A DNA stretch of 64,000 nucleotides from an uncultured Rhodospirillaceae bacterium (GTDB lineage: Bacteria; Pseudomonadota; Alphaproteobacteria; MPNO01; UBA830), in NCBI GenBank assembly GCA_963974055.1, contig CAXBCP010000004.1, positions 69,397 to 133,396 on the forward strand. The letters are read 5' to 3'. The notes under the pieces are model-generated. The model was not told where the DNA came from. It did not search any database and worked only from the letters and a program-made list of their open reading frames with translations. The translations under genes were made by a program, and so were the position numbers. Below, piece after piece: positions 1 to 64,000 of this stretch (positions are counted from its first letter, which is position 1; each line of letters begins with the position of its first letter).

Positions 1-1
1 A

Positions 2-1048
2 ATCTTCGAGCCTGTGACCTACGCCTATGAAAATTACCAGGCGCGTGCCGAGAATACGATGGAGGTGTCCGGCGAGACCTACGTAAACTACCTCACGACG
101 GGTATCGAGTACGCAAAGCAGGTGCGGACAGCGGATAAAGCGGCCCGGGCGGGAAGCCCCGGTAACGGCGTTACCTTTCACCCCGGCGGCGAAAGCGAGC
201 GGGTCGGCGTCTACATCCAGAATGAGTGGATTTATAACGACCGCCTGACGCTTATTCCCGGTTTCCGCGCGGACTGGCAGACCCTGACGCCGGGCGATGC
301 GGTAACAGTCACCCAGGAAGAAGTCTCGGATGTCGGCGTTTCGCCAAAGCTCGCCACGTTCTTCAAGATCGACCGGAACTGGGGTGTTTTCGGCTCCGTC
401 GCATATACGGAACGGTTGCCGGTTATCGACGAAGCCTACGATAACAGCAGTTCCAACGTGAACCTCGAGCCGGAAATTTCTGTTAACTACGAAGCCGGCG
501 TATCTGTTTCCTTTAAAGACATCGCCCTCAAACAGGATGCCGTATCCGCCAAGGTCACTTTGTTTCACAACGACATCGACAACCTGATCGAACGGCAAAC
601 CCAGACTTCGACCTATCGCAATGTCGGCGAGGCGACGATCGAGGGCGTGGAATTCGAAACATCCTACAATTCAAAATTCGTCTTTGCGCGGGCGGCCTTC
701 ACCATGATCCGCGGCATGGATACGGAATCCGGCGAAGACCTGAATTCCATACCCGCCGACGAACTGGCGATGACTATCGGCGGACGCGCGCCTTCGGCGA
801 ACCTGGAGTTCGGCCTGCGCAGCGTCTTTGCGCGGGCACAGGACCGGGTATCCGGAACGGGGGAACCGACCGGCAGCTACGGGATTCACAACCTGTACGC
901 AACCTGGAAGCCGGATGACGGCTATCTGAAGGATGCGGAGTTCCGGTTCGGCATCGATAACCTCTTCGACCGTTTCTACAAGGAACACCTCGCGGGCGAC
1001 CCGGCCAAGGGGCGCACATTCAAGGTGTCCGTCGCCAAGCAGTTCTAA
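2..1048 (+). CDS. TonB-dependent outer-membrane receptor, C-terminal portion (5' end lies upstream of window); probable haem/hemin receptor
   Basis: Open frame from window edge; beta-barrel-type alternating hydrophobic repeats and terminal aromatic residue (...KVSVAKQF) typical of TonB-dependent receptors; followed by hmuTUV-like ABC genes and ABM haem-degrading protein. Confidence 0.75.
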   Translation: MFEPVTYAYENYQARAENTMEVSGETYVNYLTTGIEYAKQVRTADKAARAGSPGNGVTFHPGGESERVGVYIQNEWIYNDRLTLIPGFRADWQTLTPGDAVTVTQEEVSDVGVSPKLATFFKIDRNWGVFGSVAYTERLPVIDEAYDNSSSNVNLEPEISVNYEAGVSVSFKDIALKQDAVSAKVTLFHNDIDNLIERQTQTSTYRNVGEATIEGVEFETSYNSKFVFARAAFTMIRGMDTESGEDLNSIPADELAMTIGGRAPSANLEFGLRSVFARAQDRVSGTGEPTGSYGIHNLYATWKPDDGYLKDAEFRFGIDNLFDRFYKEHLAGDPAKGRTFKVSVAKQF

Positions 1049-1091
1049 CCGGGTACCGGTCAGTCCATCACCGCACAAAGGAGAAAAAGAC

Positions 1092-1931
1092 ATGAGGGAT
1101 ATCGTTGCTGCCATTCTCGGCATCGTTCTGCTCGCCGGAACGGCCCAGGCCGACGGCCCGCCACAGCGGGTGGTTTCGGCGGGCGGGGATCTTACCGAGA
1201 TCATCTATGCCCTGGATGCACAGGACAGGCTAGTCGGCGTCGACAGCACGTCGAACTACCCGGCGACGGCGAAGGACCTTGCCCAGATCGGGTATGTCCG
1301 GCGCGTTGCGCCCGAAGGGATCCTGTCGCTTAAACCGGATATGATCCTTGGCGCCTACGATATGGGGCCGCCGGCCGCGATCGGGCAACTGAAAGCGGCG
1401 GGGGTCAAAGTGGCGCTGGCCCCGCGCGGCGATCTGCCGGGCGGCATCCCGGCCAAGATCCGGTTCGTCGGCGAAGCCCTTGGACTTTCCGCCAAGGCAG
1501 AGATGCTCGCGTCGAAAGTAGCGGCCGATCTCAAGCGTGCCATGACGCAGTACGGCAAGGCGGGACCCGGGCCAAAGGTCATCTTCATCCTTTCGCTCGG
1601 CGAAGGCGGGGTGCTGGTCGGCGGGCGCGGCAGCTCGGCCGAAGCGATCATCCAAATGGCCGGCGGACGAAACGCCGCGACGGGATTCGACGGCTACAAA
1701 CCGATGTCACGCGAAGCGATTCTGGCGTCACAGCCCGAGGTATTGCTGATGATGGAATCGTCGGTCCAGCGATACGGCGGCATCGAGGCTGTCCTCAAAC
1801 GCCCGGAACTGGCGTCGACACCCGCCGCGCTGAACGGGAAATCCATTGCCATGGACGGCATGCTGCTGCTGGGCTTCGGGCCCCGCACGCCTTCCGCTGT
1901 CGCCCGGCTTGGCGAATATCTGCATCGCTAA
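1092..1931 (+). CDS. hmuT: Periplasmic haem/cobalamin-class ABC substrate-binding protein (HmuT/BtuF-like)
   Basis: Start refined to ATG at aa offset 53 of track ORF 933..1931 (MRDIVAAILGIVLLAGTAQA signal peptide, GGAG-like RBS 8 nt upstream); cluster-8-type binding-protein fold; adjacent FecCD permease and ATPase. Confidence 0.75.
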   Translation: MRDIVAAILGIVLLAGTAQADGPPQRVVSAGGDLTEIIYALDAQDRLVGVDSTSNYPATAKDLAQIGYVRRVAPEGILSLKPDMILGAYDMGPPAAIGQLKAAGVKVALAPRGDLPGGIPAKIRFVGEALGLSAKAEMLASKVAADLKRAMTQYGKAGPGPKVIFILSLGEGGVLVGGRGSSAEAIIQMAGGRNAATGFDGYKPMSREAILASQPEVLLMMESSVQRYGGIEAVLKRPELASTPAALNGKSIAMDGMLLLGFGPRTPSAVARLGEYLHR

Positions 1932-1943
1932 CAGGCCCGGAAC

Positions 1944-3011
1944 GTGCAGCAGATATCGGCACCGCGGTTGTTAGACCGTCTGCGACCCGTCGGGCAACCG
2001 GGAATTTTCCTGGTTCTCGGGGCGCTGGTTGTGGCGGTTGCGCTCGCGGAACTGTCCTATGGCCCGGTGCGTCTGAGCATATCCGAAATTGGCCGCGCGC
2101 TGTTCGGTTGGGGGGATGTGGGTACGACGGCGATTGTCGCCCAAATCCGGGCGCCGCGGCTCCTGCTCGGGATCGCGGTCGGTGTCGGGCTTTCACTGTC
2201 CGGTTGCGCGCTTCAGGGCGTGCTCCGCAACCCGCTTGCCGATCCCGGCCTGATCGGGGTCACCGGCGGGGCGTCGGTGGGCGCGGTAACCGTTATCGTG
2301 CTGGGCGGGACGCTTGCCACCGGGCTGCCGCCGGCAATCCGGCCGTATCTTCTGCCGGTTGCCGCCTTCGTCGGCGCCGCCGTTGTCACGGGATTCGTTT
2401 TTCGTGTTTCCCGCCGGTCCGGTACGACTTCCGTGGCGACCCTGATTCTGGCCGGTGTGGCGGTGAACGCAATTGCCGGTGCTGCCATCGGTGCGATGGT
2501 CTATATCAGCGATGACCGGCAACTCCGAGACCTGACATTCTGGACCATGGGCTCGCTCGGCGGGGCCAACTGGCTGCCCGTGATTGTCACCCTCGCAATC
2601 GTCGCCGTTGCGGCGATTTCACTGGCCCGCATGGGACGCGCACTCGACCTGTTTCAGCTGGGCGAACGCGCAGCGTTTCATGCCGGTCTCGACGTCGAAC
2701 GCACAAAACGCAAGGCGGCGATTCTCACCGCGATTGCCGTGGGGGGCGCTACCGCCGCCGCGGGGCCGATCGGTTTCATCGGACTGGTCGCGCCGCATAT
2801 GGCGCGCCTCATTGTCGGTCCGAACCACCGGGTCGTTCTGCCGGCTTCCGCCCTGCTCGGCACGGCCTTGATCCTGGGCGCGGACCTTGTCGTCCGCAAT
2901 GTCGTGCCGCCGGCAGAACCGCCGATCGGACTGGCGACAAGCCTGATCGGGGGGCCTTTCTTTCTCTGGCTGTTGCTGAACCGCATGCAGAGGGGCAGGG
3001 GAAATGCTTGA
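1944..3011 (+). CDS. hmuU: FecCD-family ABC permease (HmuU/BtuC-like)
   Basis: 355 aa polytopic membrane protein with FecCD signature region (GLSLSGCALQGVLRNPLADPGLIGVTGGAS); overlaps downstream ATPase by 8 nt. Confidence 0.85.
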   Translation: MQQISAPRLLDRLRPVGQPGIFLVLGALVVAVALAELSYGPVRLSISEIGRALFGWGDVGTTAIVAQIRAPRLLLGIAVGVGLSLSGCALQGVLRNPLADPGLIGVTGGASVGAVTVIVLGGTLATGLPPAIRPYLLPVAAFVGAAVVTGFVFRVSRRSGTTSVATLILAGVAVNAIAGAAIGAMVYISDDRQLRDLTFWTMGSLGGANWLPVIVTLAIVAVAAISLARMGRALDLFQLGERAAFHAGLDVERTKRKAAILTAIAVGGATAAAGPIGFIGLVAPHMARLIVGPNHRVVLPASALLGTALILGADLVVRNVVPPAEPPIGLATSLIGGPFFLWLLLNRMQRGRGNA

Positions 3012-3792
3012 AGCGATGGATCTGACCGTGCGGTTCGGGGCGTCTACGCTTGCGGTCAATAACGTGTCGATCGCCGTCAAACCGGGAAAGGTGCTGACGT
3101 TATGCGGGCCGAACGGGGCCGGAAAATCGACGCTACTGGCGGTGCTGGCGGGCGATCTCAAACCCACTTCGGGCGAGGCGTTACTCGATAACCAACCGGT
3201 CCGGTCGCTCGGCACCGAGGTATTGGCAACCCGGCGCGCCGTTCTCGAACAAAGCCCGAGCCTGTCGGCTGCGTTTTCGGTGAGGCAACTCGCCGGACTC
3301 TCCATCGGGATCGAGGTCTCGCCGCGCGATACCGATGCAATCATCGCGGACGTTGTGTCGGATGTCGGTCTGAGCCCGCGGATTAACGATCGCGTCGATC
3401 TGTTGTCCGGCGGTCAACGGCACAGGGCCCATCTGGCGAGAGTGCTGGGCCAGCTTGCCGCGGCGGGCGAACGGAACGGGCAGTATCTCCTGCTCGACGA
3501 ACCGACAGCGAGCCTGGACCTGGTTCACCAGATTGCGGTGATGAAAGTAGCGCGGCGTGCGGCTTCGCGCGGTGTCGGCGTTCTCGTAATTTTGCACGAC
3601 CTGAACCTGGCGGCTGCGTTTTCGGACGAGGTTGCGCTTCTGGCGGCCGGGCGTCTGGTCGATTCCGGCCCGCCTGCCGCGGTATTCACATCGGAACAGC
3701 TTAGCGAAATATACGAGGCGTCCATCGACGTGGTTTCCGATCCGTCGAGTGCGCTGAGAATTTTCCCGGTGTTCGAGCCCGTAACCGCGTGA
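3004..3792 (+). CDS. hmuV: ABC transporter ATP-binding protein (HmuV-like)
   Basis: Walker A GPNGAGKST, ABC signature LSGGQRHR, Walker B LLLDEP, H-loop ILHDL. Confidence 0.85.
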   Translation: MLEAMDLTVRFGASTLAVNNVSIAVKPGKVLTLCGPNGAGKSTLLAVLAGDLKPTSGEALLDNQPVRSLGTEVLATRRAVLEQSPSLSAAFSVRQLAGLSIGIEVSPRDTDAIIADVVSDVGLSPRINDRVDLLSGGQRHRAHLARVLGQLAAAGERNGQYLLLDEPTASLDLVHQIAVMKVARRAASRGVGVLVILHDLNLAAAFSDEVALLAAGRLVDSGPPAAVFTSEQLSEIYEASIDVVSDPSSALRIFPVFEPVTA

Positions 3793-3837
3793 TCGTTTCG
3801 GGCCGCGCCAAGTCGTGATCAATCAGGAGAATCCATC

Positions 3838-4146
3838 ATGTTTATTGCAATGAACCGTTTTCAAATCGTACCGGGGTCGGAACCGGCATTCGAGGAGGTC
3901 TGGCGGGCGCGTGATTCCCGGCTGGCCGATGTTCCGGGTTTCGTCGAGTTCCGCTTGCTTCGCGGCGCCAGCAACGATGAAGCGACGCTGTATGCCTCTC
4001 ATACGACCTGGCGCGACCGCGATGCATTCGAGGCCTGGACCCGGTCCGACAATTTCCGCGAAGCCCATGCCAATGCAGGCGACAGCAAAGGCCTGTATCT
4101 GGGGCGGCCTCAGTTCGAAGGTTTCGACACCGTTCTCGAGGGTTAG
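3838..4146 (+). CDS. ABM-domain (antibiotic biosynthesis monooxygenase fold) protein, IsdG/HmuQ-like putative haem-degrading monooxygenase
   Basis: 102 aa, starts MFIAMNRFQI...; ABM fold signature, position immediately after hmuV. Confidence 0.55.
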   Translation: MFIAMNRFQIVPGSEPAFEEVWRARDSRLADVPGFVEFRLLRGASNDEATLYASHTTWRDRDAFEAWTRSDNFREAHANAGDSKGLYLGRPQFEGFDTVLEG

Positions 4147-4149
4147 CGG

Positions 4150-4494
4150 ATGGATTTCGCACGCAGTATTCCCGTATTGCCGTCGCTCGCTATCGCCGAG
4201 ACCGGATCTTTCTATATGGCAAAACTTGGTTTTCAGCGCATTTACGGGGAAGACGACTATCTCATTGTGCGACGGGGTGAAATGGAACTTCATTTCTGGC
4301 GAACCGATGATCCGTCATTGCCCGAAAACACGTCCTGCTACATCCGGGGCGGCGAGATCGAGACGCTCTATGCGGAATACAGCGCTGCCGGGGTTCCCGG
4401 CCTCAGCGCGTTCGAAGTGCGGTCCTGGAACATGAAGGAATTCTATATCCACGACCCCCATGGAAACCTGCTGCGTTTCGGCATGGCGCCGTAA
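4150..4494 (+). CDS. VOC (vicinal oxygen chelate) family protein, glyoxalase/bleomycin-resistance/dioxygenase fold
   Basis: 114 aa; bleomycin-resistance-protein-like motifs (ELHFW...DPHGNLL). Confidence 0.55.
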   Translation: MDFARSIPVLPSLAIAETGSFYMAKLGFQRIYGEDDYLIVRRGEMELHFWRTDDPSLPENTSCYIRGGEIETLYAEYSAAGVPGLSAFEVRSWNMKEFYIHDPHGNLLRFGMAP

Positions 4495-4548
4495 GGAGCG
4501 GGGATTCAGTCCGGCGGCTGCGCCGGAAGGACGACGCCGGTATCGCCG

Positions 4549-4758
4549 TTATTTGGTCATTATCAGTTTGCCTTTTGCAGTTCGGCGGAGTCGATATATC
4601 TGGTCTTCGTGCAGGATCGTTATTTCGTTTCGTCCCCGCAGAAGGATTTCGCTCGATATCGGCGGCGGTGCGTCTTCGGGAAATCCGGCGCCGCTTTTGT
4701 CGTTTGAATTCATGTCTGGTTTCCTGTCTTCTCCGCCTGAGCGTCTGTCTGTCGACAT
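4549..4758 (-). CDS. hemP: HemP/HmuP-family small hemin-uptake protein
   Basis: 69 aa; C-terminal ILHEDQIYRLRRTAKGKLIMTK matches HemP consensus (I.H.G..Y.LR.T..GKLILTK); 6 nt downstream of tonB on same strand. Confidence 0.5.
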   Translation of the reverse strand: MSTDRRSGGEDRKPDMNSNDKSGAGFPEDAPPPISSEILLRGRNEITILHEDQIYRLRRTAKGKLIMTK

Positions 4759-4764
4759 TGCGGT

Positions 4765-5754
4765 CTACCGTATTGAAAATTCTATCGGCACGAGCAGCTC
4801 AAGCCGGCTTTGCTCGAATTCGCCGGGTATCGGCGGAAGCGGTTGCGCCCGGCGGATCATGTCTTCGACCTCGCCGTCGAGAATCTTGAAACCCGAACTG
4901 CGCCGAATCCGGTAGTCGAGCACTCTGCCGTCGCGCGCCATGACAAAGAACAGCATCGCCGTCCCCTGTTGGCGTCGCCGCTTGGCCCGGCGCGGATATT
5001 CCTTGTGTTTCTCGAGCCATCCCCGGAGGAGCGCATAGTAGTTTGCGGCAACCGCCCCCGATGCACCGCTTGGCCCGGTACTGGCAAGCTCCGTCTCCTG
5101 CGAACCCCGGTCGGCGGAACCGGAAACGCCGCCGGCACCGGCGACCGAAGCGGCTGATTGTTCGGCCGGGGGACGAACGCCGACGGGATCCGGCAGCGCG
5201 GCGGTCTGTTCCGGGGCGGGTGCCGGCGGTTTGCGCTGCGGCTTCGGTGCGGGATGTGCGACTGCCTGTGGCGGTTTAGGCGGAGAGGCGGTTTCAGTCG
5301 GCGGGACAGGAACGGCCGCCTGATTTACAGGTTCGGGTGTTTGCTCGGCGGGCGGCGGTTCGATCGCCGCCGCGATCTCGGTTTCGGGGATTGCCCGGTC
5401 CTGGGATGCCAGGGCAACCGGCGACGGGACGTTTTCAGCCGGAATATTTTTGGCAACCGCTGCCGCCTCGGGGGGGGGAATGGCGCTCGCCGCTTCCGGG
5501 GTTGCTTCCGGGGGCGGGTCGGCTTCTTCGGGTGGGGACGGTGCCTGTGTCGCGCTGGCGGTTGCCGCCACGGAATCGACTGATCCCGCCGCAGCCGAAA
5601 CGGACCCGAGGGCGATTTCTATTCCATGTTCACCCGCACCTGTTCCGGCTGCGGGCGGCGGGGTGATGTGCCAGCCCAGCGCGGCGCCGATTCCGGCATG
5701 AAGGAGGACAGCAAGCGCGAGCGCGCCGAGCCGGTGTCGCCACAACAGGGTCAT
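4765..5754 (-). CDS. tonB: Energy transducer TonB
   Basis: N-terminal TM anchor, long Pro/Ala/Glu-rich spacer (PPEEADPPPEATPEAASAIPPPEAAA...), C-terminal TonB domain (LLRGWLEKHKEYPRRAKRRRQQGTAMLFFVMARDGRVLDYRIRRSSG). Confidence 0.8.
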   Translation of the reverse strand: MTLLWRHRLGALALAVLLHAGIGAALGWHITPPPAAGTGAGEHGIEIALGSVSAAAGSVDSVAATASATQAPSPPEEADPPPEATPEAASAIPPPEAAAVAKNIPAENVPSPVALASQDRAIPETEIAAAIEPPPAEQTPEPVNQAAVPVPPTETASPPKPPQAVAHPAPKPQRKPPAPAPEQTAALPDPVGVRPPAEQSAASVAGAGGVSGSADRGSQETELASTGPSGASGAVAANYYALLRGWLEKHKEYPRRAKRRRQQGTAMLFFVMARDGRVLDYRIRRSSGFKILDGEVEDMIRRAQPLPPIPGEFEQSRLELLVPIEFSIR

Positions 5755-5848
5755 AGAGCCCCCTGCGCCCCCGTTTTTTGCCGGTTGGCCGTCAATTCCA
5801 TATGCTTGCTTGCCGTGCCGGCGATCATATCGGCCCCAGGTCCAAGAT

Positions 5849-5869
5849 TGAGAATCATTTGCATTCTCA
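5849..5869. promoter_or_regulatory. Fur-box-like palindrome (TGAGAAT-N7-ATTCTCA; core GAGAATCATT) about 95 nt upstream of tonB start
   Basis: Perfect 7-bp inverted repeat read directly; core differs from E. coli Fur half-site GATAATCATT at one position; lies in the 234-bp region between methyltransferase gene and tonB. Confidence 0.3.
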
Positions 5870-5988
5870 GTTCATAAAACTACAATTCGCCCTGATCGTC
5901 GTCAAGCATGGTTGCCATCGGACATCGCGAAAATTCCCGGGACGGTTTGCAGTCTTTTCCGGTCCGTATCGGAGCCGGTTATGCGCGC

Positions 5989-6699
5989 CTAGTGTTTGAC
6001 GGCGACGAGATTGAGCAGGGTTTCCTCACGCGTGGCGGGCGGCCTGGGCCCGAGCAGTTTTTCGACCAACCCCAGATCGGCGCGGCTCCACCAGAGATAG
6101 GGGTAGGACGTCGCATTCGCCGCACAGTCGAACCCTGCCTGTTCGATGAATTCGCGGTATTCTTCTGCCGATTTCTGGACGTCCATGGGATGGCGGAACA
6201 ATAGACGGATAATCCATGAATGGATGAACGCCCGCGTCGATTCCGCGAACAGCAACAATCCGCCGGGTTTCAGCACCCGGTGAAATTCAGAGATCGCACG
6301 TTCCTGATCTGCGAGGTGATGAAATGTCTGGTGACAGAACACCATATCCACCGTTTCGTCGCCAAGGCAGAGCGAAGCACTGGTGCCCCGGATCAAGGTC
6401 ACCGGTATATCTATTTCACCTGATTGACTGGCTGCCAGGCTGAGCATCTCGGCATCTATGTCGATCCCGACAATAAGCTCGGGTGAAAACCGGGCCCGCA
6501 ATCGTTTGAACGACTGCCCGCCGCCGCACCCGACATCGACAATTACCGGATAGGCCGTTGCACGGTTTGCGATCAGGCGATCGAGATCGCGCATCGCGAC
6601 GTCCAATACGCGCGTCTCCCATATGTCCGTTCGCAGGAACCATTTTCCGAACCGCGACTCGGCTATGTATGCTGGCCGTTCCGCCGCCATGATCCTCAA
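5989..6699 (-). CDS. Class I SAM-dependent methyltransferase
   Basis: Motif I VIVDVGCGGGQSF, motif post I LIVGIDIDAEM, methyltransferase type 11-like arrangement. Confidence 0.75.
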   Translation of the reverse strand: MRIMAAERPAYIAESRFGKWFLRTDIWETRVLDVAMRDLDRLIANRATAYPVIVDVGCGGGQSFKRLRARFSPELIVGIDIDAEMLSLAASQSGEIDIPVTLIRGTSASLCLGDETVDMVFCHQTFHHLADQERAISEFHRVLKPGGLLLFAESTRAFIHSWIIRLLFRHPMDVQKSAEEYREFIEQAGFDCAANATSYPYLWWSRADLGLVEKLLGPRPPATREETLLNLVAVKH

Positions 6700-6840
6700 C
6701 CATTGTGACTGACATACGATGCCTGACCGGTGGCACCGCCGAAATTAATACAAACTCCCCGGGCGGTTGCAAGAACCGTTGCCCGTATAGGGCTTCTCGG
6801 GCATTGTCGGCGGCGTACTGCTTCTGACAACTACAATGCG

Positions 6841-7098
6841 ATGGCCAATCCCATGATGGCACGACAGTCCGGCTTCGTCTTCGCCATCTCATTCGCGGTT
6901 TTTCTGGCCTGGCACGGCCCTGCCCATGCATATCTCGACCCGGGGACGGGCAGCATGATCCTGCAGGGTATCATCGGCGCAGTGGTCGGCGGGCTGATAG
7001 CGCTGAAGCTGTACTGGGCCCGGCTCAGAAATTTCCTTTCGTCGCATCGCCCAGGTCGGTCATCGGATAACCGGGACCGCCATCCGGACAACAATTGA
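6841..7098 (+). CDS. Small membrane/secreted protein, unknown function
   Basis: Internal Met of track ORF 6730..7098 (MANPMMARQSGFVFAISFAVFLAWHGPAHA signal-like segment then YLDPGTGSMILQGIIGAVVGGLIALKLYW TM); stop overlaps TTG/ATG start region of next gene. Confidence 0.35.
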   Translation: MANPMMARQSGFVFAISFAVFLAWHGPAHAYLDPGTGSMILQGIIGAVVGGLIALKLYWARLRNFLSSHRPGRSSDNRDRHPDNN

Positions 7099-8498
7099 TC
7101 GACGTAATGCAACGGGACGGCGGCTCTTTTCGCGATCCGGCCGGTAATGTCTATCGCGGGAACGGCCGGGTGTTTCGCACGGTTTCCGATGCAGGCGCCG
7201 CGGATTACGAATTCGCCCGCGATAGCGGTTTTCTGTCGGCGATGACCGCGAAAAACAGTGTTATCGAAATGACAGAAGTGGCGCCCGGCATCCTCGGCGG
7301 GGTCGCCGAATGCAGATATGTGCTAGAGCATCCGGTCCTGAATTTTGTCTCCTATCCCTATGAATGGTGCTTTTCGGCCCTGCAGGCGGCTGCGTTACTA
7401 CAACTCGACCTGATCCTGGAGGCCCTGGACCATGACGTGATGCTGTCCGATGCGTCGGCCTATAACGTGCAGTTCCGGGGCGCGCGGCCCGTCTTTATCG
7501 ATGCCCTGTCGTTCCGGCCCTATCGGGAAGGTGAATACTGGGCGGCCCATCAGCAGTTCTGCGATCAGTTTCTGAATCCCCTATTGCTGAGGGCACTGGG
7601 AGGCGTGGATTTTAACGCCTGGTACCGAGGAAACCTCGAAGGTATTCCGTCGGCGGATCTCGACCGGCTGCTGCCGTGGTTCAGGAAGTTGAGCTGGCGT
7701 GTGCTGACGCATGTTACGCTGCCGGTGAAACTGCAATCCGGAACACGGCAGAAAACCGCAAGTCGGCTCGACGCTGCCGCGGCGCGGCGATTGCCGCGTG
7801 CCTCGCTCGGCCATTTGGTGCGCGGTCTGCGGACGTGGATTGCCGCCCTGTCCCCGCCAACGGGCAAACGCAGCGCGTGGAGCCTGTATGAGTCCGAAAA
7901 CAGCTATGACGGTGATGCGAAAAGTCTGAAGCAGGACTTCACCCGACGATTCGCTGCGGCCGCAAAACCCGCCATCCTGTGGGATATCGGCTGCAATACC
8001 GGGATATATACCGAGGCGGCGCTCGAGGCGGGTGCCGGCGAAGCTATCGGATTCGATACGGATACAGGCGCGGTGGAAGCGGGATTCGCGCGTGCTGCAA
8101 AAAACGGGACACCGTTTCTGCCGCTTGTGCTCGACGCAGCGGACCCGAGCCCCGGAAAGGGCTGGCGCGGACGCGAAAGAAAAAGCCTGTTTGAGCGCGC
8201 GAATGCCGATGGCCTGATCGCCTATGCCCTCGTTCACCACCTTTCGATCGGCCGGAATATCCCGCTCGCCGACGTGATCTCCTGGCTGATCGGGCTCGCG
8301 CCCCAGGGCGTGATCGAATTCGTGGAAAAAAACGATCCCATGGTGCGGCATATGTTGCGGCTCCGGGACGATATCTTTGACGACTACAACCGGGATGTCT
8401 TCATGAAGGCCATTCGGCAGGACGCCGATATCGTGGAGACGTGCGAGGTCATGGAAGAACAGCGGGTCCTGGTATGGTATCGCCGCCGCGCGCCATGA
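7095..8498 (+). CDS. Two-domain protein: N-terminal domain of unknown function plus C-terminal class I SAM-dependent methyltransferase domain
   Basis: C-terminal ILWDIGCNTGIYTEAALEAGAGEAIGFDTD (methyltransferase motif I/II); start may be TTG 7095 or ATG 7107; stop overlaps start of next gene (ATGA). Confidence 0.55.
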   Translation: MIDVMQRDGGSFRDPAGNVYRGNGRVFRTVSDAGAADYEFARDSGFLSAMTAKNSVIEMTEVAPGILGGVAECRYVLEHPVLNFVSYPYEWCFSALQAAALLQLDLILEALDHDVMLSDASAYNVQFRGARPVFIDALSFRPYREGEYWAAHQQFCDQFLNPLLLRALGGVDFNAWYRGNLEGIPSADLDRLLPWFRKLSWRVLTHVTLPVKLQSGTRQKTASRLDAAAARRLPRASLGHLVRGLRTWIAALSPPTGKRSAWSLYESENSYDGDAKSLKQDFTRRFAAAAKPAILWDIGCNTGIYTEAALEAGAGEAIGFDTDTGAVEAGFARAAKNGTPFLPLVLDAADPSPGKGWRGRERKSLFERANADGLIAYALVHHLSIGRNIPLADVISWLIGLAPQGVIEFVEKNDPMVRHMLRLRDDIFDDYNRDVFMKAIRQDADIVETCEVMEEQRVLVWYRRRAP

Positions 8499-10147
8499 AA
8501 CGCCACGAATTGCCCGGCCCGCGAAAACAGGTTCTGTACGACTTCCTCGCCTGTGCGATCGTCATCCTGTTCCATTTCACGAATTACGTGGTTTATACCG
8601 AATACGACCGGATCTATCCCGATATTCTCGTTGTGGCGGGCGGTTTGTGCGCGGTCGCGGCCGGCCTCACCGCGCTGCTGCGCATTCCCTCGGCGGTGTT
8701 CCGGGCGGCAGTGTTTTCCGTCCTGATCACGGTCGTCCTCGGCGATGCATTATTCGAGTTCGGGACAAAGGACGATATCAGCCTGCGATTGATCGCCCTG
8801 TCCGGGGTCCTGGTACTGGCGCTTGCTGTCATGTTTTTTCTGCGGGAACACGCGAACCTGGTCCTGATCGGCGGATTTCTTGCAATGTTCGTGGCGACCG
8901 TCGGTATCGGACTTCTGGCGGCCCGGAAAGACGGCCCCGATCTGGCTTCCGGCAGCGCCGCAACGGCAGACCTGCCGGTGGTCGTTCATATCGTTCTTGA
9001 CGAGCATATAGGCCTCTCCGGCCTGTCATCCGCAACGCCGGGCGGCGCCGCTACGTCCGCAATATCGCGCCGGTTCTATACGGATGCGGGGTTCCGTGTC
9101 TTCGCCGGCGCTTACAGCCGGTTTTTCCGCACGGAGGCGTCTCTTGCGGGTGCGCTGAATTTCGACGGGTCCGCGCAGGCGACCCGTTTTCTGACCCGGA
9201 AACATTACGGGTTTTCACTGAACGAGAATGCCTATCTGAAGGCCTATGCCGACAAGGGGTATCGAATCCGTGTGTATCAGTCCGATTACTTCGATCTGTG
9301 CAAAAGCCACGGCATTGCGTTTGCCGGGTGCGCTTCCTACCGGCCGGACTACCTTTCCCGCACGGCAATTGACGGCTTGCCGGGGCCGGAACGGGCGCGT
9401 CTGCTATTCGGTATGTATTACAGCTCGATCGCCGTGATCAAAATCGCCAAGCTTGCCGGGAAACAGCTCGACAGGTGGGCTAAGAATCAGGGGGTCAGCC
9501 TGCCGTCCCCGGGACTCTGGCATGGCCGGGTCGGCCCGCTCGCGGTGGTGCCGACCTTCAACAATCTGATCCGGGATGTCTCGCGCGCAGCAGGGGGAAC
9601 GGTCTTCTTCGCGCATCTTCTGATGCCGCATTACCCCTATGTATACAATTCGGCCTGTGCCGTCCGGTCGCCGATCTCCGCATGGCGTCTGCGATTCGAC
9701 GGGAACCTGGAAAATTCGCCGGAATCCCGCCGACGGAGCTACGCCCAGTATATCGAACAGGTGCGATGCGTGGAAAAACGCCTGACGGTGCTGTTCGCCG
9801 CCCTGAAAAAGGCGGATACCTACGACCGGGCCACGATCGTTCTCCATGGCGATCACGGCGCCCGCATCGGATTAACGGACCCGGCGTCGGCCACGGTCTC
9901 GTCGCTGACCCCGGCGGATTACACGGATGCGTTTTCAACCCTGTTTGCCGTCAAGGCGCCGGATATCACGCCCGGGGTGGACCCCCGGATGCTGCCGCTG
10001 ACATCGCTGGTGCCCTATGCTCTGGACCGGGACGAAGATCTGCTTCGCGCGGCGGGCGACCCGACGGTTTATATCGTCGACGGGAACGGAAATGCGTCAC
10101 CGCATGCGCTTCCGGCGTTTCCGTCCTTGCCGAAGCAATTGAACTGA
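8495..10147 (+). CDS. Membrane-anchored alkaline-phosphatase-superfamily enzyme (sulfatase / phosphoethanolamine- or phosphoglycerol-transferase-like)
   Basis: Start at aa offset 18 of track ORF (MKRHELPGP; ATGA overlap with upstream stop); about 5 N-terminal TM helices then soluble domain with VVVHIVLDEHIG and FFAHLLMPHYPYVY (H-x-PH-x-PY metal-site motif of sulfatase/PEA-transferase family). Confidence 0.55.
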   Translation: MKRHELPGPRKQVLYDFLACAIVILFHFTNYVVYTEYDRIYPDILVVAGGLCAVAAGLTALLRIPSAVFRAAVFSVLITVVLGDALFEFGTKDDISLRLIALSGVLVLALAVMFFLREHANLVLIGGFLAMFVATVGIGLLAARKDGPDLASGSAATADLPVVVHIVLDEHIGLSGLSSATPGGAATSAISRRFYTDAGFRVFAGAYSRFFRTEASLAGALNFDGSAQATRFLTRKHYGFSLNENAYLKAYADKGYRIRVYQSDYFDLCKSHGIAFAGCASYRPDYLSRTAIDGLPGPERARLLFGMYYSSIAVIKIAKLAGKQLDRWAKNQGVSLPSPGLWHGRVGPLAVVPTFNNLIRDVSRAAGGTVFFAHLLMPHYPYVYNSACAVRSPISAWRLRFDGNLENSPESRRRSYAQYIEQVRCVEKRLTVLFAALKKADTYDRATIVLHGDHGARIGLTDPASATVSSLTPADYTDAFSTLFAVKAPDITPGVDPRMLPLTSLVPYALDRDEDLLRAAGDPTVYIVDGNGNASPHALPAFPSLPKQLN

Positions 10148-10207
10148 TCCGGGCAATCCGGAAAAAACCGGCAGGTGCCGCGGACTTCCGACCGGTGGGT
10201 TGCATGT

Positions 10208-10213
10208 TATACT
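10208..10213 (+). promoter_or_regulatory. Candidate -10 element (TATACT) preceded by TTGCAT in the 153-bp gap before the first core pigment-cluster gene
   Basis: Only sizeable intergenic gap on this strand between 6.8 and 26.5 kb; sigma70-like hexamers seen but spacing non-canonical. Confidence 0.15.
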
Positions 10214-10299
10214 AGAGCAGGGTTTGTGGGGTACAACGTCTGGAACAAGATGCTGCGCCGCAACGCACGAACCGTAGTGACGAATGGCGGCAGAATACA

Positions 10300-11100
10300 A
10301 TGCATGACACTCCCTCCCCATCGTCGGTATCGCTGACTGTCGGCCGGTGGGCTGCATGGGCGCCGGGTGTGACGGACCGGGACGCCTGGCAGGCCTGGGC
10401 GAGGGGAGATGCGGCGATTTCCGGCCCGGTCGACCCGGATGTAAAATTCGTTGCGCCTATGATGCGTCGCCGACTGAGCGGCCTCAGCCGTATGGCGTTC
10501 CGGGTTGCGGCCGACTGCCTGGACGGTGCCGGGGAAAACGGCAATTCCCCGGCTTTCGTGTTCTGTTCGCGCTATGGCGAATATGCCCGCAGCTTCGGCA
10601 TTCTCGGAGGGTTTTCGAGCGGCGATCCCGTCTCCGCAGCCGCTTTCAGCATGTCCGTCCATAACACGGCGACAAGCCTGTATTCCATTGAAACAAAGGA
10701 CCGGTCCGCCGCGACGGCCATGGCCGGCGGCGAAGCGACGCTCGAAACCGGTTTTCTCGAAGCGTGGAGCCTGCTCGTCAACGGCGCGGCCCCGTCGGTC
10801 CTGCTGATTTACCACGACGAATGCCTGCCGGATCTCTATCGCGACCAGGCGACGACCGTCGCCCATGACGCCGCGGTCGCCCTGCTTCTGAAGCTGCCCG
10901 GCAGCGGCGGTGCGGACGATGCAGACGGAATGGGGCTGACGCTCGAATGGTCGTCGAACCGGCCTGCCGCTTCCGGCGCGAAGGCGGCACCCGACCCGGC
11001 GCTCGAAGTACTGAGGCTGCTCATTGACGGGGGCGGTTCGTTTGCGCTCGACGCCGGGCGGCTGGTCTGGACATGGAAGGCCGGGCGTGTCGCGGATTGA
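10300..11100 (+). CDS. Short beta-ketoacyl-synthase-like protein without full active-site set; chain-length-factor-like partner (ApeC-like)
   Basis: 266 aa, KS N-terminal-like region (VFCSRYGEYARS...SMSVHNTATSLYS) but too short for a full KS; first gene of a block collinear with apeC-apeR. Confidence 0.6.
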   Translation: MHDTPSPSSVSLTVGRWAAWAPGVTDRDAWQAWARGDAAISGPVDPDVKFVAPMMRRRLSGLSRMAFRVAADCLDGAGENGNSPAFVFCSRYGEYARSFGILGGFSSGDPVSAAAFSMSVHNTATSLYSIETKDRSAATAMAGGEATLETGFLEAWSLLVNGAAPSVLLIYHDECLPDLYRDQATTVAHDAAVALLLKLPGSGGADDADGMGLTLEWSSNRPAASGAKAAPDPALEVLRLLIDGGGSFALDAGRLVWTWKAGRVAD

Positions 11101-11869
11101 CTACTCCTGGCGGGTATTTGCGACCGGGGCCAGTTTTTCGGTTTTCGGTCTCGGGGCGCTGGTTATTACGCTCACGGCGTTTCCGGCGATTCACCTGTTG
11201 TCCTTCGACCGCCGCCGCGCGCACCGGGGGTGCCAGTATGTCGTTCATCTGTCGTTTCGCGCGTTTATTCGGATGATGAAAACACTTGGCGTTCTCACTT
11301 ACGAATTCAGGGATATCGAGAACCTGTCGCATGAATCCGGTCATCTGATTATTGCCAATCATCCGACCCTGCTCGACGTTGTCTTCATCATTTCGCTGTT
11401 GCCGGTGACTCAATGCGTCGTCAAGAAATCCGCCTGGTCGAATCCGTTTCTCGCCGGGGTGATGTGGGCGACCGGTTATATTCAGAACGACGATCCGATG
11501 GTCCTGATCGAAGACTGCGTTCGAAGTCTCGAAGAGGGCAGCAATCTGGTGATTTTTCCGGAAGCGACCCGCTCGGTGCCGGGGCAGAAGATGCGGCTTA
11601 AACGCGGGGCGGCGTCGGTCATTGCAGCCAGCAGAACGCTGTTCACGCCATTGATAATGACATGCGAACCGTCCACACTTACCAAAGGGAAAAAATGGTT
11701 CGAAATTCCAAGCCAAAAAGCGCATTTCCGGATATCGGTCGGCAAGCCCGTGGATCCGGCGACGCTTTTGACGGACGGGGAACGGCTGAGCAAATCGAAT
11801 CGCCGCATCAACAGCGCGATAGAAGAATTATTTGTCACGGGTATTGAGAAACATGGACGATCTGGCTGA
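11087..11869 (+). CDS. Lysophospholipid/1-acyl-glycerol-3-phosphate-type acyltransferase (LPLAT; ApeD-like)
   Basis: H-X4-D acyltransferase motif HPTLLDVVF, second motif VIFPEATRS; N-terminal TM segment; start proposed at GTG (aa offset 21 of track ORF), overlaps upstream gene. Confidence 0.65.
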   Translation: MSRIDYSWRVFATGASFSVFGLGALVITLTAFPAIHLLSFDRRRAHRGCQYVVHLSFRAFIRMMKTLGVLTYEFRDIENLSHESGHLIIANHPTLLDVVFIISLLPVTQCVVKKSAWSNPFLAGVMWATGYIQNDDPMVLIEDCVRSLEEGSNLVIFPEATRSVPGQKMRLKRGAASVIAASRTLFTPLIMTCEPSTLTKGKKWFEIPSQKAHFRISVGKPVDPATLLTDGERLSKSNRRINSAIEELFVTGIEKHGRSG

Positions 11870-12113
11870 AGAATTGAAAAAACTGTTGATCGAAACCCTG
11901 GACCTGGAAGAAATCGGACCGGAGGATATTGAAACCGAGGCGCCGCTGTTCGGAGACGGCCTCGGGCTCGATTCAATCGATGCGCTGGAACTGGGCGTGG
12001 CGATACAGAAACGCTACGATATCAAGATCGACACCACATCCGAGGATATCGGTAAATGGTTCCACTCCATCGAATCGCTGAGCAAATTTATCGCTGAAGG
12101 CAGACGGTCGTGA
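11853..12113 (+). CDS. Acyl carrier protein 1 (ApeE-like)
   Basis: 86 aa acidic protein, phosphopantetheine site LGLDSIDALEL. Confidence 0.8.
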   Translation: MDDLAEELKKLLIETLDLEEIGPEDIETEAPLFGDGLGLDSIDALELGVAIQKRYDIKIDTTSEDIGKWFHSIESLSKFIAEGRRS

Positions 12114-12376
12114 CCCAGATGGATTCGAACACCACGCGGGAAGAAATTCTGGATCAGTTGAAGGCGATTTTTGTCGAGCAGTTCGATATTGCCGCCGCCG
12201 ATATCGTTCCGGAAGCGCAACTCTATGACGATCTCGATATCGACAGCATCGATGCCGTGGATCTGATGGTCGCCCTGAAGGAAAAATCCGGCAGGAAACT
12301 GGATCCCGAGGTGTTCAAACAGGTGCGCACCGTTGGCGATATCGTTGACGCGGTACACGATCTGCTGACCCGATAG
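12110..12376 (+). CDS. Acyl carrier protein 2 (ApeF-like)
   Basis: 88 aa, DLDIDSIDAVDLMVAL Ser attachment motif; GTGA overlap with previous ACP gene (alternative ATG at 12119). Confidence 0.8.
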   Translation: MTQMDSNTTREEILDQLKAIFVEQFDIAAADIVPEAQLYDDLDIDSIDAVDLMVALKEKSGRKLDPEVFKQVRTVGDIVDAVHDLLTR

Positions 12377-12383
12377 TCCGTTT

Positions 12384-12977
12384 ATGACCGGGGCCAGGAT
12401 CGGATTCGCCGCTGTCGTCATCGCCTATCCGCTGATCGTCTATTTCGGTCTCAAGCATTTCGATGCCCGGCTTGTGGCGGTTCTGCTGATCGGTCTGGCG
12501 TTGTTGCGGCTGTTCATGGTGCGGAAGGCGGATAGTCCTTCTGCGGCGATGCCGCAGGCCCGGCTGGTTATTTTCGCCCTGCTGCTGTTCGGCGTTCTTA
12601 CCCTGGTGTCGGACATTCCCGTGCTTCTGCAATATTACCCCGTGGCGATGAACATTTTTATGTTCACACTGTTTTTCGGCTCGTTGCTCCGCCCGCCCTC
12701 CATTATCGAACGGATCGCCCGGCTGTCGAATCCCGACCTGCCCGAAACCGCGGTCGCCTATACGCGCAAGGTGACCATGGTCTGGTGCGCCTTCTTTGTC
12801 TTCAACGGTTCGATGGCGCTCTACACGACGCTGAGCACCAGCCTGGGTTTCTGGGCCGTCTATAACACCCTGGTATCCTATTCGCTGATGGGATTTCTTT
12901 TCGCGGGGGAATTTCTCGTTCGGCGTATCGTCAAGCGGCGGCATGCTTTGCAGGCCGCCGCTGGGGGGGATAAGTGA
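12384..12977 (+). CDS. Integral membrane protein of unknown function (ApeG-position)
   Basis: 197 aa, 4-5 predicted TM helices; conserved position between ACPs and ligase. Confidence 0.5.
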   Translation: MTGARIGFAAVVIAYPLIVYFGLKHFDARLVAVLLIGLALLRLFMVRKADSPSAAMPQARLVIFALLLFGVLTLVSDIPVLLQYYPVAMNIFMFTLFFGSLLRPPSIIERIARLSNPDLPETAVAYTRKVTMVWCAFFVFNGSMALYTTLSTSLGFWAVYNTLVSYSLMGFLFAGEFLVRRIVKRRHALQAAAGGDK

Positions 12978-14731
12978 TGTCGCCCGCCGTCATCGCGCTC
13001 TCCGGGTTGCTGACCTCCGACGGTGCAGGGGACGATATTGTCGCGACCGGGGCAAACGGCGTCCGAAGCCGCCGCGAATTCATCCGTGACGTCACCGCCC
13101 TGGCAGGGCGGGTGGCGGCCGCCGGCGGCAAACGCTGGCTGATCGCGGACGGCGATGCCTATGCCATCGCGGTCGGTGTATTCGCGGTCCTCCACGCCGG
13201 CGGGCAGGCGGTCCTGCCGGCGAACCTCCAGGCGGGGCATCTGGCGGATGTCGCGTCGACGGCGGATGGCGTGTTGACCGGCGGACCGGGAGGTCCGGCG
13301 GCACCGCGGGCCATGTCCCTGTTCGACCGGCCGGATGCGGATGCGACCGTCGGGCCGCCGCTGGCACCGATCGATGCGGATGCGGCGGAAATCGTCCTGC
13401 ATACGTCGGGCACGACCGGCGCCCCGACATCCATCTGCAAGCCGCTCCGGTGCTTCGAAGCCGAATTGACATCGCAGAGCCGTGTATTCGATCCGGTGCC
13501 CGGCAAAACGGTAATCGCAACGGTGCCGCCCTATCATATCTATGGACTGTTGTTCCGAATTCTGTGGCCGCTCGCCACGAACCGTCCGTTTTCGACGGAT
13601 ACGGTGTCCTATCCGGAAGATCTGGTTTCCGCCGCCGAGGCCGCCCCCGGATGCATGTTCGTCTCCAGCCCGGCATTCCTCAAACGTGCCTTGCAGGTTC
13701 TCGATCTCGACAATCTGCGCCCCTGTCTGGGCCCGGTGTTTTCGTCCGGCGGTCTCCTGCCGCCGCCGGTGGCCGCCGCCTATAACGCAACGCTGACGCA
13801 AGCCGTTGTCGAAGTTTTCGGCAGCACCGAAACGGGCGGTGTCGCTTATCGCTCGGTGTTCGATGCGTCGGCGCCGCCGCATTGGCAGCCGCTGCCGGGT
13901 GTCGAGGTCGCCACCGATCCCGAAACGGAAGTCCTGACCGTGCGGTCGCCATTCATGCCCGACCCGGTGTGGTTTCGCGCCGGCGACCGGGCGCGGATAG
14001 AGCCCGATGGCCGTTTCGTGCTCGGCGGCCGGGCGGACCGTATCGTGAAGGTCGAGGAAGAACGGGTATCGCTGCCCGAACTCGAACAGCGCCTGGCGGA
14101 TAACCTTGCCGTTGCCGCGGCCCGGGTCGTTCTGCTGGCGGACGATGACGGGAAACGCCAGGTTATCGGAGCCGTAATCGAGCCGTCCGACGCCGGCTGG
14201 GCGGTATTGTCTGTCGAGGGCCGGCGGGCCTTACGCACCGGTCTTGTGGATGCATTGCGGCCGCATCTCGCTGCTGTCGTGTTGCCGCGCAAATGGCGTT
14301 TCGTGACGCGCATTCCCGAAGACGACCGCGGCAAGACGAGCGATGCATCCCTTGCCGCCCTGTTCGCCGACAATATGGACCGCCAGATCCTGCCCGCTAT
14401 ACGGTCTCAGGAAACGGCCGGCGACGAAGCGATCTTCCGCATACACTTGCCCCACGATCTGTTTTATTTCGACGGCCATTTCGACGATGCGCCGATTCTG
14501 GCGGGCGTTGTTCAGCTCGACTGGGCCGTCGAATTTGCGCGTCAGCACCTGTCGGTTTCCGGCAGTTTCGAACGTTTCGAAGCGCTTAAATTCTTCAATG
14601 TTCTGATGGCCGGCGACGACGTCACGCTGACCCTCCGCTACGACCGCGATTCGCGGCGGCTGACCTTCGATTACGTCAACGGCGATATCCGGCATTCGTC
14701 GGGCAGGGTCGTCTTCGGGACGGCGTTATGA
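12974..14731 (+). CDS. Aryl-acid adenylating ligase (AMP-binding, ApeH-like) fused to C-terminal FabA/FabZ-type hotdog dehydratase domain (ApeI-like)
   Basis: A3 motif LHTSGTTGAPTSICKP, A5-like GSTETGG; C-terminal about 130 aa FRIHLPHDLFYFDGHFDDAPILAGVVQLDWAVEFARQHL hotdog dehydratase signature. Confidence 0.75.
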   Translation: MMSPAVIALSGLLTSDGAGDDIVATGANGVRSRREFIRDVTALAGRVAAAGGKRWLIADGDAYAIAVGVFAVLHAGGQAVLPANLQAGHLADVASTADGVLTGGPGGPAAPRAMSLFDRPDADATVGPPLAPIDADAAEIVLHTSGTTGAPTSICKPLRCFEAELTSQSRVFDPVPGKTVIATVPPYHIYGLLFRILWPLATNRPFSTDTVSYPEDLVSAAEAAPGCMFVSSPAFLKRALQVLDLDNLRPCLGPVFSSGGLLPPPVAAAYNATLTQAVVEVFGSTETGGVAYRSVFDASAPPHWQPLPGVEVATDPETEVLTVRSPFMPDPVWFRAGDRARIEPDGRFVLGGRADRIVKVEEERVSLPELEQRLADNLAVAAARVVLLADDDGKRQVIGAVIEPSDAGWAVLSVEGRRALRTGLVDALRPHLAAVVLPRKWRFVTRIPEDDRGKTSDASLAALFADNMDRQILPAIRSQETAGDEAIFRIHLPHDLFYFDGHFDDAPILAGVVQLDWAVEFARQHLSVSGSFERFEALKFFNVLMAGDDVTLTLRYDRDSRRLTFDYVNGDIRHSSGRVVFGTAL

Positions 14732-15495
14732 CCTTCCGGCCCTGTATTGTGGTGCCGGTGTTTAATCATGGTGACGGTGCCGCGGCGCTGATGGCGCATT
14801 TCGCGCCGCTTGATTTGCGGGTTTTCTTCGTCAATGACGGCAGTGCCGACGATACGGCGTTGCGGCTCGCCGAAATTGAAAAACAGTACCCGGCGGTGCG
14901 GGTCGTCGGTCATGCGGAAAACCGCGGAAAGGGAGCGGCGGTGGTCAGCGGCCTGCGTGCTGCCCATGACGAGGGGTTTTCCCACGCGCTTCAGATCGAC
15001 GCCGACGGACAGCACGACGCCGGCGATATTCCCCGGTTTCTGGCGCTGGCGGAACGAAATCCGGGGGCCGTGATCGCGGGGCAGCCCGTATTCGATGCCA
15101 GCGTCCCGACCGGCCGTCTGATCGCCCGGTACCTGACCCATGTGTGGATCTGGGTCGAAACCCTGTCCTTCGCGATCCGGGATTCCATGTGCGGATTTCG
15201 CGTCTATCCCCTGGCGCCTGTCATTGGGGTGGCCGACCGGACACGGCTTGGCCGCCGGATGGATTTCGACCCCGAGATTCTGGTCCGGCTTCACTGGGAC
15301 GGTGTGGCGATCATGTCGCTGCCGACGCGCGTGATTTACCCCGAGGGCGGCAGTTCGCATTTTCGGCTGTGGCTCGACAACTGGCTGATCACCCGGATGC
15401 ATATACGGCTGGTTTTCGGCATGCTCTGGCGGGTCCTGCTTTTCCGGACCGGGAAGTTCGGCGGACCGGGTGCGCGCCGGAAAGCCGCCGGATGA
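14728..15495 (+). CDS. Family 2 glycosyltransferase (ApeJ-like)
   Basis: IVVPVFNHG, DDGSAD (DXD-type) motifs; ATGA overlaps on both sides. Confidence 0.75.
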   Translation: MTFRPCIVVPVFNHGDGAAALMAHFAPLDLRVFFVNDGSADDTALRLAEIEKQYPAVRVVGHAENRGKGAAVVSGLRAAHDEGFSHALQIDADGQHDAGDIPRFLALAERNPGAVIAGQPVFDASVPTGRLIARYLTHVWIWVETLSFAIRDSMCGFRVYPLAPVIGVADRTRLGRRMDFDPEILVRLHWDGVAIMSLPTRVIYPEGGSSHFRLWLDNWLITRMHIRLVFGMLWRVLLFRTGKFGGPGARRKAAG

Positions 15496-16520
15496 CCGCT
15501 CCGCAGGATGCCGGGCCGAAATCCGGCCAGGCGCCGCAGGCCGCAACCCACTGGGCGCGGATCGAGGAGCGCGGCATGTATGCCGGTCTCAGCATCATGC
15601 TGGCGACACATCGGTTGTTCGGCCGCCGCGTGTTCGGTCTGCTGCTGTACCCCGTCATCGCATATTTCTTTGTGGCCGGGCGGTCGGCCCGCCGGGCGTC
15701 GATGGCGTTCCTGACGCAGGTTCATCGCCATACCGGGGCGGGTTCTGCCGGCACGGGAATCGGAACGCCGGGCTGGCGCCAGTCTTTCCGCCATTTCATG
15801 GCTTTCGGCGACGCGCTGCTCGACAAGCTCGAAGCCTGGTCGGGCCGGATCGGGGAAGAGAATATCGTCTATCACAACCCGGAAATATTCGAAGCGCTCC
15901 GGCAATCGGGGCGCGGCGGGCTATTGATCGCCTCCCATCTCGGCAATATGGAAGTATGCCGCGCGCTCGGCGAAAAGTCGCTCGGGCTGAAACTCAACGT
16001 TCTGGTCCATACCAAGCACGCCGCCAATTTCAACCGTTTGCTGCGCCGCGTAAGTCCCGATTCGAGCGTTTCGCTGATCCAGACGACCGAGGTCGATCCC
16101 GGCACCGCGATCATGCTTCAGGATCGCATCGCCCGCGGCGAATTTGTCATTATCGTCGGCGACCGGATACCGGTCACGAAATCCGGCCGGACAAGCCGGG
16201 TACCGTTTCTCGGCCGTGTCGCGCCGTTCCCTCAGGGGCCCTATATTCTGGCGTCGCTTTTCGGCTGCCCGGTTCAACTGATTTTCTGTCTCAAGCGCGG
16301 TGGGCGCTATCACATCATTTTCGAGCCCTTCGCAGATGCGATCCGGATCCCCCGCCGCGACCGTAACGCGGCGCTGGCAGACTGGACCGGCCGCTATGTC
16401 AGCCGTCTCGAACACTATTGCACTACCGACCCGTATCAGTGGTTCAATTTTTTTGACTTCTGGGGGCAGGCTGAGACAATGCCGCCCACCGAAAACAAGA
16501 ACCCAGCACCGAAAGGTTGA
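15492..16520 (+). CDS. LpxL/HtrB-family (lipid A biosynthesis-type) acyltransferase
   Basis: Start at aa offset 116 of track ORF (ATGA overlap with GT stop); N-terminal TM, catalytic region LIASHLGNMEV matching the HxxxxE/ SHxGNWE motif of Kdo2-lipid IVA lauroyl/myristoyl acyltransferases. Confidence 0.5.
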   Translation: MTAPQDAGPKSGQAPQAATHWARIEERGMYAGLSIMLATHRLFGRRVFGLLLYPVIAYFFVAGRSARRASMAFLTQVHRHTGAGSAGTGIGTPGWRQSFRHFMAFGDALLDKLEAWSGRIGEENIVYHNPEIFEALRQSGRGGLLIASHLGNMEVCRALGEKSLGLKLNVLVHTKHAANFNRLLRRVSPDSSVSLIQTTEVDPGTAIMLQDRIARGEFVIIVGDRIPVTKSGRTSRVPFLGRVAPFPQGPYILASLFGCPVQLIFCLKRGGRYHIIFEPFADAIRIPRRDRNAALADWTGRYVSRLEHYCTTDPYQWFNFFDFWGQAETMPPTENKNPAPKG

Positions 16521-16550
16521 ACCAATTGCCCGCTCAAAACCACCGTTCCC

Positions 16551-18116
16551 ATGCTCGATAACGTCGCACTCGAAGATCCCGGGCAGGTATCCTTCGGCGA
16601 AACCGCGCTGACGATTGAGGACGTCCTCGCCGTCGCCCATGCGCGGGCGCCCGTTCGATTGAGTCGATCGCCCGGCTATGTCGCGCATATCCGCTCCGGC
16701 GCCGCTTTCCTCGACCGGGTCCTTCAGGAAGACGGCGTTATTTACGGTGTCACCACGGGCTACGGCGATTCCTGCACGGTCGATATACCGCCGGTGCTCT
16801 TCGGGGAACTGCCGCTGCATCTGCTGCGGTTCCATGGCTGCGGTCTGGGGGCGCACCTGTCCCCGGAAATGGCCCGCGCGGTAATGGCGGTGCGGCTGGC
16901 GTCCCTGTCGCGGGGATATTCGGGGGTGAGCTGGGAACTGATCGAACGTCTCGAAATGTTGCTCAATCACGATGTCACTCCCCTGATCCCGGAAGAAGGA
17001 TCCGTAGGGGCGAGCGGCGACCTGACCCCGCTCTCCTACGTGGCAGCGCTCCTCGTCGGTGAACGCGATGCCGTCCATAATGGGGCGGTCCGGTCCGCGC
17101 AGGACATCCTCGCCGATCTCGACCTCGCGCCCCTGCGGCTGAGACCCAAAGAAGGTCTCGCCATCATGAACGGCACGGCGATGATGACGGCGCTGGCCTG
17201 CGATGCCTTCGCCCGGGCGGAATATCTGACGCGGCTGTGCACGCGGCTGACGGCGCTGTCCTCGGTGGCGCTGCAGGGCAACAGCTATCATTTCGACGAA
17301 AAACTGTTCGCGCTGAAACCGCACCCGGGACAGGGGCAGATCGCGGCCTGGCTCCGCGACGATCTCGCCACCGGCGACACGCCGCGCAATTCGGACCGGT
17401 TGCAGGACCGGTATTCGGTTCGATGCGCGCCCCATGTCATCGGGGTCCTGCGCGACAGCCTGCCGTGGATGCGCGGTTTTATCGAAACCGAACTGAACAG
17501 CACGAACGACAACCCTGTCATCGACAGCGTCGACGAACAGGTATTGCATGGCGGCCATTTTTACGGTGGGCACATTGCGTTTGCGATGGACGGGCTGAAA
17601 AACTGCGTAGCGAATCTCGCCGACCTGATGGATCGGCAGCTTGCCCTGCTGGTGGATACCAAGTTCAGCAACGGGCTGCCGAGCAACCTGTCCGGCGCCG
17701 GCGCGGATCGAGCGGCGATAAATCACGGGTTCAAGGCTGTTCAGATCGGCGTTTCCGCCTGGACCGCCGAGGCGCTGAAACAGACGATGCCGGCGAGCGT
17801 GTTTTCCCGGTCGACCGAATCCCATAACCAGGACAAGGTCAGCATGGGCACGATCGCCGCCAGGGATTGCATCCGGGTATTGGAACTGACCGAACAGGTC
17901 GCCGCTGCACATGCGATGGCGTCGGCGCAGGCGGTCCGGCTGCGCCGGCAGATCGATGCCGGAACAAAGTCCCCGCGCGCAGGCGGCGAAGTGGACCGGT
18001 TCGTGGAAGCCGTGTTCGGCGATGTCGAATTTCTGACGGAGGACCGGGCCCTGGAACAGGACCTTCGTGCGATCGTGGATATCATTCGCACCCGTAAATG
18101 GGGACTGTATGACTGA
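16551..18116 (+). CDS. Aromatic amino acid ammonia-lyase (HAL/PAL/TAL family; probable tyrosine or phenylalanine ammonia-lyase given context)
   Basis: 521 aa; MIO-forming triad in GASGDLTPLSYVA; family-wide motifs (GYSGVSWEL, NDNP, HNQDKVSMG). Confidence 0.85.
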   Translation: MLDNVALEDPGQVSFGETALTIEDVLAVAHARAPVRLSRSPGYVAHIRSGAAFLDRVLQEDGVIYGVTTGYGDSCTVDIPPVLFGELPLHLLRFHGCGLGAHLSPEMARAVMAVRLASLSRGYSGVSWELIERLEMLLNHDVTPLIPEEGSVGASGDLTPLSYVAALLVGERDAVHNGAVRSAQDILADLDLAPLRLRPKEGLAIMNGTAMMTALACDAFARAEYLTRLCTRLTALSSVALQGNSYHFDEKLFALKPHPGQGQIAAWLRDDLATGDTPRNSDRLQDRYSVRCAPHVIGVLRDSLPWMRGFIETELNSTNDNPVIDSVDEQVLHGGHFYGGHIAFAMDGLKNCVANLADLMDRQLALLVDTKFSNGLPSNLSGAGADRAAINHGFKAVQIGVSAWTAEALKQTMPASVFSRSTESHNQDKVSMGTIAARDCIRVLELTEQVAAAHAMASAQAVRLRRQIDAGTKSPRAGGEVDRFVEAVFGDVEFLTEDRALEQDLRAIVDIIRTRKWGLYD

Positions 18117-18537
18117 CCCCGGATCGCCATTGCCGAATGCCGAGGTCGTGGTCGAGATACCGTTTCACGACGTCGATATGATGGGTGTGGCGTGGCATGG
18201 GCACTACGCCAAGTATTGCGAGATTGCGCGTTGCGCCCTGCTCGATACGTTTGCCTATAACTACCGCGAAATGGAGGAGTCCGGCTTTTCGTGGCCGGTG
18301 ATCGAATTCAAACTGCGCTACGCGCACCCGGCCAGGATGGGACAGAAAATCCGTGTCCGGGCATCGTTGCGGGAATACGAACTGCACCTGAAGATCGACT
18401 ACCTGATTACCGATGACGCAACCGGAAACCGTCTGAGCAAGGGGCATACGATCATGGTGCCGGTCGATCTGGAAACCGAAAAAATGCTCTTCGGATCGCC
18501 GCCGGTTCTATACGAAAAGCTCGGTATTGCGCCATGA
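18109..18537 (+). CDS. 4HBT/YbgC-type hotdog thioesterase (ApeK-like)
   Basis: 142 aa from internal ATG overlapping lyase stop; EIPFHDVDMMGVAWHGHY motif of 4-hydroxybenzoyl-CoA thioesterase fold. Confidence 0.7.
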   Translation: MTDPGSPLPNAEVVVEIPFHDVDMMGVAWHGHYAKYCEIARCALLDTFAYNYREMEESGFSWPVIEFKLRYAHPARMGQKIRVRASLREYELHLKIDYLITDDATGNRLSKGHTIMVPVDLETEKMLFGSPPVLYEKLGIAP

Positions 18538-19148
18538 GACGGGTGTTTTCGGCGCTGCTTTCCGCGACCTTCGTATTGGCCGCCGGCCAGGTTCCTGCGG
18601 CGGGTATTGCGGATATCGGCAAAGTGCTGACGCCGGCGCCAATGATCTGCGGCGCGTTCACGCAAAGCAAGTCGCTGAAGGCGCTGGCCCGGCCGCTGGT
18701 GTCGCGCGGACGGGTCGTCTTCGTTTCGGGAACGGGCGTGTTGTGGCAGATAACTTCGCCGTTCCCGTCGCGGCTCCTGTTCAAAACAGAGGCGGTCATC
18801 CGCTGGGATGAAAACGACGTTCCGAAACCTACGGGTTTCGCCCAGTTCCCCCAGTTCCGGGCCCTTTCCGACGTTTTTTTTGCGGTTTTTGACGGCGATA
18901 CGAGCCGCCTGGCGACGGTGTTTGACGCGTCCGCCACGGTTGGCCCGGACACCTGGACGCTGACGCTCAAACCGCGTGACAAGGAATTTGCGGCCCGCAT
19001 TTCGGATATCGACGTTTCCGGCGGGCGCTATGTCGAAGAATTGACGATTACCGAGGGACAGGGCGACCGGACGGCGATACGGTTCAGCGGACTGACTGCC
19101 GACGGTTGCGTGCTCAGCACTGCCGAGAAAGGCTACCTTGCATACTAG
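18534..19148 (+). CDS. LolA-like outer-membrane lipoprotein carrier family protein (ApeL-like)
   Basis: Signal peptide MRRVFSALLSATFVLAAGQ; LolA-fold sized (204 aa); ATGA overlap; position before MMPL exporter. Confidence 0.6.
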   Translation: MRRVFSALLSATFVLAAGQVPAAGIADIGKVLTPAPMICGAFTQSKSLKALARPLVSRGRVVFVSGTGVLWQITSPFPSRLLFKTEAVIRWDENDVPKPTGFAQFPQFRALSDVFFAVFDGDTSRLATVFDASATVGPDTWTLTLKPRDKEFAARISDIDVSGGRYVEELTITEGQGDRTAIRFSGLTADGCVLSTAEKGYLAY

Positions 19149-21483
19149 GCTCATCGCGTTGCTTTGGGTTGCTGCGCTTTGCCTGTTGTCGGCATGGCTG
19201 ATTGCGGCACGCGGCCCGGTCGTCAATACCAACCTGATGGCGCTGCTGCCCAGCAGCGATCGCGACCCGGTCGTGCTGGCCGCGGTTGACCGGGTTCAGA
19301 CAAATTTTGCGCGTCATCTTGCGGTCCTTGTGGGCGCCCCGGACTTCGCCGGCGCCAAGGAGGCCGCGGAGCGCGTTGCGACGCGCATGAAGGCGTCCGG
19401 GCACTTCCGGAAATTGCGGGTAAACGACTATCACGACCTTGTCCGTCATTCGGTTGCGTTCTACCTGCCGCAGCGGTTTCACCTGCTCGGCACAAGGGGA
19501 CGCGCACAATTGACGGCGGGCGACCTTGCCGGTTTCGAACGCGACGTTCTCAAACGTTACTACGCGGCGCAATCGACCGTCGGTTCCGGGCTCGTCGATC
19601 GCGACCCGCTCTTGCTTCTGCCCGCTTTTCTGGAGGAAAGAACACAGCAGGCTACCGGCAAACCGGAACTCCGCGAAGGATACCTGACGGTCCGGGAAAA
19701 GGGCCGTATCTACATAGCCCTGATTGGCGAACTGTCCGAGACGCCGTTTTCGAGCTCGGTGCAACAGGCGCTTATGCCGGAATTCGACCGGCTTCGGCGC
19801 GTTCTGCCGGAAACGGTCGCCGACGCGGACCTGCTCATCGCCGGCGTGCTGCCGCATGCAGCGGCTGGGACGCAAAGCGGCATAGACGAAATTTCGACCG
19901 TCGGGCTCGGCTCGATGCTCGCCATCGTGATTCTGCTGATTGTCATGTTCAGGTCCGTCCAGCCGTTTCTGCTCACCCTGTCGACGATCGGTCTCGGCTG
20001 TGTCAGCGGCTTTGCCGCCTGTCTCGCGATATTCGGCGAAGTGCATCTTATTACCCTGATCTTCGGGTCCAGCCTTGTCGGTATATCGGTGGACTATTCG
20101 TTCCATTATTTCTGCGAACGTTTCCGCCTGCAGGACAAATGGTCGCCGGTTGCCGCCCGCCGTCACGTTCTCCCGGGGATTACGCTTGGGCTATTGACCA
20201 GCGGGATCGGTTTCGCCGGTCTTTTTTTCGCACCTTTTCCAGGCATGCAGGGCATGGCGGTGTTTTCCGTCGTCGGTCTCTGCGTTGCCTATGGATGCGT
20301 GATGCTGTGCTATCCGCCGCTGACGCAGCGACCGACGCCGACGCGAACCGTGCTGCTGCTGCGCTGGATGGAACGGTATAGCGGGTTGTGGCGCCGCAAA
20401 TGGACATGGCATGGCTATGCCGTCGCGGGCGGCCTGGTTATTGTCGCTGTCATCGGATGCCTGCGTCTTGCCGCCAGCGACGACGTTCGCCTGCTGCAGA
20501 CGCCAGACGCCGCGGTTATGGAAGAAGAACTTCGGATCCGGAATCTGATCGGGCGCAATCTGGCAAGCCAGTTCCTCCTTGTCGAAGGGCGGGATGCCGC
20601 CGATTTCCTGGTCCGTGAAGAGGCGCTGACCGGAAAGCTGAAACAGCTGCAGTCCGACGGCAGGCTGGAAGGGCATCTTGCGATCTCGGACTTTGTCGCG
20701 TCGCCGCAGCGCCGGGCGGAAAACCGGGCATTGTTGAAGCGTCTGGTTTCGGGCGAGGGCAGTATCCTGGACAGGGTTGCGCAACGGGTCGGGCTGCCCG
20801 ATGTGACACGCGCCGCTTATGTCGCGGCATTCGAGGCCGCTTCGACAGCGCCGGCCGCCGGAATTCCGGAATGGCTCGCCCATCCGGTGTCCGAACCCCA
20901 TCGTCACCTCTGGCTCGGAAAGAGCGCGCGCGGCGTCGTCGGCGCGGTCGGTCTTCGCGGTGTCCACGATATCGGCGCTATCCGCGCGCTGGCGGGGGAC
21001 GATCCCCAGATTCATTTCGTCGACCCGGCAGGCGATATCTCAGACCTGTTCGGCCAGTATCGCCGCCAGACCGTCTGGCTGACCCTTGCGTCCTATGGTC
21101 TGGTGCTGCTTATTCTGATCCTGCGATACGGGTTGTCCGGCGGGCTTCTGGTAATGGCGCCGCCCGCGATCGCGGCCGTCGTCAGCCTCGGGGTCCTGGG
21201 ATTCGTCGGCGAGCCGGTCAGCCTGTTCAATGTCATGGCGCTTCTGCTGGTGCTTGGTATCGGAGTCGATTATTCCCTGTTCTTCCGCGAAACCGGCGCC
21301 GATAACCCGACGACCTTGCTGGCGATTGCGTTGTCGTGCATCACTACGTTGCTCGCCTTCGGCCTGCTGGCGTTTTCTGCGACAACCGCCATCCACGCCT
21401 TCGGTCTGACCGTTCTCGCCGGTATACTGGCGGCATTCCTGCTGTCGCCCATGTCCGGCTGGCGGCGGCCGGCGGGCGGATAG
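19138..21483 (+). CDS. MMPL/RND-superfamily exporter (ApeM-like)
   Basis: 781 aa with two 6-TM bundles each after a large periplasmic loop (GSSLVGISVDYSFHYF ... LGIGVDYSLFF). Confidence 0.8.
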   Translation: MHTRLIALLWVAALCLLSAWLIAARGPVVNTNLMALLPSSDRDPVVLAAVDRVQTNFARHLAVLVGAPDFAGAKEAAERVATRMKASGHFRKLRVNDYHDLVRHSVAFYLPQRFHLLGTRGRAQLTAGDLAGFERDVLKRYYAAQSTVGSGLVDRDPLLLLPAFLEERTQQATGKPELREGYLTVREKGRIYIALIGELSETPFSSSVQQALMPEFDRLRRVLPETVADADLLIAGVLPHAAAGTQSGIDEISTVGLGSMLAIVILLIVMFRSVQPFLLTLSTIGLGCVSGFAACLAIFGEVHLITLIFGSSLVGISVDYSFHYFCERFRLQDKWSPVAARRHVLPGITLGLLTSGIGFAGLFFAPFPGMQGMAVFSVVGLCVAYGCVMLCYPPLTQRPTPTRTVLLLRWMERYSGLWRRKWTWHGYAVAGGLVIVAVIGCLRLAASDDVRLLQTPDAAVMEEELRIRNLIGRNLASQFLLVEGRDAADFLVREEALTGKLKQLQSDGRLEGHLAISDFVASPQRRAENRALLKRLVSGEGSILDRVAQRVGLPDVTRAAYVAAFEAASTAPAAGIPEWLAHPVSEPHRHLWLGKSARGVVGAVGLRGVHDIGAIRALAGDDPQIHFVDPAGDISDLFGQYRRQTVWLTLASYGLVLLILILRYGLSGGLLVMAPPAIAAVVSLGVLGFVGEPVSLFNVMALLLVLGIGVDYSLFFRETGADNPTTLLAIALSCITTLLAFGLLAFSATTAIHAFGLTVLAGILAAFLLSPMSGWRRPAGG

Positions 21484-21487
21484 GCGG

Positions 21488-22093
21488 ATGATGCGCCGGA
21501 TCGTCATTCTTGCCCTGTTTCTTGCCCTGTTTCTTGCCCTATCGGCCTGTGCGGCGGTCGATCCGCGGTCGCCGACGGATACGGACCGCCCGTATTTTCT
21601 GTCTCTGACGCCGGAAAGCCTTGGCCGCAACCTGTCGCTGAGTCAGCTTGTTACCGGGGAATATGACGGAAATACCTATCGCGTGCGCTACGAGGTTGAA
21701 ATCGTCGGCGACCGGTTGACAATTGTCGGCCTGTCGCCGGTCGGCATCACCCTGTTCATTCTGGACCAGATGGGCGATACCATTACCGTCGATACCCGGC
21801 TCCAGGAGGCGGCCGGATTCGATCCGCGCTATACCCTCTTCGATCTGTACCTGACCTACTGGCCTGCAAGCATCGTTCGGGCCGCCCTGGACAAGAACGG
21901 CATGACACTCGACGAAGATCCCCTCAACGGCAACCGGACCGTACGCGGCGCCGACGGCCGGAAGGTTGTAACGGTGACCTATCCGGCCGCCGGAAATGCC
22001 GGTGCCGGCACGGGCGATGTTACGGCGATCGAACATTTCGACCCGCCTTACCGGCTGCGCATTACGCCGATTAAGGCAGCGGACGGCACATGA
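21488..22093 (+). CDS. Lipoprotein, DUF3261-like (ApeN-position)
   Basis: Signal peptide with lipobox LSAC; contains 12-bp tandem repeat encoding LFLALFLAL. Confidence 0.45.
   Translation: MMRRIVILALFLALFLALSACAAVDPRSPTDTDRPYFLSLTPESLGRNLSLSQLVTGEYDGNTYRVRYEVEIVGDRLTIVGLSPVGITLFILDQMGDTITVDTRLQEAAGFDPRYTLFDLYLTYWPASIVRAALDKNGMTLDEDPLNGNRTVRGADGRKVVTVTYPAAGNAGAGTGDVTAIEHFDPPYRLRITPIKAADGT
21511..21540 (+). repeat. 12-bp tandem repeat TGCCCTGTTTCT x2.5 inside signal-peptide coding region
   Basis: Read directly: tgccctgtttct tgccctgtttct tgccct. Confidence 0.7.
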
Positions 22094-23292
22094 CCCGCCG
22101 TGACGTCGTGTATCTGCCGGCACTCGGGATTGTCAGCGCGCTGGGACGTGGCAAAGACGCCGTAAGGCATCATTTGTTCGCGGGCGAACGGCCCGGCGTC
22201 GTATCCCGCAGCGATCTTCTTATCGACGGGTCGCCGGTTTTTGTCGGCGCCGTCGGCGGTGCGCTGCCATCGGTTCCGGAGGACCTGTCGGCGTATGCCA
22301 GCCGGAATCTGGCTCTGACGATCGCCGCCGCCGATGAAATCCGGCCGGACATCGAAGATGCTATTTCCCGCTACGGGAAAGGGCGGATCGCGGTCGTGAT
22401 GGGCAGCAGCACATCGGGAATATCCGAAGGCGAACAGGCGGTTGAACATGCCCGTTCTATCGGTTGCCTGCCGGCGGATTTCGATATGCGAAAACAGGAG
22501 CTGGGCAGCACCGGCGAGGCGCTTGCGCGCTATCTCGGCCTCGAAGGGCCGGCCCTGTCGGTATCGACCGCCTGCAGTTCGGGCGCCCAGGCCCTGGCGA
22601 TGGGCCGCCGGCTTATCCGGTCGGGACTGGTTGACGCGGTCGTCGCCGGCGGCGCCGACAGCCTGTGCCGGCTTACGGTCAACGGCTTTCATGCCCTGTC
22701 CGCCCACAGCGCCGGTATCTGCAATCCATTCAGCCGAAATCGCGACGGGACGATGATGGGCGAAGGGGCGGCCCTGTTTCTGATCGATTCGGCTGAATCC
22801 GAGATTGCGCTACTGGGGTCCGGCGCGACGACCGATGCCCATAGCATGACCGCCCCCGAGCCCGACGGCAGGGGCGTGGAAGAGGCCATCCTGCAGGCAC
22901 TGGCAGATGCCGGTCTGTCGCCGGAGGCCATCGATTATGTCCACCTGCACGGAACCGGCACGCTGCATAACGATCCGGTCGAAAGCAGCGTGGTGTCGCG
23001 GCTGTTCGGCGCGGATATGCCCAGCAGTTCGTCGAAGGGGCAGATCGGTCATACGCTCGGCGCCGCCGGTGCGATGGGTGCCGCCCATTGCTGGCTCGCG
23101 GGCCATAGCGGCAATTCCAGCCGTTTTCTGCCGCCGCACGTATGGGACGGCGCGGCCGAACCGGGCTTGCTGTCGGATTCGCTCGTTTCCGTCGGCACGC
23201 GGCTCGGTTCCGGTGCGAGGGGGCTGTTTCTCAGCAACGCCATCGCCTTTGGCGGCAATAACGTCGTGCTGGTTCTCGGCGGGGCCGCGTGA
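22090..23292 (+). CDS. Beta-ketoacyl-ACP synthase (elongating KS, ApeO-like)
   Basis: Active-site Cys in STACSSGAQAL, His motifs HLHGTGT and IGHTLGAAG; ATGA overlap upstream. Confidence 0.85.
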   Translation: MTRRDVVYLPALGIVSALGRGKDAVRHHLFAGERPGVVSRSDLLIDGSPVFVGAVGGALPSVPEDLSAYASRNLALTIAAADEIRPDIEDAISRYGKGRIAVVMGSSTSGISEGEQAVEHARSIGCLPADFDMRKQELGSTGEALARYLGLEGPALSVSTACSSGAQALAMGRRLIRSGLVDAVVAGGADSLCRLTVNGFHALSAHSAGICNPFSRNRDGTMMGEGAALFLIDSAESEIALLGSGATTDAHSMTAPEPDGRGVEEAILQALADAGLSPEAIDYVHLHGTGTLHNDPVESSVVSRLFGADMPSSSSKGQIGHTLGAAGAMGAAHCWLAGHSGNSSRFLPPHVWDGAAEPGLLSDSLVSVGTRLGSGARGLFLSNAIAFGGNNVVLVLGGAA

Positions 23293-23744
23293 TGTCGCTT
23301 GAATGGCCGCTTCCCGGTTTGCTGCCCCATAGCGGGCCGATGGTGTTGATCGCCGACCCGGCCCGATACGGCGACGGCTGGGCGGAATCGTCGGTGCGGA
23401 TCGGCGAGGACAGTCTGTTTTACAAAATGGGGGCAGGGGTGCCATCATGGGTTGGGGTCGAATACATGGCGCAGACGATTGCTCTTTATGCGGGTATCCA
23501 GGCGCGGAAAGACGGCGATGATATCAGGATCGGACTGCTTATCGGCTCGCGGCGTTATACAGCGATGACCGACTATTTCGCGCTTGGAAACCGGCTTCGA
23601 ATTCGTGTCTCGGAAGTCTGGCAGGACGAACAGATGGCGGTGTTCGATTGCTCGATCGACGCGGACGAACAGGTTGCGGAAGCCCAGATCAATGTCTTTC
23701 GCCCGGTCGATCCGGCACGGTTCCTGCAGGAATCCAGGCCGTGA
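23289..23744 (+). CDS. Hotdog-fold 3-hydroxyacyl-ACP dehydratase (ApeP-like)
   Basis: 151 aa; FabA/FabZ-like hotdog; ATGA overlap with KS. Confidence 0.65.
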   Translation: MMSLEWPLPGLLPHSGPMVLIADPARYGDGWAESSVRIGEDSLFYKMGAGVPSWVGVEYMAQTIALYAGIQARKDGDDIRIGLLIGSRRYTAMTDYFALGNRLRIRVSEVWQDEQMAVFDCSIDADEQVAEAQINVFRPVDPARFLQESRP

Positions 23745-24466
23745 GCCGCCAGGTTCTGGTCACGGGCGCAAGCCGTGGAATAGGGCGGGAAGTCGCCCTG
23801 ACGCTGGGAGGCGCGGGATTTGACGTCGCCGTCCACTACAATGCGCGCAGCGATGCGGCGGAAGACGTCGCCGCTGCCATCCGCAGTGGCGGCGCCGGGG
23901 CCCGGTTGCTGCAATTCGATATCGGGGACCGGGATGCCGCCCGGGAGGCGATCGAGGCCGATATGGATGCACATGGCGCCTATTACGGCGTTGTCTGTAA
24001 CGCTGGTATTGCCCGGGACAGCGCCTTTCCGGCAATGGAACCGGACGCCTGGGACAGCGTCGTCCATACGAACCTGGACGGCTTCTATAATGTCCTGCAT
24101 CCCGTCATTATGCCCATGGTGCGGAAGAAAGCCGGCGGCCGCATTGTCGTGATGTCGTCCGTCTCCGGTGTGATGGGGAACCGGGGCCAGGTGAACTACA
24201 GCGCATCGAAAGGCGGGCTGATCGCAGCGTCCAAGGCGCTCGCGGTCGAACTGGCAACCCGGCGCATCACGGTGAACTGCGTGGCGCCCGGGCTGATCGA
24301 GACCGATATGACCGAAAACGTGGACGCGGAGCGGGTGCTCGATATGATCCCCGCCCGTCGGTTCGGCCGGGCGGAAGAAGTTGCCGGCCTTGTCGGTTAT
24401 CTGTTTTCTGAGAATGCGGAATACATCACCCGGCAGGTGATCTCCGTGAATGGCGGGATGTCATGA
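23741..24466 (+). CDS. 3-oxoacyl-ACP reductase, SDR family (FabG/ApeQ-like)
   Basis: GTG start (aa offset 31 of track ORF, GTGA overlap); TGASRGIGRE cofactor motif, catalytic S...YSASK. Confidence 0.85.
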   Translation: MSRQVLVTGASRGIGREVALTLGGAGFDVAVHYNARSDAAEDVAAAIRSGGAGARLLQFDIGDRDAAREAIEADMDAHGAYYGVVCNAGIARDSAFPAMEPDAWDSVVHTNLDGFYNVLHPVIMPMVRKKAGGRIVVMSSVSGVMGNRGQVNYSASKGGLIAASKALAVELATRRITVNCVAPGLIETDMTENVDAERVLDMIPARRFGRAEEVAGLVGYLFSENAEYITRQVISVNGGMS

Positions 24467-25692
24467 CGAAACGCGTGGTGGTCACCGGGATGGGCGGCCT
24501 GTCGCCGCTCGGCCTGAACTGGGACGAGGTCGAAGGGAATCTTCGTGCGCGCCGTAGTGCCGTCCGGCATATGCCGGAATGGGATATTGTTGAAGACCTC
24601 AATACCCGTCTTGGCGCGACGGTCCCGGAATTTGACCTGCCGGCCCAGTATTCCCGCAAGCGGACCCGCAGCATGGGCCGCATCGGTATCCTGGCGACAC
24701 GCAGCGCCGAATTTGCACTCGAAGACGCCGGGCTGATCGGCGACCCTGTCCTGTCGGACGGCCGCACCGGGGTCGCGTTCGGATCGTCGTCCGGATCGCC
24801 GCCGGCGCTTGCCGATCTCGGCAAGATCCTGCTGACAAACGATATGGGGTCGATGAACGCGAACACTTATATCCAGATCATGCCCCATACGACCGCGGTG
24901 AACGTGTCCGTGTTTTTCGGCATCTGCGGCAGGTTGCTGCCGACATCGAGTGCCTGCACGTCCGGCAGCCTCGCCATCGGCATGGCGTATGAAGCCATCC
25001 GGCACGGCCAGCAGACGGTGATGGTTGCAGGCGGGGCCGAGGAAATTTCGGTCTCTCAGGCTGCCGTGTTCGATACGCTGTTTGCCACCAGTACTCTTAA
25101 CGACACGCCGACCGAAACGCCGAAACCGTTCGACGCAACCCGCGACGGCATGGTGGTGGGCGAAGGGGCGGGAACGCTTGTCCTCGAGGAACTGGAACAC
25201 GCCCAGGCGCGGGGCGCGACGATTCATGCGGAAATCACCGGGTTCGGCACCAATTCCGACGGCAACCATGTCACCCAGCCGACGGCGAAGACGATGGCGG
25301 CGGCAATGCGTGCTGCGCTGGATGTAGAAGGCCTCTCCCCCTCCGAAATCGGTTACGTCAACGCCCATGGCACCGCCACCGATCTTGGCGACGTCGCCGA
25401 ATCCGAGGCCACCCTGGATGCACTGGGTCACGCAGTGCCGATCAGCTCGCTCAAAAGCTATATGGGGCACACGCTGGGGGCGTGCGGCAGTCTTGAAGCC
25501 TGGATGACGGTCGAGATGCTCAAACGGGACTGGTTCGCGCCGACCATCAACCTGGCCGAAATAGACCCCCGCTGCGCCGAACTCGATTATATCGTCGGCG
25601 ACGGGCGCGATATGAACGTCGAATACGCCATGAACAACAATTTCGCGTTTGGCGGCGTGAACACGTCGCTTATCTTCCGCCGTTGGACGTGA
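24463..25692 (+). CDS. Beta-ketoacyl-ACP synthase I/II-type (initiating/elongating KS, ApeR-like)
   Basis: SACTSGSLAIGMAYEAI active Cys, NAHGTAT and MGHTLGACG His motifs, 409 aa. Confidence 0.9.
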   Translation: MTKRVVVTGMGGLSPLGLNWDEVEGNLRARRSAVRHMPEWDIVEDLNTRLGATVPEFDLPAQYSRKRTRSMGRIGILATRSAEFALEDAGLIGDPVLSDGRTGVAFGSSSGSPPALADLGKILLTNDMGSMNANTYIQIMPHTTAVNVSVFFGICGRLLPTSSACTSGSLAIGMAYEAIRHGQQTVMVAGGAEEISVSQAAVFDTLFATSTLNDTPTETPKPFDATRDGMVVGEGAGTLVLEELEHAQARGATIHAEITGFGTNSDGNHVTQPTAKTMAAAMRAALDVEGLSPSEIGYVNAHGTATDLGDVAESEATLDALGHAVPISSLKSYMGHTLGACGSLEAWMTVEMLKRDWFAPTINLAEIDPRCAELDYIVGDGRDMNVEYAMNNNFAFGGVNTSLIFRRWT

Positions 25693-26465
25693 CGCCGGCG
25701 CCCGACGCGCCGCTGCTGCCCGCTTCCGGGGAAATACATCTCTGGTCTTTGCCTGCCGACCCCGCGTGGCGCGATGAATTCCGAGCCGCGGGACGCCGCC
25801 TGCTTTCGTTAGCTGAAACGGATCGCCTGGCCGGGATGAAACGACCGGGACCGGCGGCGCGGTTTCTCACCGGGCGGATTCTGCTGCGGACGGTTCTGGC
25901 CCGTTACCTGTCTCAGGATCCTGCTGCGATCGGGGTGGCGCTCAACGCTGCCGGGAAGCCGACGCTTGGCGCCGGAGCCGGTCACCGGCCTGCGTTCAGC
26001 CTGTCCCATGCAGGCGAAGAGACGGTTCTGGCGGTCGCCCGCGACGGGGATATCGGGGTCGATATAGAATCGACGGACAGGGCGGCGGCGGTTGACCGGA
26101 TTTCACGCCGTTTTTTCCCGGAGGCCGAGTGCCGGTATCTCGACCGGTGCGGCAGCGACCGGCCGGAGAAAGCGCTGACGCTCTGGACCCTCAAGGAAGC
26201 GATCATCAAAGCACGGGGAGATACCGTCTGGGAGGGGCTTGCCGGGGTTTCTCTGACGATCGATGGGCCGCGACTGGCCTGGAACAATCCCCCGCCGGGT
26301 GGCGACGGGTGGAAACTGGCGGCCGGGCCTTTGGGGATCAGGCACATTCTCGCCGTTGCGCACCGACGGCCGGCAGGCCGCGGACATCCTCCCGTTTTCC
26401 GGCATTACGACGCCGCCGGAACGCCCCGGGCCGAATCCTGTTTTATGCCCGTCTATTCGACGTAA
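25683..26465 (+). CDS. 4'-phosphopantetheinyl transferase (Sfp/EntD type)
   Basis: GVDIES motif and WTLKEAIIKARG motif. Confidence 0.75.
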   Translation: MDVTPAPDAPLLPASGEIHLWSLPADPAWRDEFRAAGRRLLSLAETDRLAGMKRPGPAARFLTGRILLRTVLARYLSQDPAAIGVALNAAGKPTLGAGAGHRPAFSLSHAGEETVLAVARDGDIGVDIESTDRAAAVDRISRRFFPEAECRYLDRCGSDRPEKALTLWTLKEAIIKARGDTVWEGLAGVSLTIDGPRLAWNNPPPGGDGWKLAAGPLGIRHILAVAHRRPAGRGHPPVFRHYDAAGTPRAESCFMPVYST

Positions 26466-26470
26466 TGGGA

Positions 26471-26854
26471 TTAAAACCCGGCAAGTCTGGTGTCGATCGC
26501 CGCGCGCAGTTTACGCACCCATGTGTTGTATCGTTTGTGAATATTGCCGTCCTCGTAGGACAGCTTTCTGCTGTCCTTGTATCGGATTGAGTATCGCTGC
26601 GGCGAATAGTCGATCGTTACCACGGCTTCAAGCGTACGATGGATTAAGCGCGCCTCAATGGTGTCCGGATCGATTTCCCTGATTGTCCAGGTTTTGCTTA
26701 TTGCGCCCTGGATGACGGCCTGGCGGACCTGTGCGTGTGTCGGGGGCTTGCCGGATGCCGTGAAGACCTGGGCGTTCTCAACCGTATAGATCGGCGCCGT
26801 CATGCAGCCTGCGAGCAAAAAGACGAGAATAGAGAGGGCTACGAAACGAACCAC
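26471..26854 (-). CDS. Lipoprotein of unknown function
   Basis: Signal peptide with lipobox LLAGC; convergent with PPTase gene. Confidence 0.45.
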   Translation of the reverse strand: MVRFVALSILVFLLAGCMTAPIYTVENAQVFTASGKPPTHAQVRQAVIQGAISKTWTIREIDPDTIEARLIHRTLEAVVTIDYSPQRYSIRYKDSRKLSYEDGNIHKRYNTWVRKLRAAIDTRLAGF

Positions 26855-26930
26855 CTGACAACATCCTTTGGGTATAAACGGATCGTCAACTTCTCAACCA
26901 AGGCAGACCCTGTCAAACGTGCGGTCGGGT

Positions 26931-27422
26931 TCAGTTCAACGGTATCGAATAGGTCAGACTTAGCGCTTCCGCGCCCGGGTTCTGGTCATCTCCGAGGCCG
27001 GCATTCGAGATGTGATAAAACATAAGCCCGATGCGTGAACGGTCGTCGAAACGGTAGGCGACTTCCAGGGCCGAGCGGATTTCGAACACGTGACCCAGAT
27101 CCTTGCCACCGCCGCGCAGATACGGACCTGCGCCAACGCTGGGCGACAGGACGATGCGCTTCCCGAAATAGAAATCCGACAACACCCCGGCATAGGGAAA
27201 GACTGCGCCATCGGTTGTCGCCGTGACGCCGGCAAAGGGCTTGAACAGCCACCAACGGTACCGGCTGCGATATTCCATCCTGAACTCAGCGGAATCCGCG
27301 TCATGCAGGAGATCGTAATAGCCCGCGCCGATGGACAGGAAAGACGGATCGTCGGCACGGCTCGGTCCCGCCGAAACGGTTACGGCGAAAACCAGTGCGA
27401 GGACCGGGAAAAAGCAGCGCAT
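26931..27422 (-). CDS. PagL-like outer-membrane lipid A 3-O-deacylase / acyloxyacyl hydrolase family beta-barrel
   Basis: Signal peptide, 163 aa, conserved His-x-Ser-Asn-x-Gly catalytic motif (FYHISNAGL), C-terminal aromatic-rich barrel strand. Confidence 0.5.
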   Translation of the reverse strand: MRCFFPVLALVFAVTVSAGPSRADDPSFLSIGAGYYDLLHDADSAEFRMEYRSRYRWWLFKPFAGVTATTDGAVFPYAGVLSDFYFGKRIVLSPSVGAGPYLRGGGKDLGHVFEIRSALEVAYRFDDRSRIGLMFYHISNAGLGDDQNPGAEALSLTYSIPLN

Positions 27423-27626
27423 CTAAATACCCATGGTGACGGGGAACGGACATTCATCCGGAATTCGATCCTGATTCATACCGTGGGTAGAACACGCCGT
27501 CCATGTTCTCCATAAAAGGCATCGTCAACGAACCGACCGGTCGCCACCTGAACTATGTCGCGTCTTTGGTTTTCCCCGGCGGCGCAGATGTGACAAAAGA
27601 ACGGAAACGAAAACAGGGAAACGTCT

Positions 27627-28127
27627 ATGTCAGAGAATGAAACCAGAACGGTCAATGTCACCTATGAAGTGCGCGGCAGGTCCGTCGGGAAGATGCGCAA
27701 CGAAATCACCGGGCGGCAGGTTGAGCCGAGCGTGGAGCCGGAATTTCACATGGCCACGGACGAGGCCGGCTTCCACGGCGGCGAAGGAACGGCGCCGTTG
27801 CCGCTCGCCTATTTCTGTACCGGTCTCGTTGCCTGCCTGATGACGCAGATCAGGGCTTTTTCCAAACGGATGCGGATCCATCTTAAAGGTGTCGATGTTC
27901 AGGCGACGATAAAGTGGAAAGCCGTCAGCAAGGGGCGCGACCCCTATGAATCCGCGCCGGTCGGGTTCGAGCTCGATGTCGACATGGATTCCGATGCGTC
28001 GTTCGAAGATCAGACGCGCCTGCTCGAGGCGGCGAAGAAGGGCTGTTTCATCGAAGCCACGCTGGCGAATCCCATCCCGGTTCATCACCGCATCAAGCAG
28101 GACGGGGAATTCATCGCGGTCGATTAA
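27627..28127 (+). CDS. OsmC/Ohr-family peroxiredoxin-like protein
   Basis: 166 aa, two conserved Cys (YFCTGLVACL). Confidence 0.7.
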   Translation: MSENETRTVNVTYEVRGRSVGKMRNEITGRQVEPSVEPEFHMATDEAGFHGGEGTAPLPLAYFCTGLVACLMTQIRAFSKRMRIHLKGVDVQATIKWKAVSKGRDPYESAPVGFELDVDMDSDASFEDQTRLLEAAKKGCFIEATLANPIPVHHRIKQDGEFIAVD

Positions 28128-28265
28128 ATGTGCCGCTATCCGTTTCCCGGCACCCGGTCTGCGCTTATGCCGAGTGACGGGCGCGGGCCGATGCTCTAAA
28201 AGTAGAGGCAGATTTGAACAGGTGCCGTTTCGCCCGAATCCAGACTCGGCACGCACAGGGGATTC

Positions 28266-29510
28266 ATGCCGCAACCACTTTGTCTCGAATGCATAAGGTG
28301 CGGTCACGAATACCCGCTTACCGCGCTGGACCGGAACTGCGGGGCCTGCGCGGCGGACGAAATCGCCAGCAACCTGACCCCCCGTTATCCCGAATCCGGT
28401 CCGCCTGACAGGGACAGTCTGCCGGACAAACACGGCTCTCTCTGGCGTTATGCCGATTTTCTGCCGTTGGATGCGGCCGATGCCGTCACCCTGGGCGAGG
28501 GTATGACACCCATGGTGACGGTGGAGGGCTTCGGTCACGGCGCTATCGGCGTAAAGGACGAATCGCGTAATCCGACCTGGTCCTTCAAGGACCGGTTGGC
28601 GACGGTGGCCGTATCCTGGGCGCGCAAGATCGGAGCGCCGGCCATCGCGACAAGTTCGACCGGCAATGCAGGTGCTGCCGCCGCGGCCTATGCCGCCCGG
28701 GCGGGGCTGCCCTGCGTGGTGCTGACCTACAAGGGCGCGGCCGGCGCCATCGTTTCCCAGATGCGGTCCTACGGGGCAATGGTGCTGACCGTGCCTGCCA
28801 TGGCGGACCGCTGGCATGTCCTGTCGGCGGCGATAAGGGAATTCGGCTGGTTTCCGACATCGCCGTATTTCGGCCCGGCAATCGGCAGCAATCCCTTCGG
28901 TATCGAAGGCTACAAAACCCTCGCCTATGAGATTGCCGAACAATACGACTGGGCGCCGCCGGACTGGTGCGTGCTGCCGGTATGCTATGGCGATGCACTG
29001 TACGGCATGTGGAAAGGCTTCGAGGAGATGCGGCAATGGGGCTGGATCGAAACCGTCCCAAGGCTTGTCGCTGCCGAAACCTCCGGTTCCCTGACCGCCG
29101 CTGGCGAACAGAATGTCGACATGCCGCCCACGGTTCCGCGCAACAGCAAAAGCATCGCGAATTCGATCTTTATCGACCGTGGCACCTATCAGGCCCGGCA
29201 CGCGCTGAAAGAATCGAATGGCACAGCGGTCACGCTCGACGACGAAACGCTGATATCGGCGCGGGACCGGCTTGCTGCGACGTCCGGCCTGTCGGTCGAA
29301 TTGTCTTCGGCGGCGGCCTTCGCCGCTGTCGATGCGCTTAGCGGCGCAGGCGTCATGAAGCCCGGCGAAAGTGTCGTCGCCATCGCGACGGCGTCGGGTC
29401 TGAAGGATTTCGGCGTGCCGGGCATTCCCCAATTGGGGGCGCCAGACGTGGCGCCTGACCTGGATTCTGTGCTGCGCGCCCTCGATGAGAATTACGGTTA
29501 CCATGTTTGA
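28266..29510 (+). CDS. PLP-dependent enzyme of threonine-synthase family with N-terminal Cys-rich zinc-ribbon
   Basis: Lys motif SFKDRLA (PLP lysine), N-terminal CLECIRCGHEY...CGAC. Confidence 0.7.
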   Translation: MPQPLCLECIRCGHEYPLTALDRNCGACAADEIASNLTPRYPESGPPDRDSLPDKHGSLWRYADFLPLDAADAVTLGEGMTPMVTVEGFGHGAIGVKDESRNPTWSFKDRLATVAVSWARKIGAPAIATSSTGNAGAAAAAYAARAGLPCVVLTYKGAAGAIVSQMRSYGAMVLTVPAMADRWHVLSAAIREFGWFPTSPYFGPAIGSNPFGIEGYKTLAYEIAEQYDWAPPDWCVLPVCYGDALYGMWKGFEEMRQWGWIETVPRLVAAETSGSLTAAGEQNVDMPPTVPRNSKSIANSIFIDRGTYQARHALKESNGTAVTLDDETLISARDRLAATSGLSVELSSAAAFAAVDALSGAGVMKPGESVVAIATASGLKDFGVPGIPQLGAPDVAPDLDSVLRALDENYGYHV

Positions 29511-30477
29511 TCTTGGCCTGGCGATCGACGGGTTTACCCCTGCGGGCGATATCGTCGAACAGGCACGTGCCGCGGAAGCGGGTGGCGCCGATACGATCTG
29601 GATCGCGACCCATCTTTTTCTGCGCGACCCCGTCGCTCTGGCGGCAACGGCACTGGCGGCGACACGGACGCTCAGGGTCGCGCTGATGGCGGTCAGCCCC
29701 TATGCGATGCATCCGATCCACGCGGCAATGGGCGCCGCGACCCTGGACGAGCTGTATCCGGGGCGCGTTGTCCTGTGCCTCGGCGCCGGCGCGCCGGGCG
29801 ATATGGTCGCCGCCGGAATCGACCGCCCGCGCCCACTCGCGACGCTGCGCGAGGCGATCGAAATCTGCCGTGCGCTGTTTTCCGGCGACATCATGGATCA
29901 CGCGGGCGAAATCTTTCAGGTCAGCCAGCGACGGCTCGTCAATGCGCCCCGGGAAATTCCCATCGTGCTGGCGGCTTCCGGCCCGAAAATGCTCGAACTG
30001 GCGGGCAGCCAGGCCGACGGCGTGATCGTATCGGCGGCGACATCGGCGCCCTTTGTGCGCTGGTGTCTCGACCTCGTGGAAAAGGGCGCACAGGACCGCA
30101 AGGTCCTGAATTGCGGCATTGTCTATACGCGCATCGACGATAACGACCCGGCGGCGGCCATCGATCCCGTGCGTCGCACGCTCGGTTTTATCCTGCGCGG
30201 ACAGCATCATGCGGCGAATGTCGGGATGGGGGGCGCGGTGCTCGACCAGGAAGCGCTGCGCAACGCCTATGCGGGGGAAGACTGGGAGGCGGTCGACCGG
30301 CTGGTCACCGACGATGTTGCAGCCGCCCACGCGGCGTGCGGTGCGGCGGATCAGGTCCGTGCGCGGCTCGGTGAATACCATGCTGCGGGGCTGGACCATG
30401 TCATTGTCAGCGGACTGACCGAGCCGCATGAAATCGAAGCGACCCTGAAGTCGGTTAAACCTACCGGTCGGATCTGA
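29503..30477 (+). CDS. Luciferase-like (LLM) flavin-dependent oxidoreductase
   Basis: TIM-barrel LLM signatures; start could also be ATG 29485. Confidence 0.7.
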   Translation: MFDLGLAIDGFTPAGDIVEQARAAEAGGADTIWIATHLFLRDPVALAATALAATRTLRVALMAVSPYAMHPIHAAMGAATLDELYPGRVVLCLGAGAPGDMVAAGIDRPRPLATLREAIEICRALFSGDIMDHAGEIFQVSQRRLVNAPREIPIVLAASGPKMLELAGSQADGVIVSAATSAPFVRWCLDLVEKGAQDRKVLNCGIVYTRIDDNDPAAAIDPVRRTLGFILRGQHHAANVGMGGAVLDQEALRNAYAGEDWEAVDRLVTDDVAAAHAACGAADQVRARLGEYHAAGLDHVIVSGLTEPHEIEATLKSVKPTGRI

Positions 30478-30502
30478 CGCAGCGCCCGACGCCCGATATT
30501 AT

Positions 30503-31510
30503 CTAACGCAGCCGGGGAACGACTTCCTCCGCGAATATCTGCATCTGGTCGAGCAGCTCCGATAGATCGTTGGCGGCGAAATACAGCCCGAGGAGGTGGG
30601 TAACGCCGGCTTCGCCCAGCAGGTTGGCGCGTTCCACCACGTCATCGACGGTGCCGATCAGGTTGATGTCCTCGTGGCCCAGGTCTCCCTGTCCTTTCAG
30701 GGTCGACTGACGCAATGATGTCAGGTGCGCGCACATCTGCGTCTGTTCGAACCGCGCCAGCGCCGCTTCGCGGGTCTTGCCGATATGGACGATATATTGC
30801 GGCGCGACCTCGATCTTGCTGAAATCGCGGTCCTCGGCCTCCGCCAGTTCGCGCAGCGTGGCCACGTTCTGGCGCATCTGGTCGACATGGATGGCGGCGG
30901 GAAGCCAGCCGTCTCCCCATTTCGCGACGCGCTGCAGGTTGTTGGCGTTATTGCCGCCGATATAGAACGGGACATGGTTCTGTTTCGGCTTGGGATAAAG
31001 CTCGACATCGCGATAGGCGAAATATTCGCCGTCGAAACTGGCGACCCTTTCCGACAAAAGCGCCTGGAGCGCGGGAATTCCTTCGTCGAGAATTTTGCCC
31101 CGCGGCGTCTTGGTGCCCGGCTGGAGGGCGAGAAATTCCTCGCGATAGGCACCGATCCCGACGCCGATTTCCAGGCGTCCGCCCGAGAAATGATCGAGCG
31201 TGACCAGCTGCTTGGCGGTGACGACGATGTCGTGGCGCATCGGCAGGACGAGTATCCCCGTCCCGAAGCGGAGCGTCGTCGTTTCCGCAGAGACGAACGC
31301 ATAGGTGACGAGCGGTTCCCAGAAACGCGGCGGGGTGTCGAACTCGGCGCGGACATAGTTCTGCGTGGTCATGTGGTCGTTGCCCCAGACCGAGTGATAG
31401 CCGAGTCGCTCGGCGTGTTTCGCGATCTGAATCAACGCTTCCGGATCGGAAAACGGGATCGGATAGGTTAGCCCTTCCATCCCTGTCGGCAGGCCTGCAC
31501 TCACACGCAT
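30503..31510 (-). CDS. Luciferase-like (LLM) flavin-dependent oxidoreductase
   Basis: Start at internal Met (MRVSAGL...) with GGGAG RBS; LLM signatures (RFGTGILVLP, GGRLEIGVG). Confidence 0.7.
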   Translation of the reverse strand: MRVSAGLPTGMEGLTYPIPFSDPEALIQIAKHAERLGYHSVWGNDHMTTQNYVRAEFDTPPRFWEPLVTYAFVSAETTTLRFGTGILVLPMRHDIVVTAKQLVTLDHFSGGRLEIGVGIGAYREEFLALQPGTKTPRGKILDEGIPALQALLSERVASFDGEYFAYRDVELYPKPKQNHVPFYIGGNNANNLQRVAKWGDGWLPAAIHVDQMRQNVATLRELAEAEDRDFSKIEVAPQYIVHIGKTREAALARFEQTQMCAHLTSLRQSTLKGQGDLGHEDINLIGTVDDVVERANLLGEAGVTHLLGLYFAANDLSELLDQMQIFAEEVVPRLR

Positions 31511-31529
31511 GAAATATCTCCCTTTGAAT

Positions 31530-33278
31530 TCACTTGTCTGACCGGAGCGCGTCGGTCGCGGCCTCATCGACGTCGCCGTCTGCGTTCAGGACCACGCCGT
31601 AAATCGCCCGCCCCGCTGCCGCGGAAACCAGTCCTGCGCGCAGGTCCGCGGCAACGCTGGCCGGATCGCGCTGCGTTGCGGCGCCAAGGCCGCCGCCGCC
31701 CGGCATTTCGATCACCACCCGTTCGCCGCTCGGAATCGTCTGTGTCCCCTTGCCGTTGAGACGGGCGCCGGATGCCAGCCGGATCGTGCCGCCGGCACCG
31801 TCGGATCCGCTGTCGCGGCCGCGCGGCGGATAATCGATACGGTCGAACAGCGCGCTGAACGCGAACGGCGCGTCTTCCAGCAGGCTCAGCTCCATGACCT
31901 GGCCGAGCCCGCCGCGATAGGTTCCCGCGCCGCCGGAATCCTGGCGGTATTCCTTGCGCCAGACGACCAGCGGCGAAATCGCTTCGGTCACTTCCACCGG
32001 CACGTTCTTGACGCCGCTTGGAAACGCGGTGGCGGACAGGCCGTCCATGCCGGGGCGTGCCCCGGTCCCGCCGGAATGAAAACTCAGAACCGTGAACGTT
32101 GCCGCGTCGGCCAGCTCGCGGGGGGATGCCTCGACGCGGCCCGGTCCGCCATAGGCATAAAGATTCCACAGGCACGACGTTCCCTCGGCAGGGACCGCAT
32201 TGCCAAGCGCCTTGTGAAGGCAGCCGAAGACGACGTCCGGCAGCATCTGCCCCGTAACGTGGCGGACCGAGACCGGCGCCGGGTGTTCGGCATTGAGGAT
32301 CGATCCCTTCGGGGCGGTAATCCGGATCGTTGCGAGCGAGCCCGCGTTATTCGGTACATCCGGCGCGACGATGCATTTGACGCCGAACGTCGCGTAGGCC
32401 TCGGTGTAACAGAGCGGCACGTTGATGCCGTAGGACGATATCCCGGACGAACCGGTGAAATCGACGTCTATACCGTCTGCGCCGATGGTCATTTCTGCCA
32501 CCAGGTCGACCGGCGATTCGAGACCGTCGATACGCATTTCGTGGCGGTAAACCCCTTCGGGAAGTTTCCGGATCGCGTCGAGCGCGGCTGCTTTCGAGCG
32601 GTCCAGGATATGGCCGGCAATCCGGTCGAGGTCGGCAATCGCGAATTCGTCCATCATTTCGCGCAGGCGGCGGCAGGCGAGATCGTTGCAGGTTGCGAGC
32701 GAATGCAGGTCGCCGATTACCTGAACCGGTTCGCGCACGTTGGCGGTGACGATATCGATCAATGTCTGGTCCGTCCGGCCGGCATGGGCAAACCGCATCG
32801 GCGGAATGTAGAGCCCTTCTTCGTAGATGGTCCGGCCGTCCGACGTCATGCCGCGGCCGCCGATATCGACCACATGACAGGTGCTGGCGAACAGCGCCAC
32901 GGCCCTGCCGTCGCGGAAACAGGGCGTCAGAAAGGTGAAATCGTGCAGATGGCCGGTGCCCTTCCATGGATCGTTGGTCAGGAAAATGTCGCCATCCGAC
33001 ATTTCGTCAACCGGGAAACGGTCTAGGAAATGCCCCACCGAGCGGGCCATGGAATTCACGTGCCCGGGGGTGCCGGTGACCGCCTGGGCCAGCATGTCTC
33101 CCGAAATATCGAATATACCGGCGGACAGGTCGCCGGCTTCGCGGGTCGATGTCGAAAACCCCGTCCGTATCAGGGTCAGCGCCTGCTCTTCGACAAGGGC
33201 GATCAGGCGGTCCCACATGATCTGCAGGCGGATCGCCGAAAGGGCGTCGTTGCTGGGTCCGGTCATCACGCTTCCCAT
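31530..33278 (-). CDS. Hydantoinase B / oxoprolinase B-family subunit (HyuB-type)
   Basis: 582 aa, Hydantoinase_B family conserved blocks. Confidence 0.85.
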   Translation of the reverse strand: MGSVMTGPSNDALSAIRLQIMWDRLIALVEEQALTLIRTGFSTSTREAGDLSAGIFDISGDMLAQAVTGTPGHVNSMARSVGHFLDRFPVDEMSDGDIFLTNDPWKGTGHLHDFTFLTPCFRDGRAVALFASTCHVVDIGGRGMTSDGRTIYEEGLYIPPMRFAHAGRTDQTLIDIVTANVREPVQVIGDLHSLATCNDLACRRLREMMDEFAIADLDRIAGHILDRSKAAALDAIRKLPEGVYRHEMRIDGLESPVDLVAEMTIGADGIDVDFTGSSGISSYGINVPLCYTEAYATFGVKCIVAPDVPNNAGSLATIRITAPKGSILNAEHPAPVSVRHVTGQMLPDVVFGCLHKALGNAVPAEGTSCLWNLYAYGGPGRVEASPRELADAATFTVLSFHSGGTGARPGMDGLSATAFPSGVKNVPVEVTEAISPLVVWRKEYRQDSGGAGTYRGGLGQVMELSLLEDAPFAFSALFDRIDYPPRGRDSGSDGAGGTIRLASGARLNGKGTQTIPSGERVVIEMPGGGGLGAATQRDPASVAADLRAGLVSAAAGRAIYGVVLNADGDVDEAATDALRSDK

Positions 33279-35341
33279 TTCAGGACAATATAACCGAGCG
33301 CGTTGATCCGCGCCGTAAAGCCGGCGAGCACGATGGTGGTGGTTTCGTCCTCGGCGATGATCGCCGGGCCGCCGATCACGGCGCCGGGCGCCAGTGCGCT
33401 GCGCTGGTAAACCGGGACGCTGCTGAACACTCCGGTATCGGGATCGAACATGTCCCGCATCCCCGATGGGTCCCGGGCGACTGCCGCCGGATCGGGCGGA
33501 CAGGGCGCCGGAGCTTCGATTTCAGCGGAAAGGCGCAGGGTCCAGTTCATTGCTTCCACATCGAGGCCCGGAATACGGCGGGAATAGGTTTCCGCATAGG
33601 CCTGATTGAACGCTTCGCCCAACGTGTCCCGCAGGGACCGGTCATAGGGGCCGGCGGGCAGATCGACGGTGATTTCATGTCCCTGGCCGCGATACCGCAT
33701 ATCGGCGGTTCGCTTTTCGACCAGAACGGCGCCCGGTGCGGCGGCGGCGACGATTTCTTCGGCTTCGGTGCGCATCTCTCTGAAAAGCGCGTTCAGCCCG
33801 TCCGGGTCGAACGAATCGTCGAGCAGCGCATAGCGGCTGCGCACGACCTCATAGGCGACCGGCGCCTGCAGAAAGCCGACCGCGGAGCCGACCCCGGCCG
33901 CCACGGGCAGAATAACCTCTTCGATTTCGAGCTTGCGCGCCAGCCGCGCGGCGTGAAGCGGGGCCGCGCCGCCGAAAGCCACCATCGTCCGTCCGCGGAC
34001 TTCCTTGCCGCGCTCCACCGCGTGCACGCGGGCGGCGTTTGCCATGTTTTCCTCGACCACCTCGACGATGCCGAATGCCGCATCGGTTGTCGAAAGCGAG
34101 AGGGCTGCGCCGACGGACGTATCGATTGCCGTTGCCGATAATCCGGCGTCGAGCGTAATGGTGCCCCCGGCGAAGGCAGCTGGGTCGATCCGGCCGAGCC
34201 GTACATTGGCATCCGTGATCGTCGGCGCTGTACCGCCTTTGCCGTAACATGCCGGGCCGGGGGCCGCCCCGGCGCTTTCGGGGCCGACATGGATTCGTGA
34301 CAGGGCGTCCACCCGGGCGATCGAGCCGCCGCCGGCGCCGATTTCGACCATCTCGATGACCGGTATGCGAAGGGGCAGGCCGCTGCCTTTGAGAAAACGG
34401 TACTGCCGCGCGACCTCGAAACTCCGCGAATGCTGGGGTTCGCCGTCATCGATAAGGCAGATTTTGGCCGTCGTGCCCCCCATATCGAAGGAGAGAACCC
34501 TGTCGAGACCGCATTCCTGTGCCAGCCGGGCCGCCAGGATCGCCCCGCCGGCAGGGCCGGATTCCACGAGGCGGATCGGGAAACGCCGGGCGGTCTCAAG
34601 CGATGTCAGCCCGCCGCCCGACGTCATCAGGTTGAGCGGGCAGGTGAACCCCATCCGGCCGAGTTCATCCGACAGGCGGCCGAGATAATTCGACATCAGG
34701 GGCTGAACATAGGCATTGGCGGCGGTGGTCGACCAGCGTTCGTATTCGCGGATTTCCGGCGAAACCTCGCTCGAGAGCGAGACAAGAACCCCGGGCAGTT
34801 CGCGCGTGAGAATCTCGGCGAGCTGCCGTTCGTGATCCGGCGCGGCATAGGAATGCATCAGCCCGACCGCAACCGATTCAATATCGTTATCGCGAAGTGC
34901 CTGCAGGACGCCGTCGAGCGATTCCTCGACGAACGGGATCAGTACGTTTCCGCGCGCATCGACGCGTTCGGTAACGCCGAACCGGAATTCCCGGGGAACC
35001 AGCGGCAGCGGCTTGTTCAGGAAAATATCGTATTGCTCGAACCGGTTTTCGTACGCCATTTCGATCGCGTCGCGGAAGCCGTCCGTCACCAGCATCGCTG
35101 TCTTCGCGCCCTTGCGTTCGATCAGCGCGTTCGTCGCGAGAGTCGTGCCATGGACGATCAGCGCAAAATCTGCCGGACCCAGGCCGGTTTTTTCCATCGC
35201 CTGGCGGACGCCCCGAAAGACGCCTTCTTCCGGCGCATGCGGGGTTGTCGGAACCTTGCAGGTGTACAGCTCGCCGCGGTACGTGACGGCAATATCGGTA
35301 AACGTACCGCCAATATCTGCGGCAAGACGGGCTTGTGCCAT
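33266..35341 (-). CDS. Hydantoinase A / oxoprolinase A-family ATP-dependent subunit (HyuA-type)
   Basis: 691 aa, N-terminal ADIGGTFTD ATPase motif. Confidence 0.85.
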   Translation of the reverse strand: MAQARLAADIGGTFTDIAVTYRGELYTCKVPTTPHAPEEGVFRGVRQAMEKTGLGPADFALIVHGTTLATNALIERKGAKTAMLVTDGFRDAIEMAYENRFEQYDIFLNKPLPLVPREFRFGVTERVDARGNVLIPFVEESLDGVLQALRDNDIESVAVGLMHSYAAPDHERQLAEILTRELPGVLVSLSSEVSPEIREYERWSTTAANAYVQPLMSNYLGRLSDELGRMGFTCPLNLMTSGGGLTSLETARRFPIRLVESGPAGGAILAARLAQECGLDRVLSFDMGGTTAKICLIDDGEPQHSRSFEVARQYRFLKGSGLPLRIPVIEMVEIGAGGGSIARVDALSRIHVGPESAGAAPGPACYGKGGTAPTITDANVRLGRIDPAAFAGGTITLDAGLSATAIDTSVGAALSLSTTDAAFGIVEVVEENMANAARVHAVERGKEVRGRTMVAFGGAAPLHAARLARKLEIEEVILPVAAGVGSAVGFLQAPVAYEVVRSRYALLDDSFDPDGLNALFREMRTEAEEIVAAAAPGAVLVEKRTADMRYRGQGHEITVDLPAGPYDRSLRDTLGEAFNQAYAETYSRRIPGLDVEAMNWTLRLSAEIEAPAPCPPDPAAVARDPSGMRDMFDPDTGVFSSVPVYQRSALAPGAVIGGPAIIAEDETTTIVLAGFTARINALGYIVLKWEA

Positions 35342-35506
35342 ATGATTCAGGTTTATCCCTTGGGGCCGGGCCGATTGTAGCCTTTCGGCGGTTGCGCGGT
35401 AAGGGCCAACGTACCGGAAACCCCGGTTTCCCGCCTGAATTCCCTCATTTGTCCCTGGAGTTGCGGAGCGACGGGCGCCGCGCCGTTCGGGGTCGATAAA
35501 ATGATT

Positions 35507-36748
35507 CTAGACGAGAGCGGCCGCCTGTTCCGTTTGCCAGACATCGCGCAGCAGCCGCCGGTCGGGCGTTATTTCGCGACCCTGCCGGTATACCATGGCA
35601 GGTACGAGCCTCTCATCGACGCTGAGGATTTCGCCTTCGGCGTCGGGCAGGTCCCATTTTCCGGCGACCGGGTCCAGCACGGTAATATCTGCGCGGGATC
35701 CGATACCGAGCGTGCCGATTTCGTTTTCTTCCTGCAGGATCTTGGCCGGGTTCACGGTCACGCGGCGGATCACGTCTGCGAGCGGCATGCCCAGTGCATT
35801 CAGACGGGTCATCGCGCCGCACAGGCTGTAATCCAGCAGGCTGTCGTCATGGTAGCTGTTGAAATCGGCATGGACGTCGCTCCCGATCGTGTTCGGGAAC
35901 AGTTTCGCGGCCATCATGGCGCGCGCGATGCGATAGCTGAAATTGACGCCGTAGCCGATATCGAAATGGACGCCGCGCTCGTAGGCTTCCAGCACGACGT
36001 CGGGGACCTTGTCCCCCGGACCCATGATCCCGTCCGGCATGCAGCTATAGACGTGGGCGACGGTGTCGCCGGGACGGACCAGCGGTAATACACGTTCCAT
36101 CACCGTTTCGGGACGCGGCCTGTTGGGCTCGTCCACGGGAAACAGTTCGCCAGTGTGAATGTATAGCGGCAGGCCGGTCACGTCGCCCGCTTCGACCGCC
36201 ATCTCCAGCACATCGGTTTCCCAGAACGAAAACCCGCCGGATTCGCCGTGCGATTTGATGCCTTTGACGAGGTCGGGATAATCGGCCTGTGCCTCGACAA
36301 TCGCTTCGACGCGCATCATGCCGGGATTGTGGAGCACCGTCCCTTCCATGCCGCCCATGAGGGCGCCCGCGAGGTTGGCGGAAACGAAACTGCGCACGTC
36401 GGTTTCCGCAGGGTCGGCGATATAGGCCTTGAACCCGCCGACGGTCCACGGCCCCGCACTGCCCTGGTCTATGATCGTTGTCGCGCCGGAATGCACGCCG
36501 GCTTCGTCCGCGGGGAGCCCGAAATTGGTGACCCATTCATAGACATGAACGTGCATGTCTATCAGGCCGGGGCAGACGATTTTGCCCGTCGCGTCGTATG
36601 TGTTCTTTGCCTGGTGCGCCGGCAACTCCGTCGCGACGGCGGCAATACGGCCGTCGGTCACGGCGACCTGCGCGGGACCGTCCAGTTCGCCGGCGGGGTC
36701 GATGACGCGGCCGCCGGTAATCACGAGATCGTATAGAGGCATGGTCAT
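35507..36748 (-). CDS. Metal-dependent amidohydrolase (dihydroorotase/D-aminoacylase-like)
   Basis: DMHVHV metal-binding His pair, 413 aa. Confidence 0.65.
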   Translation of the reverse strand: MTMPLYDLVITGGRVIDPAGELDGPAQVAVTDGRIAAVATELPAHQAKNTYDATGKIVCPGLIDMHVHVYEWVTNFGLPADEAGVHSGATTIIDQGSAGPWTVGGFKAYIADPAETDVRSFVSANLAGALMGGMEGTVLHNPGMMRVEAIVEAQADYPDLVKGIKSHGESGGFSFWETDVLEMAVEAGDVTGLPLYIHTGELFPVDEPNRPRPETVMERVLPLVRPGDTVAHVYSCMPDGIMGPGDKVPDVVLEAYERGVHFDIGYGVNFSYRIARAMMAAKLFPNTIGSDVHADFNSYHDDSLLDYSLCGAMTRLNALGMPLADVIRRVTVNPAKILQEENEIGTLGIGSRADITVLDPVAGKWDLPDAEGEILSVDERLVPAMVYRQGREITPDRRLLRDVWQTEQAAALV

Positions 36749-36770
36749 CGTCCGACCCTTCGTTGGTTCG

Positions 36771-37601
36771 CTATCGGTCTTCGCTGCTGAAGATGTAATT
36801 CATAATATATTCCACCAACATCAGGATGAGGAACAAAAGCATACCGACGGCGAGAAGGAAGACGATCGCCGCGAGCGCCAGGGCAGTTTCGAGGCTGGAG
36901 GATGCAAAGCTGATCAGGTAGCCGATACCCGACTGGGCCGTGACGAATTCGCCGACGATAACGCCGATAATCGCCAGGGTCAGGCCGATCCGCATGCCTG
37001 TGAAGATGTGCGGCAACGCAAAAGGAAACCGGACCCGGAACAGGATCTGCCACCTGGTCGCCGTCAGCGAATCGCATAGCCGGACGAAATACGGATTGGT
37101 GTTCATCAGACCGGTGGAGGATGACACGACGATCGGGAACAGCGACAGACACATGGCATAGGCCAGGCGCGATTCGGACCCGAGGCCGAACCAGAGGACG
37201 AAAAGCGGCGCCAGTGCAATCGTCGGAATCAGCTGGAACAGGACCAGGTTTGGATACAGCATCTCCCGCGCGATGCGCGAGACGGTGATGAGCATCGCGA
37301 GCCCGACCCCGCAGAACGCGGCGAGGGCGAATCCCGCCAGGCATTCGAAAAACGTCTGTTGGGCATGGCCGTACATGAAGCCGCTTTGCATCAACAGCAT
37401 GTCGAGGACATCCGACGGCGGCGGCAGGACGACGCTCGGAAATATCTTCGCATCGACAACGTAGTTCCAGCCCCAGAGCACCAGCAGGAGGGTTCCGACC
37501 GGCAGCGCGATTTTGCGCATCACGACGGCGCGCTCCTGCACGCTGCCAAAGGCGGAACCGATGCCGGCGATCAACGATGCGCTGCGGGGTATGCTTGCCA
37601 T
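36771..37601 (-). CDS. ABC transporter permease, NitT/TauT (SsuC/TauC) family
   Basis: EAA-loop region and 6 TM helices. Confidence 0.8.
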   Translation of the reverse strand: MASIPRSASLIAGIGSAFGSVQERAVVMRKIALPVGTLLLVLWGWNYVVDAKIFPSVVLPPPSDVLDMLLMQSGFMYGHAQQTFFECLAGFALAAFCGVGLAMLITVSRIAREMLYPNLVLFQLIPTIALAPLFVLWFGLGSESRLAYAMCLSLFPIVVSSSTGLMNTNPYFVRLCDSLTATRWQILFRVRFPFALPHIFTGMRIGLTLAIIGVIVGEFVTAQSGIGYLISFASSSLETALALAAIVFLLAVGMLLFLILMLVEYIMNYIFSSEDR

Positions 37602-37607
37602 GTACAG

Positions 37608-38534
37608 TTACTGCCCGAACCAGCGTTTGACGAGCCATGTGCCCAGTTCCACAAGGCCATAGAAAATCAGGCCGATGAAACACAGCATGAGCACGGCGGC
37701 CAACATCAGGTCGATGTCGGAACGCCCCGCCGAGATCAGAATGACATAACCCAGGCCTTGCTGGGATGTGATGAATTCGCCGACAATCACGCCGATCATG
37801 GCCAGCGTGATGCTGATTTTCATCGCGCTGAAAAGGTAAGGAAGCGAATACGGAAAACGTACATACACCAGCATTTGCCATTTGTTTGCCGTCAGCGCCC
37901 GGCAGAGTTTCAGCATTGACGGGTCGGTATTGGAAAGCCCGGCGGTCATGCTGATGATGATCGGGAAAATGCTGATAAAAGTGGCAAAGCCGAGCCGCGA
38001 TTCCATGTCGATACCGAGCCACAGAACGAACATCGGCGCCCAGGCGACCTTGGGCACGATCTGGAACGCAATGATATTGGGATAGAACGCTTCCTTCAGG
38101 GAAAGCGACCATGTCATCGCGACCGAAATTGCAATACCGGCGATCAGTGCAATGGCAAATCCCCCCAGTGCCACGCCTGCGGTCGCGGGTACGTTTTCGA
38201 GCAGAAGGATACGGTTTTCGACCAGCGAAACCAGAATTGCTGTTGGTGCTGGCAATATCGACGGCGGGTAATTCGTCACCCAGACAATAAATTCCCACAG
38301 CGCGAGCACGGCAAGACCAAATGCCGCCGGCAGAACAAAAGGGCGAATCTGCTGGAACCGGCCGGCAAAACCGGAAAAGGCCGGAGGGATGGCGTCGGCG
38401 GGCGAGTTGGTTGCGGGGGCGCCGGTATCCGCGACGGCCGACCGTACGCCGGGACTGTCTTCGCCGGAACGGGCTGCCGGCGTGTCGGCGGCTAGGGTGT
38501 CGAGATCCGAGACGGTGATGGCGTGGGTGTTCAT
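37608..38534 (-). CDS. ABC transporter permease, NitT/TauT family (second, with N-terminal extension)
   Basis: Paralogous to adjacent permease. Confidence 0.8.
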   Translation of the reverse strand: MNTHAITVSDLDTLAADTPAARSGEDSPGVRSAVADTGAPATNSPADAIPPAFSGFAGRFQQIRPFVLPAAFGLAVLALWEFIVWVTNYPPSILPAPTAILVSLVENRILLLENVPATAGVALGGFAIALIAGIAISVAMTWSLSLKEAFYPNIIAFQIVPKVAWAPMFVLWLGIDMESRLGFATFISIFPIIISMTAGLSNTDPSMLKLCRALTANKWQMLVYVRFPYSLPYLFSAMKISITLAMIGVIVGEFITSQQGLGYVILISAGRSDIDLMLAAVLMLCFIGLIFYGLVELGTWLVKRWFGQ

Positions 38535-38546
38535 CGGTTGACCATA

Positions 38547-39359
38547 TTAGGCGGCTTTGGCGCCCGCGTTTTCCTGCTCGCTGATCTTGTTTCTCAGGTA
38601 AGCGCAGATTTCGTTAAATTCGGGGCTGCCCGTAATGGCGAAATCCCGGGGACGCGGGAATGGAATTGTCAGGTCGGCGACGATGCGTCCCGGTCGTGCG
38701 CTCATGACGAGCACGCGGTCGGACAGAAAGACCGATTCACGGATGCTGTGGGTCACGAACAGGCCCGTCTTGCGGAATTCCTGCCACATGTCGACCAGGA
38801 CCTCGTTCATTTCGTCGCGGGTAATCGCGTCGAGCGCGCTGAAGGGTTCATCCATCAGCAACAGCGACGGATCGTAGACAAGTGCGCGGCAGATCGCGAC
38901 GCGCTGGCGCATGCCGCCGGAGAGCTGGCCTGGCTTCTTGTCGAGAAAATCGCCCAGGCCAACGCGGGTCAGAAGATTGATCGCGGTCTCGCGATACTCT
39001 TCGGCGGGCCTTTTTAAAATCTTGATCGGAAACATGACGTTTTCGAGGGTCGTCTTCCATGGCAGGAGAGTGGAGTCCTGGAACATCAGGCCGATATCTT
39101 CCCGTGTTCCCTCCATCGGTTTTCCGCCCACGTCGATCCGGCCGGTCGTCATGGGTTCGAGCCCCGCGACCATCATCAGCAACGTGCTTTTGCCGCAGCC
39201 GCTGGGCCCGAGAAGCGAGACGAACTCGCCTTCCCGGACCCGGCAGTGTACTTCAGACAGCGCTTCTACCTGTTTCGGTCCGGGATTGTATATCTTCCGT
39301 ACACCGTCAACGTTCACATAGGCGTCTGCCCGTGAAATGGTAGAAGTCGTCTGTGTCAT
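38547..39359 (-). CDS. ABC transporter ATP-binding protein, NitT/TauT family
   Basis: Walker A GPSGCGKST, signature LSGGMRQR, Walker B LLMDEP. Confidence 0.85.
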   Translation of the reverse strand: MTQTTSTISRADAYVNVDGVRKIYNPGPKQVEALSEVHCRVREGEFVSLLGPSGCGKSTLLMMVAGLEPMTTGRIDVGGKPMEGTREDIGLMFQDSTLLPWKTTLENVMFPIKILKRPAEEYRETAINLLTRVGLGDFLDKKPGQLSGGMRQRVAICRALVYDPSLLLMDEPFSALDAITRDEMNEVLVDMWQEFRKTGLFVTHSIRESVFLSDRVLVMSARPGRIVADLTIPFPRPRDFAITGSPEFNEICAYLRNKISEQENAGAKAA

Positions 39360-39394
39360 ACTTTTCGTCCTGCTGAGTTTAAATGCTCACCGTT

Positions 39395-40534
39395 TTACGA
39401 AAGCACGGCCGCATAGCTTTTGGCATATGCGTCGACCTTGGCCATTTCCTCCGGCGTAAACTTGAACCGGTTGGTGATATGCTCAAGGTGAAGCATCGAA
39501 TCCAGCGCCGGCGCCTTTTCGCCGGGTTTGGCGACATACTTCATGATCATTTCGGTCATCTTCTTGTAGGAGTCCATGTTGATGCTCCCCATGCCCGTCG
39601 CGGCGACTTCAGGCCGGTTGTTGACATGCGCGAACAGCCCGGTTTCCAGCTTCAGAGCTTCTTTCTTGCTCTTGGTCAGACCGGCTTCCGGGAAGGCCCG
39701 GATGAAGATTTCGTTGGCTTCATCGGGGTTCAGCATCGTGAACATGATGGCTTCGACGAGTGCATCGGTAACCGCGGCGCACAGGCCCGGATCCTTGGCA
39801 TACATTTCGGGCTGCGTGATCAGCATGTAGCCATAGAACGGCATGTCGTAATTGTCGTACAGGAACCAGCCGACGTCATATCCCTTCGATTTGACATCGG
39901 GGGCGACCGACGACGCGAAGCAGGAGATGCAGTCCACTTTCTTCTGCAGCAATACGCCGGTGCGGATCTTGTTGTCGACCTGGACCACGTTGACCTTGTC
40001 GAAGTCGAATCCCGCTTTTTCGCCGAACAGCGGCAGGAAGGGGAATTCGCCGGATTTGACGACGGAGCCCATTTTCTTGCCTTCGAGGTCTTTCGGCGAC
40101 TTGATGCCCGAAGACCGGAGATAGCCGACGCCCATCGACGAACTGTAGCTCAGGCAGGCGAGGTGGGCGAGCCCGAGGCCCTTGACGACCTGGAGATAGG
40201 CGGCGGGCGCAGCCGAAATGCCGAAATCGAACTTGCCCTGTCCGACGGCCTGCGCCGACGCAACGGAGCCGAAGCCGCGGCTGCTGGTCGCCTTGATCCC
40301 GTGTTTCTTGAAAAAACCCTTCGCGATCGCGACCTGGACCCACTGGCTGCCGCCATTCGGAATCCAGGACTCCGTAAACGTGATGCTTTTCTCGCTCTGG
40401 GCGGCAAACACCTGCGACGCCGATCCGAAGGTCGACGCGGCGGTCGCCGCGATCGCCGTGCCTGCTGCCGATTTGACGAAAGACCGCCTGTCGAGCGTGC
40501 TGCTGAACTTCGACTTATCCGTTTTGCGTGTCAT
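39395..40534 (-). CDS. Periplasmic substrate-binding protein, NMT1/THI5 (SsuA/TauA-like), Tat-type signal
   Basis: Start set at internal Met (MTRKTDKSKFSSTLDRRSFVKSAAGTAIAATAAS twin-Arg motif). Confidence 0.7.
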   Translation of the reverse strand: MTRKTDKSKFSSTLDRRSFVKSAAGTAIAATAASTFGSASQVFAAQSEKSITFTESWIPNGGSQWVQVAIAKGFFKKHGIKATSSRGFGSVASAQAVGQGKFDFGISAAPAAYLQVVKGLGLAHLACLSYSSSMGVGYLRSSGIKSPKDLEGKKMGSVVKSGEFPFLPLFGEKAGFDFDKVNVVQVDNKIRTGVLLQKKVDCISCFASSVAPDVKSKGYDVGWFLYDNYDMPFYGYMLITQPEMYAKDPGLCAAVTDALVEAIMFTMLNPDEANEIFIRAFPEAGLTKSKKEALKLETGLFAHVNNRPEVAATGMGSINMDSYKKMTEMIMKYVAKPGEKAPALDSMLHLEHITNRFKFTPEEMAKVDAYAKSYAAVLS

Positions 40535-40883
40535 CCGGAACTCCTCTGTTAAATACATCGGCGCCAGATCCTTCCGGTCGCCGTCGACCGGTGGCCTGTG
40601 CTCGATCGTTACTACGCAATTTTCGTGCCAACTCAGCTGAGAGCCTGAATCCCGCCGATTCCGATTTGGACGGTCCGGTGCGGAAACGCAAAGGCGTGCC
40701 GAACTGCACAGAAAATGCGCGTTCGCCGCTCAATTAGGCAGGCGCTGCCCGTAAATCGTCCGGTATTCGGCGGCGGTGGCGGTGGAAACGAATGGTCCAG
40801 GTGGCATGGTTATTGCAAGCCTTTCCCGGGTCGCCGCCATTCCGGGATCGTCCGGTATCCGCGGCATTATCCGGAGTATCGTC

Positions 40884-42407
40884 ATGTCCAGTCAGAATGC
40901 CGGCGCCGACACGCTTACCTGCCTGGCGGGCGGCACCGTTTACACTTTCGACGGGGAAAGCCGGGTTATCGAGGGCGGCGAGGTCTGGATGTCGGGCGCG
41001 CGCATCGTTGCGGTAGGGGCGGCCGGAAGCTTTCCGGCGCCGCATGACCGTGTAGAGCGCATCGACGTTTCGGGTCGCATGGTCATCCCGGGGCTGATCA
41101 ACGCCCACACCCATTCCTATTCGGCATTACTGAAGGGCTCGGTCGAAAGCGAGCCGCTGGATATCTACATGTTGTCGGTCATTGCGTCCGGCGCGGCGAT
41201 GACCCCGCGGGAAATCTATGTCAGCGCGCAGCTCGACGCGTTGGCGATGATGCATACCGGGGTGACCGCAGCAATAGATCACTATTCGGAACGGCCGGCT
41301 CTGTCCGCCGACGGTCTGGGCGCGGTATGCGCGGCGTTCGAGGATATAGGCATGCGGGCAACCGTCGCGACGATGTTCGCGGACCGGCCCTATATCGATA
41401 CGGTGCCGGTCGACCGGGACGCCTTGCCGCCGGAAATCGTCGCCGCTGCCGCAGCCCATGCAGCGCCCGACGCCGCTGCCTATTTCGACATCATGGAAGC
41501 CGCCGTGTCCGGCGAGAAGGAAGATGCGCGTGTCCGGGTGATCCTGGGGGTCGACGGCCCGCAACGCTGCTCCGACCTGTTGATGGAAATGACCGGCGAC
41601 TTTCAGCAGCGGCATCGTTGCGGCCTGCATACCCACATGCTGGAAACCAAGACCCAGGCGGCCATGCGGTCCGCCGGCGGTCCCGGTTTCGTGCGGCGTA
41701 TGGCCGATCTCGGCATCCTCGACGACAAATCGTCTCTCGTGCATTTCGTCTGGTCGGACGAGGAGGATATCGCCGCTGCCGCCGATTCCGGCGTGACCGT
41801 CGTGCACTCGCCTTCTTCAAACGCCATGCTCGGCGCAGGCATAGCACCTGTTCTGCGCCTGCGGGCGGCCGGCATTCCCGTCGCCTATGGAACCGACGGT
41901 TCCAATTGCGGCCCGCCGGCGCTGCTCGAGAGCATGCGCCTGGGCTGTTATCTGATGCGTCTGACGGACCCTGAATTCGAATCCTGGCCCGATGCCCGCA
42001 CGGTTCTCGGCGAAGGGTATGCCGCCGGCGCCAGGGCGGTTGGCCGGGCGGGGGAAATCGGCGTCCTCGAGGCGGGCGCACGCGCCGACATCGCGGTGTT
42101 GAAGCCGGTCGATTACTGGCACCGCCCGATGGGCGATCCCTACCGGCATTTGCTGTACTACGAAAACGGCGCATCGACCGAACACGTTTGGGTCGATGGC
42201 CGGCAGGTGGTGGAATCGGGCCGTGTGACGACGATCGACGAAACGGCCCTGATCGCCGAGGCCACGGAAATCGCGGCGCGTCGGCGGAGCGGGACATCCG
42301 CCGCGGCAATGGCGGCGGTCGATGCGCAATACCCCGCCTTCCGGAAGATGATCCTGGACAACTTCACGAACGATATCGGGATCGACCGTCGCGTCACCCT
42401 TGGCTAA
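40884..42407 (+). CDS. TRZ/ATZ-family amidohydrolase (chlorohydrolase/aminohydrolase, guanine/cytosine-deaminase-like)
   Basis: INAHTHS metal motif, HTHMLETK, start refined to MSSQNAG (aa offset 36, GGAG RBS). Confidence 0.7.
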   Translation: MSSQNAGADTLTCLAGGTVYTFDGESRVIEGGEVWMSGARIVAVGAAGSFPAPHDRVERIDVSGRMVIPGLINAHTHSYSALLKGSVESEPLDIYMLSVIASGAAMTPREIYVSAQLDALAMMHTGVTAAIDHYSERPALSADGLGAVCAAFEDIGMRATVATMFADRPYIDTVPVDRDALPPEIVAAAAAHAAPDAAAYFDIMEAAVSGEKEDARVRVILGVDGPQRCSDLLMEMTGDFQQRHRCGLHTHMLETKTQAAMRSAGGPGFVRRMADLGILDDKSSLVHFVWSDEEDIAAAADSGVTVVHSPSSNAMLGAGIAPVLRLRAAGIPVAYGTDGSNCGPPALLESMRLGCYLMRLTDPEFESWPDARTVLGEGYAAGARAVGRAGEIGVLEAGARADIAVLKPVDYWHRPMGDPYRHLLYYENGASTEHVWVDGRQVVESGRVTTIDETALIAEATEIAARRRSGTSAAAMAAVDAQYPAFRKMILDNFTNDIGIDRRVTLG

Positions 42408-42408
42408 C

Positions 42409-42424
42409 GCCGGTTTTTGCCGGC
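42409..42424. terminator. Short GC stem with T-run loop (GCCGG-TTTTTG-CCGGC) between convergent genes
   Basis: Read directly in the 24-bp gap between amidohydrolase and LysR stops. Confidence 0.25.
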
Positions 42425-42431
42425 ACGCCTG

Positions 42432-43346
42432 TCACGATTGCGTGGCGGCGCGGATTTGCGCCATGCCATCGACGATATGCTCTGCGAAGACGGCGGGTGC
42501 GACCGGCAGGTTGCGCCCCCGCAACTGGCCGAGCACCAGGTTTGCCGCGGGTGTGTCGCGCCGGTCGATGGCCCGCACGACGATGTCCGAGCCGACCCCG
42601 GGCGCCACGGCGCCGACTTCGATCTGGAAGGATACAAGGCCCGAATGGATCACCGAGCGGCGCAACATCTCGAACGAGTTCGATTCGACCGCGACCTGAA
42701 ACTGTATGCCGGTCCGGGCCGAAAACGCTTCCAGCAATTGACGTCCGCCGGTCGAACGGTCGGGCAGGGCTGCCGGAAAGGCCGCGCAACGGCGCAGACG
42801 CAGCGGCGATTCGGCAGCGAGCGGATGGTCGTGCGGTACCAGCGCGACAAGGCGTTGCTCCAGCGAAGCCAGTTGCTGGAACTGCATCAGTGGAACCGGG
42901 CTGAAAACGAGTACGAGGTCGACTTCGTAGGATGCGAGCGCCCGCTCCGCCTGTTCGTGGTCGACGACGCGGACTTCGAAATCGACCAGGGGGTAGTCCC
43001 GCCGGAACCTGCCGATCGCTTCGGGCATGAATTCCAGGGCGACGGCCTGGCTGCAGGCAATCCGGACGTGGCCGCGGCGCAGGCCCTTCAGGTCTTCGAT
43101 CCCGGATCGGAGCCGTTCGGCCTCGGCAAGCTGGTGGCGGGCATGTCCGACAAAAAGCTCTCCGGCTGCGGTCAGGCGCATGCCGCGTGCCGTACGTTCG
43201 AACAGTTTTGCATCCAGCTCCGCTTCGAGATCCTGTATCCGCCGCGTTAATGCCGATGCAGTGAAATTCAGCTGTTCCGCCGCCCGTCGTACCGATCCGG
43301 CGCGCGCGACGGTATCGACCAGTTCCAGAACCCGCATATGGCGCAT
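42432..43346 (-). CDS. LysR-family transcriptional regulator
   Basis: N-terminal HTH (VRRAAEQLNFTASALTRRIQDLE); start at MRHMRV (alt 43337). Confidence 0.8.
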   Translation of the reverse strand: MRHMRVLELVDTVARAGSVRRAAEQLNFTASALTRRIQDLEAELDAKLFERTARGMRLTAAGELFVGHARHQLAEAERLRSGIEDLKGLRRGHVRIACSQAVALEFMPEAIGRFRRDYPLVDFEVRVVDHEQAERALASYEVDLVLVFSPVPLMQFQQLASLEQRLVALVPHDHPLAAESPLRLRRCAAFPAALPDRSTGGRQLLEAFSARTGIQFQVAVESNSFEMLRRSVIHSGLVSFQIEVGAVAPGVGSDIVVRAIDRRDTPAANLVLGQLRGRNLPVAPAVFAEHIVDGMAQIRAATQS

Positions 43347-43381
43347 GCGTCTCTCCTTGATTGCTGAATGCCATGAAATAG

Positions 43382-43402
43382 AGCGTTGCTGTTTTGGCAA
43401 CG
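43382..43402. promoter_or_regulatory. Perfect 7-bp inverted repeat GCGTTGC-N7-GCAACGC upstream of LysR gene in divergent intergenic region; candidate LTTR operator
   Basis: Read directly; second palindrome AGGAG-TCAT-CTCCT at 43424..43437. Confidence 0.3.
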
Positions 43403-43544
43403 CATTGGAAGAATTATAGCATTAGGAGTCATCTCCTTGCATTCCTAGAATTACCGTCGCCGACGCATCTGATCGAAGGTGTCCGAGGTGGGTAGTGCCG
43501 TGTATTTCTTATTATTATCAATATATTAGAGGAATCGTCGGAGA

Positions 43545-44294
43545 ATGTCCGACCAAGCCGATCGCCATATGAGTTTTGTCCGGCCCCTTCCGGTGCCCCG
43601 GCTGGCGACGTTTGCGGCGGATCCCGCGCCGGTCGATGTCGATCTCGCCCGTTCGGCGCTGGTGATCGTCGATATGCAGAACGATTTTATTCATCCCGAC
43701 GGCTGGTTTCCGGCAAGCGGGATCGATCCCGCGCCGCTATCTGCGGCCGTCCCGGCGGTTGCCGTCCTGGCGGATACCGCGCGCCGTGCCGGTATGCCGG
43801 TCGTCTGGGTCAATTGGGGCGTGCGTCCCGACCGTGCCAATCTGCCGGACAGTTTCGTTGCGCGGGCCGCGAATGACGGCGCCCGTCCGACATATGCCGA
43901 TCCGTCTCCGGCGGGGCAGGGACGAATCCTCGTTCGCGGCGACTGGGGCGCGGACGTCATAGACGAATTGCCGGTCGGCCCCGCGGACCTTGTCGTCAGC
44001 AAGCACCGCCCCAGCGGGTTTCCGGATACGGAACTGGACAGCGTGTTGCGCCTGCGCGATCTGACCACGCTGTTTTTCGCCGGTGTGAACATCGACCGCT
44101 GCGTCCTGGCGACCCTGATCGATGCGAGCGCGCGCGGCTATGACTGTGTGCTGGTCGCGGACGCCTGCGCCACATCGTCGCCGCCGCATGTCACCGATGC
44201 CGTCTGCCACATCGTCCGGCTGCTCTACGGCGTGACGGCCAATTCATCCGATATCTGCCCCGCCATTGCGGGCGCGACAGCCGGCAAAAGTTAA
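43545..44294 (+). CDS. Isochorismatase-like cysteine hydrolase (biuret-hydrolase BiuH-like family)
   Basis: LVIVDMQNDF Asp, conserved Lys, catalytic Cys in NIDRCVLATLIDA. Confidence 0.75.
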   Translation: MSDQADRHMSFVRPLPVPRLATFAADPAPVDVDLARSALVIVDMQNDFIHPDGWFPASGIDPAPLSAAVPAVAVLADTARRAGMPVVWVNWGVRPDRANLPDSFVARAANDGARPTYADPSPAGQGRILVRGDWGADVIDELPVGPADLVVSKHRPSGFPDTELDSVLRLRDLTTLFFAGVNIDRCVLATLIDASARGYDCVLVADACATSSPPHVTDAVCHIVRLLYGVTANSSDICPAIAGATAGKS

Positions 44295-44320
44295 ACGACA
44301 CGAACGGGAAAACGAAAAGC

Positions 44321-45115
44321 ATGGATCTCAATCTGAAAGACCGGGTGGCCATCATCACCGGCCCCGCGAAGGGCATGGGCGCCGCGGTGAGCCGGCAGTT
44401 CGCGGCCGAGGGCTGCAGGCTTGTCCTGATCGGCCGCGACACGGCGGCGATCGAGCCGGTTGCGGACGAGGTGCGCAGCAAAGGCGGCGAAGCCGTGATC
44501 GGCGCCTGCGACATTACCGATTCCGACGCCTGCGAACAGGCGGCGGCCCTTGCCCGCGAGAGCTTCGGCGGGCGCATCGACATCCTCGTCAATATCGCCG
44601 GCGGGTCGGGGCCCATCGGCAAGACCGGGGCGGAAACGACCGCGGCGGAATTCGACGAGATCGTGACGCTCAACGTCAATGGCTGCTTCCATACCATACG
44701 CGCCGTCGCGCCGACGATGATCGACCAGAAATTCGGCAAAATCGTCAATGTCGGCGGCACTTTCGGGATGCGCGGGCGGGCCGGACGGCTCGCCTATTCG
44801 TCGTCGAAATGGGGATTGCGCGGCGTCACCAAGAGCTTCGCGCTCGAACTCGGGCCGAGCAATATCAACGTGAACTATGTCGCGCCGGGCATGGTCGACG
44901 GCCCCCGCTTCCGCGACAAGGTGTGCGCAAACATGGCGAAGCAGCGCGGTATCACGCCGGAAGAAGCGGCCGCCATACATGCAGAGGATTACGCCCTGCG
45001 CCGCATCACCCAGGATACGGATGTCGCGAATGCGTGCCTGTTCTTCGCCAGCGATGTATCGCGCCAGATCACGGGCGCGGATCTCGCCGTCGACGGCGGC
45101 TGGGCGTCTCTCTGA
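44321..45115 (+). CDS. SDR-family oxidoreductase
   Basis: ITGPAKGMG cofactor motif, YSSSK catalytic motif. Confidence 0.85.
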   Translation: MDLNLKDRVAIITGPAKGMGAAVSRQFAAEGCRLVLIGRDTAAIEPVADEVRSKGGEAVIGACDITDSDACEQAAALARESFGGRIDILVNIAGGSGPIGKTGAETTAAEFDEIVTLNVNGCFHTIRAVAPTMIDQKFGKIVNVGGTFGMRGRAGRLAYSSSKWGLRGVTKSFALELGPSNINVNYVAPGMVDGPRFRDKVCANMAKQRGITPEEAAAIHAEDYALRRITQDTDVANACLFFASDVSRQITGADLAVDGGWASL

Positions 45116-45137
45116 AAATCCGGGAAGGAAACGAATT

Positions 45138-46571
45138 ATGACGACGACTGCGGATCTGGTTATTTCGGGCGGCACGCTGGTTTTCCCCGATTCCGAGGTG
45201 ACGGCGAGCATTGCCGTGAAAGACGGCAGGATCATCGCGATCGGCGCGGCGGACGCCATGCCGCCTGCCGATGACAGGCTCGATGCGACCGGTATGCATG
45301 TGCTGCCGGGTGCTATCGATTCCCATGTCCACTTCCGGGAGCCGGGATATACCCACAAGGAAGACTGGGGGTCCGGCACTGCCGCCGCCGCGATGGGGGG
45401 CGTGACGACGGTGTTCGAAATGCCCAACGTCAACCCGCCGACCGGCACGGCCGAAACGCTCCGTCAGAAGCACGAACTTGCGGCAGAGAAAGCCCATGTC
45501 GATTTCGGCATATACGGCCTGCTGTCCGAACAGAACCTGGACGACCTGCCGGACCTGATCGCCGGCGGCATCATCGGGTTCAAGTGTTTCATGGGGAATA
45601 CCTTCGGCGATCTGCCGGCGCCATCGACCGGCGCCATGCTCGAAGGGTTCGAATATGTCGCCCAGCACGGCTATCGCGTTGCGCTTCATGCCGAGACGGC
45701 ATCGATCATGGCGCGGCGCCAGACCCAGCTTGAAGCGGCAGGGCGGACCGACCCCCTGGCGCACCTTGCCGCCCGCCCGGCGGTGGTCGCGATCGAAGCG
45801 GTCGGCCGCGCCGCCGTGCTGTCCGAATGGACCGGCGCGCGCATTCACATTCTGCATATTTCGTCCGAGGACGAACTGCGCCCGCTGCGCGAAGCGAAAG
45901 CCCGCGGCGTCGATATCAGCGGCGAGACCTGCCCGCATTACCTGCTGCTGGATTCGGACGATTACGAACGGTGCGAAGGCGTCATCCGCGTCAACCCGCC
46001 GGTTCGCGAGCCGCATCACAAATCGTCGCTATGGTCGGCGCTTGCCGACGGCACGATCGACATGATCGCCACCGACCATGCGCCGCATGTGCCGGAGGAA
46101 AAACAGCGCGACAGCATCTGGACCTGCGATTGCGGTTTCCCGGGGGTCGAAACACAGATGCCGCTGATGCTGAGCGAGGTTGCCGCCGGCCGTATATCGA
46201 TTCAGGACTACGTGCGCTGGACCGCCTACAACCCTGCCAATCGCTGGGGCCTTTATCCGCGGAAGGGCGCGCTTCAGCCCGGCGCCGAAGCGGATATCGT
46301 CATTGTCGACCTGAACCGCGAGGAAGTCATCGTCGATGAAAGCCTGCATTCGCGGGCGAAAATCACGCCGTGGGACGGCCGTCCGGTCAAGGGCGTGCCC
46401 GTGCATACGCTGGTGCGCGGACGGTTCGTGATGCGCGACCGCGTGCTGAACGACGCGGCGCGCGGCTGGGGCCAGTCCGTGCATTCGATCCAGAAGATGC
46501 CGCCGCCGGAGCCGAAACATACAGACGAAACGATCGCGGTACAGACCGGTCCCGGCCCCTGGTCGGTGTAG
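45138..46571 (+). CDS. Cyclic amidohydrolase (dihydropyrimidinase/allantoinase/hydantoinase/dihydroorotase class)
   Basis: Start at MTTTADLVISGG (aa offset 87); GAIDSHVHFREPG metal motif, carboxylated-Lys region FKCFM. Confidence 0.8.
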   Translation: MTTTADLVISGGTLVFPDSEVTASIAVKDGRIIAIGAADAMPPADDRLDATGMHVLPGAIDSHVHFREPGYTHKEDWGSGTAAAAMGGVTTVFEMPNVNPPTGTAETLRQKHELAAEKAHVDFGIYGLLSEQNLDDLPDLIAGGIIGFKCFMGNTFGDLPAPSTGAMLEGFEYVAQHGYRVALHAETASIMARRQTQLEAAGRTDPLAHLAARPAVVAIEAVGRAAVLSEWTGARIHILHISSEDELRPLREAKARGVDISGETCPHYLLLDSDDYERCEGVIRVNPPVREPHHKSSLWSALADGTIDMIATDHAPHVPEEKQRDSIWTCDCGFPGVETQMPLMLSEVAAGRISIQDYVRWTAYNPANRWGLYPRKGALQPGAEADIVIVDLNREEVIVDESLHSRAKITPWDGRPVKGVPVHTLVRGRFVMRDRVLNDAARGWGQSVHSIQKMPPPEPKHTDETIAVQTGPGPWSV

Positions 46572-46604
46572 GCCTGCCGTGAACAGTCCCACGCCGAAAT
46601 TGTC

Positions 46605-47723
46605 ATGCCGCTAGCCCGTATCCACCGCATTGCCGCCGCGGCACCGGACGACATGTCGGGAATCGAGGCGGCCATTGCGTCCGGCGGGCTCAACCCGGGC
46701 GGGGTCATCGCGGTATTCGGCAAGACCGAGGGCAACGGCCTCGTGAATGATTTTTCACGCGGTTTTGCCGTTCAGTCGCTGCGCCTGCTTTTCGAAAAGT
46801 ACCTGGCCGCCGCCGATGCAGCGGCGATCTGTTCGGTCATGTCGGGCGGGACCGAAGGCGGGCTCTCGCCGCACTGGCTGGTGCTGGAACGGATCGATGG
46901 TCCCGGCGATCGCGCCGATACTGGACCTGCCCTTGCCATCGGCAGAGCGCATACCGCCGACCTTGCGGCGGAACATCTCGGGCGCCCCGAACAGATCGAC
47001 TTGGTCGCCGCCGGCGTCGCCGACGCGATGCAGGAAGCCGGAATCGCGGATCCCGGCGAAGTTCACTTCGTCCAGATAAAGTGCCCGCTTCTGACCGCCC
47101 GGCGGATTGCCGCCGCCGAATCCCGGGGGCGGACCGTCGCGCTGCGCGACACGCTCAAATCGATGGGCGCGTCGCGCGGTGCCAGCGCGCTCGGTGTCGC
47201 CGTCGCGCTTGGCGAAATCGACCGCGCTGAGATAACGCCGGACCGCATCGTGAACGATCCGTCGCTGTGGTCGGGCCGCGCCAGCACGTCATCGGGCATA
47301 GAACTGATGAACCATGAAATCGTGGTCCTCGGCATGTCGGCCGCATGGTCGGGGTCGCTCGCGATCGACCACGCGGTGATGGCGAGCGGAATAGATACCG
47401 AACCGGTCCGCGCGGCGCTGGGCCGTCTCGGGCTGAACACTGACGGACAGCTTTCCCCGGCCGACCGGTCTCGGCTCGTCGCGCTGCTGGCCAAGGCAGA
47501 AGCCAGCCGCAACGGGTTGATCGGCGACAGACGCCATACCATGAACGACGATTCCGACATTTCATCGACCCGCCACGCGCGGGGTTTCGTTGCAGGCGCC
47601 CTTGGCGGCCTTGTCGGTCATACGGAAATTTTCGTTTCGGGTGGTGCGGAACACCAGGGCCCGGACGGCGGCGGGCCGGTCGCGGTAATCGTCGATAAAT
47701 CCGGAGGAAACGAACATGACTGA
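46605..47723 (+). CDS. Ring-opening amidohydrolase of the AtzD/TrzD/barbiturase family (cyanuric acid hydrolase or barbiturase)
   Basis: 372 aa; three-repeat architecture with family hallmark motifs KTEGNG, MSGGTEGGLSPH, HFVQIKCPLL, MGASRGASALGVA, SGGAEHQGPDGGGP. Confidence 0.8.
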   Translation: MPLARIHRIAAAAPDDMSGIEAAIASGGLNPGGVIAVFGKTEGNGLVNDFSRGFAVQSLRLLFEKYLAAADAAAICSVMSGGTEGGLSPHWLVLERIDGPGDRADTGPALAIGRAHTADLAAEHLGRPEQIDLVAAGVADAMQEAGIADPGEVHFVQIKCPLLTARRIAAAESRGRTVALRDTLKSMGASRGASALGVAVALGEIDRAEITPDRIVNDPSLWSGRASTSSGIELMNHEIVVLGMSAAWSGSLAIDHAVMASGIDTEPVRAALGRLGLNTDGQLSPADRSRLVALLAKAEASRNGLIGDRRHTMNDDSDISSTRHARGFVAGALGGLVGHTEIFVSGGAEHQGPDGGGPVAVIVDKSGGNEHD

Positions 47724-48957
47724 TTCCATCGCCGCCTTTCTCGACGCCGAGCAGGATCGCCAGACAGGCTTTCTCGCCGAACTGGTGAAAATCCCCACCG
47801 ACAATCCTCCCGGCGATTGTGCGGCCCATGCGGAACGCGCCCGGGCATTGCTGCAGGATTTGGGTTTCGAAGTTGAAGCGCATCCGGTTCCCGAAATGAA
47901 TGTCCGTGCGGCAGGCATGAAATCCGTAACAAACCTGATTGTCCGTCACCGGTTCGGCGATGGCCCGACGATTGCGCTCAACGCCCATGGCGATGTGGTG
48001 CCGCCCGGGCTCGGCTGGTCGCACGATCCCTATGGTGCCGAGATCGAGGAATCGGAGGATGGAAAACGCATGTTCGGCCGGGGCGCCGCCGTCTCCAAGT
48101 CTGATTTTGCGAGCTACGCCTGGGCGCTGCTGGCGCTTCGGTGTGAAGCGGAACAGGGCGCAGAATATGCAGGGACCGTAGAGCTTCACTTCACGTACGA
48201 TGAAGAAATCGGCGGCACGGTCGGCCCGCAATGGATACTGGAACAGGGGCTCTCGGAGCCGGACTATGTTATCTGCGCCGGGTTTTCGCATGCGATCATT
48301 ACCGCCCATAACGGGTGTCTGCATCTCGAATTGACGGTGACCGGAAAGATCGGTCATGCCGCCGAACCCGATAGGGCGGTCGATGCGCTGCAGGTGACGA
48401 ATTCGGTGCTATCGGCCCTGTACGACCATCGGGACGAACTGGCCCGCATCCGCTCGACGGTGCCTGGAATCGTCTCTCCGACGCTGGTCGTCGGCACGAT
48501 CGAAGGCGGAATCAATACGAACGTCGTTCCCGACCGGGTGACGCTGCGCGTCGACCGGCGGGTGCTGCCCGAAGAATCGATCGACGTTGTGGAACAGGAA
48601 CTGGGCGATCTTGTGCATCGCGTGGTCGGCATTTATCCGGGCGCGGGCGTGTCGGTCCAGCGCATCATGTCGGCGCGTCCTTTGTCGCCGCAGCCCGGCT
48701 GGGAGAAAATCGCCGAGGCCCTGCGCCGGCACGCCGCCGCTTTGACCGGCGAAGAGGTGCCGTATGTCGGCGCAAAGCTGTTTACTGATGCCCGTCTCTA
48801 TTCGGAGAAAGGGATACCGGTCGTGCTCTACGGTGCCGGCCCGCGCACGCTCGGCGAGGCCGGCGGGCATAACAGTGATGAAAATCTCGATCTTGCGGAC
48901 CTGCGCCTCGGAACCGAGGTTGTCGCCCGGGCGGTGGCCGACCTGTTGACGCCCTAG
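47716..48957 (+). CDS. M20-family metallo-amidohydrolase (ArgE/DapE/N-carbamoyl-amino-acid amidohydrolase-like)
   Basis: 413 aa, metal-binding HGDVV and EE(I)GG motifs. Confidence 0.8.
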   Translation: MTDSIAAFLDAEQDRQTGFLAELVKIPTDNPPGDCAAHAERARALLQDLGFEVEAHPVPEMNVRAAGMKSVTNLIVRHRFGDGPTIALNAHGDVVPPGLGWSHDPYGAEIEESEDGKRMFGRGAAVSKSDFASYAWALLALRCEAEQGAEYAGTVELHFTYDEEIGGTVGPQWILEQGLSEPDYVICAGFSHAIITAHNGCLHLELTVTGKIGHAAEPDRAVDALQVTNSVLSALYDHRDELARIRSTVPGIVSPTLVVGTIEGGINTNVVPDRVTLRVDRRVLPEESIDVVEQELGDLVHRVVGIYPGAGVSVQRIMSARPLSPQPGWEKIAEALRRHAAALTGEEVPYVGAKLFTDARLYSEKGIPVVLYGAGPRTLGEAGGHNSDENLDLADLRLGTEVVARAVADLLTP

Positions 48958-50141
48958 TCGGGCTGACGGGCCGTCAGGGCGCGTTTCAGCAGGCCGAAAA
49001 GAGACCGTAACAGCAGGGAAAACCCGCCGATAGTCGCGGTTCCGAGGTCTTCGGGAAGGTCGGCGCCGGTCGCCCGCGCCGCCAGCGCAACGGAAATATC
49101 CGCCAGTAACCGGTCGGCGATTTCGGCGACCAGGGCCGGGCGTCCGAACTGGGCGAGCGGCCCGTTGAGCCGGTAAACCATATTCAGTTCGAGCGTGGAC
49201 CGCCCCGCCCGGTTTTCGGTAAGCGTGAAATCGAGGCATCCTTCGAGACTGGACCGGCTGAGCGCGTCCTGTCCCCTGCCCACGACCTGTCCCGTCCGCG
49301 CCGCATCATCAAGCGCAAGCGCTGCCGTCCCCCGGAAGGTCGCCTTCATCGGGCCGACGTGGACTTCGCAGACCCCATCGAACATGCCGTTCTTCGGCGA
49401 TGTCTCGAGCCTGGCGCCGGGAATGCAGGAAACGACTTTTTCCGGATCCTGCAAAATTTTCCAGACGTTATCGACCGGCGCGTCGAGGTCAAGCCGGCGT
49501 GGAATCGTAACGCCGGTGCTCAACGATTCGCGGGTCGGCAGGGAACCGTCGGTCGGCGCTGCCGGAGACGTGCCTGCATGAGATTCGGCTGAAACTTGGG
49601 GCTTCCCCACGCCGGCAGGCCCTGTAGCAATCGGCCGGTGTCGGCGCGGGGCCGGTACGAGCTGCGCCGCCGGCGGGTCGTTCGCCAGGACCTCGGCGAT
49701 CGCAGCGACAATCCCGGCATAGCCGGTGCATCGGCACAGATTGCCCGACAGTTCGCGGCGGATGGCCGCTTCGTCCGAATCGGGCGCGCGGCGGACGATA
49801 TCGTATGCGGTCGCCAGCATGCCGGGGGTGCAATACCCGCATTGCAGCCCGTGCTTGCTTGAAAACGCCTCGCGAATACGCGTCATGAGCGGATCGTCGC
49901 CGAATCCCTCCACCGTCCGGATATCGGCTTCCTGGCAGGAAACCGCCAGGGTGATGCAGGACCGGACGGGCCGGCCGTCGATCATCAGGGTGCATGCGCC
50001 GCAGACTCCCTGTTCGCAGCCGAGATGTGTGCCGGTAAGCAGCAGTTCCTCGCGCAGGAAGTCGGCGAGGTGGGTCCGCGGCTCGGCGCTGCCGGTCACG
50101 GTCCGGTCGTTCACGGTAAGCGTAATGTCGGAATAGCTCAT
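48954..50141 (-). CDS. Xanthine-dehydrogenase-family 2Fe-2S small subunit (CoxS-like) fused to C-terminal CoxG/SRPBCC domain
   Basis: Start at internal Met MSYSDITL (aa offset 303 of 698-aa track ORF; ATGA overlap with FAD-subunit stop); Cys clusters CEQGVCGAC and CGYC...CRCTGY; C-terminal VDNVWKILQDPEKVVSCIPG CoxG-like. Confidence 0.75.
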   Translation of the reverse strand: MSYSDITLTVNDRTVTGSAEPRTHLADFLREELLLTGTHLGCEQGVCGACTLMIDGRPVRSCITLAVSCQEADIRTVEGFGDDPLMTRIREAFSSKHGLQCGYCTPGMLATAYDIVRRAPDSDEAAIRRELSGNLCRCTGYAGIVAAIAEVLANDPPAAQLVPAPRRHRPIATGPAGVGKPQVSAESHAGTSPAAPTDGSLPTRESLSTGVTIPRRLDLDAPVDNVWKILQDPEKVVSCIPGARLETSPKNGMFDGVCEVHVGPMKATFRGTAALALDDAARTGQVVGRGQDALSRSSLEGCLDFTLTENRAGRSTLELNMVYRLNGPLAQFGRPALVAEIADRLLADISVALAARATGADLPEDLGTATIGGFSLLLRSLFGLLKRALTARQPD

Positions 50142-50950
50142 GCGTCCTGTGTCTCCTCGCCATGGGCGCGCGCCAGGGCGCGTTCGAGTGCCGCGACATG
50201 CATCGCGGTCGATTGCAGCGGCCGGCCCGCGAGCGCCTGCGCCACGCTGTCCGCCGCACTGACCCGTCCTTCGATCAGGCCTTCGGGGTCGGGCAGAACG
50301 GCGGGCGGCCCGCCGAGCGCGCCGAGCGCGCAGCGGTACCGCCTGTTTTCGGGGTCGATCAGCACGGCGGCGCTGGCCTTGGCGAATTCGCCGACCTGGC
50401 GCATGAATTTCCAGTATCCCCATTGTGCGGACGGGCCCGGGCGCGGCACTTCGACGGCGACCAGCAATTCCCGTTCGGCGAGATCCGTGGCGTAGGGGCC
50501 GGTAATAAACCGGTCCAGCGGAACGCGCCGCTCGCCGTCCGGACCTGCGACAATCGCGGTCGCGCACAGGCCGGTCATCACGATGACCCAGTCCGCCGCC
50601 GGGTCCGCATGGGCAAGGCTGCCGCCGATAGTGCCGCGGTTGCGCACGGCGCGGTGGGCGATGTTGCGCGCTGCGGCCTGCATCCAGCCACTCGTGGGGT
50701 CGGGCACCTCGCCGTCCTCGATCTCGGCATGGGTGGTGGCCGCGCCGAAACGGATATGATCGGGGCTTTCGGTGATCGCCCGCAATTCCGGCACGGTTGC
50801 GATATCGATCAGCCGGGCGGGCCGGGCAAGCCGCAGGTTCATCATCGGCCCGAGAGACTGGTTGCCGGCCATCGGCTTGTCGCCGGGTTCGGGGAGAAAC
50901 GCCTGCGCCAGGGTATCTGCGCGCGCGAAGTCGAATGCAGCTGCTTTCAT
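50138..50950 (-). CDS. Xanthine-dehydrogenase-family FAD-binding medium subunit (CoxM-like)
   Basis: 270 aa, FAD_binding_5-type N-terminus FDFARADTL...AGNQSLGPMMNLR. Confidence 0.8.
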   Translation of the reverse strand: MKAAAFDFARADTLAQAFLPEPGDKPMAGNQSLGPMMNLRLARPARLIDIATVPELRAITESPDHIRFGAATTHAEIEDGEVPDPTSGWMQAAARNIAHRAVRNRGTIGGSLAHADPAADWVIVMTGLCATAIVAGPDGERRVPLDRFITGPYATDLAERELLVAVEVPRPGPSAQWGYWKFMRQVGEFAKASAAVLIDPENRRYRCALGALGGPPAVLPDPEGLIEGRVSAADSVAQALAGRPLQSTAMHVAALERALARAHGEETQDA

Positions 50951-53325
50951 GACGTCTGTCCTCCGGTGCCTGCTTTTGCGAGCGCTTCGAGAATGCGTTC
51001 CGGGGTGAGCGGGATGTCCGACACCTCCGCCCCGAGCGGGCTGAGTGCATCGTTCACAGCGTTGGCGATGGCCGCCGGCGGGCCGATCGCGCCGCTTTCG
51101 CCGATGCCTTTCTGGCCGTAGCGGCTCAGCGGCGACGGCGTTTCCATATGGATGATCCTGACGGCCGGAATATCGCCAGCGACCGGCAGATGATAATCGG
51201 CCAACGTGGAGGCCAGCGGCTGGCCCGATCCGTCGAACGGCATTTCCTCGAACAGCGCGGTGCCGATGCCCTGTACCGTTCCGCCGTGGACCTGGCCGTC
51301 GACGACCATCGGATTGATCATCGTGCCGGCATCCTCGACGATAACGTAGTCGAGCAGTTCCACGCTTCCGAACCGCAGGTCGACACTGACTTTCACGGCG
51401 TGACAGGCATAGGAGAACGTGCCGGTATCCTGAACCGTCTTGTACCCTTCCGTGACCTCAAGCCCGCGCGGATCGACATCGTCGGGCAGGAGTTGCGGTT
51501 TCAGGTACCAGGTCTTCGCGACCTCCTCGACCGAGACGGAACTGCTGCCGAAATACGCCATGCCGTCGCGCAGGGTTATGTCGTCGGGCTTGGCCTGCAG
51601 CAGATGCGCCGCGATATTGCGGATGCGGTCGCCCAGCGCCGCGCTGGCGGCGGACACGGCGCCGCCGGCCATAACGATGCAGCGCGATCCCCAGGTGCCG
51701 GTGGAATAGGGCGTATAGGCGGTATCGCCGTGGACGACTTTCACCCTGGCGGGGTCGATCCCCAGTTCCTCGTAGGCGATCTGCGCCAGCGTCGTTTCCA
51801 GGCCCTGGCCGTGGCTGTGGACGCCGACCCGAAGTTCCAGGCCGCCATCCGGCGTCAGGCGCGCGCCCGCCTGCTCGAAGCCGGGAACCATGGGAATGCC
51901 CCAGCCGTGATAAACGGACGTGCCGTGGGCGCCCTGTTCGCAGAATATCGACAGGCCGACGCCGATGCGTTTGTCGCCGGTCTGTTCCGCCTGTTCGGCC
52001 CGGATCTCGTCGAGGCCGATGGCTTCGACGGCGCGCGTCAGCGCCTCCGGGTAGTTGCCGCTGTCGAAATACTTGTTGGTGATATTGGTGAACGGCATCG
52101 CCTCCGGTTCGACGAGATTGCGGCGGCGGATGGCTTCGGGCGTGATCTTCAGGTCGCGGGCAAGGGCGTCGACCAGTACTTCGAGCGCGAAGCACACGCC
52201 GGTACGCGCGACGCCGCGATAGGGCAGGATGGGCGGCTTGTTCGTCGCGACCGACCAGGTTTTGCAGCGATAACCTTTCAGGCGGTACGGGCCCGGCAGA
52301 ATGCTTGCGACCTGCGCCGATTCCAGGCAGGCGGAAAACGGATAGGTGGAATAGGACCCGGCATCGACAATGGCTTCGCAATCGACGGCCAGCAGTTCGC
52401 CGTCGGCGGCTGCATAACCGGTCACTTCGTAATGATGCTCGCGGCAATTCGCGCTGCCGGTCAGATGTTCGCGGCGGTCTTCGAGCCAGCGGATCGGCCG
52501 GTCCAGTTTCATCGCAAGCCAGGCGGCGCAGATTTCTTCGGCGAGCAGCTGGCTTTTGAAGCCGAACCCGCCGCCGACATCCGGGGCGATGATACGCACC
52601 TGGCCGTGATCGAGGCCGAGACAGCCGGCAAGTCCCGTGCGAACGATATGCGGAATCTGCGTGGCGGAATGAAGCGTCAGCATTTCGAGATTCCGGTCCC
52701 AGACCGCGACGACGCCGCGGCCTTCTATCGGCGCCATGCATTGCCGGGCGGTTCTGAACGTCCGCTTGACGATACTCGCGGCGCCTTCGATGGCCGCTTC
52801 GAAGCCGATGTCGACGGCGCTTTCGAGAAAGACGTTTTCATCCCAGTGTTCGTGGACCATCGGGGCGTCGGTATCGCGCGCCCGGGTCATGTCGTGCACG
52901 GCGGGCAGCTCTTCGAAATCGACCGCGATTCGTTCCACGAGGTCCTCGGCATGCGCCCGGGTGTCGGCAAGCCCGGCGGCAACCAGTTCGCCGACATAGC
53001 GAACCTTGGTATCGGCAAGGATGGGCTGGATCGAGCTGCGGAAACCCGGCAGGCCGGAATCGGCCTTGATCCCGGTCACACCGGTCAGGTCGTCCGCGGT
53101 AAAGACATGTTCGGAATTATCCGACGGTTTGACGATGTCGCCGATGCGGGCATGGGCGACGGGGCTGCGCAGAAAGGCGAGTTCCAGCATTCCCTGCATC
53201 CGGATATCGCCGACATATCGTCCGCGCCCATGCAGGTAACGGTCGTCTTCCTGGCGCTTCAGGGAACTGCCGATGCCTTTTCCGTCCGGCGTTTTTTTGA
53301 CGTCTGTTTCCATTGGCGGCCTCAT
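50947..53325 (-). CDS. Xanthine-dehydrogenase-family molybdopterin-binding large subunit (CoxL/XdhA-like)
   Basis: 792 aa; N-terminal GSSLKRQEDDRYLHGRGRYVGD, aldehyde-oxidase/XDH a/b hammerhead and MoCo-binding blocks. Confidence 0.85.
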   Translation of the reverse strand: MRPPMETDVKKTPDGKGIGSSLKRQEDDRYLHGRGRYVGDIRMQGMLELAFLRSPVAHARIGDIVKPSDNSEHVFTADDLTGVTGIKADSGLPGFRSSIQPILADTKVRYVGELVAAGLADTRAHAEDLVERIAVDFEELPAVHDMTRARDTDAPMVHEHWDENVFLESAVDIGFEAAIEGAASIVKRTFRTARQCMAPIEGRGVVAVWDRNLEMLTLHSATQIPHIVRTGLAGCLGLDHGQVRIIAPDVGGGFGFKSQLLAEEICAAWLAMKLDRPIRWLEDRREHLTGSANCREHHYEVTGYAAADGELLAVDCEAIVDAGSYSTYPFSACLESAQVASILPGPYRLKGYRCKTWSVATNKPPILPYRGVARTGVCFALEVLVDALARDLKITPEAIRRRNLVEPEAMPFTNITNKYFDSGNYPEALTRAVEAIGLDEIRAEQAEQTGDKRIGVGLSIFCEQGAHGTSVYHGWGIPMVPGFEQAGARLTPDGGLELRVGVHSHGQGLETTLAQIAYEELGIDPARVKVVHGDTAYTPYSTGTWGSRCIVMAGGAVSAASAALGDRIRNIAAHLLQAKPDDITLRDGMAYFGSSSVSVEEVAKTWYLKPQLLPDDVDPRGLEVTEGYKTVQDTGTFSYACHAVKVSVDLRFGSVELLDYVIVEDAGTMINPMVVDGQVHGGTVQGIGTALFEEMPFDGSGQPLASTLADYHLPVAGDIPAVRIIHMETPSPLSRYGQKGIGESGAIGPPAAIANAVNDALSPLGAEVSDIPLTPERILEALAKAGTGGQTS

Positions 53326-53379
53326 TCGGGACGGGGTGCTGTCATTTCGCGTTTCGTTTCGTCGTGCATGCGGCGGGGA

Positions 53380-54378
53380 TCATGCGTCGGGAAGCGTCTG
53401 GGCTGCTGCCGTCGTGCTGTTGACCTTCATCCGCCTGTACTCGCCCGCCGGTACCGGGTCGTATTTCGCCGGTTGGTTGTCGGAACGACATGTTGGCAGA
53501 CATTCGATCACTGCATTGGGGTTCGGATAGGTGAAAAATGCGATCGATAACCGCGCCCCCGCGCTTTCGTCGCACGGCGGATTGGCGACCCGGTGCAGAT
53601 TTGAATGCCAGCGGTCGTTCGTCCACATTTTCATCATGTCGCCGATATTGATGATGAACCCGTTTGCGGGCGGCAGGGCATCTATCCAGTCGCCTGATTT
53701 CGTCAGCACCTGAAGCCCGCCCGGCGAATCATCGGCAAGGAGGATCGTGTGCGATCCGAAATCCGTATGCGCGCCGCAGCGCAGTTGGCCTTCTTCGGGG
53801 ATGTCGGTCTGCCCGGGATAGTGGAGAATTCTGACCACCGACGAGTGGTCGCGGAATTTCGTTTCGAAATAGTCCGGCGGCAGGTCGAGGGCCGTCGCAA
53901 ATATCTCCAGCAGTGTTTTGTTGAAATTCGCCACCGCGGTGTAATAGCTGCGGAATGCGTCCGCGACGTCCGGAAGCGCATCGGGCCAGATATTCGGCTG
54001 GTAGGCGTGGGCGGCGGCGGTGCCGGGCTGGATTCCTTCGGGCAGCTCAAGCGGACCGAAGATGTACCCTTCTCTGAGGTCGGCGGCGGCATTCGTGCCG
54101 GCCGACGCCGCATTGTGCTCTTCGGCGTAAGGGGTGTAGCCCCGGTTCAGATTATGCGACGGGTCCAGATAGGCCAGTTTGGCACCCAGCGGCAGGCCGA
54201 AAAACGTCCATGCACTTTCCCGTACCCGGTTGATCAGCGGGACCGGCACACCATGGCCGGTAATTGACAGGAAACCGATTGTCTCGACCGCATGCGCGAC
54301 GGCGGCGGCTATCTTCTTTCGGTCGGTATCGTCGCCATGGCTGAACGCGGCGATGTCGATGACGGGAATCCCACCCAT
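53380..54378 (-). CDS. 2-oxoglutarate/Fe(II)-dependent oxygenase (IPNS-like family)
   Basis: Start at MGGIPVIDI (aa offset 51; AAGGTG RBS); HTD...H facial triad (GAHTDFGSHTIL, WHSNLHRV). Confidence 0.8.
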   Translation of the reverse strand: MGGIPVIDIAAFSHGDDTDRKKIAAAVAHAVETIGFLSITGHGVPVPLINRVRESAWTFFGLPLGAKLAYLDPSHNLNRGYTPYAEEHNAASAGTNAAADLREGYIFGPLELPEGIQPGTAAAHAYQPNIWPDALPDVADAFRSYYTAVANFNKTLLEIFATALDLPPDYFETKFRDHSSVVRILHYPGQTDIPEEGQLRCGAHTDFGSHTILLADDSPGGLQVLTKSGDWIDALPPANGFIINIGDMMKMWTNDRWHSNLHRVANPPCDESAGARLSIAFFTYPNPNAVIECLPTCRSDNQPAKYDPVPAGEYRRMKVNSTTAAAQTLPDA

Positions 54379-54456
54379 ACAGTCACACCTTCTGTCGTAT
54401 CCGCGCCACGCTGCCGCAACGATAACATTGATTCGAGATGCAATGCACCAAGAGAA

Positions 54457-54533
54457 ATATTGCGCTGCAATATATACTTTCCGACGATGCTCTGATCCGC
54501 GGCCGTGCAATATCCGGGCGACGGCATGCAATT
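54457..54533. promoter_or_regulatory. Array of TGCAAT(A)T motifs including palindrome ATATTGC-GCT-GCAATAT, 80-155 bp upstream of oxygenase gene in 500-bp divergent region
   Basis: Read directly: palindrome 54457..54473; further TGCAATAT at about 54506 and TGCAATT at about 54527. Confidence 0.3.
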
Positions 54534-54874
54534 CGCGTCCATGTGCCTCAATTTTGGTCAGTCGTCCAAAGAATGCTCATGTCGATCAATTTCCGGCGGG
54601 ACGGCACCTGCCTGCCCGGACATCTTCCGGCGCCAGTCCGCAAGCGAACCCGTTGAAACCTATCGATAAATTCATGCGCCGCCCGGACGTCGCCGAGTTG
54701 GCATGGATATTGCACTGCACAACAGCGAGCGACCCTCCCTTTACGGGGTTGGCCGTTGCGGAACGACAGGGACTAAGGCTCGCGACCGGATCGCCGCCGG
54801 CCAGCCGGCACCGGATTCGGTGCTGACGACGGCCCGATCCTTGGCTGCTTGGTACACAATCAATGGAGAAGAAA

Positions 54875-55948
54875 ATGCGGAATTCTGTGAAGACGCTGAC
54901 GATCGCGATGGCGGCGATCGGGTTTGCGACCAGTGCGGTTGCAGCGGACGCCAAGTACGATCTCAAAATGACGACGACCACGCCCGAGGGCACGGTCACC
55001 TGGAAGATGTTCGCTGAGGACATTGAGAACAAGATCGCCATTGCGACCGACGGTGAGATGAAGATCCGGGCATATGGTTCGGGCGCGCTCGCGGGTCTCT
55101 TTGAAGGCCACAAGGCGGTGGCCGACGGCCGCGCGGATCTCGCGCATCAGTATCCGGCTTTTGAAATCAATCAGAGCCCGGCTTCGGCTTTCATCAGCGA
55201 CATTCCCGGCGGGATGGCTCCCGATGCAAAAATCATGTGGGTGCTGGCCGGCGGCGGCAAGGACCTGTGGGCAGGCTATCGCCACAGCCAGGGCCTTCAC
55301 GGCATGATCTGCGGCGCGATCGGCTCGGAAGTCTTCGCCCATTCGCACAAGAAAATCCAGACTCTGGCCGATCTGAAGGGCTTCAAATACCGTACGGCCG
55401 GTGCAAATACCCAGGTGATGCGCAAGCTTGGTGCGGCGCCCACGCTGGTTCCCGGACCGGAAGTGTTCACGCTGCTGGAGCGCAAGGGTGTCGATGGCGC
55501 CGAATATCTGGATCCCTACGGCAACAACTCGCTCGGCTTCCCGAAGATCGCCAAATACGTAATCCTGCCCGGCATTCATGCCCCGGGCGCGCTCTATGAA
55601 ATGCTGATGAAAAAATCGCTCTGGGACAGCTTTCCCAAGTCGATCCAGCAGAAGATGGAAATGGTCTGCGATTCCGTGCTGATCAATTCGTATGCCCTGA
55701 CCCTCGTCAATAACGTCAAGGCGATGAAGGCGATTGCCGCGAACACGACCAACGAAATCGTGACGCTCGACAAGGAAGTCGTCGACGCGATCCGTAAAGG
55801 CGGACGTGAGTGGGCCGCGGAAAAGTCCGCATCGGAAGCCAAAAAGGGCAACCCGTGGATGGGCAAGCTCGCCGAGAGCTACTACGCGTTCCAGGATGAA
55901 TGGAAAGCCAACTCCGCCTACCAGGTGATTGACGCTCAGTCCAAATAG
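54875..55948 (+). CDS. dctP: TRAP transporter substrate-binding protein (DctP family)
   Basis: Signal peptide, DctP-family length and conserved blocks; second ATG chosen (GGAGAAG RBS). Confidence 0.75.
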   Translation: MRNSVKTLTIAMAAIGFATSAVAADAKYDLKMTTTTPEGTVTWKMFAEDIENKIAIATDGEMKIRAYGSGALAGLFEGHKAVADGRADLAHQYPAFEINQSPASAFISDIPGGMAPDAKIMWVLAGGGKDLWAGYRHSQGLHGMICGAIGSEVFAHSHKKIQTLADLKGFKYRTAGANTQVMRKLGAAPTLVPGPEVFTLLERKGVDGAEYLDPYGNNSLGFPKIAKYVILPGIHAPGALYEMLMKKSLWDSFPKSIQQKMEMVCDSVLINSYALTLVNNVKAMKAIAANTTNEIVTLDKEVVDAIRKGGREWAAEKSASEAKKGNPWMGKLAESYYAFQDEWKANSAYQVIDAQSK

Positions 55949-56025
55949 GACGATTGCGGGCGGGCCGCGCCAAGGTGCGGCCCGTCTACCATCTTATCCC
56001 CGAGACGCCGCCGAAAGCGCATACA

Positions 56026-56568
56026 ATGTCCTATATTTCGCGGTTCTGTCTTGCGACAGAAAAACTGGTTCGCGTGACGGTCCTGTTCGGAGCCATTCTC
56101 TTTCCTGCCCTGATTATCGTCTGCGTATACGAAGTCGTGGCGCGGTATCTTTTCAACGCCTCTCAGATCTGGGCGTTCGACATTACCTTCATGCTGCACG
56201 GCGCGTTGTTCATGCTGAGCGGTGCCTACGGGCTACAGAAGAAGGTGCATGTCCGCATCGATGTGTTTTCCGACATGCTGCCGAAACGGGTACAGCATTT
56301 TATCTACGCTTTCATCTATCTGGGCTGTTTTCTGCCGGCGATCTGGATGCTGGGCGAAGCCGCGACCCTTCGGTCCTGGTCGGCCTACAGGACCGACGAG
56401 GTCGAACTGGTCAGTGCATGGGGGCCGCTTATCTGGCCGTTTTATACGGCGCTGGCGCTCGGGACGATCGCGCTGCTGCTGCAGACACTTGTTGAAATAA
56501 TTCGTCATGTTGTCGGAATTTTCGTCGTTGACGGCCCGGCAGGCCATGACCCGGCCCTGGGGGTTTAA
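56026..56568 (+). CDS. dctQ: TRAP transporter small permease (DctQ family)
   Basis: 4-TM about 180 aa; track ORF begins with TTG, internal ATG chosen. Confidence 0.7.
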   Translation: MSYISRFCLATEKLVRVTVLFGAILFPALIIVCVYEVVARYLFNASQIWAFDITFMLHGALFMLSGAYGLQKKVHVRIDVFSDMLPKRVQHFIYAFIYLGCFLPAIWMLGEAATLRSWSAYRTDEVELVSAWGPLIWPFYTALALGTIALLLQTLVEIIRHVVGIFVVDGPAGHDPALGV

Positions 56569-56571
56569 GGT

Positions 56572-57894
56572 ATGGTTGATATTCCGGCGCTCTGGATGTT
56601 CCCGGCCCTGTTTGTGCTGGTGTTCCTTGGTTTTCCTGTCGCCTTCAGCATGATTGCCCTGTCATTCGTGTTCGGTTTCTGGTTCTTCGGCGATACGCTC
56701 GGCCCGCAGATGTTCAGCCAGCTGCACAGTGTTGCCACCAATTACGTGCTCACCGCATTGCCGCTGTTCGTCTTTATGGGTGCGGCGCTTGAACGGTCCG
56801 GCATTGCCGAAAAGCTGTTCATCGCGATCCAGCTCTGGATCGGGAAACTGCGCGGCGGTCTTGCCCTGACCTCGATCTCCATGTGCGGCGTGTTTGCCGC
56901 CTGCTCCGGCGTCGTCGGTGCGGTCGAAACCGTTGTCGGCATGATGGCGATTCCGCCCATGGTCAAGCAGCGCTACAAACACGATCTGATTTCCGGCACG
57001 ATCTGCGCCGGCGGGTCTCTCGGGACCATCATTCCACCGACCGTGGTCGTCGTCGTCTACGGCTCGATCGTTGAACAATCCATCGGCGACCTTTTTGCCG
57101 GGGTTGTCATCCCCGGTCTTCTGATGACCGTGCTGTTCCTTGGCTACATCATTATTCGGTGTTATCTGCGGCCCGAGGATGCGCCGGCGGTGGACGACGG
57201 CAGCCAGGAAGATGTTTCCCTGGGCCACAAGCTGTCGGCCACGATGATTGCAATCGTGCCTGCCGTGGGTCTGGTTGTCGCGGTTCTGGGTTCGATCCTG
57301 GCTGGCATCGCCTCGCCGACCGAGGCCGCGGCTGTCGGCGCGCTCGGCGCCGTCTTGCTGATTGCCGCCTATGGGCGCATGTCCGGTGCCGTGTTCGCCG
57401 ACGTGTTGACGCGTTCGATCAAGATCAACGCGATGGTCATGTTCGCGGTGATGGGCGGTGTCATGTTCTCCAGTATTTTTCTGGTCAATGGCGGTAATGA
57501 CCTGATCCGGGAATTTCTCGCGACCTTCAATCCGTCGAAGACCCAGCTGACGATCCTGATGCTGGGGGTGATCTTCCTGCTCGGTTTCATTCTCGACTGG
57601 GTCGCGATCGTTCTGATCTGCATGCCGATCTTCACGCCGCTGATCCGGGCTGCCGAAATAGACCCGATCTGGTTCGGCATTATGGTCTGCGTCGTCATCC
57701 AGACGTCCTATCTCACGCCGCCGGTGGCGCCGTCGATCTATTACCTGCGCGCCATTTCGCCGCCCGAGATCAAGCTTGTCTCTATGTTCAAGGGGGTTAT
57801 TCCATTCATTATCTGTCAGTTGATCGTGCTGTTCGTCGTGGCGATGTATCCGCCGACGGCCCTGTGGCTCCCCGAACTGATTTTCGGCAACTAG
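56572..57894 (+). CDS. dctM: TRAP transporter large permease (DctM family)
   Basis: 440 aa, 12 TM. Confidence 0.85.
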   Translation: MVDIPALWMFPALFVLVFLGFPVAFSMIALSFVFGFWFFGDTLGPQMFSQLHSVATNYVLTALPLFVFMGAALERSGIAEKLFIAIQLWIGKLRGGLALTSISMCGVFAACSGVVGAVETVVGMMAIPPMVKQRYKHDLISGTICAGGSLGTIIPPTVVVVVYGSIVEQSIGDLFAGVVIPGLLMTVLFLGYIIIRCYLRPEDAPAVDDGSQEDVSLGHKLSATMIAIVPAVGLVVAVLGSILAGIASPTEAAAVGALGAVLLIAAYGRMSGAVFADVLTRSIKINAMVMFAVMGGVMFSSIFLVNGGNDLIREFLATFNPSKTQLTILMLGVIFLLGFILDWVAIVLICMPIFTPLIRAAEIDPIWFGIMVCVVIQTSYLTPPVAPSIYYLRAISPPEIKLVSMFKGVIPFIICQLIVLFVVAMYPPTALWLPELIFGN

Positions 57895-57922
57895 TCGCGG
57901 TTCGATCGCGAGCGGCTGATAA

Positions 57923-59386
57923 ATGATCGGGAATGTAATCCGGCAAAAAATTCTGATTCGCGGCGGCCTTGTCGTCACGCTGGATCCGGAGGATCGTATC
58001 CTGACGTCCGCCGATGTGCTGATCGAGGACGGCATCATCACGGCCGTGGGATCGGTCGGGCGCGACGTCGACGCGGGATGCGACCGGGTTATCGATGCGA
58101 CCGACCGGCTGCTAATGCCGGGACTGGTGAACGCACACACGCATTCGCCTCTAAGCGTGGTCCACGGGGCATTCGACCTGTTGAACCATCGCGCATCGAT
58201 GTGGCTGTTCCAAGCCTATACGGCGAACCGGACGTCGCGCGAAGTATATGTCAGCACGATGCTGAACTGTATCGAGATGCTGCTGACCGGGACGACCGCG
58301 ACTCTCGACCACTTTCCCGAACAGGCTTTCGGCCCCGACGACGTGACCGCCGTTGTCGCGGCTTACCGTGATTCGGGGATGCGCGCCCATGTGGCGCTGC
58401 GGATTTTCGACGGCGAATATACCGACATTCTGCCGCCGGACGGCACGTTGCCCGACGAATTGCAGCGCGAGGTGGAACGCCTCAATCCCTATCAACCGCG
58501 CTCCGTTTCCGAGTTACGCGACCTCTGCACCGGCGCGATTGAAGGCTGGCACGGCGAAGCGGGCAGGATCAGTGTCGGACCGGCACCGTCGAACCCGATG
58601 CGCTGCAGCGACGACCTGCTCGATATGTGCGTACAACTCGTGGACCGTTTCGGCGTCGGGGTGCATACGCACCTGCTGGAAACCGAAATCCAGACGCATA
58701 TCGCCCAAAACCTGTACGGATCCACGACGGTGCGCCACCTCGACGACCTCGGGTTGCTGACGCAACAGCTCAGCTGCGCTCATACGATATGGATCGGCGG
58801 TGACGATATTGCGCTGATGGCCGACCGGGGCGCATCCGTGGTCCACAATCCTGAAAGCAACCTGTTGACGGCAAGCGGTTTGGCGCCGATTCCCGAGATG
58901 CTTGCGCAGGGCGTGCGGGTGGCGCTCGGCAGCGACGGTTCCTGCAGCAGTGGCGATCAGGCTATACATCGTGCGATGAAGCTCGCGACTGCCATTCACC
59001 GTGTCGGTGAGACGGATCGGCATCGTTGGGTCAGCACCCGCCAGGCGCTGGGAATGGCGACCGGCGGCGGCGCGGCGGCGATGTTCGCCGACGGCAAATT
59101 CGGCGCAATTTCAGTCGGGCAGGTGGCTGACCTGGCGCTCTATGATCTGACACGGCCGTGGTGGTGCCCGGTCAACGATCCGATCCATCAATTCGTCCAG
59201 TCGGAGACCGGTGCGGGCGTCGATACGGTGATTGTCGATGGCTGTGTTCTGGTGGAAGGCGGAAAAATTACGGCGTTCGATGCCGACGAACTCGTCGCGG
59301 AGGCCCGCGAACTGGTTCCCGCCATGAAAAGCCGCAACCGCGCCCTGTTCGATATGGTGGAGCAGGTCGGCAAAGCCGTCATATAA
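57923..59386 (+). CDS. TRZ/ATZ-family amidohydrolase (paralogue of 40884..42407)
   Basis: VNAHTHS and HTHLLETE motifs. Confidence 0.75.
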   Translation: MIGNVIRQKILIRGGLVVTLDPEDRILTSADVLIEDGIITAVGSVGRDVDAGCDRVIDATDRLLMPGLVNAHTHSPLSVVHGAFDLLNHRASMWLFQAYTANRTSREVYVSTMLNCIEMLLTGTTATLDHFPEQAFGPDDVTAVVAAYRDSGMRAHVALRIFDGEYTDILPPDGTLPDELQREVERLNPYQPRSVSELRDLCTGAIEGWHGEAGRISVGPAPSNPMRCSDDLLDMCVQLVDRFGVGVHTHLLETEIQTHIAQNLYGSTTVRHLDDLGLLTQQLSCAHTIWIGGDDIALMADRGASVVHNPESNLLTASGLAPIPEMLAQGVRVALGSDGSCSSGDQAIHRAMKLATAIHRVGETDRHRWVSTRQALGMATGGGAAAMFADGKFGAISVGQVADLALYDLTRPWWCPVNDPIHQFVQSETGAGVDTVIVDGCVLVEGGKITAFDADELVAEARELVPAMKSRNRALFDMVEQVGKAVI

Positions 59387-59496
59387 AAACCCCTGCCGCT
59401 GAATCTCAAATTCTGTAAACGCCCCCACTTGACGGAGAACAGCTTTCCTCCGAGTGTTGAATCGGGTTCCCGCAGAGGGACCGATCGGGAGGAACA

Positions 59497-61425
59497 GTGG
59501 CACAAAGCGAAGAATCGGGCGAAAAAACGCGCCATATTTCAGGGCCCGTGGGTGTTGCGCATCAGGCTATTCTGATTTCTCTGGCCTTGCTCGGTGCCGT
59601 CTGGTCGCTCGAAATCCACGCGGATCTCGGGATCATTATTTTCAAGGAACAGTTTCTCGCCCTGATATTTACGCTTGGCATGGTCGGCGTGTTCCTTTCC
59701 GTACCGGCGTCGAAGTCGGGGCCTTCCGAGACCGCGCCGCCCTGGTACGACTGGGTGCTGGTCGTTGCCTCCGCGGTGGTCGGCGGTTATGTCGTTTTCG
59801 GCTATCCGGTCATCAGGAACGATCTCGGCCTGTTATCGACCGAACGGATCGTGCTGGGCACGGTTGCCCTTGTCGTGGTGATGGAAGCGACCCGAAGAAT
59901 CGCCGGCTGGGCGCTTGTGCTGATGGCGGGGTTCCTGATTTTCTACGCCGCGTTTTCCGATTATTTCCCCGGGTTTCTCGAAGCCCCGTCAGAAGGCTGG
60001 GACCGGCTCAGCATCTATATGTATCTCGACAGCAATGCGCTGTTCGGGCTGCCGCTGTCGGTCACTGCCAGCATGATCATCGCATTTATTCTGTTCGGCC
60101 GGATGCTGTATGCGGTCCATGGGGCAGAGGTCCTGACGGATTTCGCGATGGCGGCGATGGGCGGCTATCGCGGCGGTCCGGCAAAGGTCGCCGTGCTGGC
60201 GTCGAGCTTCTTCGGCACGATATCGGGCAGCGCCGTCGCCAATGTGCTGATGGACGGCCCGATCACGATTCCGATGATGCGCAAGGCCGGCTATCCCGGC
60301 CATCTCGCCGCCGCGACGGAGGCGGTCGCATCCACCGGCGGGCAGATCATGCCGCCGGTCATGGGCATTACCGCCTTTATCATGGCGGAATTCCTGTCAG
60401 TGCCTTACGGCGAGGTCGTGCTGGCGGCGCTTATTCCGGCGTTGCTCTATTACGTCGCCTTGTTCGCCCAGATCGATATCGAGGCGTCGAAATACAAGAT
60501 GAAAGGGCTGCCCCGCGATCAGTTGCCCCGCATGAGGCTCGTCCTCGGCCGGGCGTGGGTTTTCGTTGTCCCGATTTTCATCCTGGTCTGGACCCTGATG
60601 ATCGAGCGCTGGCAACCCGGTAAATCGGCGATGACAGCCGCCATCGTCACGGTGGTTATCGGGTTCCTGCACCCGTATACACGCCCGACCCTGGCGCGGC
60701 TCTACGGAGAACTGCGCGAGACCGGCCGCATCATCCTGGACCTGATGGTCATCACGGCCGCCGCCGGCATCATTATCGGCCTGTTGCAGCTTACCGGGCT
60801 CGCCTTCAATGTTTCGCTGCTGCTGACATCCGCGGCCGGCGGCAATTTGCCGGTCCTGCTTATGCTGACGGCGCTGGTATGCATCGTGCTCGGCATGGGG
60901 ATGCCGTCAGCCGTAATTTATATCGTCCTGTCGGTGATTGCCGCGCCCGCACTGGTCGAGGCCGGTGTTGTCGAAATGTCGGCCCATCTCTTCCTGTTCT
61001 ATTTCGGGATGCTGTCGATGATCACGCCGCCGGTATGCCTTGCGACGATTGCGGCGGCATCGGTTGCGGGAACCAATTTCTGGCAGACAGGTTGGGCCGG
61101 CATGCGGCTCGGATTCGTGGCTTATCTGGTACCGTTCCTGATCGTTTATTATCCCGAACTGATCTTTGTCGGCGCGCCGAGCGAAATCTTCGCGGTTTTT
61201 GTAAAGTCGATCGTCGGCGTCATGGTACTCAGCTGTTGTGTGTCGGGGTTCCTTTTTGTCCCCCTGGGCAGTGTCGTAAGATTCGTGATCGGAGTTGCCG
61301 GTCTTGCCCTGCTGGTTGCGCCCTACGATACGGCGCCGGGCCTCGTCGTGATCGCTGTCGCCCTTTGTCTGGTGGCGGTTCTTTTTGTTCGAGGGCGTGC
61401 CCGCGGGAAAGCGGAGGCGGCCTGA
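59497..61425 (+). CDS. TRAP transporter fused 4TM/12TM permease (TAXI-associated type)
   Basis: 642 aa polytopic protein typical of fused DctQM of TAXI systems. Confidence 0.8.
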   Translation: MAQSEESGEKTRHISGPVGVAHQAILISLALLGAVWSLEIHADLGIIIFKEQFLALIFTLGMVGVFLSVPASKSGPSETAPPWYDWVLVVASAVVGGYVVFGYPVIRNDLGLLSTERIVLGTVALVVVMEATRRIAGWALVLMAGFLIFYAAFSDYFPGFLEAPSEGWDRLSIYMYLDSNALFGLPLSVTASMIIAFILFGRMLYAVHGAEVLTDFAMAAMGGYRGGPAKVAVLASSFFGTISGSAVANVLMDGPITIPMMRKAGYPGHLAAATEAVASTGGQIMPPVMGITAFIMAEFLSVPYGEVVLAALIPALLYYVALFAQIDIEASKYKMKGLPRDQLPRMRLVLGRAWVFVVPIFILVWTLMIERWQPGKSAMTAAIVTVVIGFLHPYTRPTLARLYGELRETGRIILDLMVITAAAGIIIGLLQLTGLAFNVSLLLTSAAGGNLPVLLMLTALVCIVLGMGMPSAVIYIVLSVIAAPALVEAGVVEMSAHLFLFYFGMLSMITPPVCLATIAAASVAGTNFWQTGWAGMRLGFVAYLVPFLIVYYPELIFVGAPSEIFAVFVKSIVGVMVLSCCVSGFLFVPLGSVVRFVIGVAGLALLVAPYDTAPGLVVIAVALCLVAVLFVRGRARGKAEAA

Positions 61426-61548
61426 ACGCCGCTTTTCGTTTGACCCGATTTTGTCTTGATCCTACGCTGATCCGGAGTCTTGGACGCAGACTATGACAAC
61501 AAAAACGGCGGTTTATCTGCCATTAATCAATCGATAGGGAGACATTCT

Positions 61549-62538
61549 ATGAAGACGATAGCAGCTATTCTTGCCGCCACGGGTGCATTGACGCTCGCCG
61601 CCGGTGCCGCTGACGCGAAGACGCTTATCATGGCCCTCGATCGCGCCGGCACGTTGTACAATGCCAGCGGATCCGGTGTCGCAAAGGTGGCGTCGCAGCA
61701 TTCCGGGCATCGCGTAATCGTTCGGGCGTTCGGTGGTCCGGACTCTTATTTTGGCGCGCTGAACGACGGCAAGTACGATTTTTCGACGGTTTCGTCCTCG
61801 ACCGCCTGGTTCAACTACCACGGCAAGAATTCAGCCAAAAAAGAATACAAGAACGTCCGGATTATCCGATCGGGTTCGGGTGCGCTTCGGCTGGGCTTCG
61901 TCGTTTATGACGATTCCCCGATCAAGAAAATATCGGACCTGAAAGGCATGCGCGTTGCGTCAGATTTCGGCGGGCATTCGGTTATCGGCCCGATGGTTGC
62001 GGCATCGCTTGCGGTCGGCAACCTGACCTGGAAAGACGTCCGGGCCGTGCCGGTCACCGGCGCGCTCGATTCGCCGCGTGCCCTCGGCGCGGAACGGACG
62101 GATGCCAGCTGGGCGTCGCTCGGTATGCCGGCGGTGCGTGAAATTCACGCGAAACGCAAGGTCCGCTACCTGTCATTCGGCGCCGATCCCGCGACGCTGA
62201 AAAGCATCCAGGATGCTACGTTCCCGGGTGTGCGGATGTCGAAGCTGCCGCCGCTCAAGCATCTTGGCCTGCCGGCGCCGACGCACCTGCTGACGTACGA
62301 TTCGTATGTCATCACGCACAAGGACCAGGATCCGAAGATCATCCGCGCTGTGCTGGAAGGCCTGTGGAAGGGCACCGAGGAAATCCGCAAGGCCCATTTC
62401 TCGCTTCGCGGTTTTACGCAGAAATCCGCGGCGAGCGATCTGCCGATGATCCCGCATCACCCGGAGGCCATCGCTTTCTACAAGGAAAAAGGCATCTGGA
62501 CGGATGAGATCGCAAAAGCCGATGCGATGCTGAAATAG
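61549..62538 (+). CDS. TAXI-family TRAP transporter solute receptor
   Basis: Start at MKTIAAILAATGALTLAAGAADA (aa offset 23, AGGGAG RBS); TAXI-family size and context. Confidence 0.7.
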   Translation: MKTIAAILAATGALTLAAGAADAKTLIMALDRAGTLYNASGSGVAKVASQHSGHRVIVRAFGGPDSYFGALNDGKYDFSTVSSSTAWFNYHGKNSAKKEYKNVRIIRSGSGALRLGFVVYDDSPIKKISDLKGMRVASDFGGHSVIGPMVAASLAVGNLTWKDVRAVPVTGALDSPRALGAERTDASWASLGMPAVREIHAKRKVRYLSFGADPATLKSIQDATFPGVRMSKLPPLKHLGLPAPTHLLTYDSYVITHKDQDPKIIRAVLEGLWKGTEEIRKAHFSLRGFTQKSAASDLPMIPHHPEAIAFYKEKGIWTDEIAKADAMLK

Positions 62539-62550
62539 CAATGTCCCGGT

Positions 62551-62581
62551 GGCACGGAGGCCCTGTCGGGGCCTTCGTGCC
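62551..62581 (+). terminator. 13-bp GC-rich hairpin (GGCACGGAGGCCC-TGTC-GGGCCTTCGTGCC, one G.U) 13 nt after TAXI receptor stop
   Basis: Read directly; no U-tract, common for high-GC genomes. Confidence 0.35.
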
Positions 62582-62621
62582 GCCTTCGCGGCATGGCCGT
62601 CCCGAGACCGGATAGGAATTC

Positions 62622-63527
62622 ATGATCGGCGTCAGCCTCCGGCGGCTCGAAGTTTTCAAGACGGTTGTCGATATCGGCAGGTTCGGCGCGGCGGCTGATC
62701 ATCTTGGTATCGCCCAGCCGTCCGTCAGCGCCCATATCAAGGCGCTCGAAAACCATCTCGGGCAGCCTTTGTTCATTCGTCATCGCGGCAGGCCGCCACG
62801 CCTGACGACAATGGGCGAAACCTTCTATACCTACGCCGCCGATGCGTTATCGCGCGCGTCCGATATCGGAACGACGCTCAGGGCAGCCGGCGAGGCGGAA
62901 CCCGGCCGCTTCAGCGTGGCCGCGCAGCGGAACCTGGCGAACCTGATTCTCCCGGGGCATCTGGCGGCTTTTCTGAAATCCCATCCGGGTGCGAAAATCG
63001 TTTCCTATAGCGAGGTCCAGGAAAAAGTACTGGCCATGATTCGCGATGCCGAGGTCGACCTGGCACTGTTTCTCGCCATCGGGCCGGTTAGCGGAATCCG
63101 GTCCGAACTGATGGGGCATCTCGACCTGGTTCTGGTTGTCTCGCCGGACCATCCCCTTGCAGGGCGGCGGAAAATAGCGCCCGAAGAACTGGCCGGTCAG
63201 GCTTTTATCGGCGGTATCGAGGAATCGAATTTCGCCCGGATGATCGCAGTCATGCTGCGCCGGGCGGGAATCAGGGACTACGACGTTGTCCTGCAGTTGC
63301 AGGATGGGGTCGCCGCAAAGCAGATGGCGCAGCTTGGTGTCGGGTTTACGTGTTCGCTGCGCTGTGCGGTCGAGCCCGAAATCGCGGCCGGCACGCTGGT
63401 GCCGCTCGACCTTTCCAGTGGTCCCGGTCCCCTGCAGGTTCGTTGGGCCTATGCCGAGAACCGGGAAATTCCCGAAATCGCCTTTACCCTGATCCGGTAC
63501 CTGAATGACCGGCGGCCGTTTTCCTGA
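62622..63527 (+). CDS. LysR-family transcriptional regulator
   Basis: HTH GAAADHLGIAQPSVSAHIKALE. Confidence 0.8.
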   Translation: MIGVSLRRLEVFKTVVDIGRFGAAADHLGIAQPSVSAHIKALENHLGQPLFIRHRGRPPRLTTMGETFYTYAADALSRASDIGTTLRAAGEAEPGRFSVAAQRNLANLILPGHLAAFLKSHPGAKIVSYSEVQEKVLAMIRDAEVDLALFLAIGPVSGIRSELMGHLDLVLVVSPDHPLAGRRKIAPEELAGQAFIGGIEESNFARMIAVMLRRAGIRDYDVVLQLQDGVAAKQMAQLGVGFTCSLRCAVEPEIAAGTLVPLDLSSGPGPLQVRWAYAENREIPEIAFTLIRYLNDRRPFS

Positions 63528-63592
63528 CAGCCGTATAGCACATAGCGCGGGCCTGAATTTTGCGGATAGGCGTTTTGACCCAAATGGAACAA

Positions 63593-63614
63593 GTCATAGT
63601 TAAAAAGCTATGAC
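63593..63614. promoter_or_regulatory. Perfect palindrome GTCATAG-TTAAAAAG-CTATGAC in AT-rich intergenic region
   Basis: Read directly; local GC far below window average. Confidence 0.3.
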
Positions 63615-63727
63615 ATAGAAGTCATATCGACCATTGCCGCGGCTGGCCTGCGGGGCCATGATCGCCGCGAAGAGACGAATTGAGAATTGCCGTCACCTTG
63701 AACGCAGGGTGCCCGGCCAAAAACAGC

Positions 63728-63745
63728 GTCCCCGCAAACGGGGAC
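63728..63745 (+). other. Perfect 7-bp stem hairpin GTCCCCG-CAAA-CGGGGAC in 5' leader about 33 nt before next start codon
   Basis: Read directly. Confidence 0.3.
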
Positions 63746-63777
63746 GAGACGAACATAATAATCCTGGGAGTGAAACG

Positions 63778-64000
63778 ATGAAACGATTTACGATGACAAC
63801 CGGTGTCGCACTGGCAATGGCCGTGGCCCCGTTCGCGGCCGCCTCTGCCGATTCGGTGTCGGATTTCTATAAAGGCAGAACCATCAAGTTCCTGTCGGGC
63901 GGCAGCGCCGGGGGCGGGTTCTCGTCCGTCGCGCGCCTGCTCGCGAAACATATGGCACCGCGTGTTCCCGGCCAGCCGAACATGATTGTCGAAGCCATGG
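63778..64000 (+). CDS. Periplasmic solute-binding protein, 5' end only (runs off window)
   Basis: ATG preceded by GGGAG RBS; signal peptide MKRFTMTTGVALAMAVAPFAAASA then FYKGRTIKFLSGGSAGGGFSSVARLL motif; no stop before window end so absent from ORF track. Confidence 0.4.
   Translation, partial: MKRFTMTTGVALAMAVAPFAAASADSVSDFYKGRTIKFLSGGSAGGGFSSVARLLAKHMAPRVPGQPNMIVEAM

Follow-up and report, generated by a model that had tools for sequence, protein, structure and literature searches.

The formation of aryl polyenes (APEs) has been characterised biochemically for clusters of the E. coli and Xenorhabdus doucetiae type, in which ApeE is loaded by ApeH and the polyene is made by ApeO/C, ApeQ, and ApeI/P, with the E. 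coli cluster having no ammonia-lyase and drawing its starter, 4-hydroxybenzoate, from UbiC (PMC8253772). An ammonia-lyase has been reported within the characterised APE cluster of Vibrio fischeri ES114 (PMC5851621). A cluster-encoded MIO lyase likewise supplies an aryl-acrylate starter in the flexirubin pathway of the Bacteroidetes, with the tyrosine ammonia-lyase FlxA of Chitinophaga pinensis accompanied by a 4-coumarate-CoA ligase, FlxY. In the xanthomonadin and arcuflavin clusters of Xanthomonas and Azoarcus BH72, genes of the glycosyltransferase, LolA, acyltransferase, and exporter kinds accompany the type II aryl polyene machinery, and a XanB2-type chorismate-utilising enzyme provides 3- or 4-hydroxybenzoate (PMC3949708).

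The locus described here lies in a 64,000-nucleotide stretch of DNA (the window) from an uncultured Rhodospirillaceae bacterium, and we consider it highly likely to be a cluster for making, attaching, and exporting an APE lipid, with the lyase-bearing architecture of the V. fischeri type, in a marine alphaproteobacterial host. Pfam and NCBIfam searches place 18 tightly packed genes on the + strand between positions 10300 and 26465, with intergenic gaps of 30 nt at most. The cluster of the E. coli CFT073 type (APE_Ec, apeA-apeR) is matched gene for gene in order in tblastn searches, which also reveal an equal gene order in V. vulnificus, and counterparts of apeC to apeR stand in the same order in X. 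doucetiae, with identities to the E. coli proteins of 27–59%. The full set of ape functions, C through R, occurs in ape order, together with an in-operon phosphopantetheinyl transferase (PPTase) and a convergent apeA. Protein families and gene order both bear out the proposal of the first-pass annotation, an ape-type aryl polyene cluster with collinearity from apeC to apeR, and its type II machinery is PKS/FAS-like. Every gene named there was recovered in place (Pfam, NCBIfam, and the gene calls of 99.4–99.8% identical Tara/ENA contigs), the order given having passed over two genes inside the span, those of an LpxL-like acyltransferase and the PPTase. Its count of seventeen to eighteen genes agrees with the 18 found, but the right end it set at 26465 falls short of the apeA homolog, which we count as a member, and the overlaps, described as mostly 4 nt, are exactly 4 nt at 8 of the 17 junctions, and at 2 more the start codon chosen decides between 1 and 4 nt.

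The operon opens with an ApeC-like chain length factor of 266 aa comprising the KS N-terminal domain only (10300–11100; PF13723 at 4.9e-54), which is collinear with, and 29% identical to, the E. coli "beta-ketoacyl synthase chain length factor", followed by the lysophospholipid acyltransferase ApeD (11087–11869; PF01553; 37% identity to E. coli apeD) and two acyl carrier proteins, the starter ApeE (11853–12113; GLDSID serine; 54% to E. coli apeE) and ApeF (12110–12376; DIDSID serine; 51% to E. coli apeF), which score 91.2 bits against NF006617 (cut-off 70) and 113.7 bits against NF003757 (cut-off 65), respectively. The small membrane protein ApeG (12384–12977) has hydrophobic segments, 42% identity to E. 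coli apeG, and weak, IspA-like Pfam matches. The aryl-acid:ACP ligase ApeH is fused to the dehydratase ApeI (12977–14731; PF00501 and the ApeI-like PF22818), matching E. coli apeH at 32% and then apeI at 40%, a fusion shared with 30 of 77 related loci and known in A. baumannii too (PMC8041823). The halves of E. coli ApeJ correspond to separate genes, the N-terminal half to a GT2 glycosyltransferase (14728–15495; PF00535; 51% to residues 3–244) and the C-terminal half to an LpxL-like lipid acyltransferase (15492–16520; weak NCBIfam LpxL/LPLAT matches; 39% to residues 245–558), a split found in 41 of 78 relatives, with the two fused in Vibrio (PF03279).

Downstream of the ammonia-lyase lie the hotdog thioesterase ApeK (18130–18537; PF13279; 50–51% to E. 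coli apeK), the LolA-like periplasmic carrier ApeL (18534–19148; PF03548 and PF19574; N-terminal hydrophobic segment at residues 4–22), the MMPL/RND-type exporter ApeM (19138–21483; PF03176; 12 hydrophobic segments; 30% to E. coli apeM), and the LolB-like DUF3261 lipoprotein ApeN (21491–22093; PF11659 at 2.4e-21; lipobox LSAC). The ketosynthase ApeO (22090–23292; NF006618 at 426.8 bits, cut-off 407) contains the Cys-His-His motifs STACSSG, HLHGTGT, and GHTLGAAG, and is followed by the dehydratase ApeP (23292–23744; ApeP-like PF22817 at 8.7e-18), the ketoreductase ApeQ (FabG2; 23741–24466; TIGR01831 at 370.7 bits, cut-off 338.85; 59% to E. coli apeQ), and a second, FabB-like ketosynthase, ApeR (24463–25692; NF006587 at 675.9 bits, cut-off 470; 59% to E. 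coli apeR). Scores of the KS, ACP, and KR proteins lie above the cut-offs of the NCBIfam models associated with APEs (PRK09116, PRK09185, PRK09184, PRK05350, and FabG2) and below that of FabF, with ApeR reaching 359.9 bits against a fabF cut-off of 493.75. The last gene of the operon encodes an Sfp/AcpT-type PPTase (25689–26465; PF01648; NCBIfam HetI and AcpT matches below cut-off; 34% to E. coli acpT), in the position occupied by acpT, directly following apeR, in E. coli. Convergent with the operon is the gene of an ApeA-like small lipoprotein (26471–26854, - strand; lipobox LLAGC), 35% identical to E. coli apeA and 33% to a 129-aa V. vulnificus gene product, which is found at an equal position in four alphaproteobacterial relatives.

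Between apeJ and apeK stands a MIO-dependent aromatic amino-acid ammonia-lyase (16551–18116; PF00221 at 1.3e-159), predicted to be a tyrosine ammonia-lyase. The embedded lyase and its intact MIO triad, noticed in the first-pass annotation, are plain to see (Ala154-Ser155-Gly156), with the catalytic residues Y65, N207, Q285, Y288, R291, and F337 also kept. The GC3 of the gene equals that of its neighbours, and among the proteins of the cluster its product is the best conserved, with 64% identity to Vibrio versus 30–61% for the others. It falls in a tight clade (64–77% identity to the other members), its closest matches being from Rhodospirillales and other alphaproteobacterial MAGs (74–77% identity), such that, of an "alpha/beta-proteobacterial" genome, the alphaproteobacterial part stands and the betaproteobacterial part does not. 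Clade-specific peptides were detected across the Alpha-, Beta-, and Gammaproteobacteria, in at least 590 species-representative genomes. Of the 80 best loci, 77 repeat the apeJ-lyase-apeK adjacency, those of V. vulnificus and Aliivibrio included, and 79 are collinear with the window. Having a lyase between apeJ and apeK is standard for a very large subgroup of APE clusters, those of Vibrio and Aliivibrio among them, and clusters of this type carry a lyase of the clade as a constant part. The cluster described here belongs to the aryl polyene (yellow membrane pigment) family, which is very widespread, and is an ordinary case within it rather than a rare one; with V. fischeri ES114 as a published precedent, the description of the locus as an uncommon hybrid has to be abandoned.

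Judged by its sequence, the lyase is neither a histidine ammonia-lyase (HAL) nor an ortholog of FlxA. It shares 35–39% identity with solved HAL, PAL, TAL, and TAM structures, and its best PDB matches, by a small margin, are tyrosine aminomutases; this, together with His95, which is invariant in the clade and aligns with HAL His83, and a score of 400 bits against the hutH model, might suggest that the cluster merely harbours a genuine, urocanate-forming HAL, or that the enzyme is a MIO aminomutase with a beta-amino acid as product. However, the hutH score is below the equivalog cut-off of 539, the HAL-specific Glu414 is replaced by Gln427, a Gln invariant across the clade, no hut genes adjoin the lyase, and APEs are not known to contain nitrogen, making either role very improbable and leaving the lyase outside the bona fide HALs, as the first-pass annotation had supposed.

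The selectivity residues of the lyase are Phe94-His95 and Gln427. The Phe at position A of the selectivity switch is PAL-like, resembling the Phe-Leu of AvPAL, with His found there in RsTAL, and Ile399 and Lys395 also agree with AvPAL at those columns, which would fit a phenylalanine ammonia-lyase supplying cinnamate to the same APE cluster, with a non-hydroxylated phenyl polyene as product because the cluster has no hydroxylase, methyltransferase, or halogenase. We regard this as unlikely, as position B is the invariant His rather than Leu, and the APE from the lyase-bearing V. fischeri cluster has a 4-hydroxyphenyl head group. Furthermore, the combination of His and Gln is also carried by the tyrosine aminomutase SgTAM, and FlxA, an experimentally proven tyrosine ammonia-lyase, likewise pairs a HAL-like His in motif 1 with a TAL/PAL-like motif 2 (PMC3992019). 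No biochemically characterised member of the lyase clade was found in the literature searched. From three or four residues we infer that the substrate is probably tyrosine, and, given the match of His95 and Gln427 with FlxA and SgTAM, conversion of tyrosine to 4-coumarate and loading by ApeH appears most likely; of the cinnamate or coumarate starter suggested at the outset, coumarate is thus the more plausible, with cinnamate surviving only as the alternative above.

Nothing can be read from the fact that the ligase matches a "4-coumarate-CoA ligase" model best, because the E. coli ApeH, which acts on 4-hydroxybenzoate, has that top match as well. Characterised ApeH enzymes load 4-hydroxybenzoate (PMC8253772, PMC12624758), the window ApeH is homologous to these (32% identity), and the E. 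coli cluster has the same layout apart from lacking the lyase, all of which would suit the retention of 4-hydroxybenzoate, made from chorismate as it is in E. coli, as the starter, with an auxiliary or redundant lyase that could be a second on-ramp only under 4-hydroxybenzoate limitation, or serve a role apart from priming. We give this little weight, since the high conservation of the lyase and its fixed position across three proteobacterial classes argue for a core function, and the A. baumannii ApeH, itself an ApeH-ApeI fusion, loads p-hydroxybenzoate and p-coumarate alike on ApeE in vitro (PMC12624758).

In the preferred route from tyrosine, both ACPs would be made holo by the PPTase, the lyase would deaminate L-tyrosine to 4-coumarate, and the ApeH domain would adenylate 4-coumarate (or 4-hydroxybenzoate if available) and load it on ApeE without a CoA intermediate. 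Iterative malonyl-ACP extension by ApeO/ApeC, ApeQ, and ApeI/ApeP, with ApeR, would then yield a 4-hydroxyphenyl polyenoyl-ACP, after which ApeD, the GT2 enzyme, and the LpxL-like acyltransferase may build a glycolipid anchor and attach the chromophore, with ApeK helping release, and ApeG, ApeL, ApeM, ApeN, and ApeA may carry the lipid to the outer membrane; for ApeH, ApeD, and ApeJ, the roles given here follow earlier work (PMC8253772; bioRxiv 10.1101/2020.12.19.423268). A conjugated polyene is expected because the cluster lacks an enoyl reductase, and a plain 4-hydroxyphenyl head group is predicted because no apeB-type methyltransferase was found in the window and no halogenase, FAD halogenases included, among the window ORFs scanned. 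Xanthomonadins are often brominated. As 4-coumaroyl-ACP is the first-round intermediate of the 4-hydroxybenzoate route too, and one round of extension from 4-hydroxybenzoate leads to the skeleton that a coumarate start gives directly, the expected product is an ordinary 4-hydroxyphenyl polyene, with no new product implied.

This equivalence also bears on whether flexirubin starter logic has been grafted onto ape machinery to give an unusual product, as the presence of a lyase here and not in E. coli might hint. Such a rare hybrid is extremely improbable given the spread and collinearity of lyase-bearing loci, and the "flexirubin-like" label fails on the window proteins themselves: the FlxA model, with a cut-off of 700, gives the lyase 314 bits, fewer than it obtains from either the HAL model or the BagA model, whose cut-off it also misses, and the likeness to flexirubin pathways is therefore analogous, not orthologous. 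Scores against FlxB (273, cut-off 340) and LolA2_flexi (52, cut-off 125) are likewise too low, the scan of window ORFs turned up no dialkylresorcinol (DarA/DarB-type) genes, and the predicted direct activation to ACP differs from the flexirubin route via CoA. The window shares its type II machinery and its glycosyltransferase, LolA, acyltransferase, and exporter genes with the xanthomonadin and arcuflavin clusters, but no XanB2-type enzyme was found among the window ORFs scanned.

The closest likeness is to the Vibrionaceae clusters of the APE_Vf type (V. fischeri ES114, V. vulnificus, and two Aliivibrio loci), which share the order from chain length factor to ApeR, a lyase of the same clade (61–64% identity) between GT2/acyltransferase and thioesterase, and the LolA, MMPL, and DUF3261 export set. 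In contrast to these, the window has ApeH and ApeI fused and the GT2 and acyltransferase split, both states being common in other relatives, and is without the FAD halogenase and the apeB-type methyltransferase, the latter also present in E. coli. Additionally, the window PPTase lies inside the operon, and apeA is downstream and convergent rather than upstream and divergent.

The aryl polyene (APE) cluster at 10300–26465 comprises 18 co-directional genes, all on the + strand, with Pfam and NCBIfam profiles identifying, in order, the chain length factor ApeC (266 aa, a KS N-terminal domain, PF13723), the LPLAT ApeD, two ACPs (above the cut-offs of NF006617 and NF003757, respectively), the small membrane protein ApeG, an AMP-ligase (PF00501) fused to an ApeI-like dehydratase (PF22818) (ApeH-ApeI, 12977–14731), a GT2, an LpxL-like acyltransferase (15492–16520), a MIO-dependent ammonia-lyase (16551–18116), the hotdog thioesterase ApeK, the LolA-like protein ApeL, the MMPL transporter ApeM, the DUF3261 lipoprotein ApeN, the KS ApeO (NF006618, 426.8 bits against a cut-off of 407), an ApeP-like dehydratase (PF22817), the FabG2 ketoreductase ApeQ (above the TIGR01831 cut-off), a second, FabB-like KS, ApeR (NF006587, 675.9 bits against a cut-off of 470), and an Sfp/AcpT-type PPTase (25689–26465). 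Gene starts were taken from the gene calls of Tara Oceans/ENA contigs 99.4–99.8% identical to the window, the window contig also being met in Tara Oceans assemblies; 4-nt overlaps are exact at 8 of the 17 gene junctions, and every gap is 30 nt or less. A homolog of apeA (26471–26854, − strand, 35% identity to E. coli apeA) with a lipoprotein signal lies convergent with the operon, and the cluster therefore reaches slightly past the end given in the first-pass annotation. The cluster recognised in that annotation is confirmed by the number and direction of its genes, their profile matches and the ape order, with all of the genes it listed present, although the acyltransferase and the PPTase had been left out.

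The features that mark the APE family are found throughout, with the ApeO/ApeC KS-CLF pair accompanied by the second KS ApeR, two tandem discrete ACPs by a predicted adenylating aryl-acid:ACP ligase, ApeH, and the ApeI/ApeP dehydratase pair by a FabG2-type ketoreductase, whilst no enoyl reductase domain was detected by Pfam or NCBIfam in any of the 18 genes. The lipid attachment and export set (LPLAT, GT2/acyltransferase, thioesterase, LolA-like, MMPL, and DUF3261 proteins) is complete. Both KS proteins carry Cys-His-His motifs, both ACPs the serine of the DS motif, and the KR its Ser/Tyr/Lys residues. Derivation from primary fatty acid synthesis, raised earlier as an alternative, is ruled out because the KS, ACP, and KR proteins score above the cut-offs of APE-associated models and ApeR scores below the FabF equivalog cut-off. 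In homologous systems, ApeH adenylates an aryl acid and loads it on ApeE (the ACP at 11853–12113 of the window) without a CoA intermediate, the polyene is built by ApeO/ApeC, ApeQ, and ApeI/ApeP, ApeD and ApeJ attach it to a glycerophospholipid/GalNAc anchor, and ApeL, ApeM, and ApeN export the polyene lipid (PMC8253772; bioRxiv 10.1101/2020.12.19.423268).

From ApeC to ApeR, every window protein matches the clusters of E. coli (L006) and V. vulnificus (L001) in the same order, at 27–61% identity. Collinear counterparts of E. coli apeD, apeJ, apeK, apeL, apeM, and apeN are all present in the window, as is that of ApeH (32% identity to the window ligase); the N-terminal half of E. coli ApeJ (558 aa) resembles the window GT2 and its C-terminal half the window acyltransferase, and the PPTase occupies the place equivalent to that of acpT, which comes after apeR in E. 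coli. In contrast to E. coli, where apeJ is followed directly by apeK, both Vibrio and the window carry the lyase between these two genes, with the V. vulnificus enzyme in the same position. The lyase is also the most conserved cluster protein across classes, with 64% identity to its Vibrio counterpart compared with 30–61% for the other proteins, a degree of conservation unexpected for an accessory enzyme supplying a starter. A V. fischeri ES114 APE cluster including an ammonia-lyase gene has been reported in a genome paper (PMC5851621), and we classify the window cluster as an aryl polyene cluster of the lyase-bearing V. fischeri type, carried by a marine alphaproteobacterium and free of tailoring genes. 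The ApeH-ApeI fusion and the split of ApeJ into GT2 and acyltransferase were considered as distinguishing novelties and dropped, both being common in relatives (30 of 77 and 41 of 78 related loci, respectively).

The MIO triad of the lyase (ASG154–156) is intact, as had been noted previously, and the catalytic residues Y65, N207, Q285, Y288, R291, and F337 are all kept, aligning with Y53, N195, Q277, Y280, R283, and F329 of PpHAL in an alignment whose references were checked against PDB entries. The enzyme thereby has the residues of the MIO aromatic amino-acid lyase/aminomutase superfamily (PF00221). Assignment by nearest structure is uninformative, as solved TAM, HAL, PAL, and TAL enzymes all lie at much the same distance from the lyase (215–240 bits), which has 35–39% identity to each reference compared with 64–77% inside its own clade. 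Equivalog models likewise score below their cut-offs, with 400.2 bits against 539.15 for hutH (TIGR01225), 421.8 against 1000 for BagA, and 314.3 against 700 for the flexirubin tyrosine ammonia-lyase FlxA (NF053541), the last being the lowest of these scores and the HAL models giving 406 and 400. These identities and sub-cut-off scores place the lyase on a separate branch; it is neither a HAL nor an ortholog of FlxA. Identity as HutH, the outcome that would have undermined the earlier reading, is rejected by the TIGR01225 score and by the HAL imidazole-binding pair, of which the His (His83) is present and the HAL-specific Glu414 is replaced by Gln427, a residue invariant in the clade. The FlxA score also speaks against the flexirubin-like label given to the cluster in the first-pass annotation; no dialkylresorcinol genes (DarA/DarB) were found among the ~50 window ORFs scanned with Pfam, though they may be encoded outside the window, and no XanB2/UbiC-type family was found among the window ORFs scanned.

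The selectivity switch of the lyase is Phe94-His95, with His95 invariant and Phe94 nearly so within the clade, whilst the references carry Ser-His (HAL and the tyrosine aminomutase SgTAM), Phe-Leu (PAL), or His-Leu (His89-Leu90 of RsTAL). Judged by alignment, a Phe-His switch matches none of the textbook rules, His-Leu, Phe-Leu, and Ser-His. FlxA pairs a His of the HAL type in motif 1 with a motif 2 of the TAL/PAL type, and yet it has been shown to act as a tyrosine ammonia-lyase, favouring tyrosine 1010-fold over phenylalanine (PMC3992019); SgTAM has the same combination of motif 1 His and motif 2. The window lyase, with His at position B and Gln at motif 2, resembles these tyrosine enzymes though its switch is not His-Leu, and by this analogy tyrosine appears the most likely substrate, a preference we hold with moderate confidence. 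Phenylalanine is the main alternative, with Phe94 at the switch in its favour and the motif combination shared with FlxA and SgTAM pointing to tyrosine. A search of the full-text literature on aryl polyenes with ammonia-lyase or coumaric found no paper characterising a proteobacterial APE lyase, and one on xanthomonadin with ammonia lyase found nothing useful.

If tyrosine is the substrate, the lyase would make 4-coumarate, a chemically feasible starter given that in vitro the ApeH-ApeI fusion of A. baumannii (PMC8041823) accepts p-coumarate as well as p-hydroxybenzoate for loading on ApeE (PMC12624758). The top NCBIfam match of the window ligase, '4-coumarate-CoA ligase' (89.8 bits), was discarded as evidence for a coumarate starter because the 4-hydroxybenzoate ApeH of E. 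coli gives the same top match (83.8 bits). The 4-hydroxybenzoate route itself passes through 4-coumaroyl-ACP in its first round, so the lyase would offer a second way into the same skeleton, yielding no new scaffold. The head group is predicted to be a plain 4-hydroxyphenyl, as methyltransferase and halogenase are absent. It is also conceivable, if rather unlikely, that the Phe-His/Gln lyases form a specificity class of their own with a product other than 4-coumarate, such as cinnamate, or that they free APE priming from chorismate-derived 4-hydroxybenzoate. Were this so, cinnamate would lead, in this tailoring-free cluster, to a phenyl polyene lacking the hydroxyl group, or the lyase product would join the pathway one extension round later than 4-hydroxybenzoate; in either case the usual model of a 4-hydroxybenzoate starter would need revision for a large share of APE clusters.

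Homologs of the lyase at 64% identity or more occur in Vibrio, Aliikangiella, Dongshaea, and many metagenomes. Two clade-specific peptides, HGGHFYGG and AWTAEALK, searched for in a single genome for each GTDB species, gave at least 600 matched stretches, at least 590 of them confirmed. The 80 loci closest to the window query, which are not an unbiased share of all APE clusters, span Alphaproteobacteria (a Rhodospirillales MAG, a 'Rhizobium sp.' MAG, Parvibaculaceae, Tepidicaulis), Gammaproteobacteria (Vibrio, Aliivibrio, Photobacterium, Shewanella, Pseudoalteromonas, Stenotrophomonas, Kangiella, Cellvibrionaceae), and Betaproteobacteria (Herbaspirillum, Collimonas, Iodobacter, Chitinolyticbacter). 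By tblastn of the window proteins, 79 of these 80 are collinear with the window, and the apeJ-lyase-apeK adjacency is kept in 77 of the 80, with median gaps of 44 and 39 nt; the closest whole-cluster matches are two alphaproteobacterial MAGs (L007 and L008; 36–80% identity per protein). Across a large APE subgroup, a lyase between apeJ and apeK is the normal arrangement. The earlier interpretation therefore stands in part, in that an ape-type cluster with an embedded, intact lyase is present, but its description as an uncommon hybrid is contradicted by the spread of the lyase clade, the conserved adjacency, and the V. fischeri ES114 gene. The window cluster adds nothing beyond one more example, from a marine alphaproteobacterium, of the family that is the most widespread among bacterial biosynthetic clusters. 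What the Phe-His lyase acts on, and what part it plays, is a question that extends beyond the window to clusters in at least 590 species; it bears on the priming of a large fraction of aryl polyenes, and the E. coli/Xenorhabdus starter model, in which 4-hydroxybenzoate is loaded by ApeH, may not describe lyase-bearing clusters.

Tailoring genes vary among the related loci. A FAD-dependent halogenase-like gene is carried by 63 of the 80 related lyase-bearing clusters and an apeB-type methyltransferase by 20 of the 80; no homolog of either was found in the window, which for this reason represents a tailoring-free variant. In the related loci with coordinates checked (L008–L010, L014, L046, and L077), the halogenase-like gene lies between ApeM and ApeN or ApeO, at about 15000–16400 in L008, L009, L010, L014, and others, with the counterpart gap in the window (21483–21491) lacking it; in Vibrio the gene is upstream and divergent. 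In Photobacterium chitinilyticum (L015, 8625–11551), a lyase of the same clade (62% identity) is flanked by a CLF and one ACP only. The 21.5 kb locus lacks the other ape genes and appears to hold the remnant of a cluster or a rearranged one. A record titled Nocardiopsis yanglingensis strain A18 Scaffold6 (L068) holds a complete Gram-negative-type APE cluster, with DNA 85–87% identical over 14–15 kb to Stenotrophomonas indicatrix and S. lactitubi loci, and this scaffold is probably a contaminant or mislabelled.

Three co-directional genes without a confident family match lie just upstream of apeC (6841–10147, + strand). The first encodes an 85-aa membrane peptide, the second a soluble protein of 463 aa bearing a class I SAM-methyltransferase motif, and the third a protein of 550 aa in which a weak sulfatase/alkaline-phosphatase-type domain accompanies five TM segments at the N terminus. 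None of the three was found in the best 80 related loci, and the two at 7107–10147, considered as cluster members, were not counted because of this absence. A consensus scan of the 152-nt region upstream of apeC gave no full match to the sigma-70 consensus; an extended -10-like element, TGTTATACT, is present at 10205–10222 in this intergenic region. Directly beside the cluster and adjoining apeA is a gene for a PagL lipid A 3-O-deacylase (26931–27422, − strand); among the 80 related loci, only the alphaproteobacterial MAG L008 also has a PagL flanking the cluster (1683–2102, 58% identity). This neighbour is of possible interest in view of the suggestion that the anchor of APE lipids resembles lipid A. 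The rest of the window is unrelated to the cluster, with a TonB-dependent receptor and a periplasmic-binding-protein/FecCD-type ABC uptake system, hydantoinase A/B, TRAP transporters, and an AtzD/TrzD-type ring-opening amidohydrolase locus found elsewhere. The AtzD/TrzD-family enzyme (46605–47723), of the cyanuric acid hydrolase or barbiturase type, is encoded at 40776–48957 with two amidohydrolases, an isochorismatase-like protein, an M20 peptidase, and a LysR regulator, likely an N-heterocycle catabolic locus.

Follow-up and report, generated by a model that had tools for sequence, protein, structure and literature searches.

Gene organisation of the locus

The window, i.e. the whole stretch of 64,000 nucleotides that was analysed, contains a LysR-linked operon of five genes in the order Iso, SDR, cyclic amidohydrolase, cyanuric acid hydrolase (CAH) and M20 hydrolase, the CAH gene being the fourth (Table 1). 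All of the genes listed in the initial annotation were present and their coordinates needed small corrections only. The long open reading frame of the cyclic amidohydrolase starts at 44877, its true start being the ATG at 45138, and the boundaries of the LysR gene were taken from the relative locus L090. The last 8 nt of the CAH gene are shared with the start of the M20 gene, which suggests that both genes are translationally coupled. The region had furthermore been termed an island; this term is not retained, since neither a tRNA nor a GC break was detected as a mark of mobility in the window and the annotated genes do not include an integrase.

Table 1. Features of the CAH operon and its surroundings (positions in the window)
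Feature	Position	Strand	Evidence
PRK09237-like metallo-amidohydrolase (operon 35507-40534)	35507-36748	-	Pfam, NCBIfam
Two ABC permeases (operon 35507-40534)	37608-38534, 36771-37601	-	Pfam, NCBIfam
ABC importer ATPase (operon 35507-40534)	38547-39359	-	Pfam, NCBIfam
NMT1/THI5-type binding protein (ABC importer operon 35507-40534)	39395-40534	-	Pfam, NCBIfam
TRZ/ATZ-type (deaminase-like) amidohydrolase, 507 aa	40884-42407	+	Amidohydro_1 match
LysR-type regulator	42432-43346	-	HTH_1 and LysR_substrate domains
Divergent promoter/operator region	43401-43544		alignment with L081, L082
Isochorismatase-family hydrolase (Iso), 249 aa	43545-44294	+	PF00857, 128 bits
Classical SDR, 264 aa	44321-45115	+	PF00106 and PF13561 matches
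Dihydroorotase-like binuclear-metal cyclic amidohydrolase, 477 aa	45138-46571	+	metal ligands, carboxylate triad
Cyanuric acid hydrolase (CAH; AtzD/barbiturase 'Toblerone' family), 372 aa	46605-47723	+	PF09663, NF052395
M20 ArgE/DapE-type metallohydrolase, 413 aa	47716-48957	+	PF01546 and PF07687 matches
2Fe-2S subunit fused to CoxG domain (Mo operon 48954-54531)	48954-50141	-	Pfam, NCBIfam
FAD subunit of Mo hydroxylase (Mo operon)	50138-50950	-	Pfam, NCBIfam
CoxL-type / Qor-like Mo hydroxylase large subunit (Mo operon)	50947-53325	-	Pfam, NCBIfam
2OG-Fe(II) oxygenase (Mo operon)	53380-54531	-	Pfam, NCBIfam
Second TRZ/ATZ-type amidohydrolase	57923-59386		

The LysR-type regulator is 47-62% identical to those of other loci sharing the SDR, cyclic amidohydrolase and AtzD genes (hereafter the module), where it is likewise divergently positioned. 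Within the divergent region some 45 nt (about 43411-43455; ATAnCATTAGnnGTCATC...TGCATTCCTAGAATT) form a block that is conserved in L081 and L082 and may represent a regulatory site.

In L081, L082, L171 and L172 the five genes of the importer operon lie upstream of the module in collinear order, and in the window they are inverted. The best PDB match of the binding protein was the formylaminopyrimidine-binding ThiY (3IX1). For the TRZ/ATZ-type amidohydrolase next to the LysR gene, which has a 507-aa equivalent at the same position in L081, L082, L171, L172 and L090, the best NCBIfam match was 8-oxoguanine deaminase (210 bits, cut-off 532) and the best PDB matches were uncharacterised amidohydrolases and AtzA. 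Since the transporter and amidohydrolases beside the operon share only 23-49% identity with their equivalents within the Azorhizobium-type operon, they may be paralogs with different specificity.

The ring-opening enzyme

The CAH gene product matched PF09663 with 463 bits at profile positions 2-358 of 358, so that all three repeats are covered. The alignment across the three repeats, on which the initial annotation had made its family assignment depend, was thus obtained, and the enzyme belongs to the AtzD/barbiturase family as had been claimed. Its placement relative to AtzD/TrzD and barbiturase sequences, which had been left to further analysis, is on the CAH side: it passed the equivalog model for CAHs of the AtzD type (NF052395 CyanAcHdlAtzD; 534 bits, cut-off 360), and its best PDB match was the CAH of Azorhizobium caulinodans (4NQ3, 448 bits). 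The CAHs in the PDB scored 448-292 bits, with the AtzD structure 4BVQ at 292 bits, while the barbiturase 5HWE ranked sixth of seven relatives (234 bits). The active-site residues are identical to those of 4NQ3 at 22 of 22 positions, among them K40/S80, K159/S229, K297/S345, R52, R191, R326, T322, G346, G347 and E233, and Arg191 occupies the position at which barbiturases have Gln. The conserved positions include the residues given by Peat 2013 as the signature of CAH specificity (AtzD Arg195/Thr321/Arg325/Gly345/Gly346) as well as that of Arg188 in Cho 2014 (PMC3758960, PMC4051656). As judged from these sequence features, the protein is a genuine CAH, the counterpart of AZC_3892, and not a barbiturase. 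Hydrolysis of cyanuric acid is supported in this manner for one enzyme only, the CAH.

In the AtzD tree the sequences from module loci and those from BiuH-type loci were interleaved, and no alignment column separating both types was found. The Azorhizobium CAH has a Km of 370 µM compared with 23 µM for AtzD (PMC4051656), and such a high Km leaves room for another preferred substrate. The designation of the family as rare holds with respect to its diversity (at 50% identity, 1.84 billion representatives yielded 1,477 clusters) but not at 90% identity, where at least 7,992 clusters were counted; relatives occur in at least 80 species genomes.

Companion enzymes of the operon

The cyclic amidohydrolase possesses the metal ligands H63, H65, K149, H184, H240 and D313 as well as R67, N97 and H317, the Arg/Asn/His triad which binds the alpha-carboxylate in dihydroorotases (PMC12809426). 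Ligands and triad are invariant in all 80 orthologs. The allantoinases 3HM7, which was the best PDB match, and 3E74 have Asn/Ser at the Arg position, Ser/Cys at the His position and one extra residue ahead of the triad Asn. Among the NCBI models it scored 379 with TIGR03178 (allantoinase AllB; cut-off 358), 332 with TIGR00857 (cut-off 279) and 398 with PRK09060 (cut-off 482), and its RefSeq orthologs are named either ‘allantoinase AllB’ or ‘dihydroorotase family’. In its substrate site the enzyme resembles dihydroorotases, which does not agree with the dihydropyrimidinase/allantoinase type proposed initially.

Iso is a cysteine hydrolase of the BiuH/TrtA/RutB group with the Asp-Lys-Cys triad kept. 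It reached 126 bits with the BiuH model (cut-off 370) and 116 bits with the RutB model (cut-off 378). The biuret-binding residues of BiuH, Lys145, Thr171 and Gln215 (PMC5806882), are replaced by Pro and Asn and deleted, respectively, and Arg is found at K+2 and at C-1. The proposed function as BiuH is not supported on account of the score and the lost residues. Orthologs of Iso occur in a minority of the module loci, that of Azorhizobium among them.

The M20 protein remained below every NCBIfam cut-off, and its best PDB match was DapE (74 bits); no AllC/hydantase-type model was among the 25 listed of its 49 NCBIfam matches. The position of the M20 gene behind AtzD is confined to the window, L090 and four close relatives, and the survey of the 80 genome loci gave no ortholog.

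Conservation of the operon and of the adjacent molybdoenzyme genes

In the survey of 80 species-level loci of AtzD relatives the module was detected in 27, annotated examples being those of Skermanella rosea pSR-2 and of Azospirillum plasmids, and another 27 carry the canonical set of BiuH, TrtA-like and AtzE-like genes, none of which is present in the window. The gene combination, described initially as unusual, is a conserved operon that about one third of the related species loci have, that of Azorhizobium itself among them. The SDR and the cyclic amidohydrolase are present in every module locus with 61-76% identity, and the SDR (69-76%) is among the best-conserved module proteins. Among 24 metagenome loci collected with the cyclic amidohydrolase as anchor, 23 have the SDR gene next to it and eight contain AtzD, which suggests that the SDR and the cyclic amidohydrolase are the module core and AtzD an accessory. 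The whole 12-gene unit is common to four relatives with AtzD proteins 83-85% identical. Judging by the sequence comparisons, the window contains a rearranged form of an operon that is conserved in many Alphaproteobacteria.

The three-subunit enzyme of the xanthine dehydrogenase family is encoded convergently to the CAH operon, as had been reported, with the Mo, FAD and 2Fe-2S genes on the minus strand; all NCBIfam matches of this operon were below the equivalog cut-offs. Its suggested role as uracil dehydrogenase was not supported, since no CoxL ortholog was found in the 80 AtzD loci and the best PDB match was quinoline 2-oxidoreductase (1T3Q, 493 bits). The large subunit lacks an AYR...-type CODH motif. 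A relative of the large-subunit and FAD genes (75% nucleotide identity) is located on pTT6-1 of Skermanella sp. TT6 together with a MarR regulator and without AtzD, and in the four close relatives other genes follow the M20 gene in place of the Mo operon. The Mo genes are a separate convergent unit and not part of the module.

Predicted function of the operon

Taken together, the locus probably represents a CAH within a LysR-controlled alphaproteobacterial nitrogen-scavenging operon, with the Mo operon being independent of it. The operon likely serves to take up small cyclic ureides or compounds of the s-triazine type and to remove nitrogen from them. The CAH would open the s-triazine-trione ring to 1-carboxybiuret via its Ser-Lys dyad and three-arginine active site and may act as an accessory funnel for cyanurate. 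The SDR and the dihydroorotase-like enzyme would form the pathway core, their substrate presumably being a cyclic ureide with a carboxylate beside a ring nitrogen, while the TRZ/ATZ-type enzyme might take off an exocyclic amino group. Anionic ureido products (e.g. carboxybiuret, N-carbamoyl acids) would be cleaved to NH3 and CO2 by the cysteine hydrolase and the M20 enzyme, an FmdA-type amidase possibly replacing the latter in other species. The NMT1-type ABC importer is encoded alongside the operon, as are two further amidohydrolases. Cyanurate is the sole known substrate for the operon, through the Azorhizobium CAH ortholog. As its conversion to biuret involves no redox step, the invariant SDR would be unexplained if cyanurate were the main substrate, and the many core loci without AtzD indicate that the link between core and cyanurate may be loose. 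The pathway beyond the CAH is undescribed, and the operon is widespread yet unstudied.

Two readings had been offered initially, of which that of cyanuric acid stands for the ring-opening enzyme and that of barbiturate does not. In the latter, oxidative pyrimidine catabolism, oxidation of uracil or thymine by the XDH-type enzyme would yield barbiturate, with the AtzD homolog as the barbiturase and the remaining hydrolases in the role of ureidomalonase. Although a three-subunit Mo/FAD/FeS hydroxylase adjoins the operon and ThiY, the top structural relative of the binding protein, binds a pyrimidine, this scenario is very improbable given the Arg in place of the barbiturase Gln, the complete CAH signature, the CAH equivalog match with a barbiturase far down among the PDB relatives, and a Mo enzyme nearest to quinoline 2-oxidoreductase whose genes accompany the module in none of the 80 loci and none of the four close relatives. 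Furthermore, barbiturate inhibits CAHs and is not turned over by them (PMC4051656). Canonical mineralisation, with the CAH leading to biuret, Iso as BiuH, an allophanate hydrolase encoded elsewhere, and the SDR and cyclic amidohydrolase as bystanders, is consistent with the genuine CAH, with the group and triad of Iso and with the fact that atzF could lie outside the window, as does most of the genome. It nevertheless seems unlikely, since Iso scores far below true BiuH proteins encoded beside AtzD (414-424 bits for two tested, of 27 loci) and has lost the biuret-binding residues (PMC5806882), and since a bystander role does not fit a pair that is constant while Iso is missing from most module loci.

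Slightly less likely still appears an allantoin/ureide pathway with the cyclic amidohydrolase as allantoinase, the SDR as an analog of ureidoglycolate dehydrogenase, the other hydrolases acting on allantoate or oxalurate and the CAH as a passenger. AllB and AllD of Escherichia coli provide the precedent for the allantoinase and the ureidoglycolate dehydrogenase, and the M20 family includes allantoate amidohydrolases. The TIGR03178 score, the AllB names of several RefSeq orthologs and the match to 3HM7 are in line with this pathway; however, the invariant dihydroorotase triad at the substrate anchor differs from that of 3HM7 and 3E74, and the M20 protein is ArgE/DapE-like with no AllC/hydantase type among its listed matches.

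Comparison with known systems

The barbiturase of the oxidative pyrimidine pathway of Rhodococcus/Nocardioides (5HWE) shares its fold and type of ring-opening chemistry with the CAH but belongs to another clade and carries the specificity Gln, and barbiturate and cyanurate are mutually exclusive as substrates of both enzymes (PMC4051656). The cyclic amidohydrolase resembles type I or CAD-like dihydroorotases in its metal ligands, the position of the carboxylated Lys and the triad (PMC12809426). However, it does not reach the equivalog cut-offs for dihydroorotases and exceeds these enzymes in length by about 50 residues. Its gene, always paired with that of an SDR, belongs to a LysR-regulated, often plasmid-borne catabolic operon which also encodes an importer.

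The cyanuric acid route had been considered sparsely characterised in proteobacteria, yet descriptions of it exist for Pseudomonas sp. ADP and for Rhizobium leguminosarum (PMC5806882, PMC6219798). The atzDGEHF operon of the former converts cyanurate via carboxybiuret, 1,3-dicarboxyurea and allophanate to NH3 and CO2 and has the first step, its enzyme family and LysR-type control in common with the operon of the window (PMC6219798), but it lacks counterparts of the SDR, cyclic amidohydrolase, cysteine hydrolase and M20 enzyme. Conversely, no AtzE/AtzG amidase, AtzF, BiuH or TrtA was detected in the window, nor any homolog of the other conserved canonical-locus genes queried, AtzH not being among them. 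In the AtzD-BiuH(-TrtA/TrtB/AtzF or AtzE-like) clusters of Rhizobium, Kaistia, Herbaspirillum and others the CAH adjoins an isochorismatase-family cysteine hydrolase as in the window (PMC5806882, PMC7948467), but their TrtA-like paralog, AtzE-family amidase, AmiF-type formamidase and sugar/nucleoside-type ABC ATPase have no equivalent there.

The closest known system is that of A. caulinodans ORS 571, whose AtzD (AZC_3892) is identical to 4NQ3 at 354 of 354 residues. In the literature found, which did not cover the gene-context survey of Aukema et al. 2020, the CAH alone was studied and its neighbours are not mentioned. This survey is reportedly the main one of cyanuric-acid gene contexts and may already describe the arrangement. 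The Azorhizobium operon (LysR divergent from Iso-SBP-SDR-amidohydrolase-ATPase-permease-SBP-amidohydrolase-AtzD) shares with the window the divergent LysR gene (58% identity) and orthologous Iso (60%), SDR (76%), cyclic amidohydrolase (67%) and AtzD (62%) genes. While ABC genes and a TRZ-like amidohydrolase gene are interleaved in Azorhizobium and the CAH gene comes last, the five enzyme genes of the window are contiguous, with the putatively coupled M20 gene added and a paralogous, inverted set of transporter and amidohydrolase genes located beyond LysR.

Gene organisation of the locus

All genes named in the initial annotation were recovered by ORF listing and profile searches (see table). 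In the row leading from the isochorismatase-family cysteine hydrolase (Iso) via the short-chain dehydrogenase (SDR), the cyclic amidohydrolase and the AtzD-family protein to the M20 hydrolase, neighbouring genes are separated by only 19-33 nt, and the M20 gene starts 8 nt before the AtzD gene ends, so that these five genes constitute one operon. In the LysR/Iso intergenic region, some 45 nt (ATAnCATTAGnnGTCATC...TGCATTCCTAGAATT) are kept in two relatives with an 83%-identical AtzD and represent a candidate LysR operator or promoter.

Features of the window discussed in the text
Feature	Coordinates	Strand or orientation	Basis or content
Iron or siderophore uptake genes	14-5754		TonB-dependent receptor (cut by the window edge), periplasmic binding protein, FecCD permease, ABC ATPase, TonB
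Aryl-polyene-like lipid biosynthetic cluster	10300-26465		Ketoacyl-synt_2, acyltransferase, AMP-ligase with ApeI dehydratase domain, GT2 glycosyltransferase, ammonia-lyase, 4HBT thioesterase, LolA-like protein, MMPL transporter, DUF3261, two ketosynthases, ApeP dehydratase, ketoreductase, PPTase
Aromatic amino-acid ammonia-lyase	16551-18116		part of the aryl-polyene-like cluster
Genes appended to an ABC-importer operon	28266-35341		PLP-dependent (PALP) enzyme, two luciferase-like monooxygenases, HyuA, HyuB
HyuB	31530-33278		ATP-dependent hydantoinase/oxoprolinase pair with HyuA
HyuA	33266-35341		ATP-dependent hydantoinase/oxoprolinase pair with HyuB
LysR regulator	42432-43346	divergent from the Iso-M20 row	
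LysR/Iso intergenic block	~43411-43455		candidate operator or promoter
Iso, isochorismatase-family hydrolase	43545-44294	+	ORF listing and profile search
SDR	44321-45115	+	ORF listing and profile search
Cyclic amidohydrolase	45138 (true start)-46571	+	ORF listing and profile search
AtzD/barbiturase-family protein	46605-47723	+	Pfam model matched end to end
M20 hydrolase	47716-48957	+	ORF listing and profile search
Molybdoenzyme operon	48954-54531	-, converging on the Iso-M20 row	2OG-Fe(II) oxygenase gene first; CoxL-type molybdenum subunit, FAD subunit, 2Fe-2S subunit fused to CoxG
2Fe-2S subunit of a Qor-like Mo hydroxylase	48954-50141	-	CoxG/SRPBCC fusion, 395 aa
Transport/catabolic block	54863-63527		DctPQM TRAP system, TAXI-type TRAP system, TRZ/ATZ-type amidohydrolase, another LysR gene
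Second TRZ/ATZ-type amidohydrolase	57923-59386		
TAXI-type TRAP system, fused QM	59497-61425		
TAXI-type TRAP system, binding protein	61480-62538		

The part of the window between 30 and 64 kb abounds in amidohydrolases, hydantoinase/oxoprolinase genes and transporters. The initial description as an island found no support in the sense of a mobile element: the window contains no tRNA gene and its GC content lies between 0.58 and 0.67 throughout, without a step. The PALP, luciferase-like and HyuAB genes are missing in the relatives of the module formed by the SDR, cyclic amidohydrolase and AtzD genes, with the exception of a contig of the same organism (L090), where HyuA lies at the cut end.

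The ring-opening enzyme

The AtzD-family protein matched the profile PF09663 with 463 bits from position 2 to 358 of 358 (protein residues 6-364), so that all three repeat units are covered and the predicted membership in the AtzD/barbiturase family stands. It reached 388 bits with TIGR02714 (cut-off 153) and 534 bits with NF052395, the NCBI equivalog model for cyanuric acid amidohydrolase (cut-off 360). All three Ser-Lys dyads are present (K40/S80, K159/S229 together with E233, K297/S345); Ser226, Lys156 and Glu230 in the numbering of 4NQ3, the structure of the cyanuric acid hydrolase (CAH) AZC_3892 of Azorhizobium caulinodans, are conserved throughout the family (PMC4051656).

When the protein was mapped onto this structure, 22 of the 22 residues lining the active site were identical, including the dyads, the three arginines and the CAH specificity signature of Peat 2013 (Arg195, Thr321, Arg325, Gly345 and Gly346 in AtzD numbering; PMC3758960), which corresponds to R191, T322, R326, G346 and G347 and is accompanied by R52. 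The domain-B arginine (Arg188 of 4NQ3), which according to Cho et al. is replaced by Gln in barbiturases (PMC4051656), is kept as Arg191. Among the PDB structures five CAHs ranked highest (448 to 292 bits), followed by the barbiturase 5HWE (234 bits, sixth of seven) and a third, orphan clade (199 bits). The Azorhizobium enzyme has been measured to hydrolyse cyanuric acid to carboxybiuret with a kcat of 50 s-1 and a Km of 370 µM, barbiturate being an inhibitor and no substrate (PMC4051656). The prediction of a genuine CAH is firmly supported by these sequence features. Taking into account the 22 shared residues, Arg191 and the equivalog and PDB scores, the alternative considered initially, a barbiturase in oxidative pyrimidine degradation, is without backing from any sequence criterion.

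An exhaustive HMMER search of 1.84 billion representatives assigned 1,477 clusters to the AtzD family at the 50% identity level, so that the family is small in diversity; at the 90% level the number of matching clusters is at least 7,992. The 80 species-level genomes in which AtzD relatives were obtained belong nearly all to the Alphaproteobacteria. A search for alignment columns telling AtzDs of the module type from those accompanied by the biuret hydrolase BiuH revealed none.

The cyclic amidohydrolase and the cysteine hydrolase

All binuclear-metal ligands are present in the cyclic amidohydrolase (H63, H65, K149, H184, H240, D313), and R67, N97 and H317 occupy the positions of the Arg/Asn/His triad which is invariant in dihydroorotases and binds the alpha-carboxylate of carbamoyl-aspartate (PMC12809426). 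Among the 80 orthologs that share 50% identity or more, none deviates in the ligands or in these three residues. For the initial assignment as a dihydropyrimidinase/allantoinase-type enzyme the picture is mixed: the allantoinase model TIGR03178 was narrowly passed (379 vs. cut-off 358; RefSeq often uses the name AllB), but the allantoinases 3HM7 and 3E74 carry Asn or Ser at the Arg position and Ser or Cys at the His position. TIGR00857 was passed (332 vs. 279), while the dihydroorotase equivalog models remained below their cut-offs. Going by these residues, the binding site is dihydroorotase-like, and the protein is at most a putative PyrC. In PDB and NCBIfam, matches to the SDR, to M20 and to the TRZ-type and PRK09237-like proteins were all generic or below the cut-off.

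The proposed role of Iso as a BiuH did not hold. It reached 126 bits with the BiuH model NF050097 (cut-off 370) and was far below the RutB cut-off, too. BiuH employs the triad Asp36-Lys142-Cys175 and hydrogen-bonds biuret via Lys145, Thr171 and Gln215 (PMC5806882); Iso keeps the Asp-Lys-Cys triad, but Lys145 is replaced by Pro and Thr171 by Asn, and Gln215 is lost with a deletion of two residues. An Arg is found at K+2, as in RutB, and another at C-1, which suggests an anionic ureido compound as putative substrate. Iso homologs with 54-56% identity occur in Lipomyces and Limtongia yeasts (P0178, P0193, P0194), which is unusually high for a bacterial-fungal pair.

The adjacent molybdoenzyme operon

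The converging genes had been described as xanthine dehydrogenase-type genes, which in one of the two initial readings would provide the uracil dehydrogenase of the pathway. Though three subunits are present, all scores with the XDH equivalog models were below the cut-offs, and the nearest structural relative is quinoline 2-oxidoreductase. Carbon monoxide dehydrogenase (CODH) was dropped as a candidate as the active-site loop motif is missing. A relative on a Skermanella plasmid, with 75% of the nucleotides identical in the genes of the large and FAD subunits, lies next to a MarR regulator, without AtzD. The counterpart of the 2Fe-2S-CoxG protein in Skermanella sp. TT6 is of similar length (1137 nt).

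No ortholog of CoxL was detected by tblastn in any of the 80 species-level loci, and other genes follow M20 in L081, L082, L171 and L172, four metagenomic relatives with an AtzD 83-85% identical to that of the window. What comes after M20 differs in each of the four: an MFS transporter, HD/phosphonate-lyase genes, a short ORF or, in L172, an IS240 transposase. Molybdoenzyme genes follow M20 only in L090, a contig that shows 99.5% identity to the window along 17.9 kb and therefore derives from the same organism. Due to this non-conserved linkage and the Skermanella context the genes are considered a separate, convergently abutting operon, and that it is unrelated to the CAH operon is firmly supported; the suggested connection with a uracil dehydrogenase finds no support. 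At their stop codons the opposed M20 and CoxS-CoxG genes share 4 nt (48954-48957), which leaves no intergenic room for terminators between the two operons.

Conservation of the operon

All window proteins were compared with the 80 species-level loci by tblastn. In 27 of these loci AtzD is neighboured by an ortholog of the SDR (69-76% identity) together with one of the cyclic amidohydrolase (61-71%, save one at 47%), and one more locus has the SDR alone; M20 orthologs were detected in none. The usual order is a divergent LysR gene, optionally Iso, an NMT1-type binding protein, the SDR, the cyclic amidohydrolase, an ABC ATPase, a permease, a second binding protein, a TRZ-like amidohydrolase and AtzD. 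In a megablast search of the whole region, plasmids gave only partial matches (72-75% identity); the affinities of the sequence point to Rhodospirillales/Azospirillaceae.

Common to the four metagenomic relatives is a unit comprising as many as 12 genes, which encode a binding protein, an ATPase, two permeases, a PRK09237-like amidohydrolase, a 507-aa TRZ-type amidohydrolase, LysR, optionally Iso, the SDR, the cyclic amidohydrolase, AtzD and M20. The IS240-family transposase lies directly after the M20 gene (12892-13587 in L172), which hints that the unit may be movable.

An Iso homolog is annotated in Azorhizobium caulinodans on a contig bearing the module. The last gene of this module encodes a product identical over all 354 comparable residues to 4NQ3/AZC_3892, the crystallised and kinetically characterised CAH (PMC4051656). 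The window and Azorhizobium proteins share 58% (LysR), 60% (Iso), 76% (SDR), 67% (cyclic amidohydrolase) and 62% (AtzD) identity. On account of this five-gene orthology and the match to 4NQ3 the window holds, in rearranged form, an ortholog of the operon to which a proven CAH belongs.

Predicted function of the operon

In a second survey, metagenome contigs were anchored on the cyclic amidohydrolase. The SDR adjoins it in 23 of the 24 informative loci. AtzD is present in eight, a DUF3830 protein in ten, Iso in five and an FmdA-type acetamidase/formamidase in four. The module on Azospirillum plasmids lacks AtzD; on Skermanella rosea pSR-2 it includes AtzD, followed by an FmdA-type amidase and DUF3830. 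Given the frequencies of SDR and AtzD and the Azospirillum module, the core looks like the SDR/cyclic amidohydrolase pair with importer, LysR and TRZ-like amidohydrolase, and the CAH like an add-on. The core substrate may be a cyclic ureide with a carboxylate and a group which the SDR could oxidise or reduce; the CAH would pass carboxybiuret from cyanurate to the same set of ureido hydrolases.

A route from creatinine or N-methylhydantoin, combining HyuAB with an N-carbamoylsarcosine-amidase-like Iso, was rejected because HyuAB is missing from all module relatives; the similarity of Iso to TrtA, RutB and BiuH, moreover, far exceeds that to 1NBA. A more specific proposal, which appears rather improbable, is that the operon serves s-triazines and related cyclic ureides arising naturally from the oxidation of urate, allantoin or guanine. 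A carboxylated triazine, for instance oxonate (5-azaorotate), would have its C=N bond reduced by the SDR, after which the dihydroorotase-like enzyme would open the ring in the direction of ureidoglycine. Cyanurate, as a co-occurring oxidation product, would be taken by the CAH, and the cysteine hydrolase, M20 or the FmdA-type amidase would complete the degradation of the anionic ureido products. Oxonate, like cyanurate, would derive from urate oxidation. For cyanurate and triuret this origin has been reported (PMC7948467).

If this proposal is true, the CAHs of rhizobia, an enzyme type studied for herbicide and pool-water remediation, gain a natural, pre-herbicide role. Since cyanurate has long been held to be man-made (PMC4051656), the reason for the presence of CAHs in soil Alphaproteobacteria has been an open question, which could be tested in a genetically tractable organism. 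Both the window CAH and the crystallised Azorhizobium CAH belong to a widespread LysR-regulated operon. Its invariant partners are the SDR and an amidohydrolase that resembles dihydroorotases and has a site for binding a carboxylate; together with the lack of BiuH, AtzE and AtzF in the window, this points to a natural substrate that is so far unrecognised. The analysis also corrects likely mis-annotations, among them the name "allantoinase AllB" given to the cyclic amidohydrolase and the view of Iso as similar in role to BiuH.

Comparison with known cyanurate clusters

Literature searches on the neighbours of AZC_3892 (locus tags AZC_388x-3892) yielded only the two CAH structure papers, neither naming them, and those on DUF3830 and on CAH combined with allantoinase and SDR yielded nothing. 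We could not find a description of this variant architecture of cyanurate catabolism in this limited search, and an earlier one may exist.

Another 27 of the 80 loci are of the canonical type. In the two tested (L030 and L059), BiuH is encoded directly upstream of AtzD and scores above the model cut-off (414 and 424 bits), with a TrtA-like paralog downstream. An AtzE-family amidase reached 673 bits in L030, the sole locus tested for it, and has homologs in many canonical loci. Directly upstream of BiuH, at about 8.2-9.2 kb within each locus, 20 canonical loci of the series L018-L077 encode an AmiF-type formamidase (NF009803, 567 bits); loci of the module type often have the non-homologous FmdA-type acetamidase/formamidase after AtzD.

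A tblastn search of the window with BiuH, the TrtA-like protein, the AtzE-family amidase, AmiF and other conserved gene products of L030 yielded only weak matches to Iso (33-34%). Canonical clusters of the atzDEF type or the AtzD-BiuH type are recognised by the downstream enzymes encoded with AtzD, which are AtzE/G/H/F or BiuH with or without TrtA/TrtB/AtzF; neither set was found in the window. That the conserved operon is distinct from both known cyanurate pathways is firmly supported.
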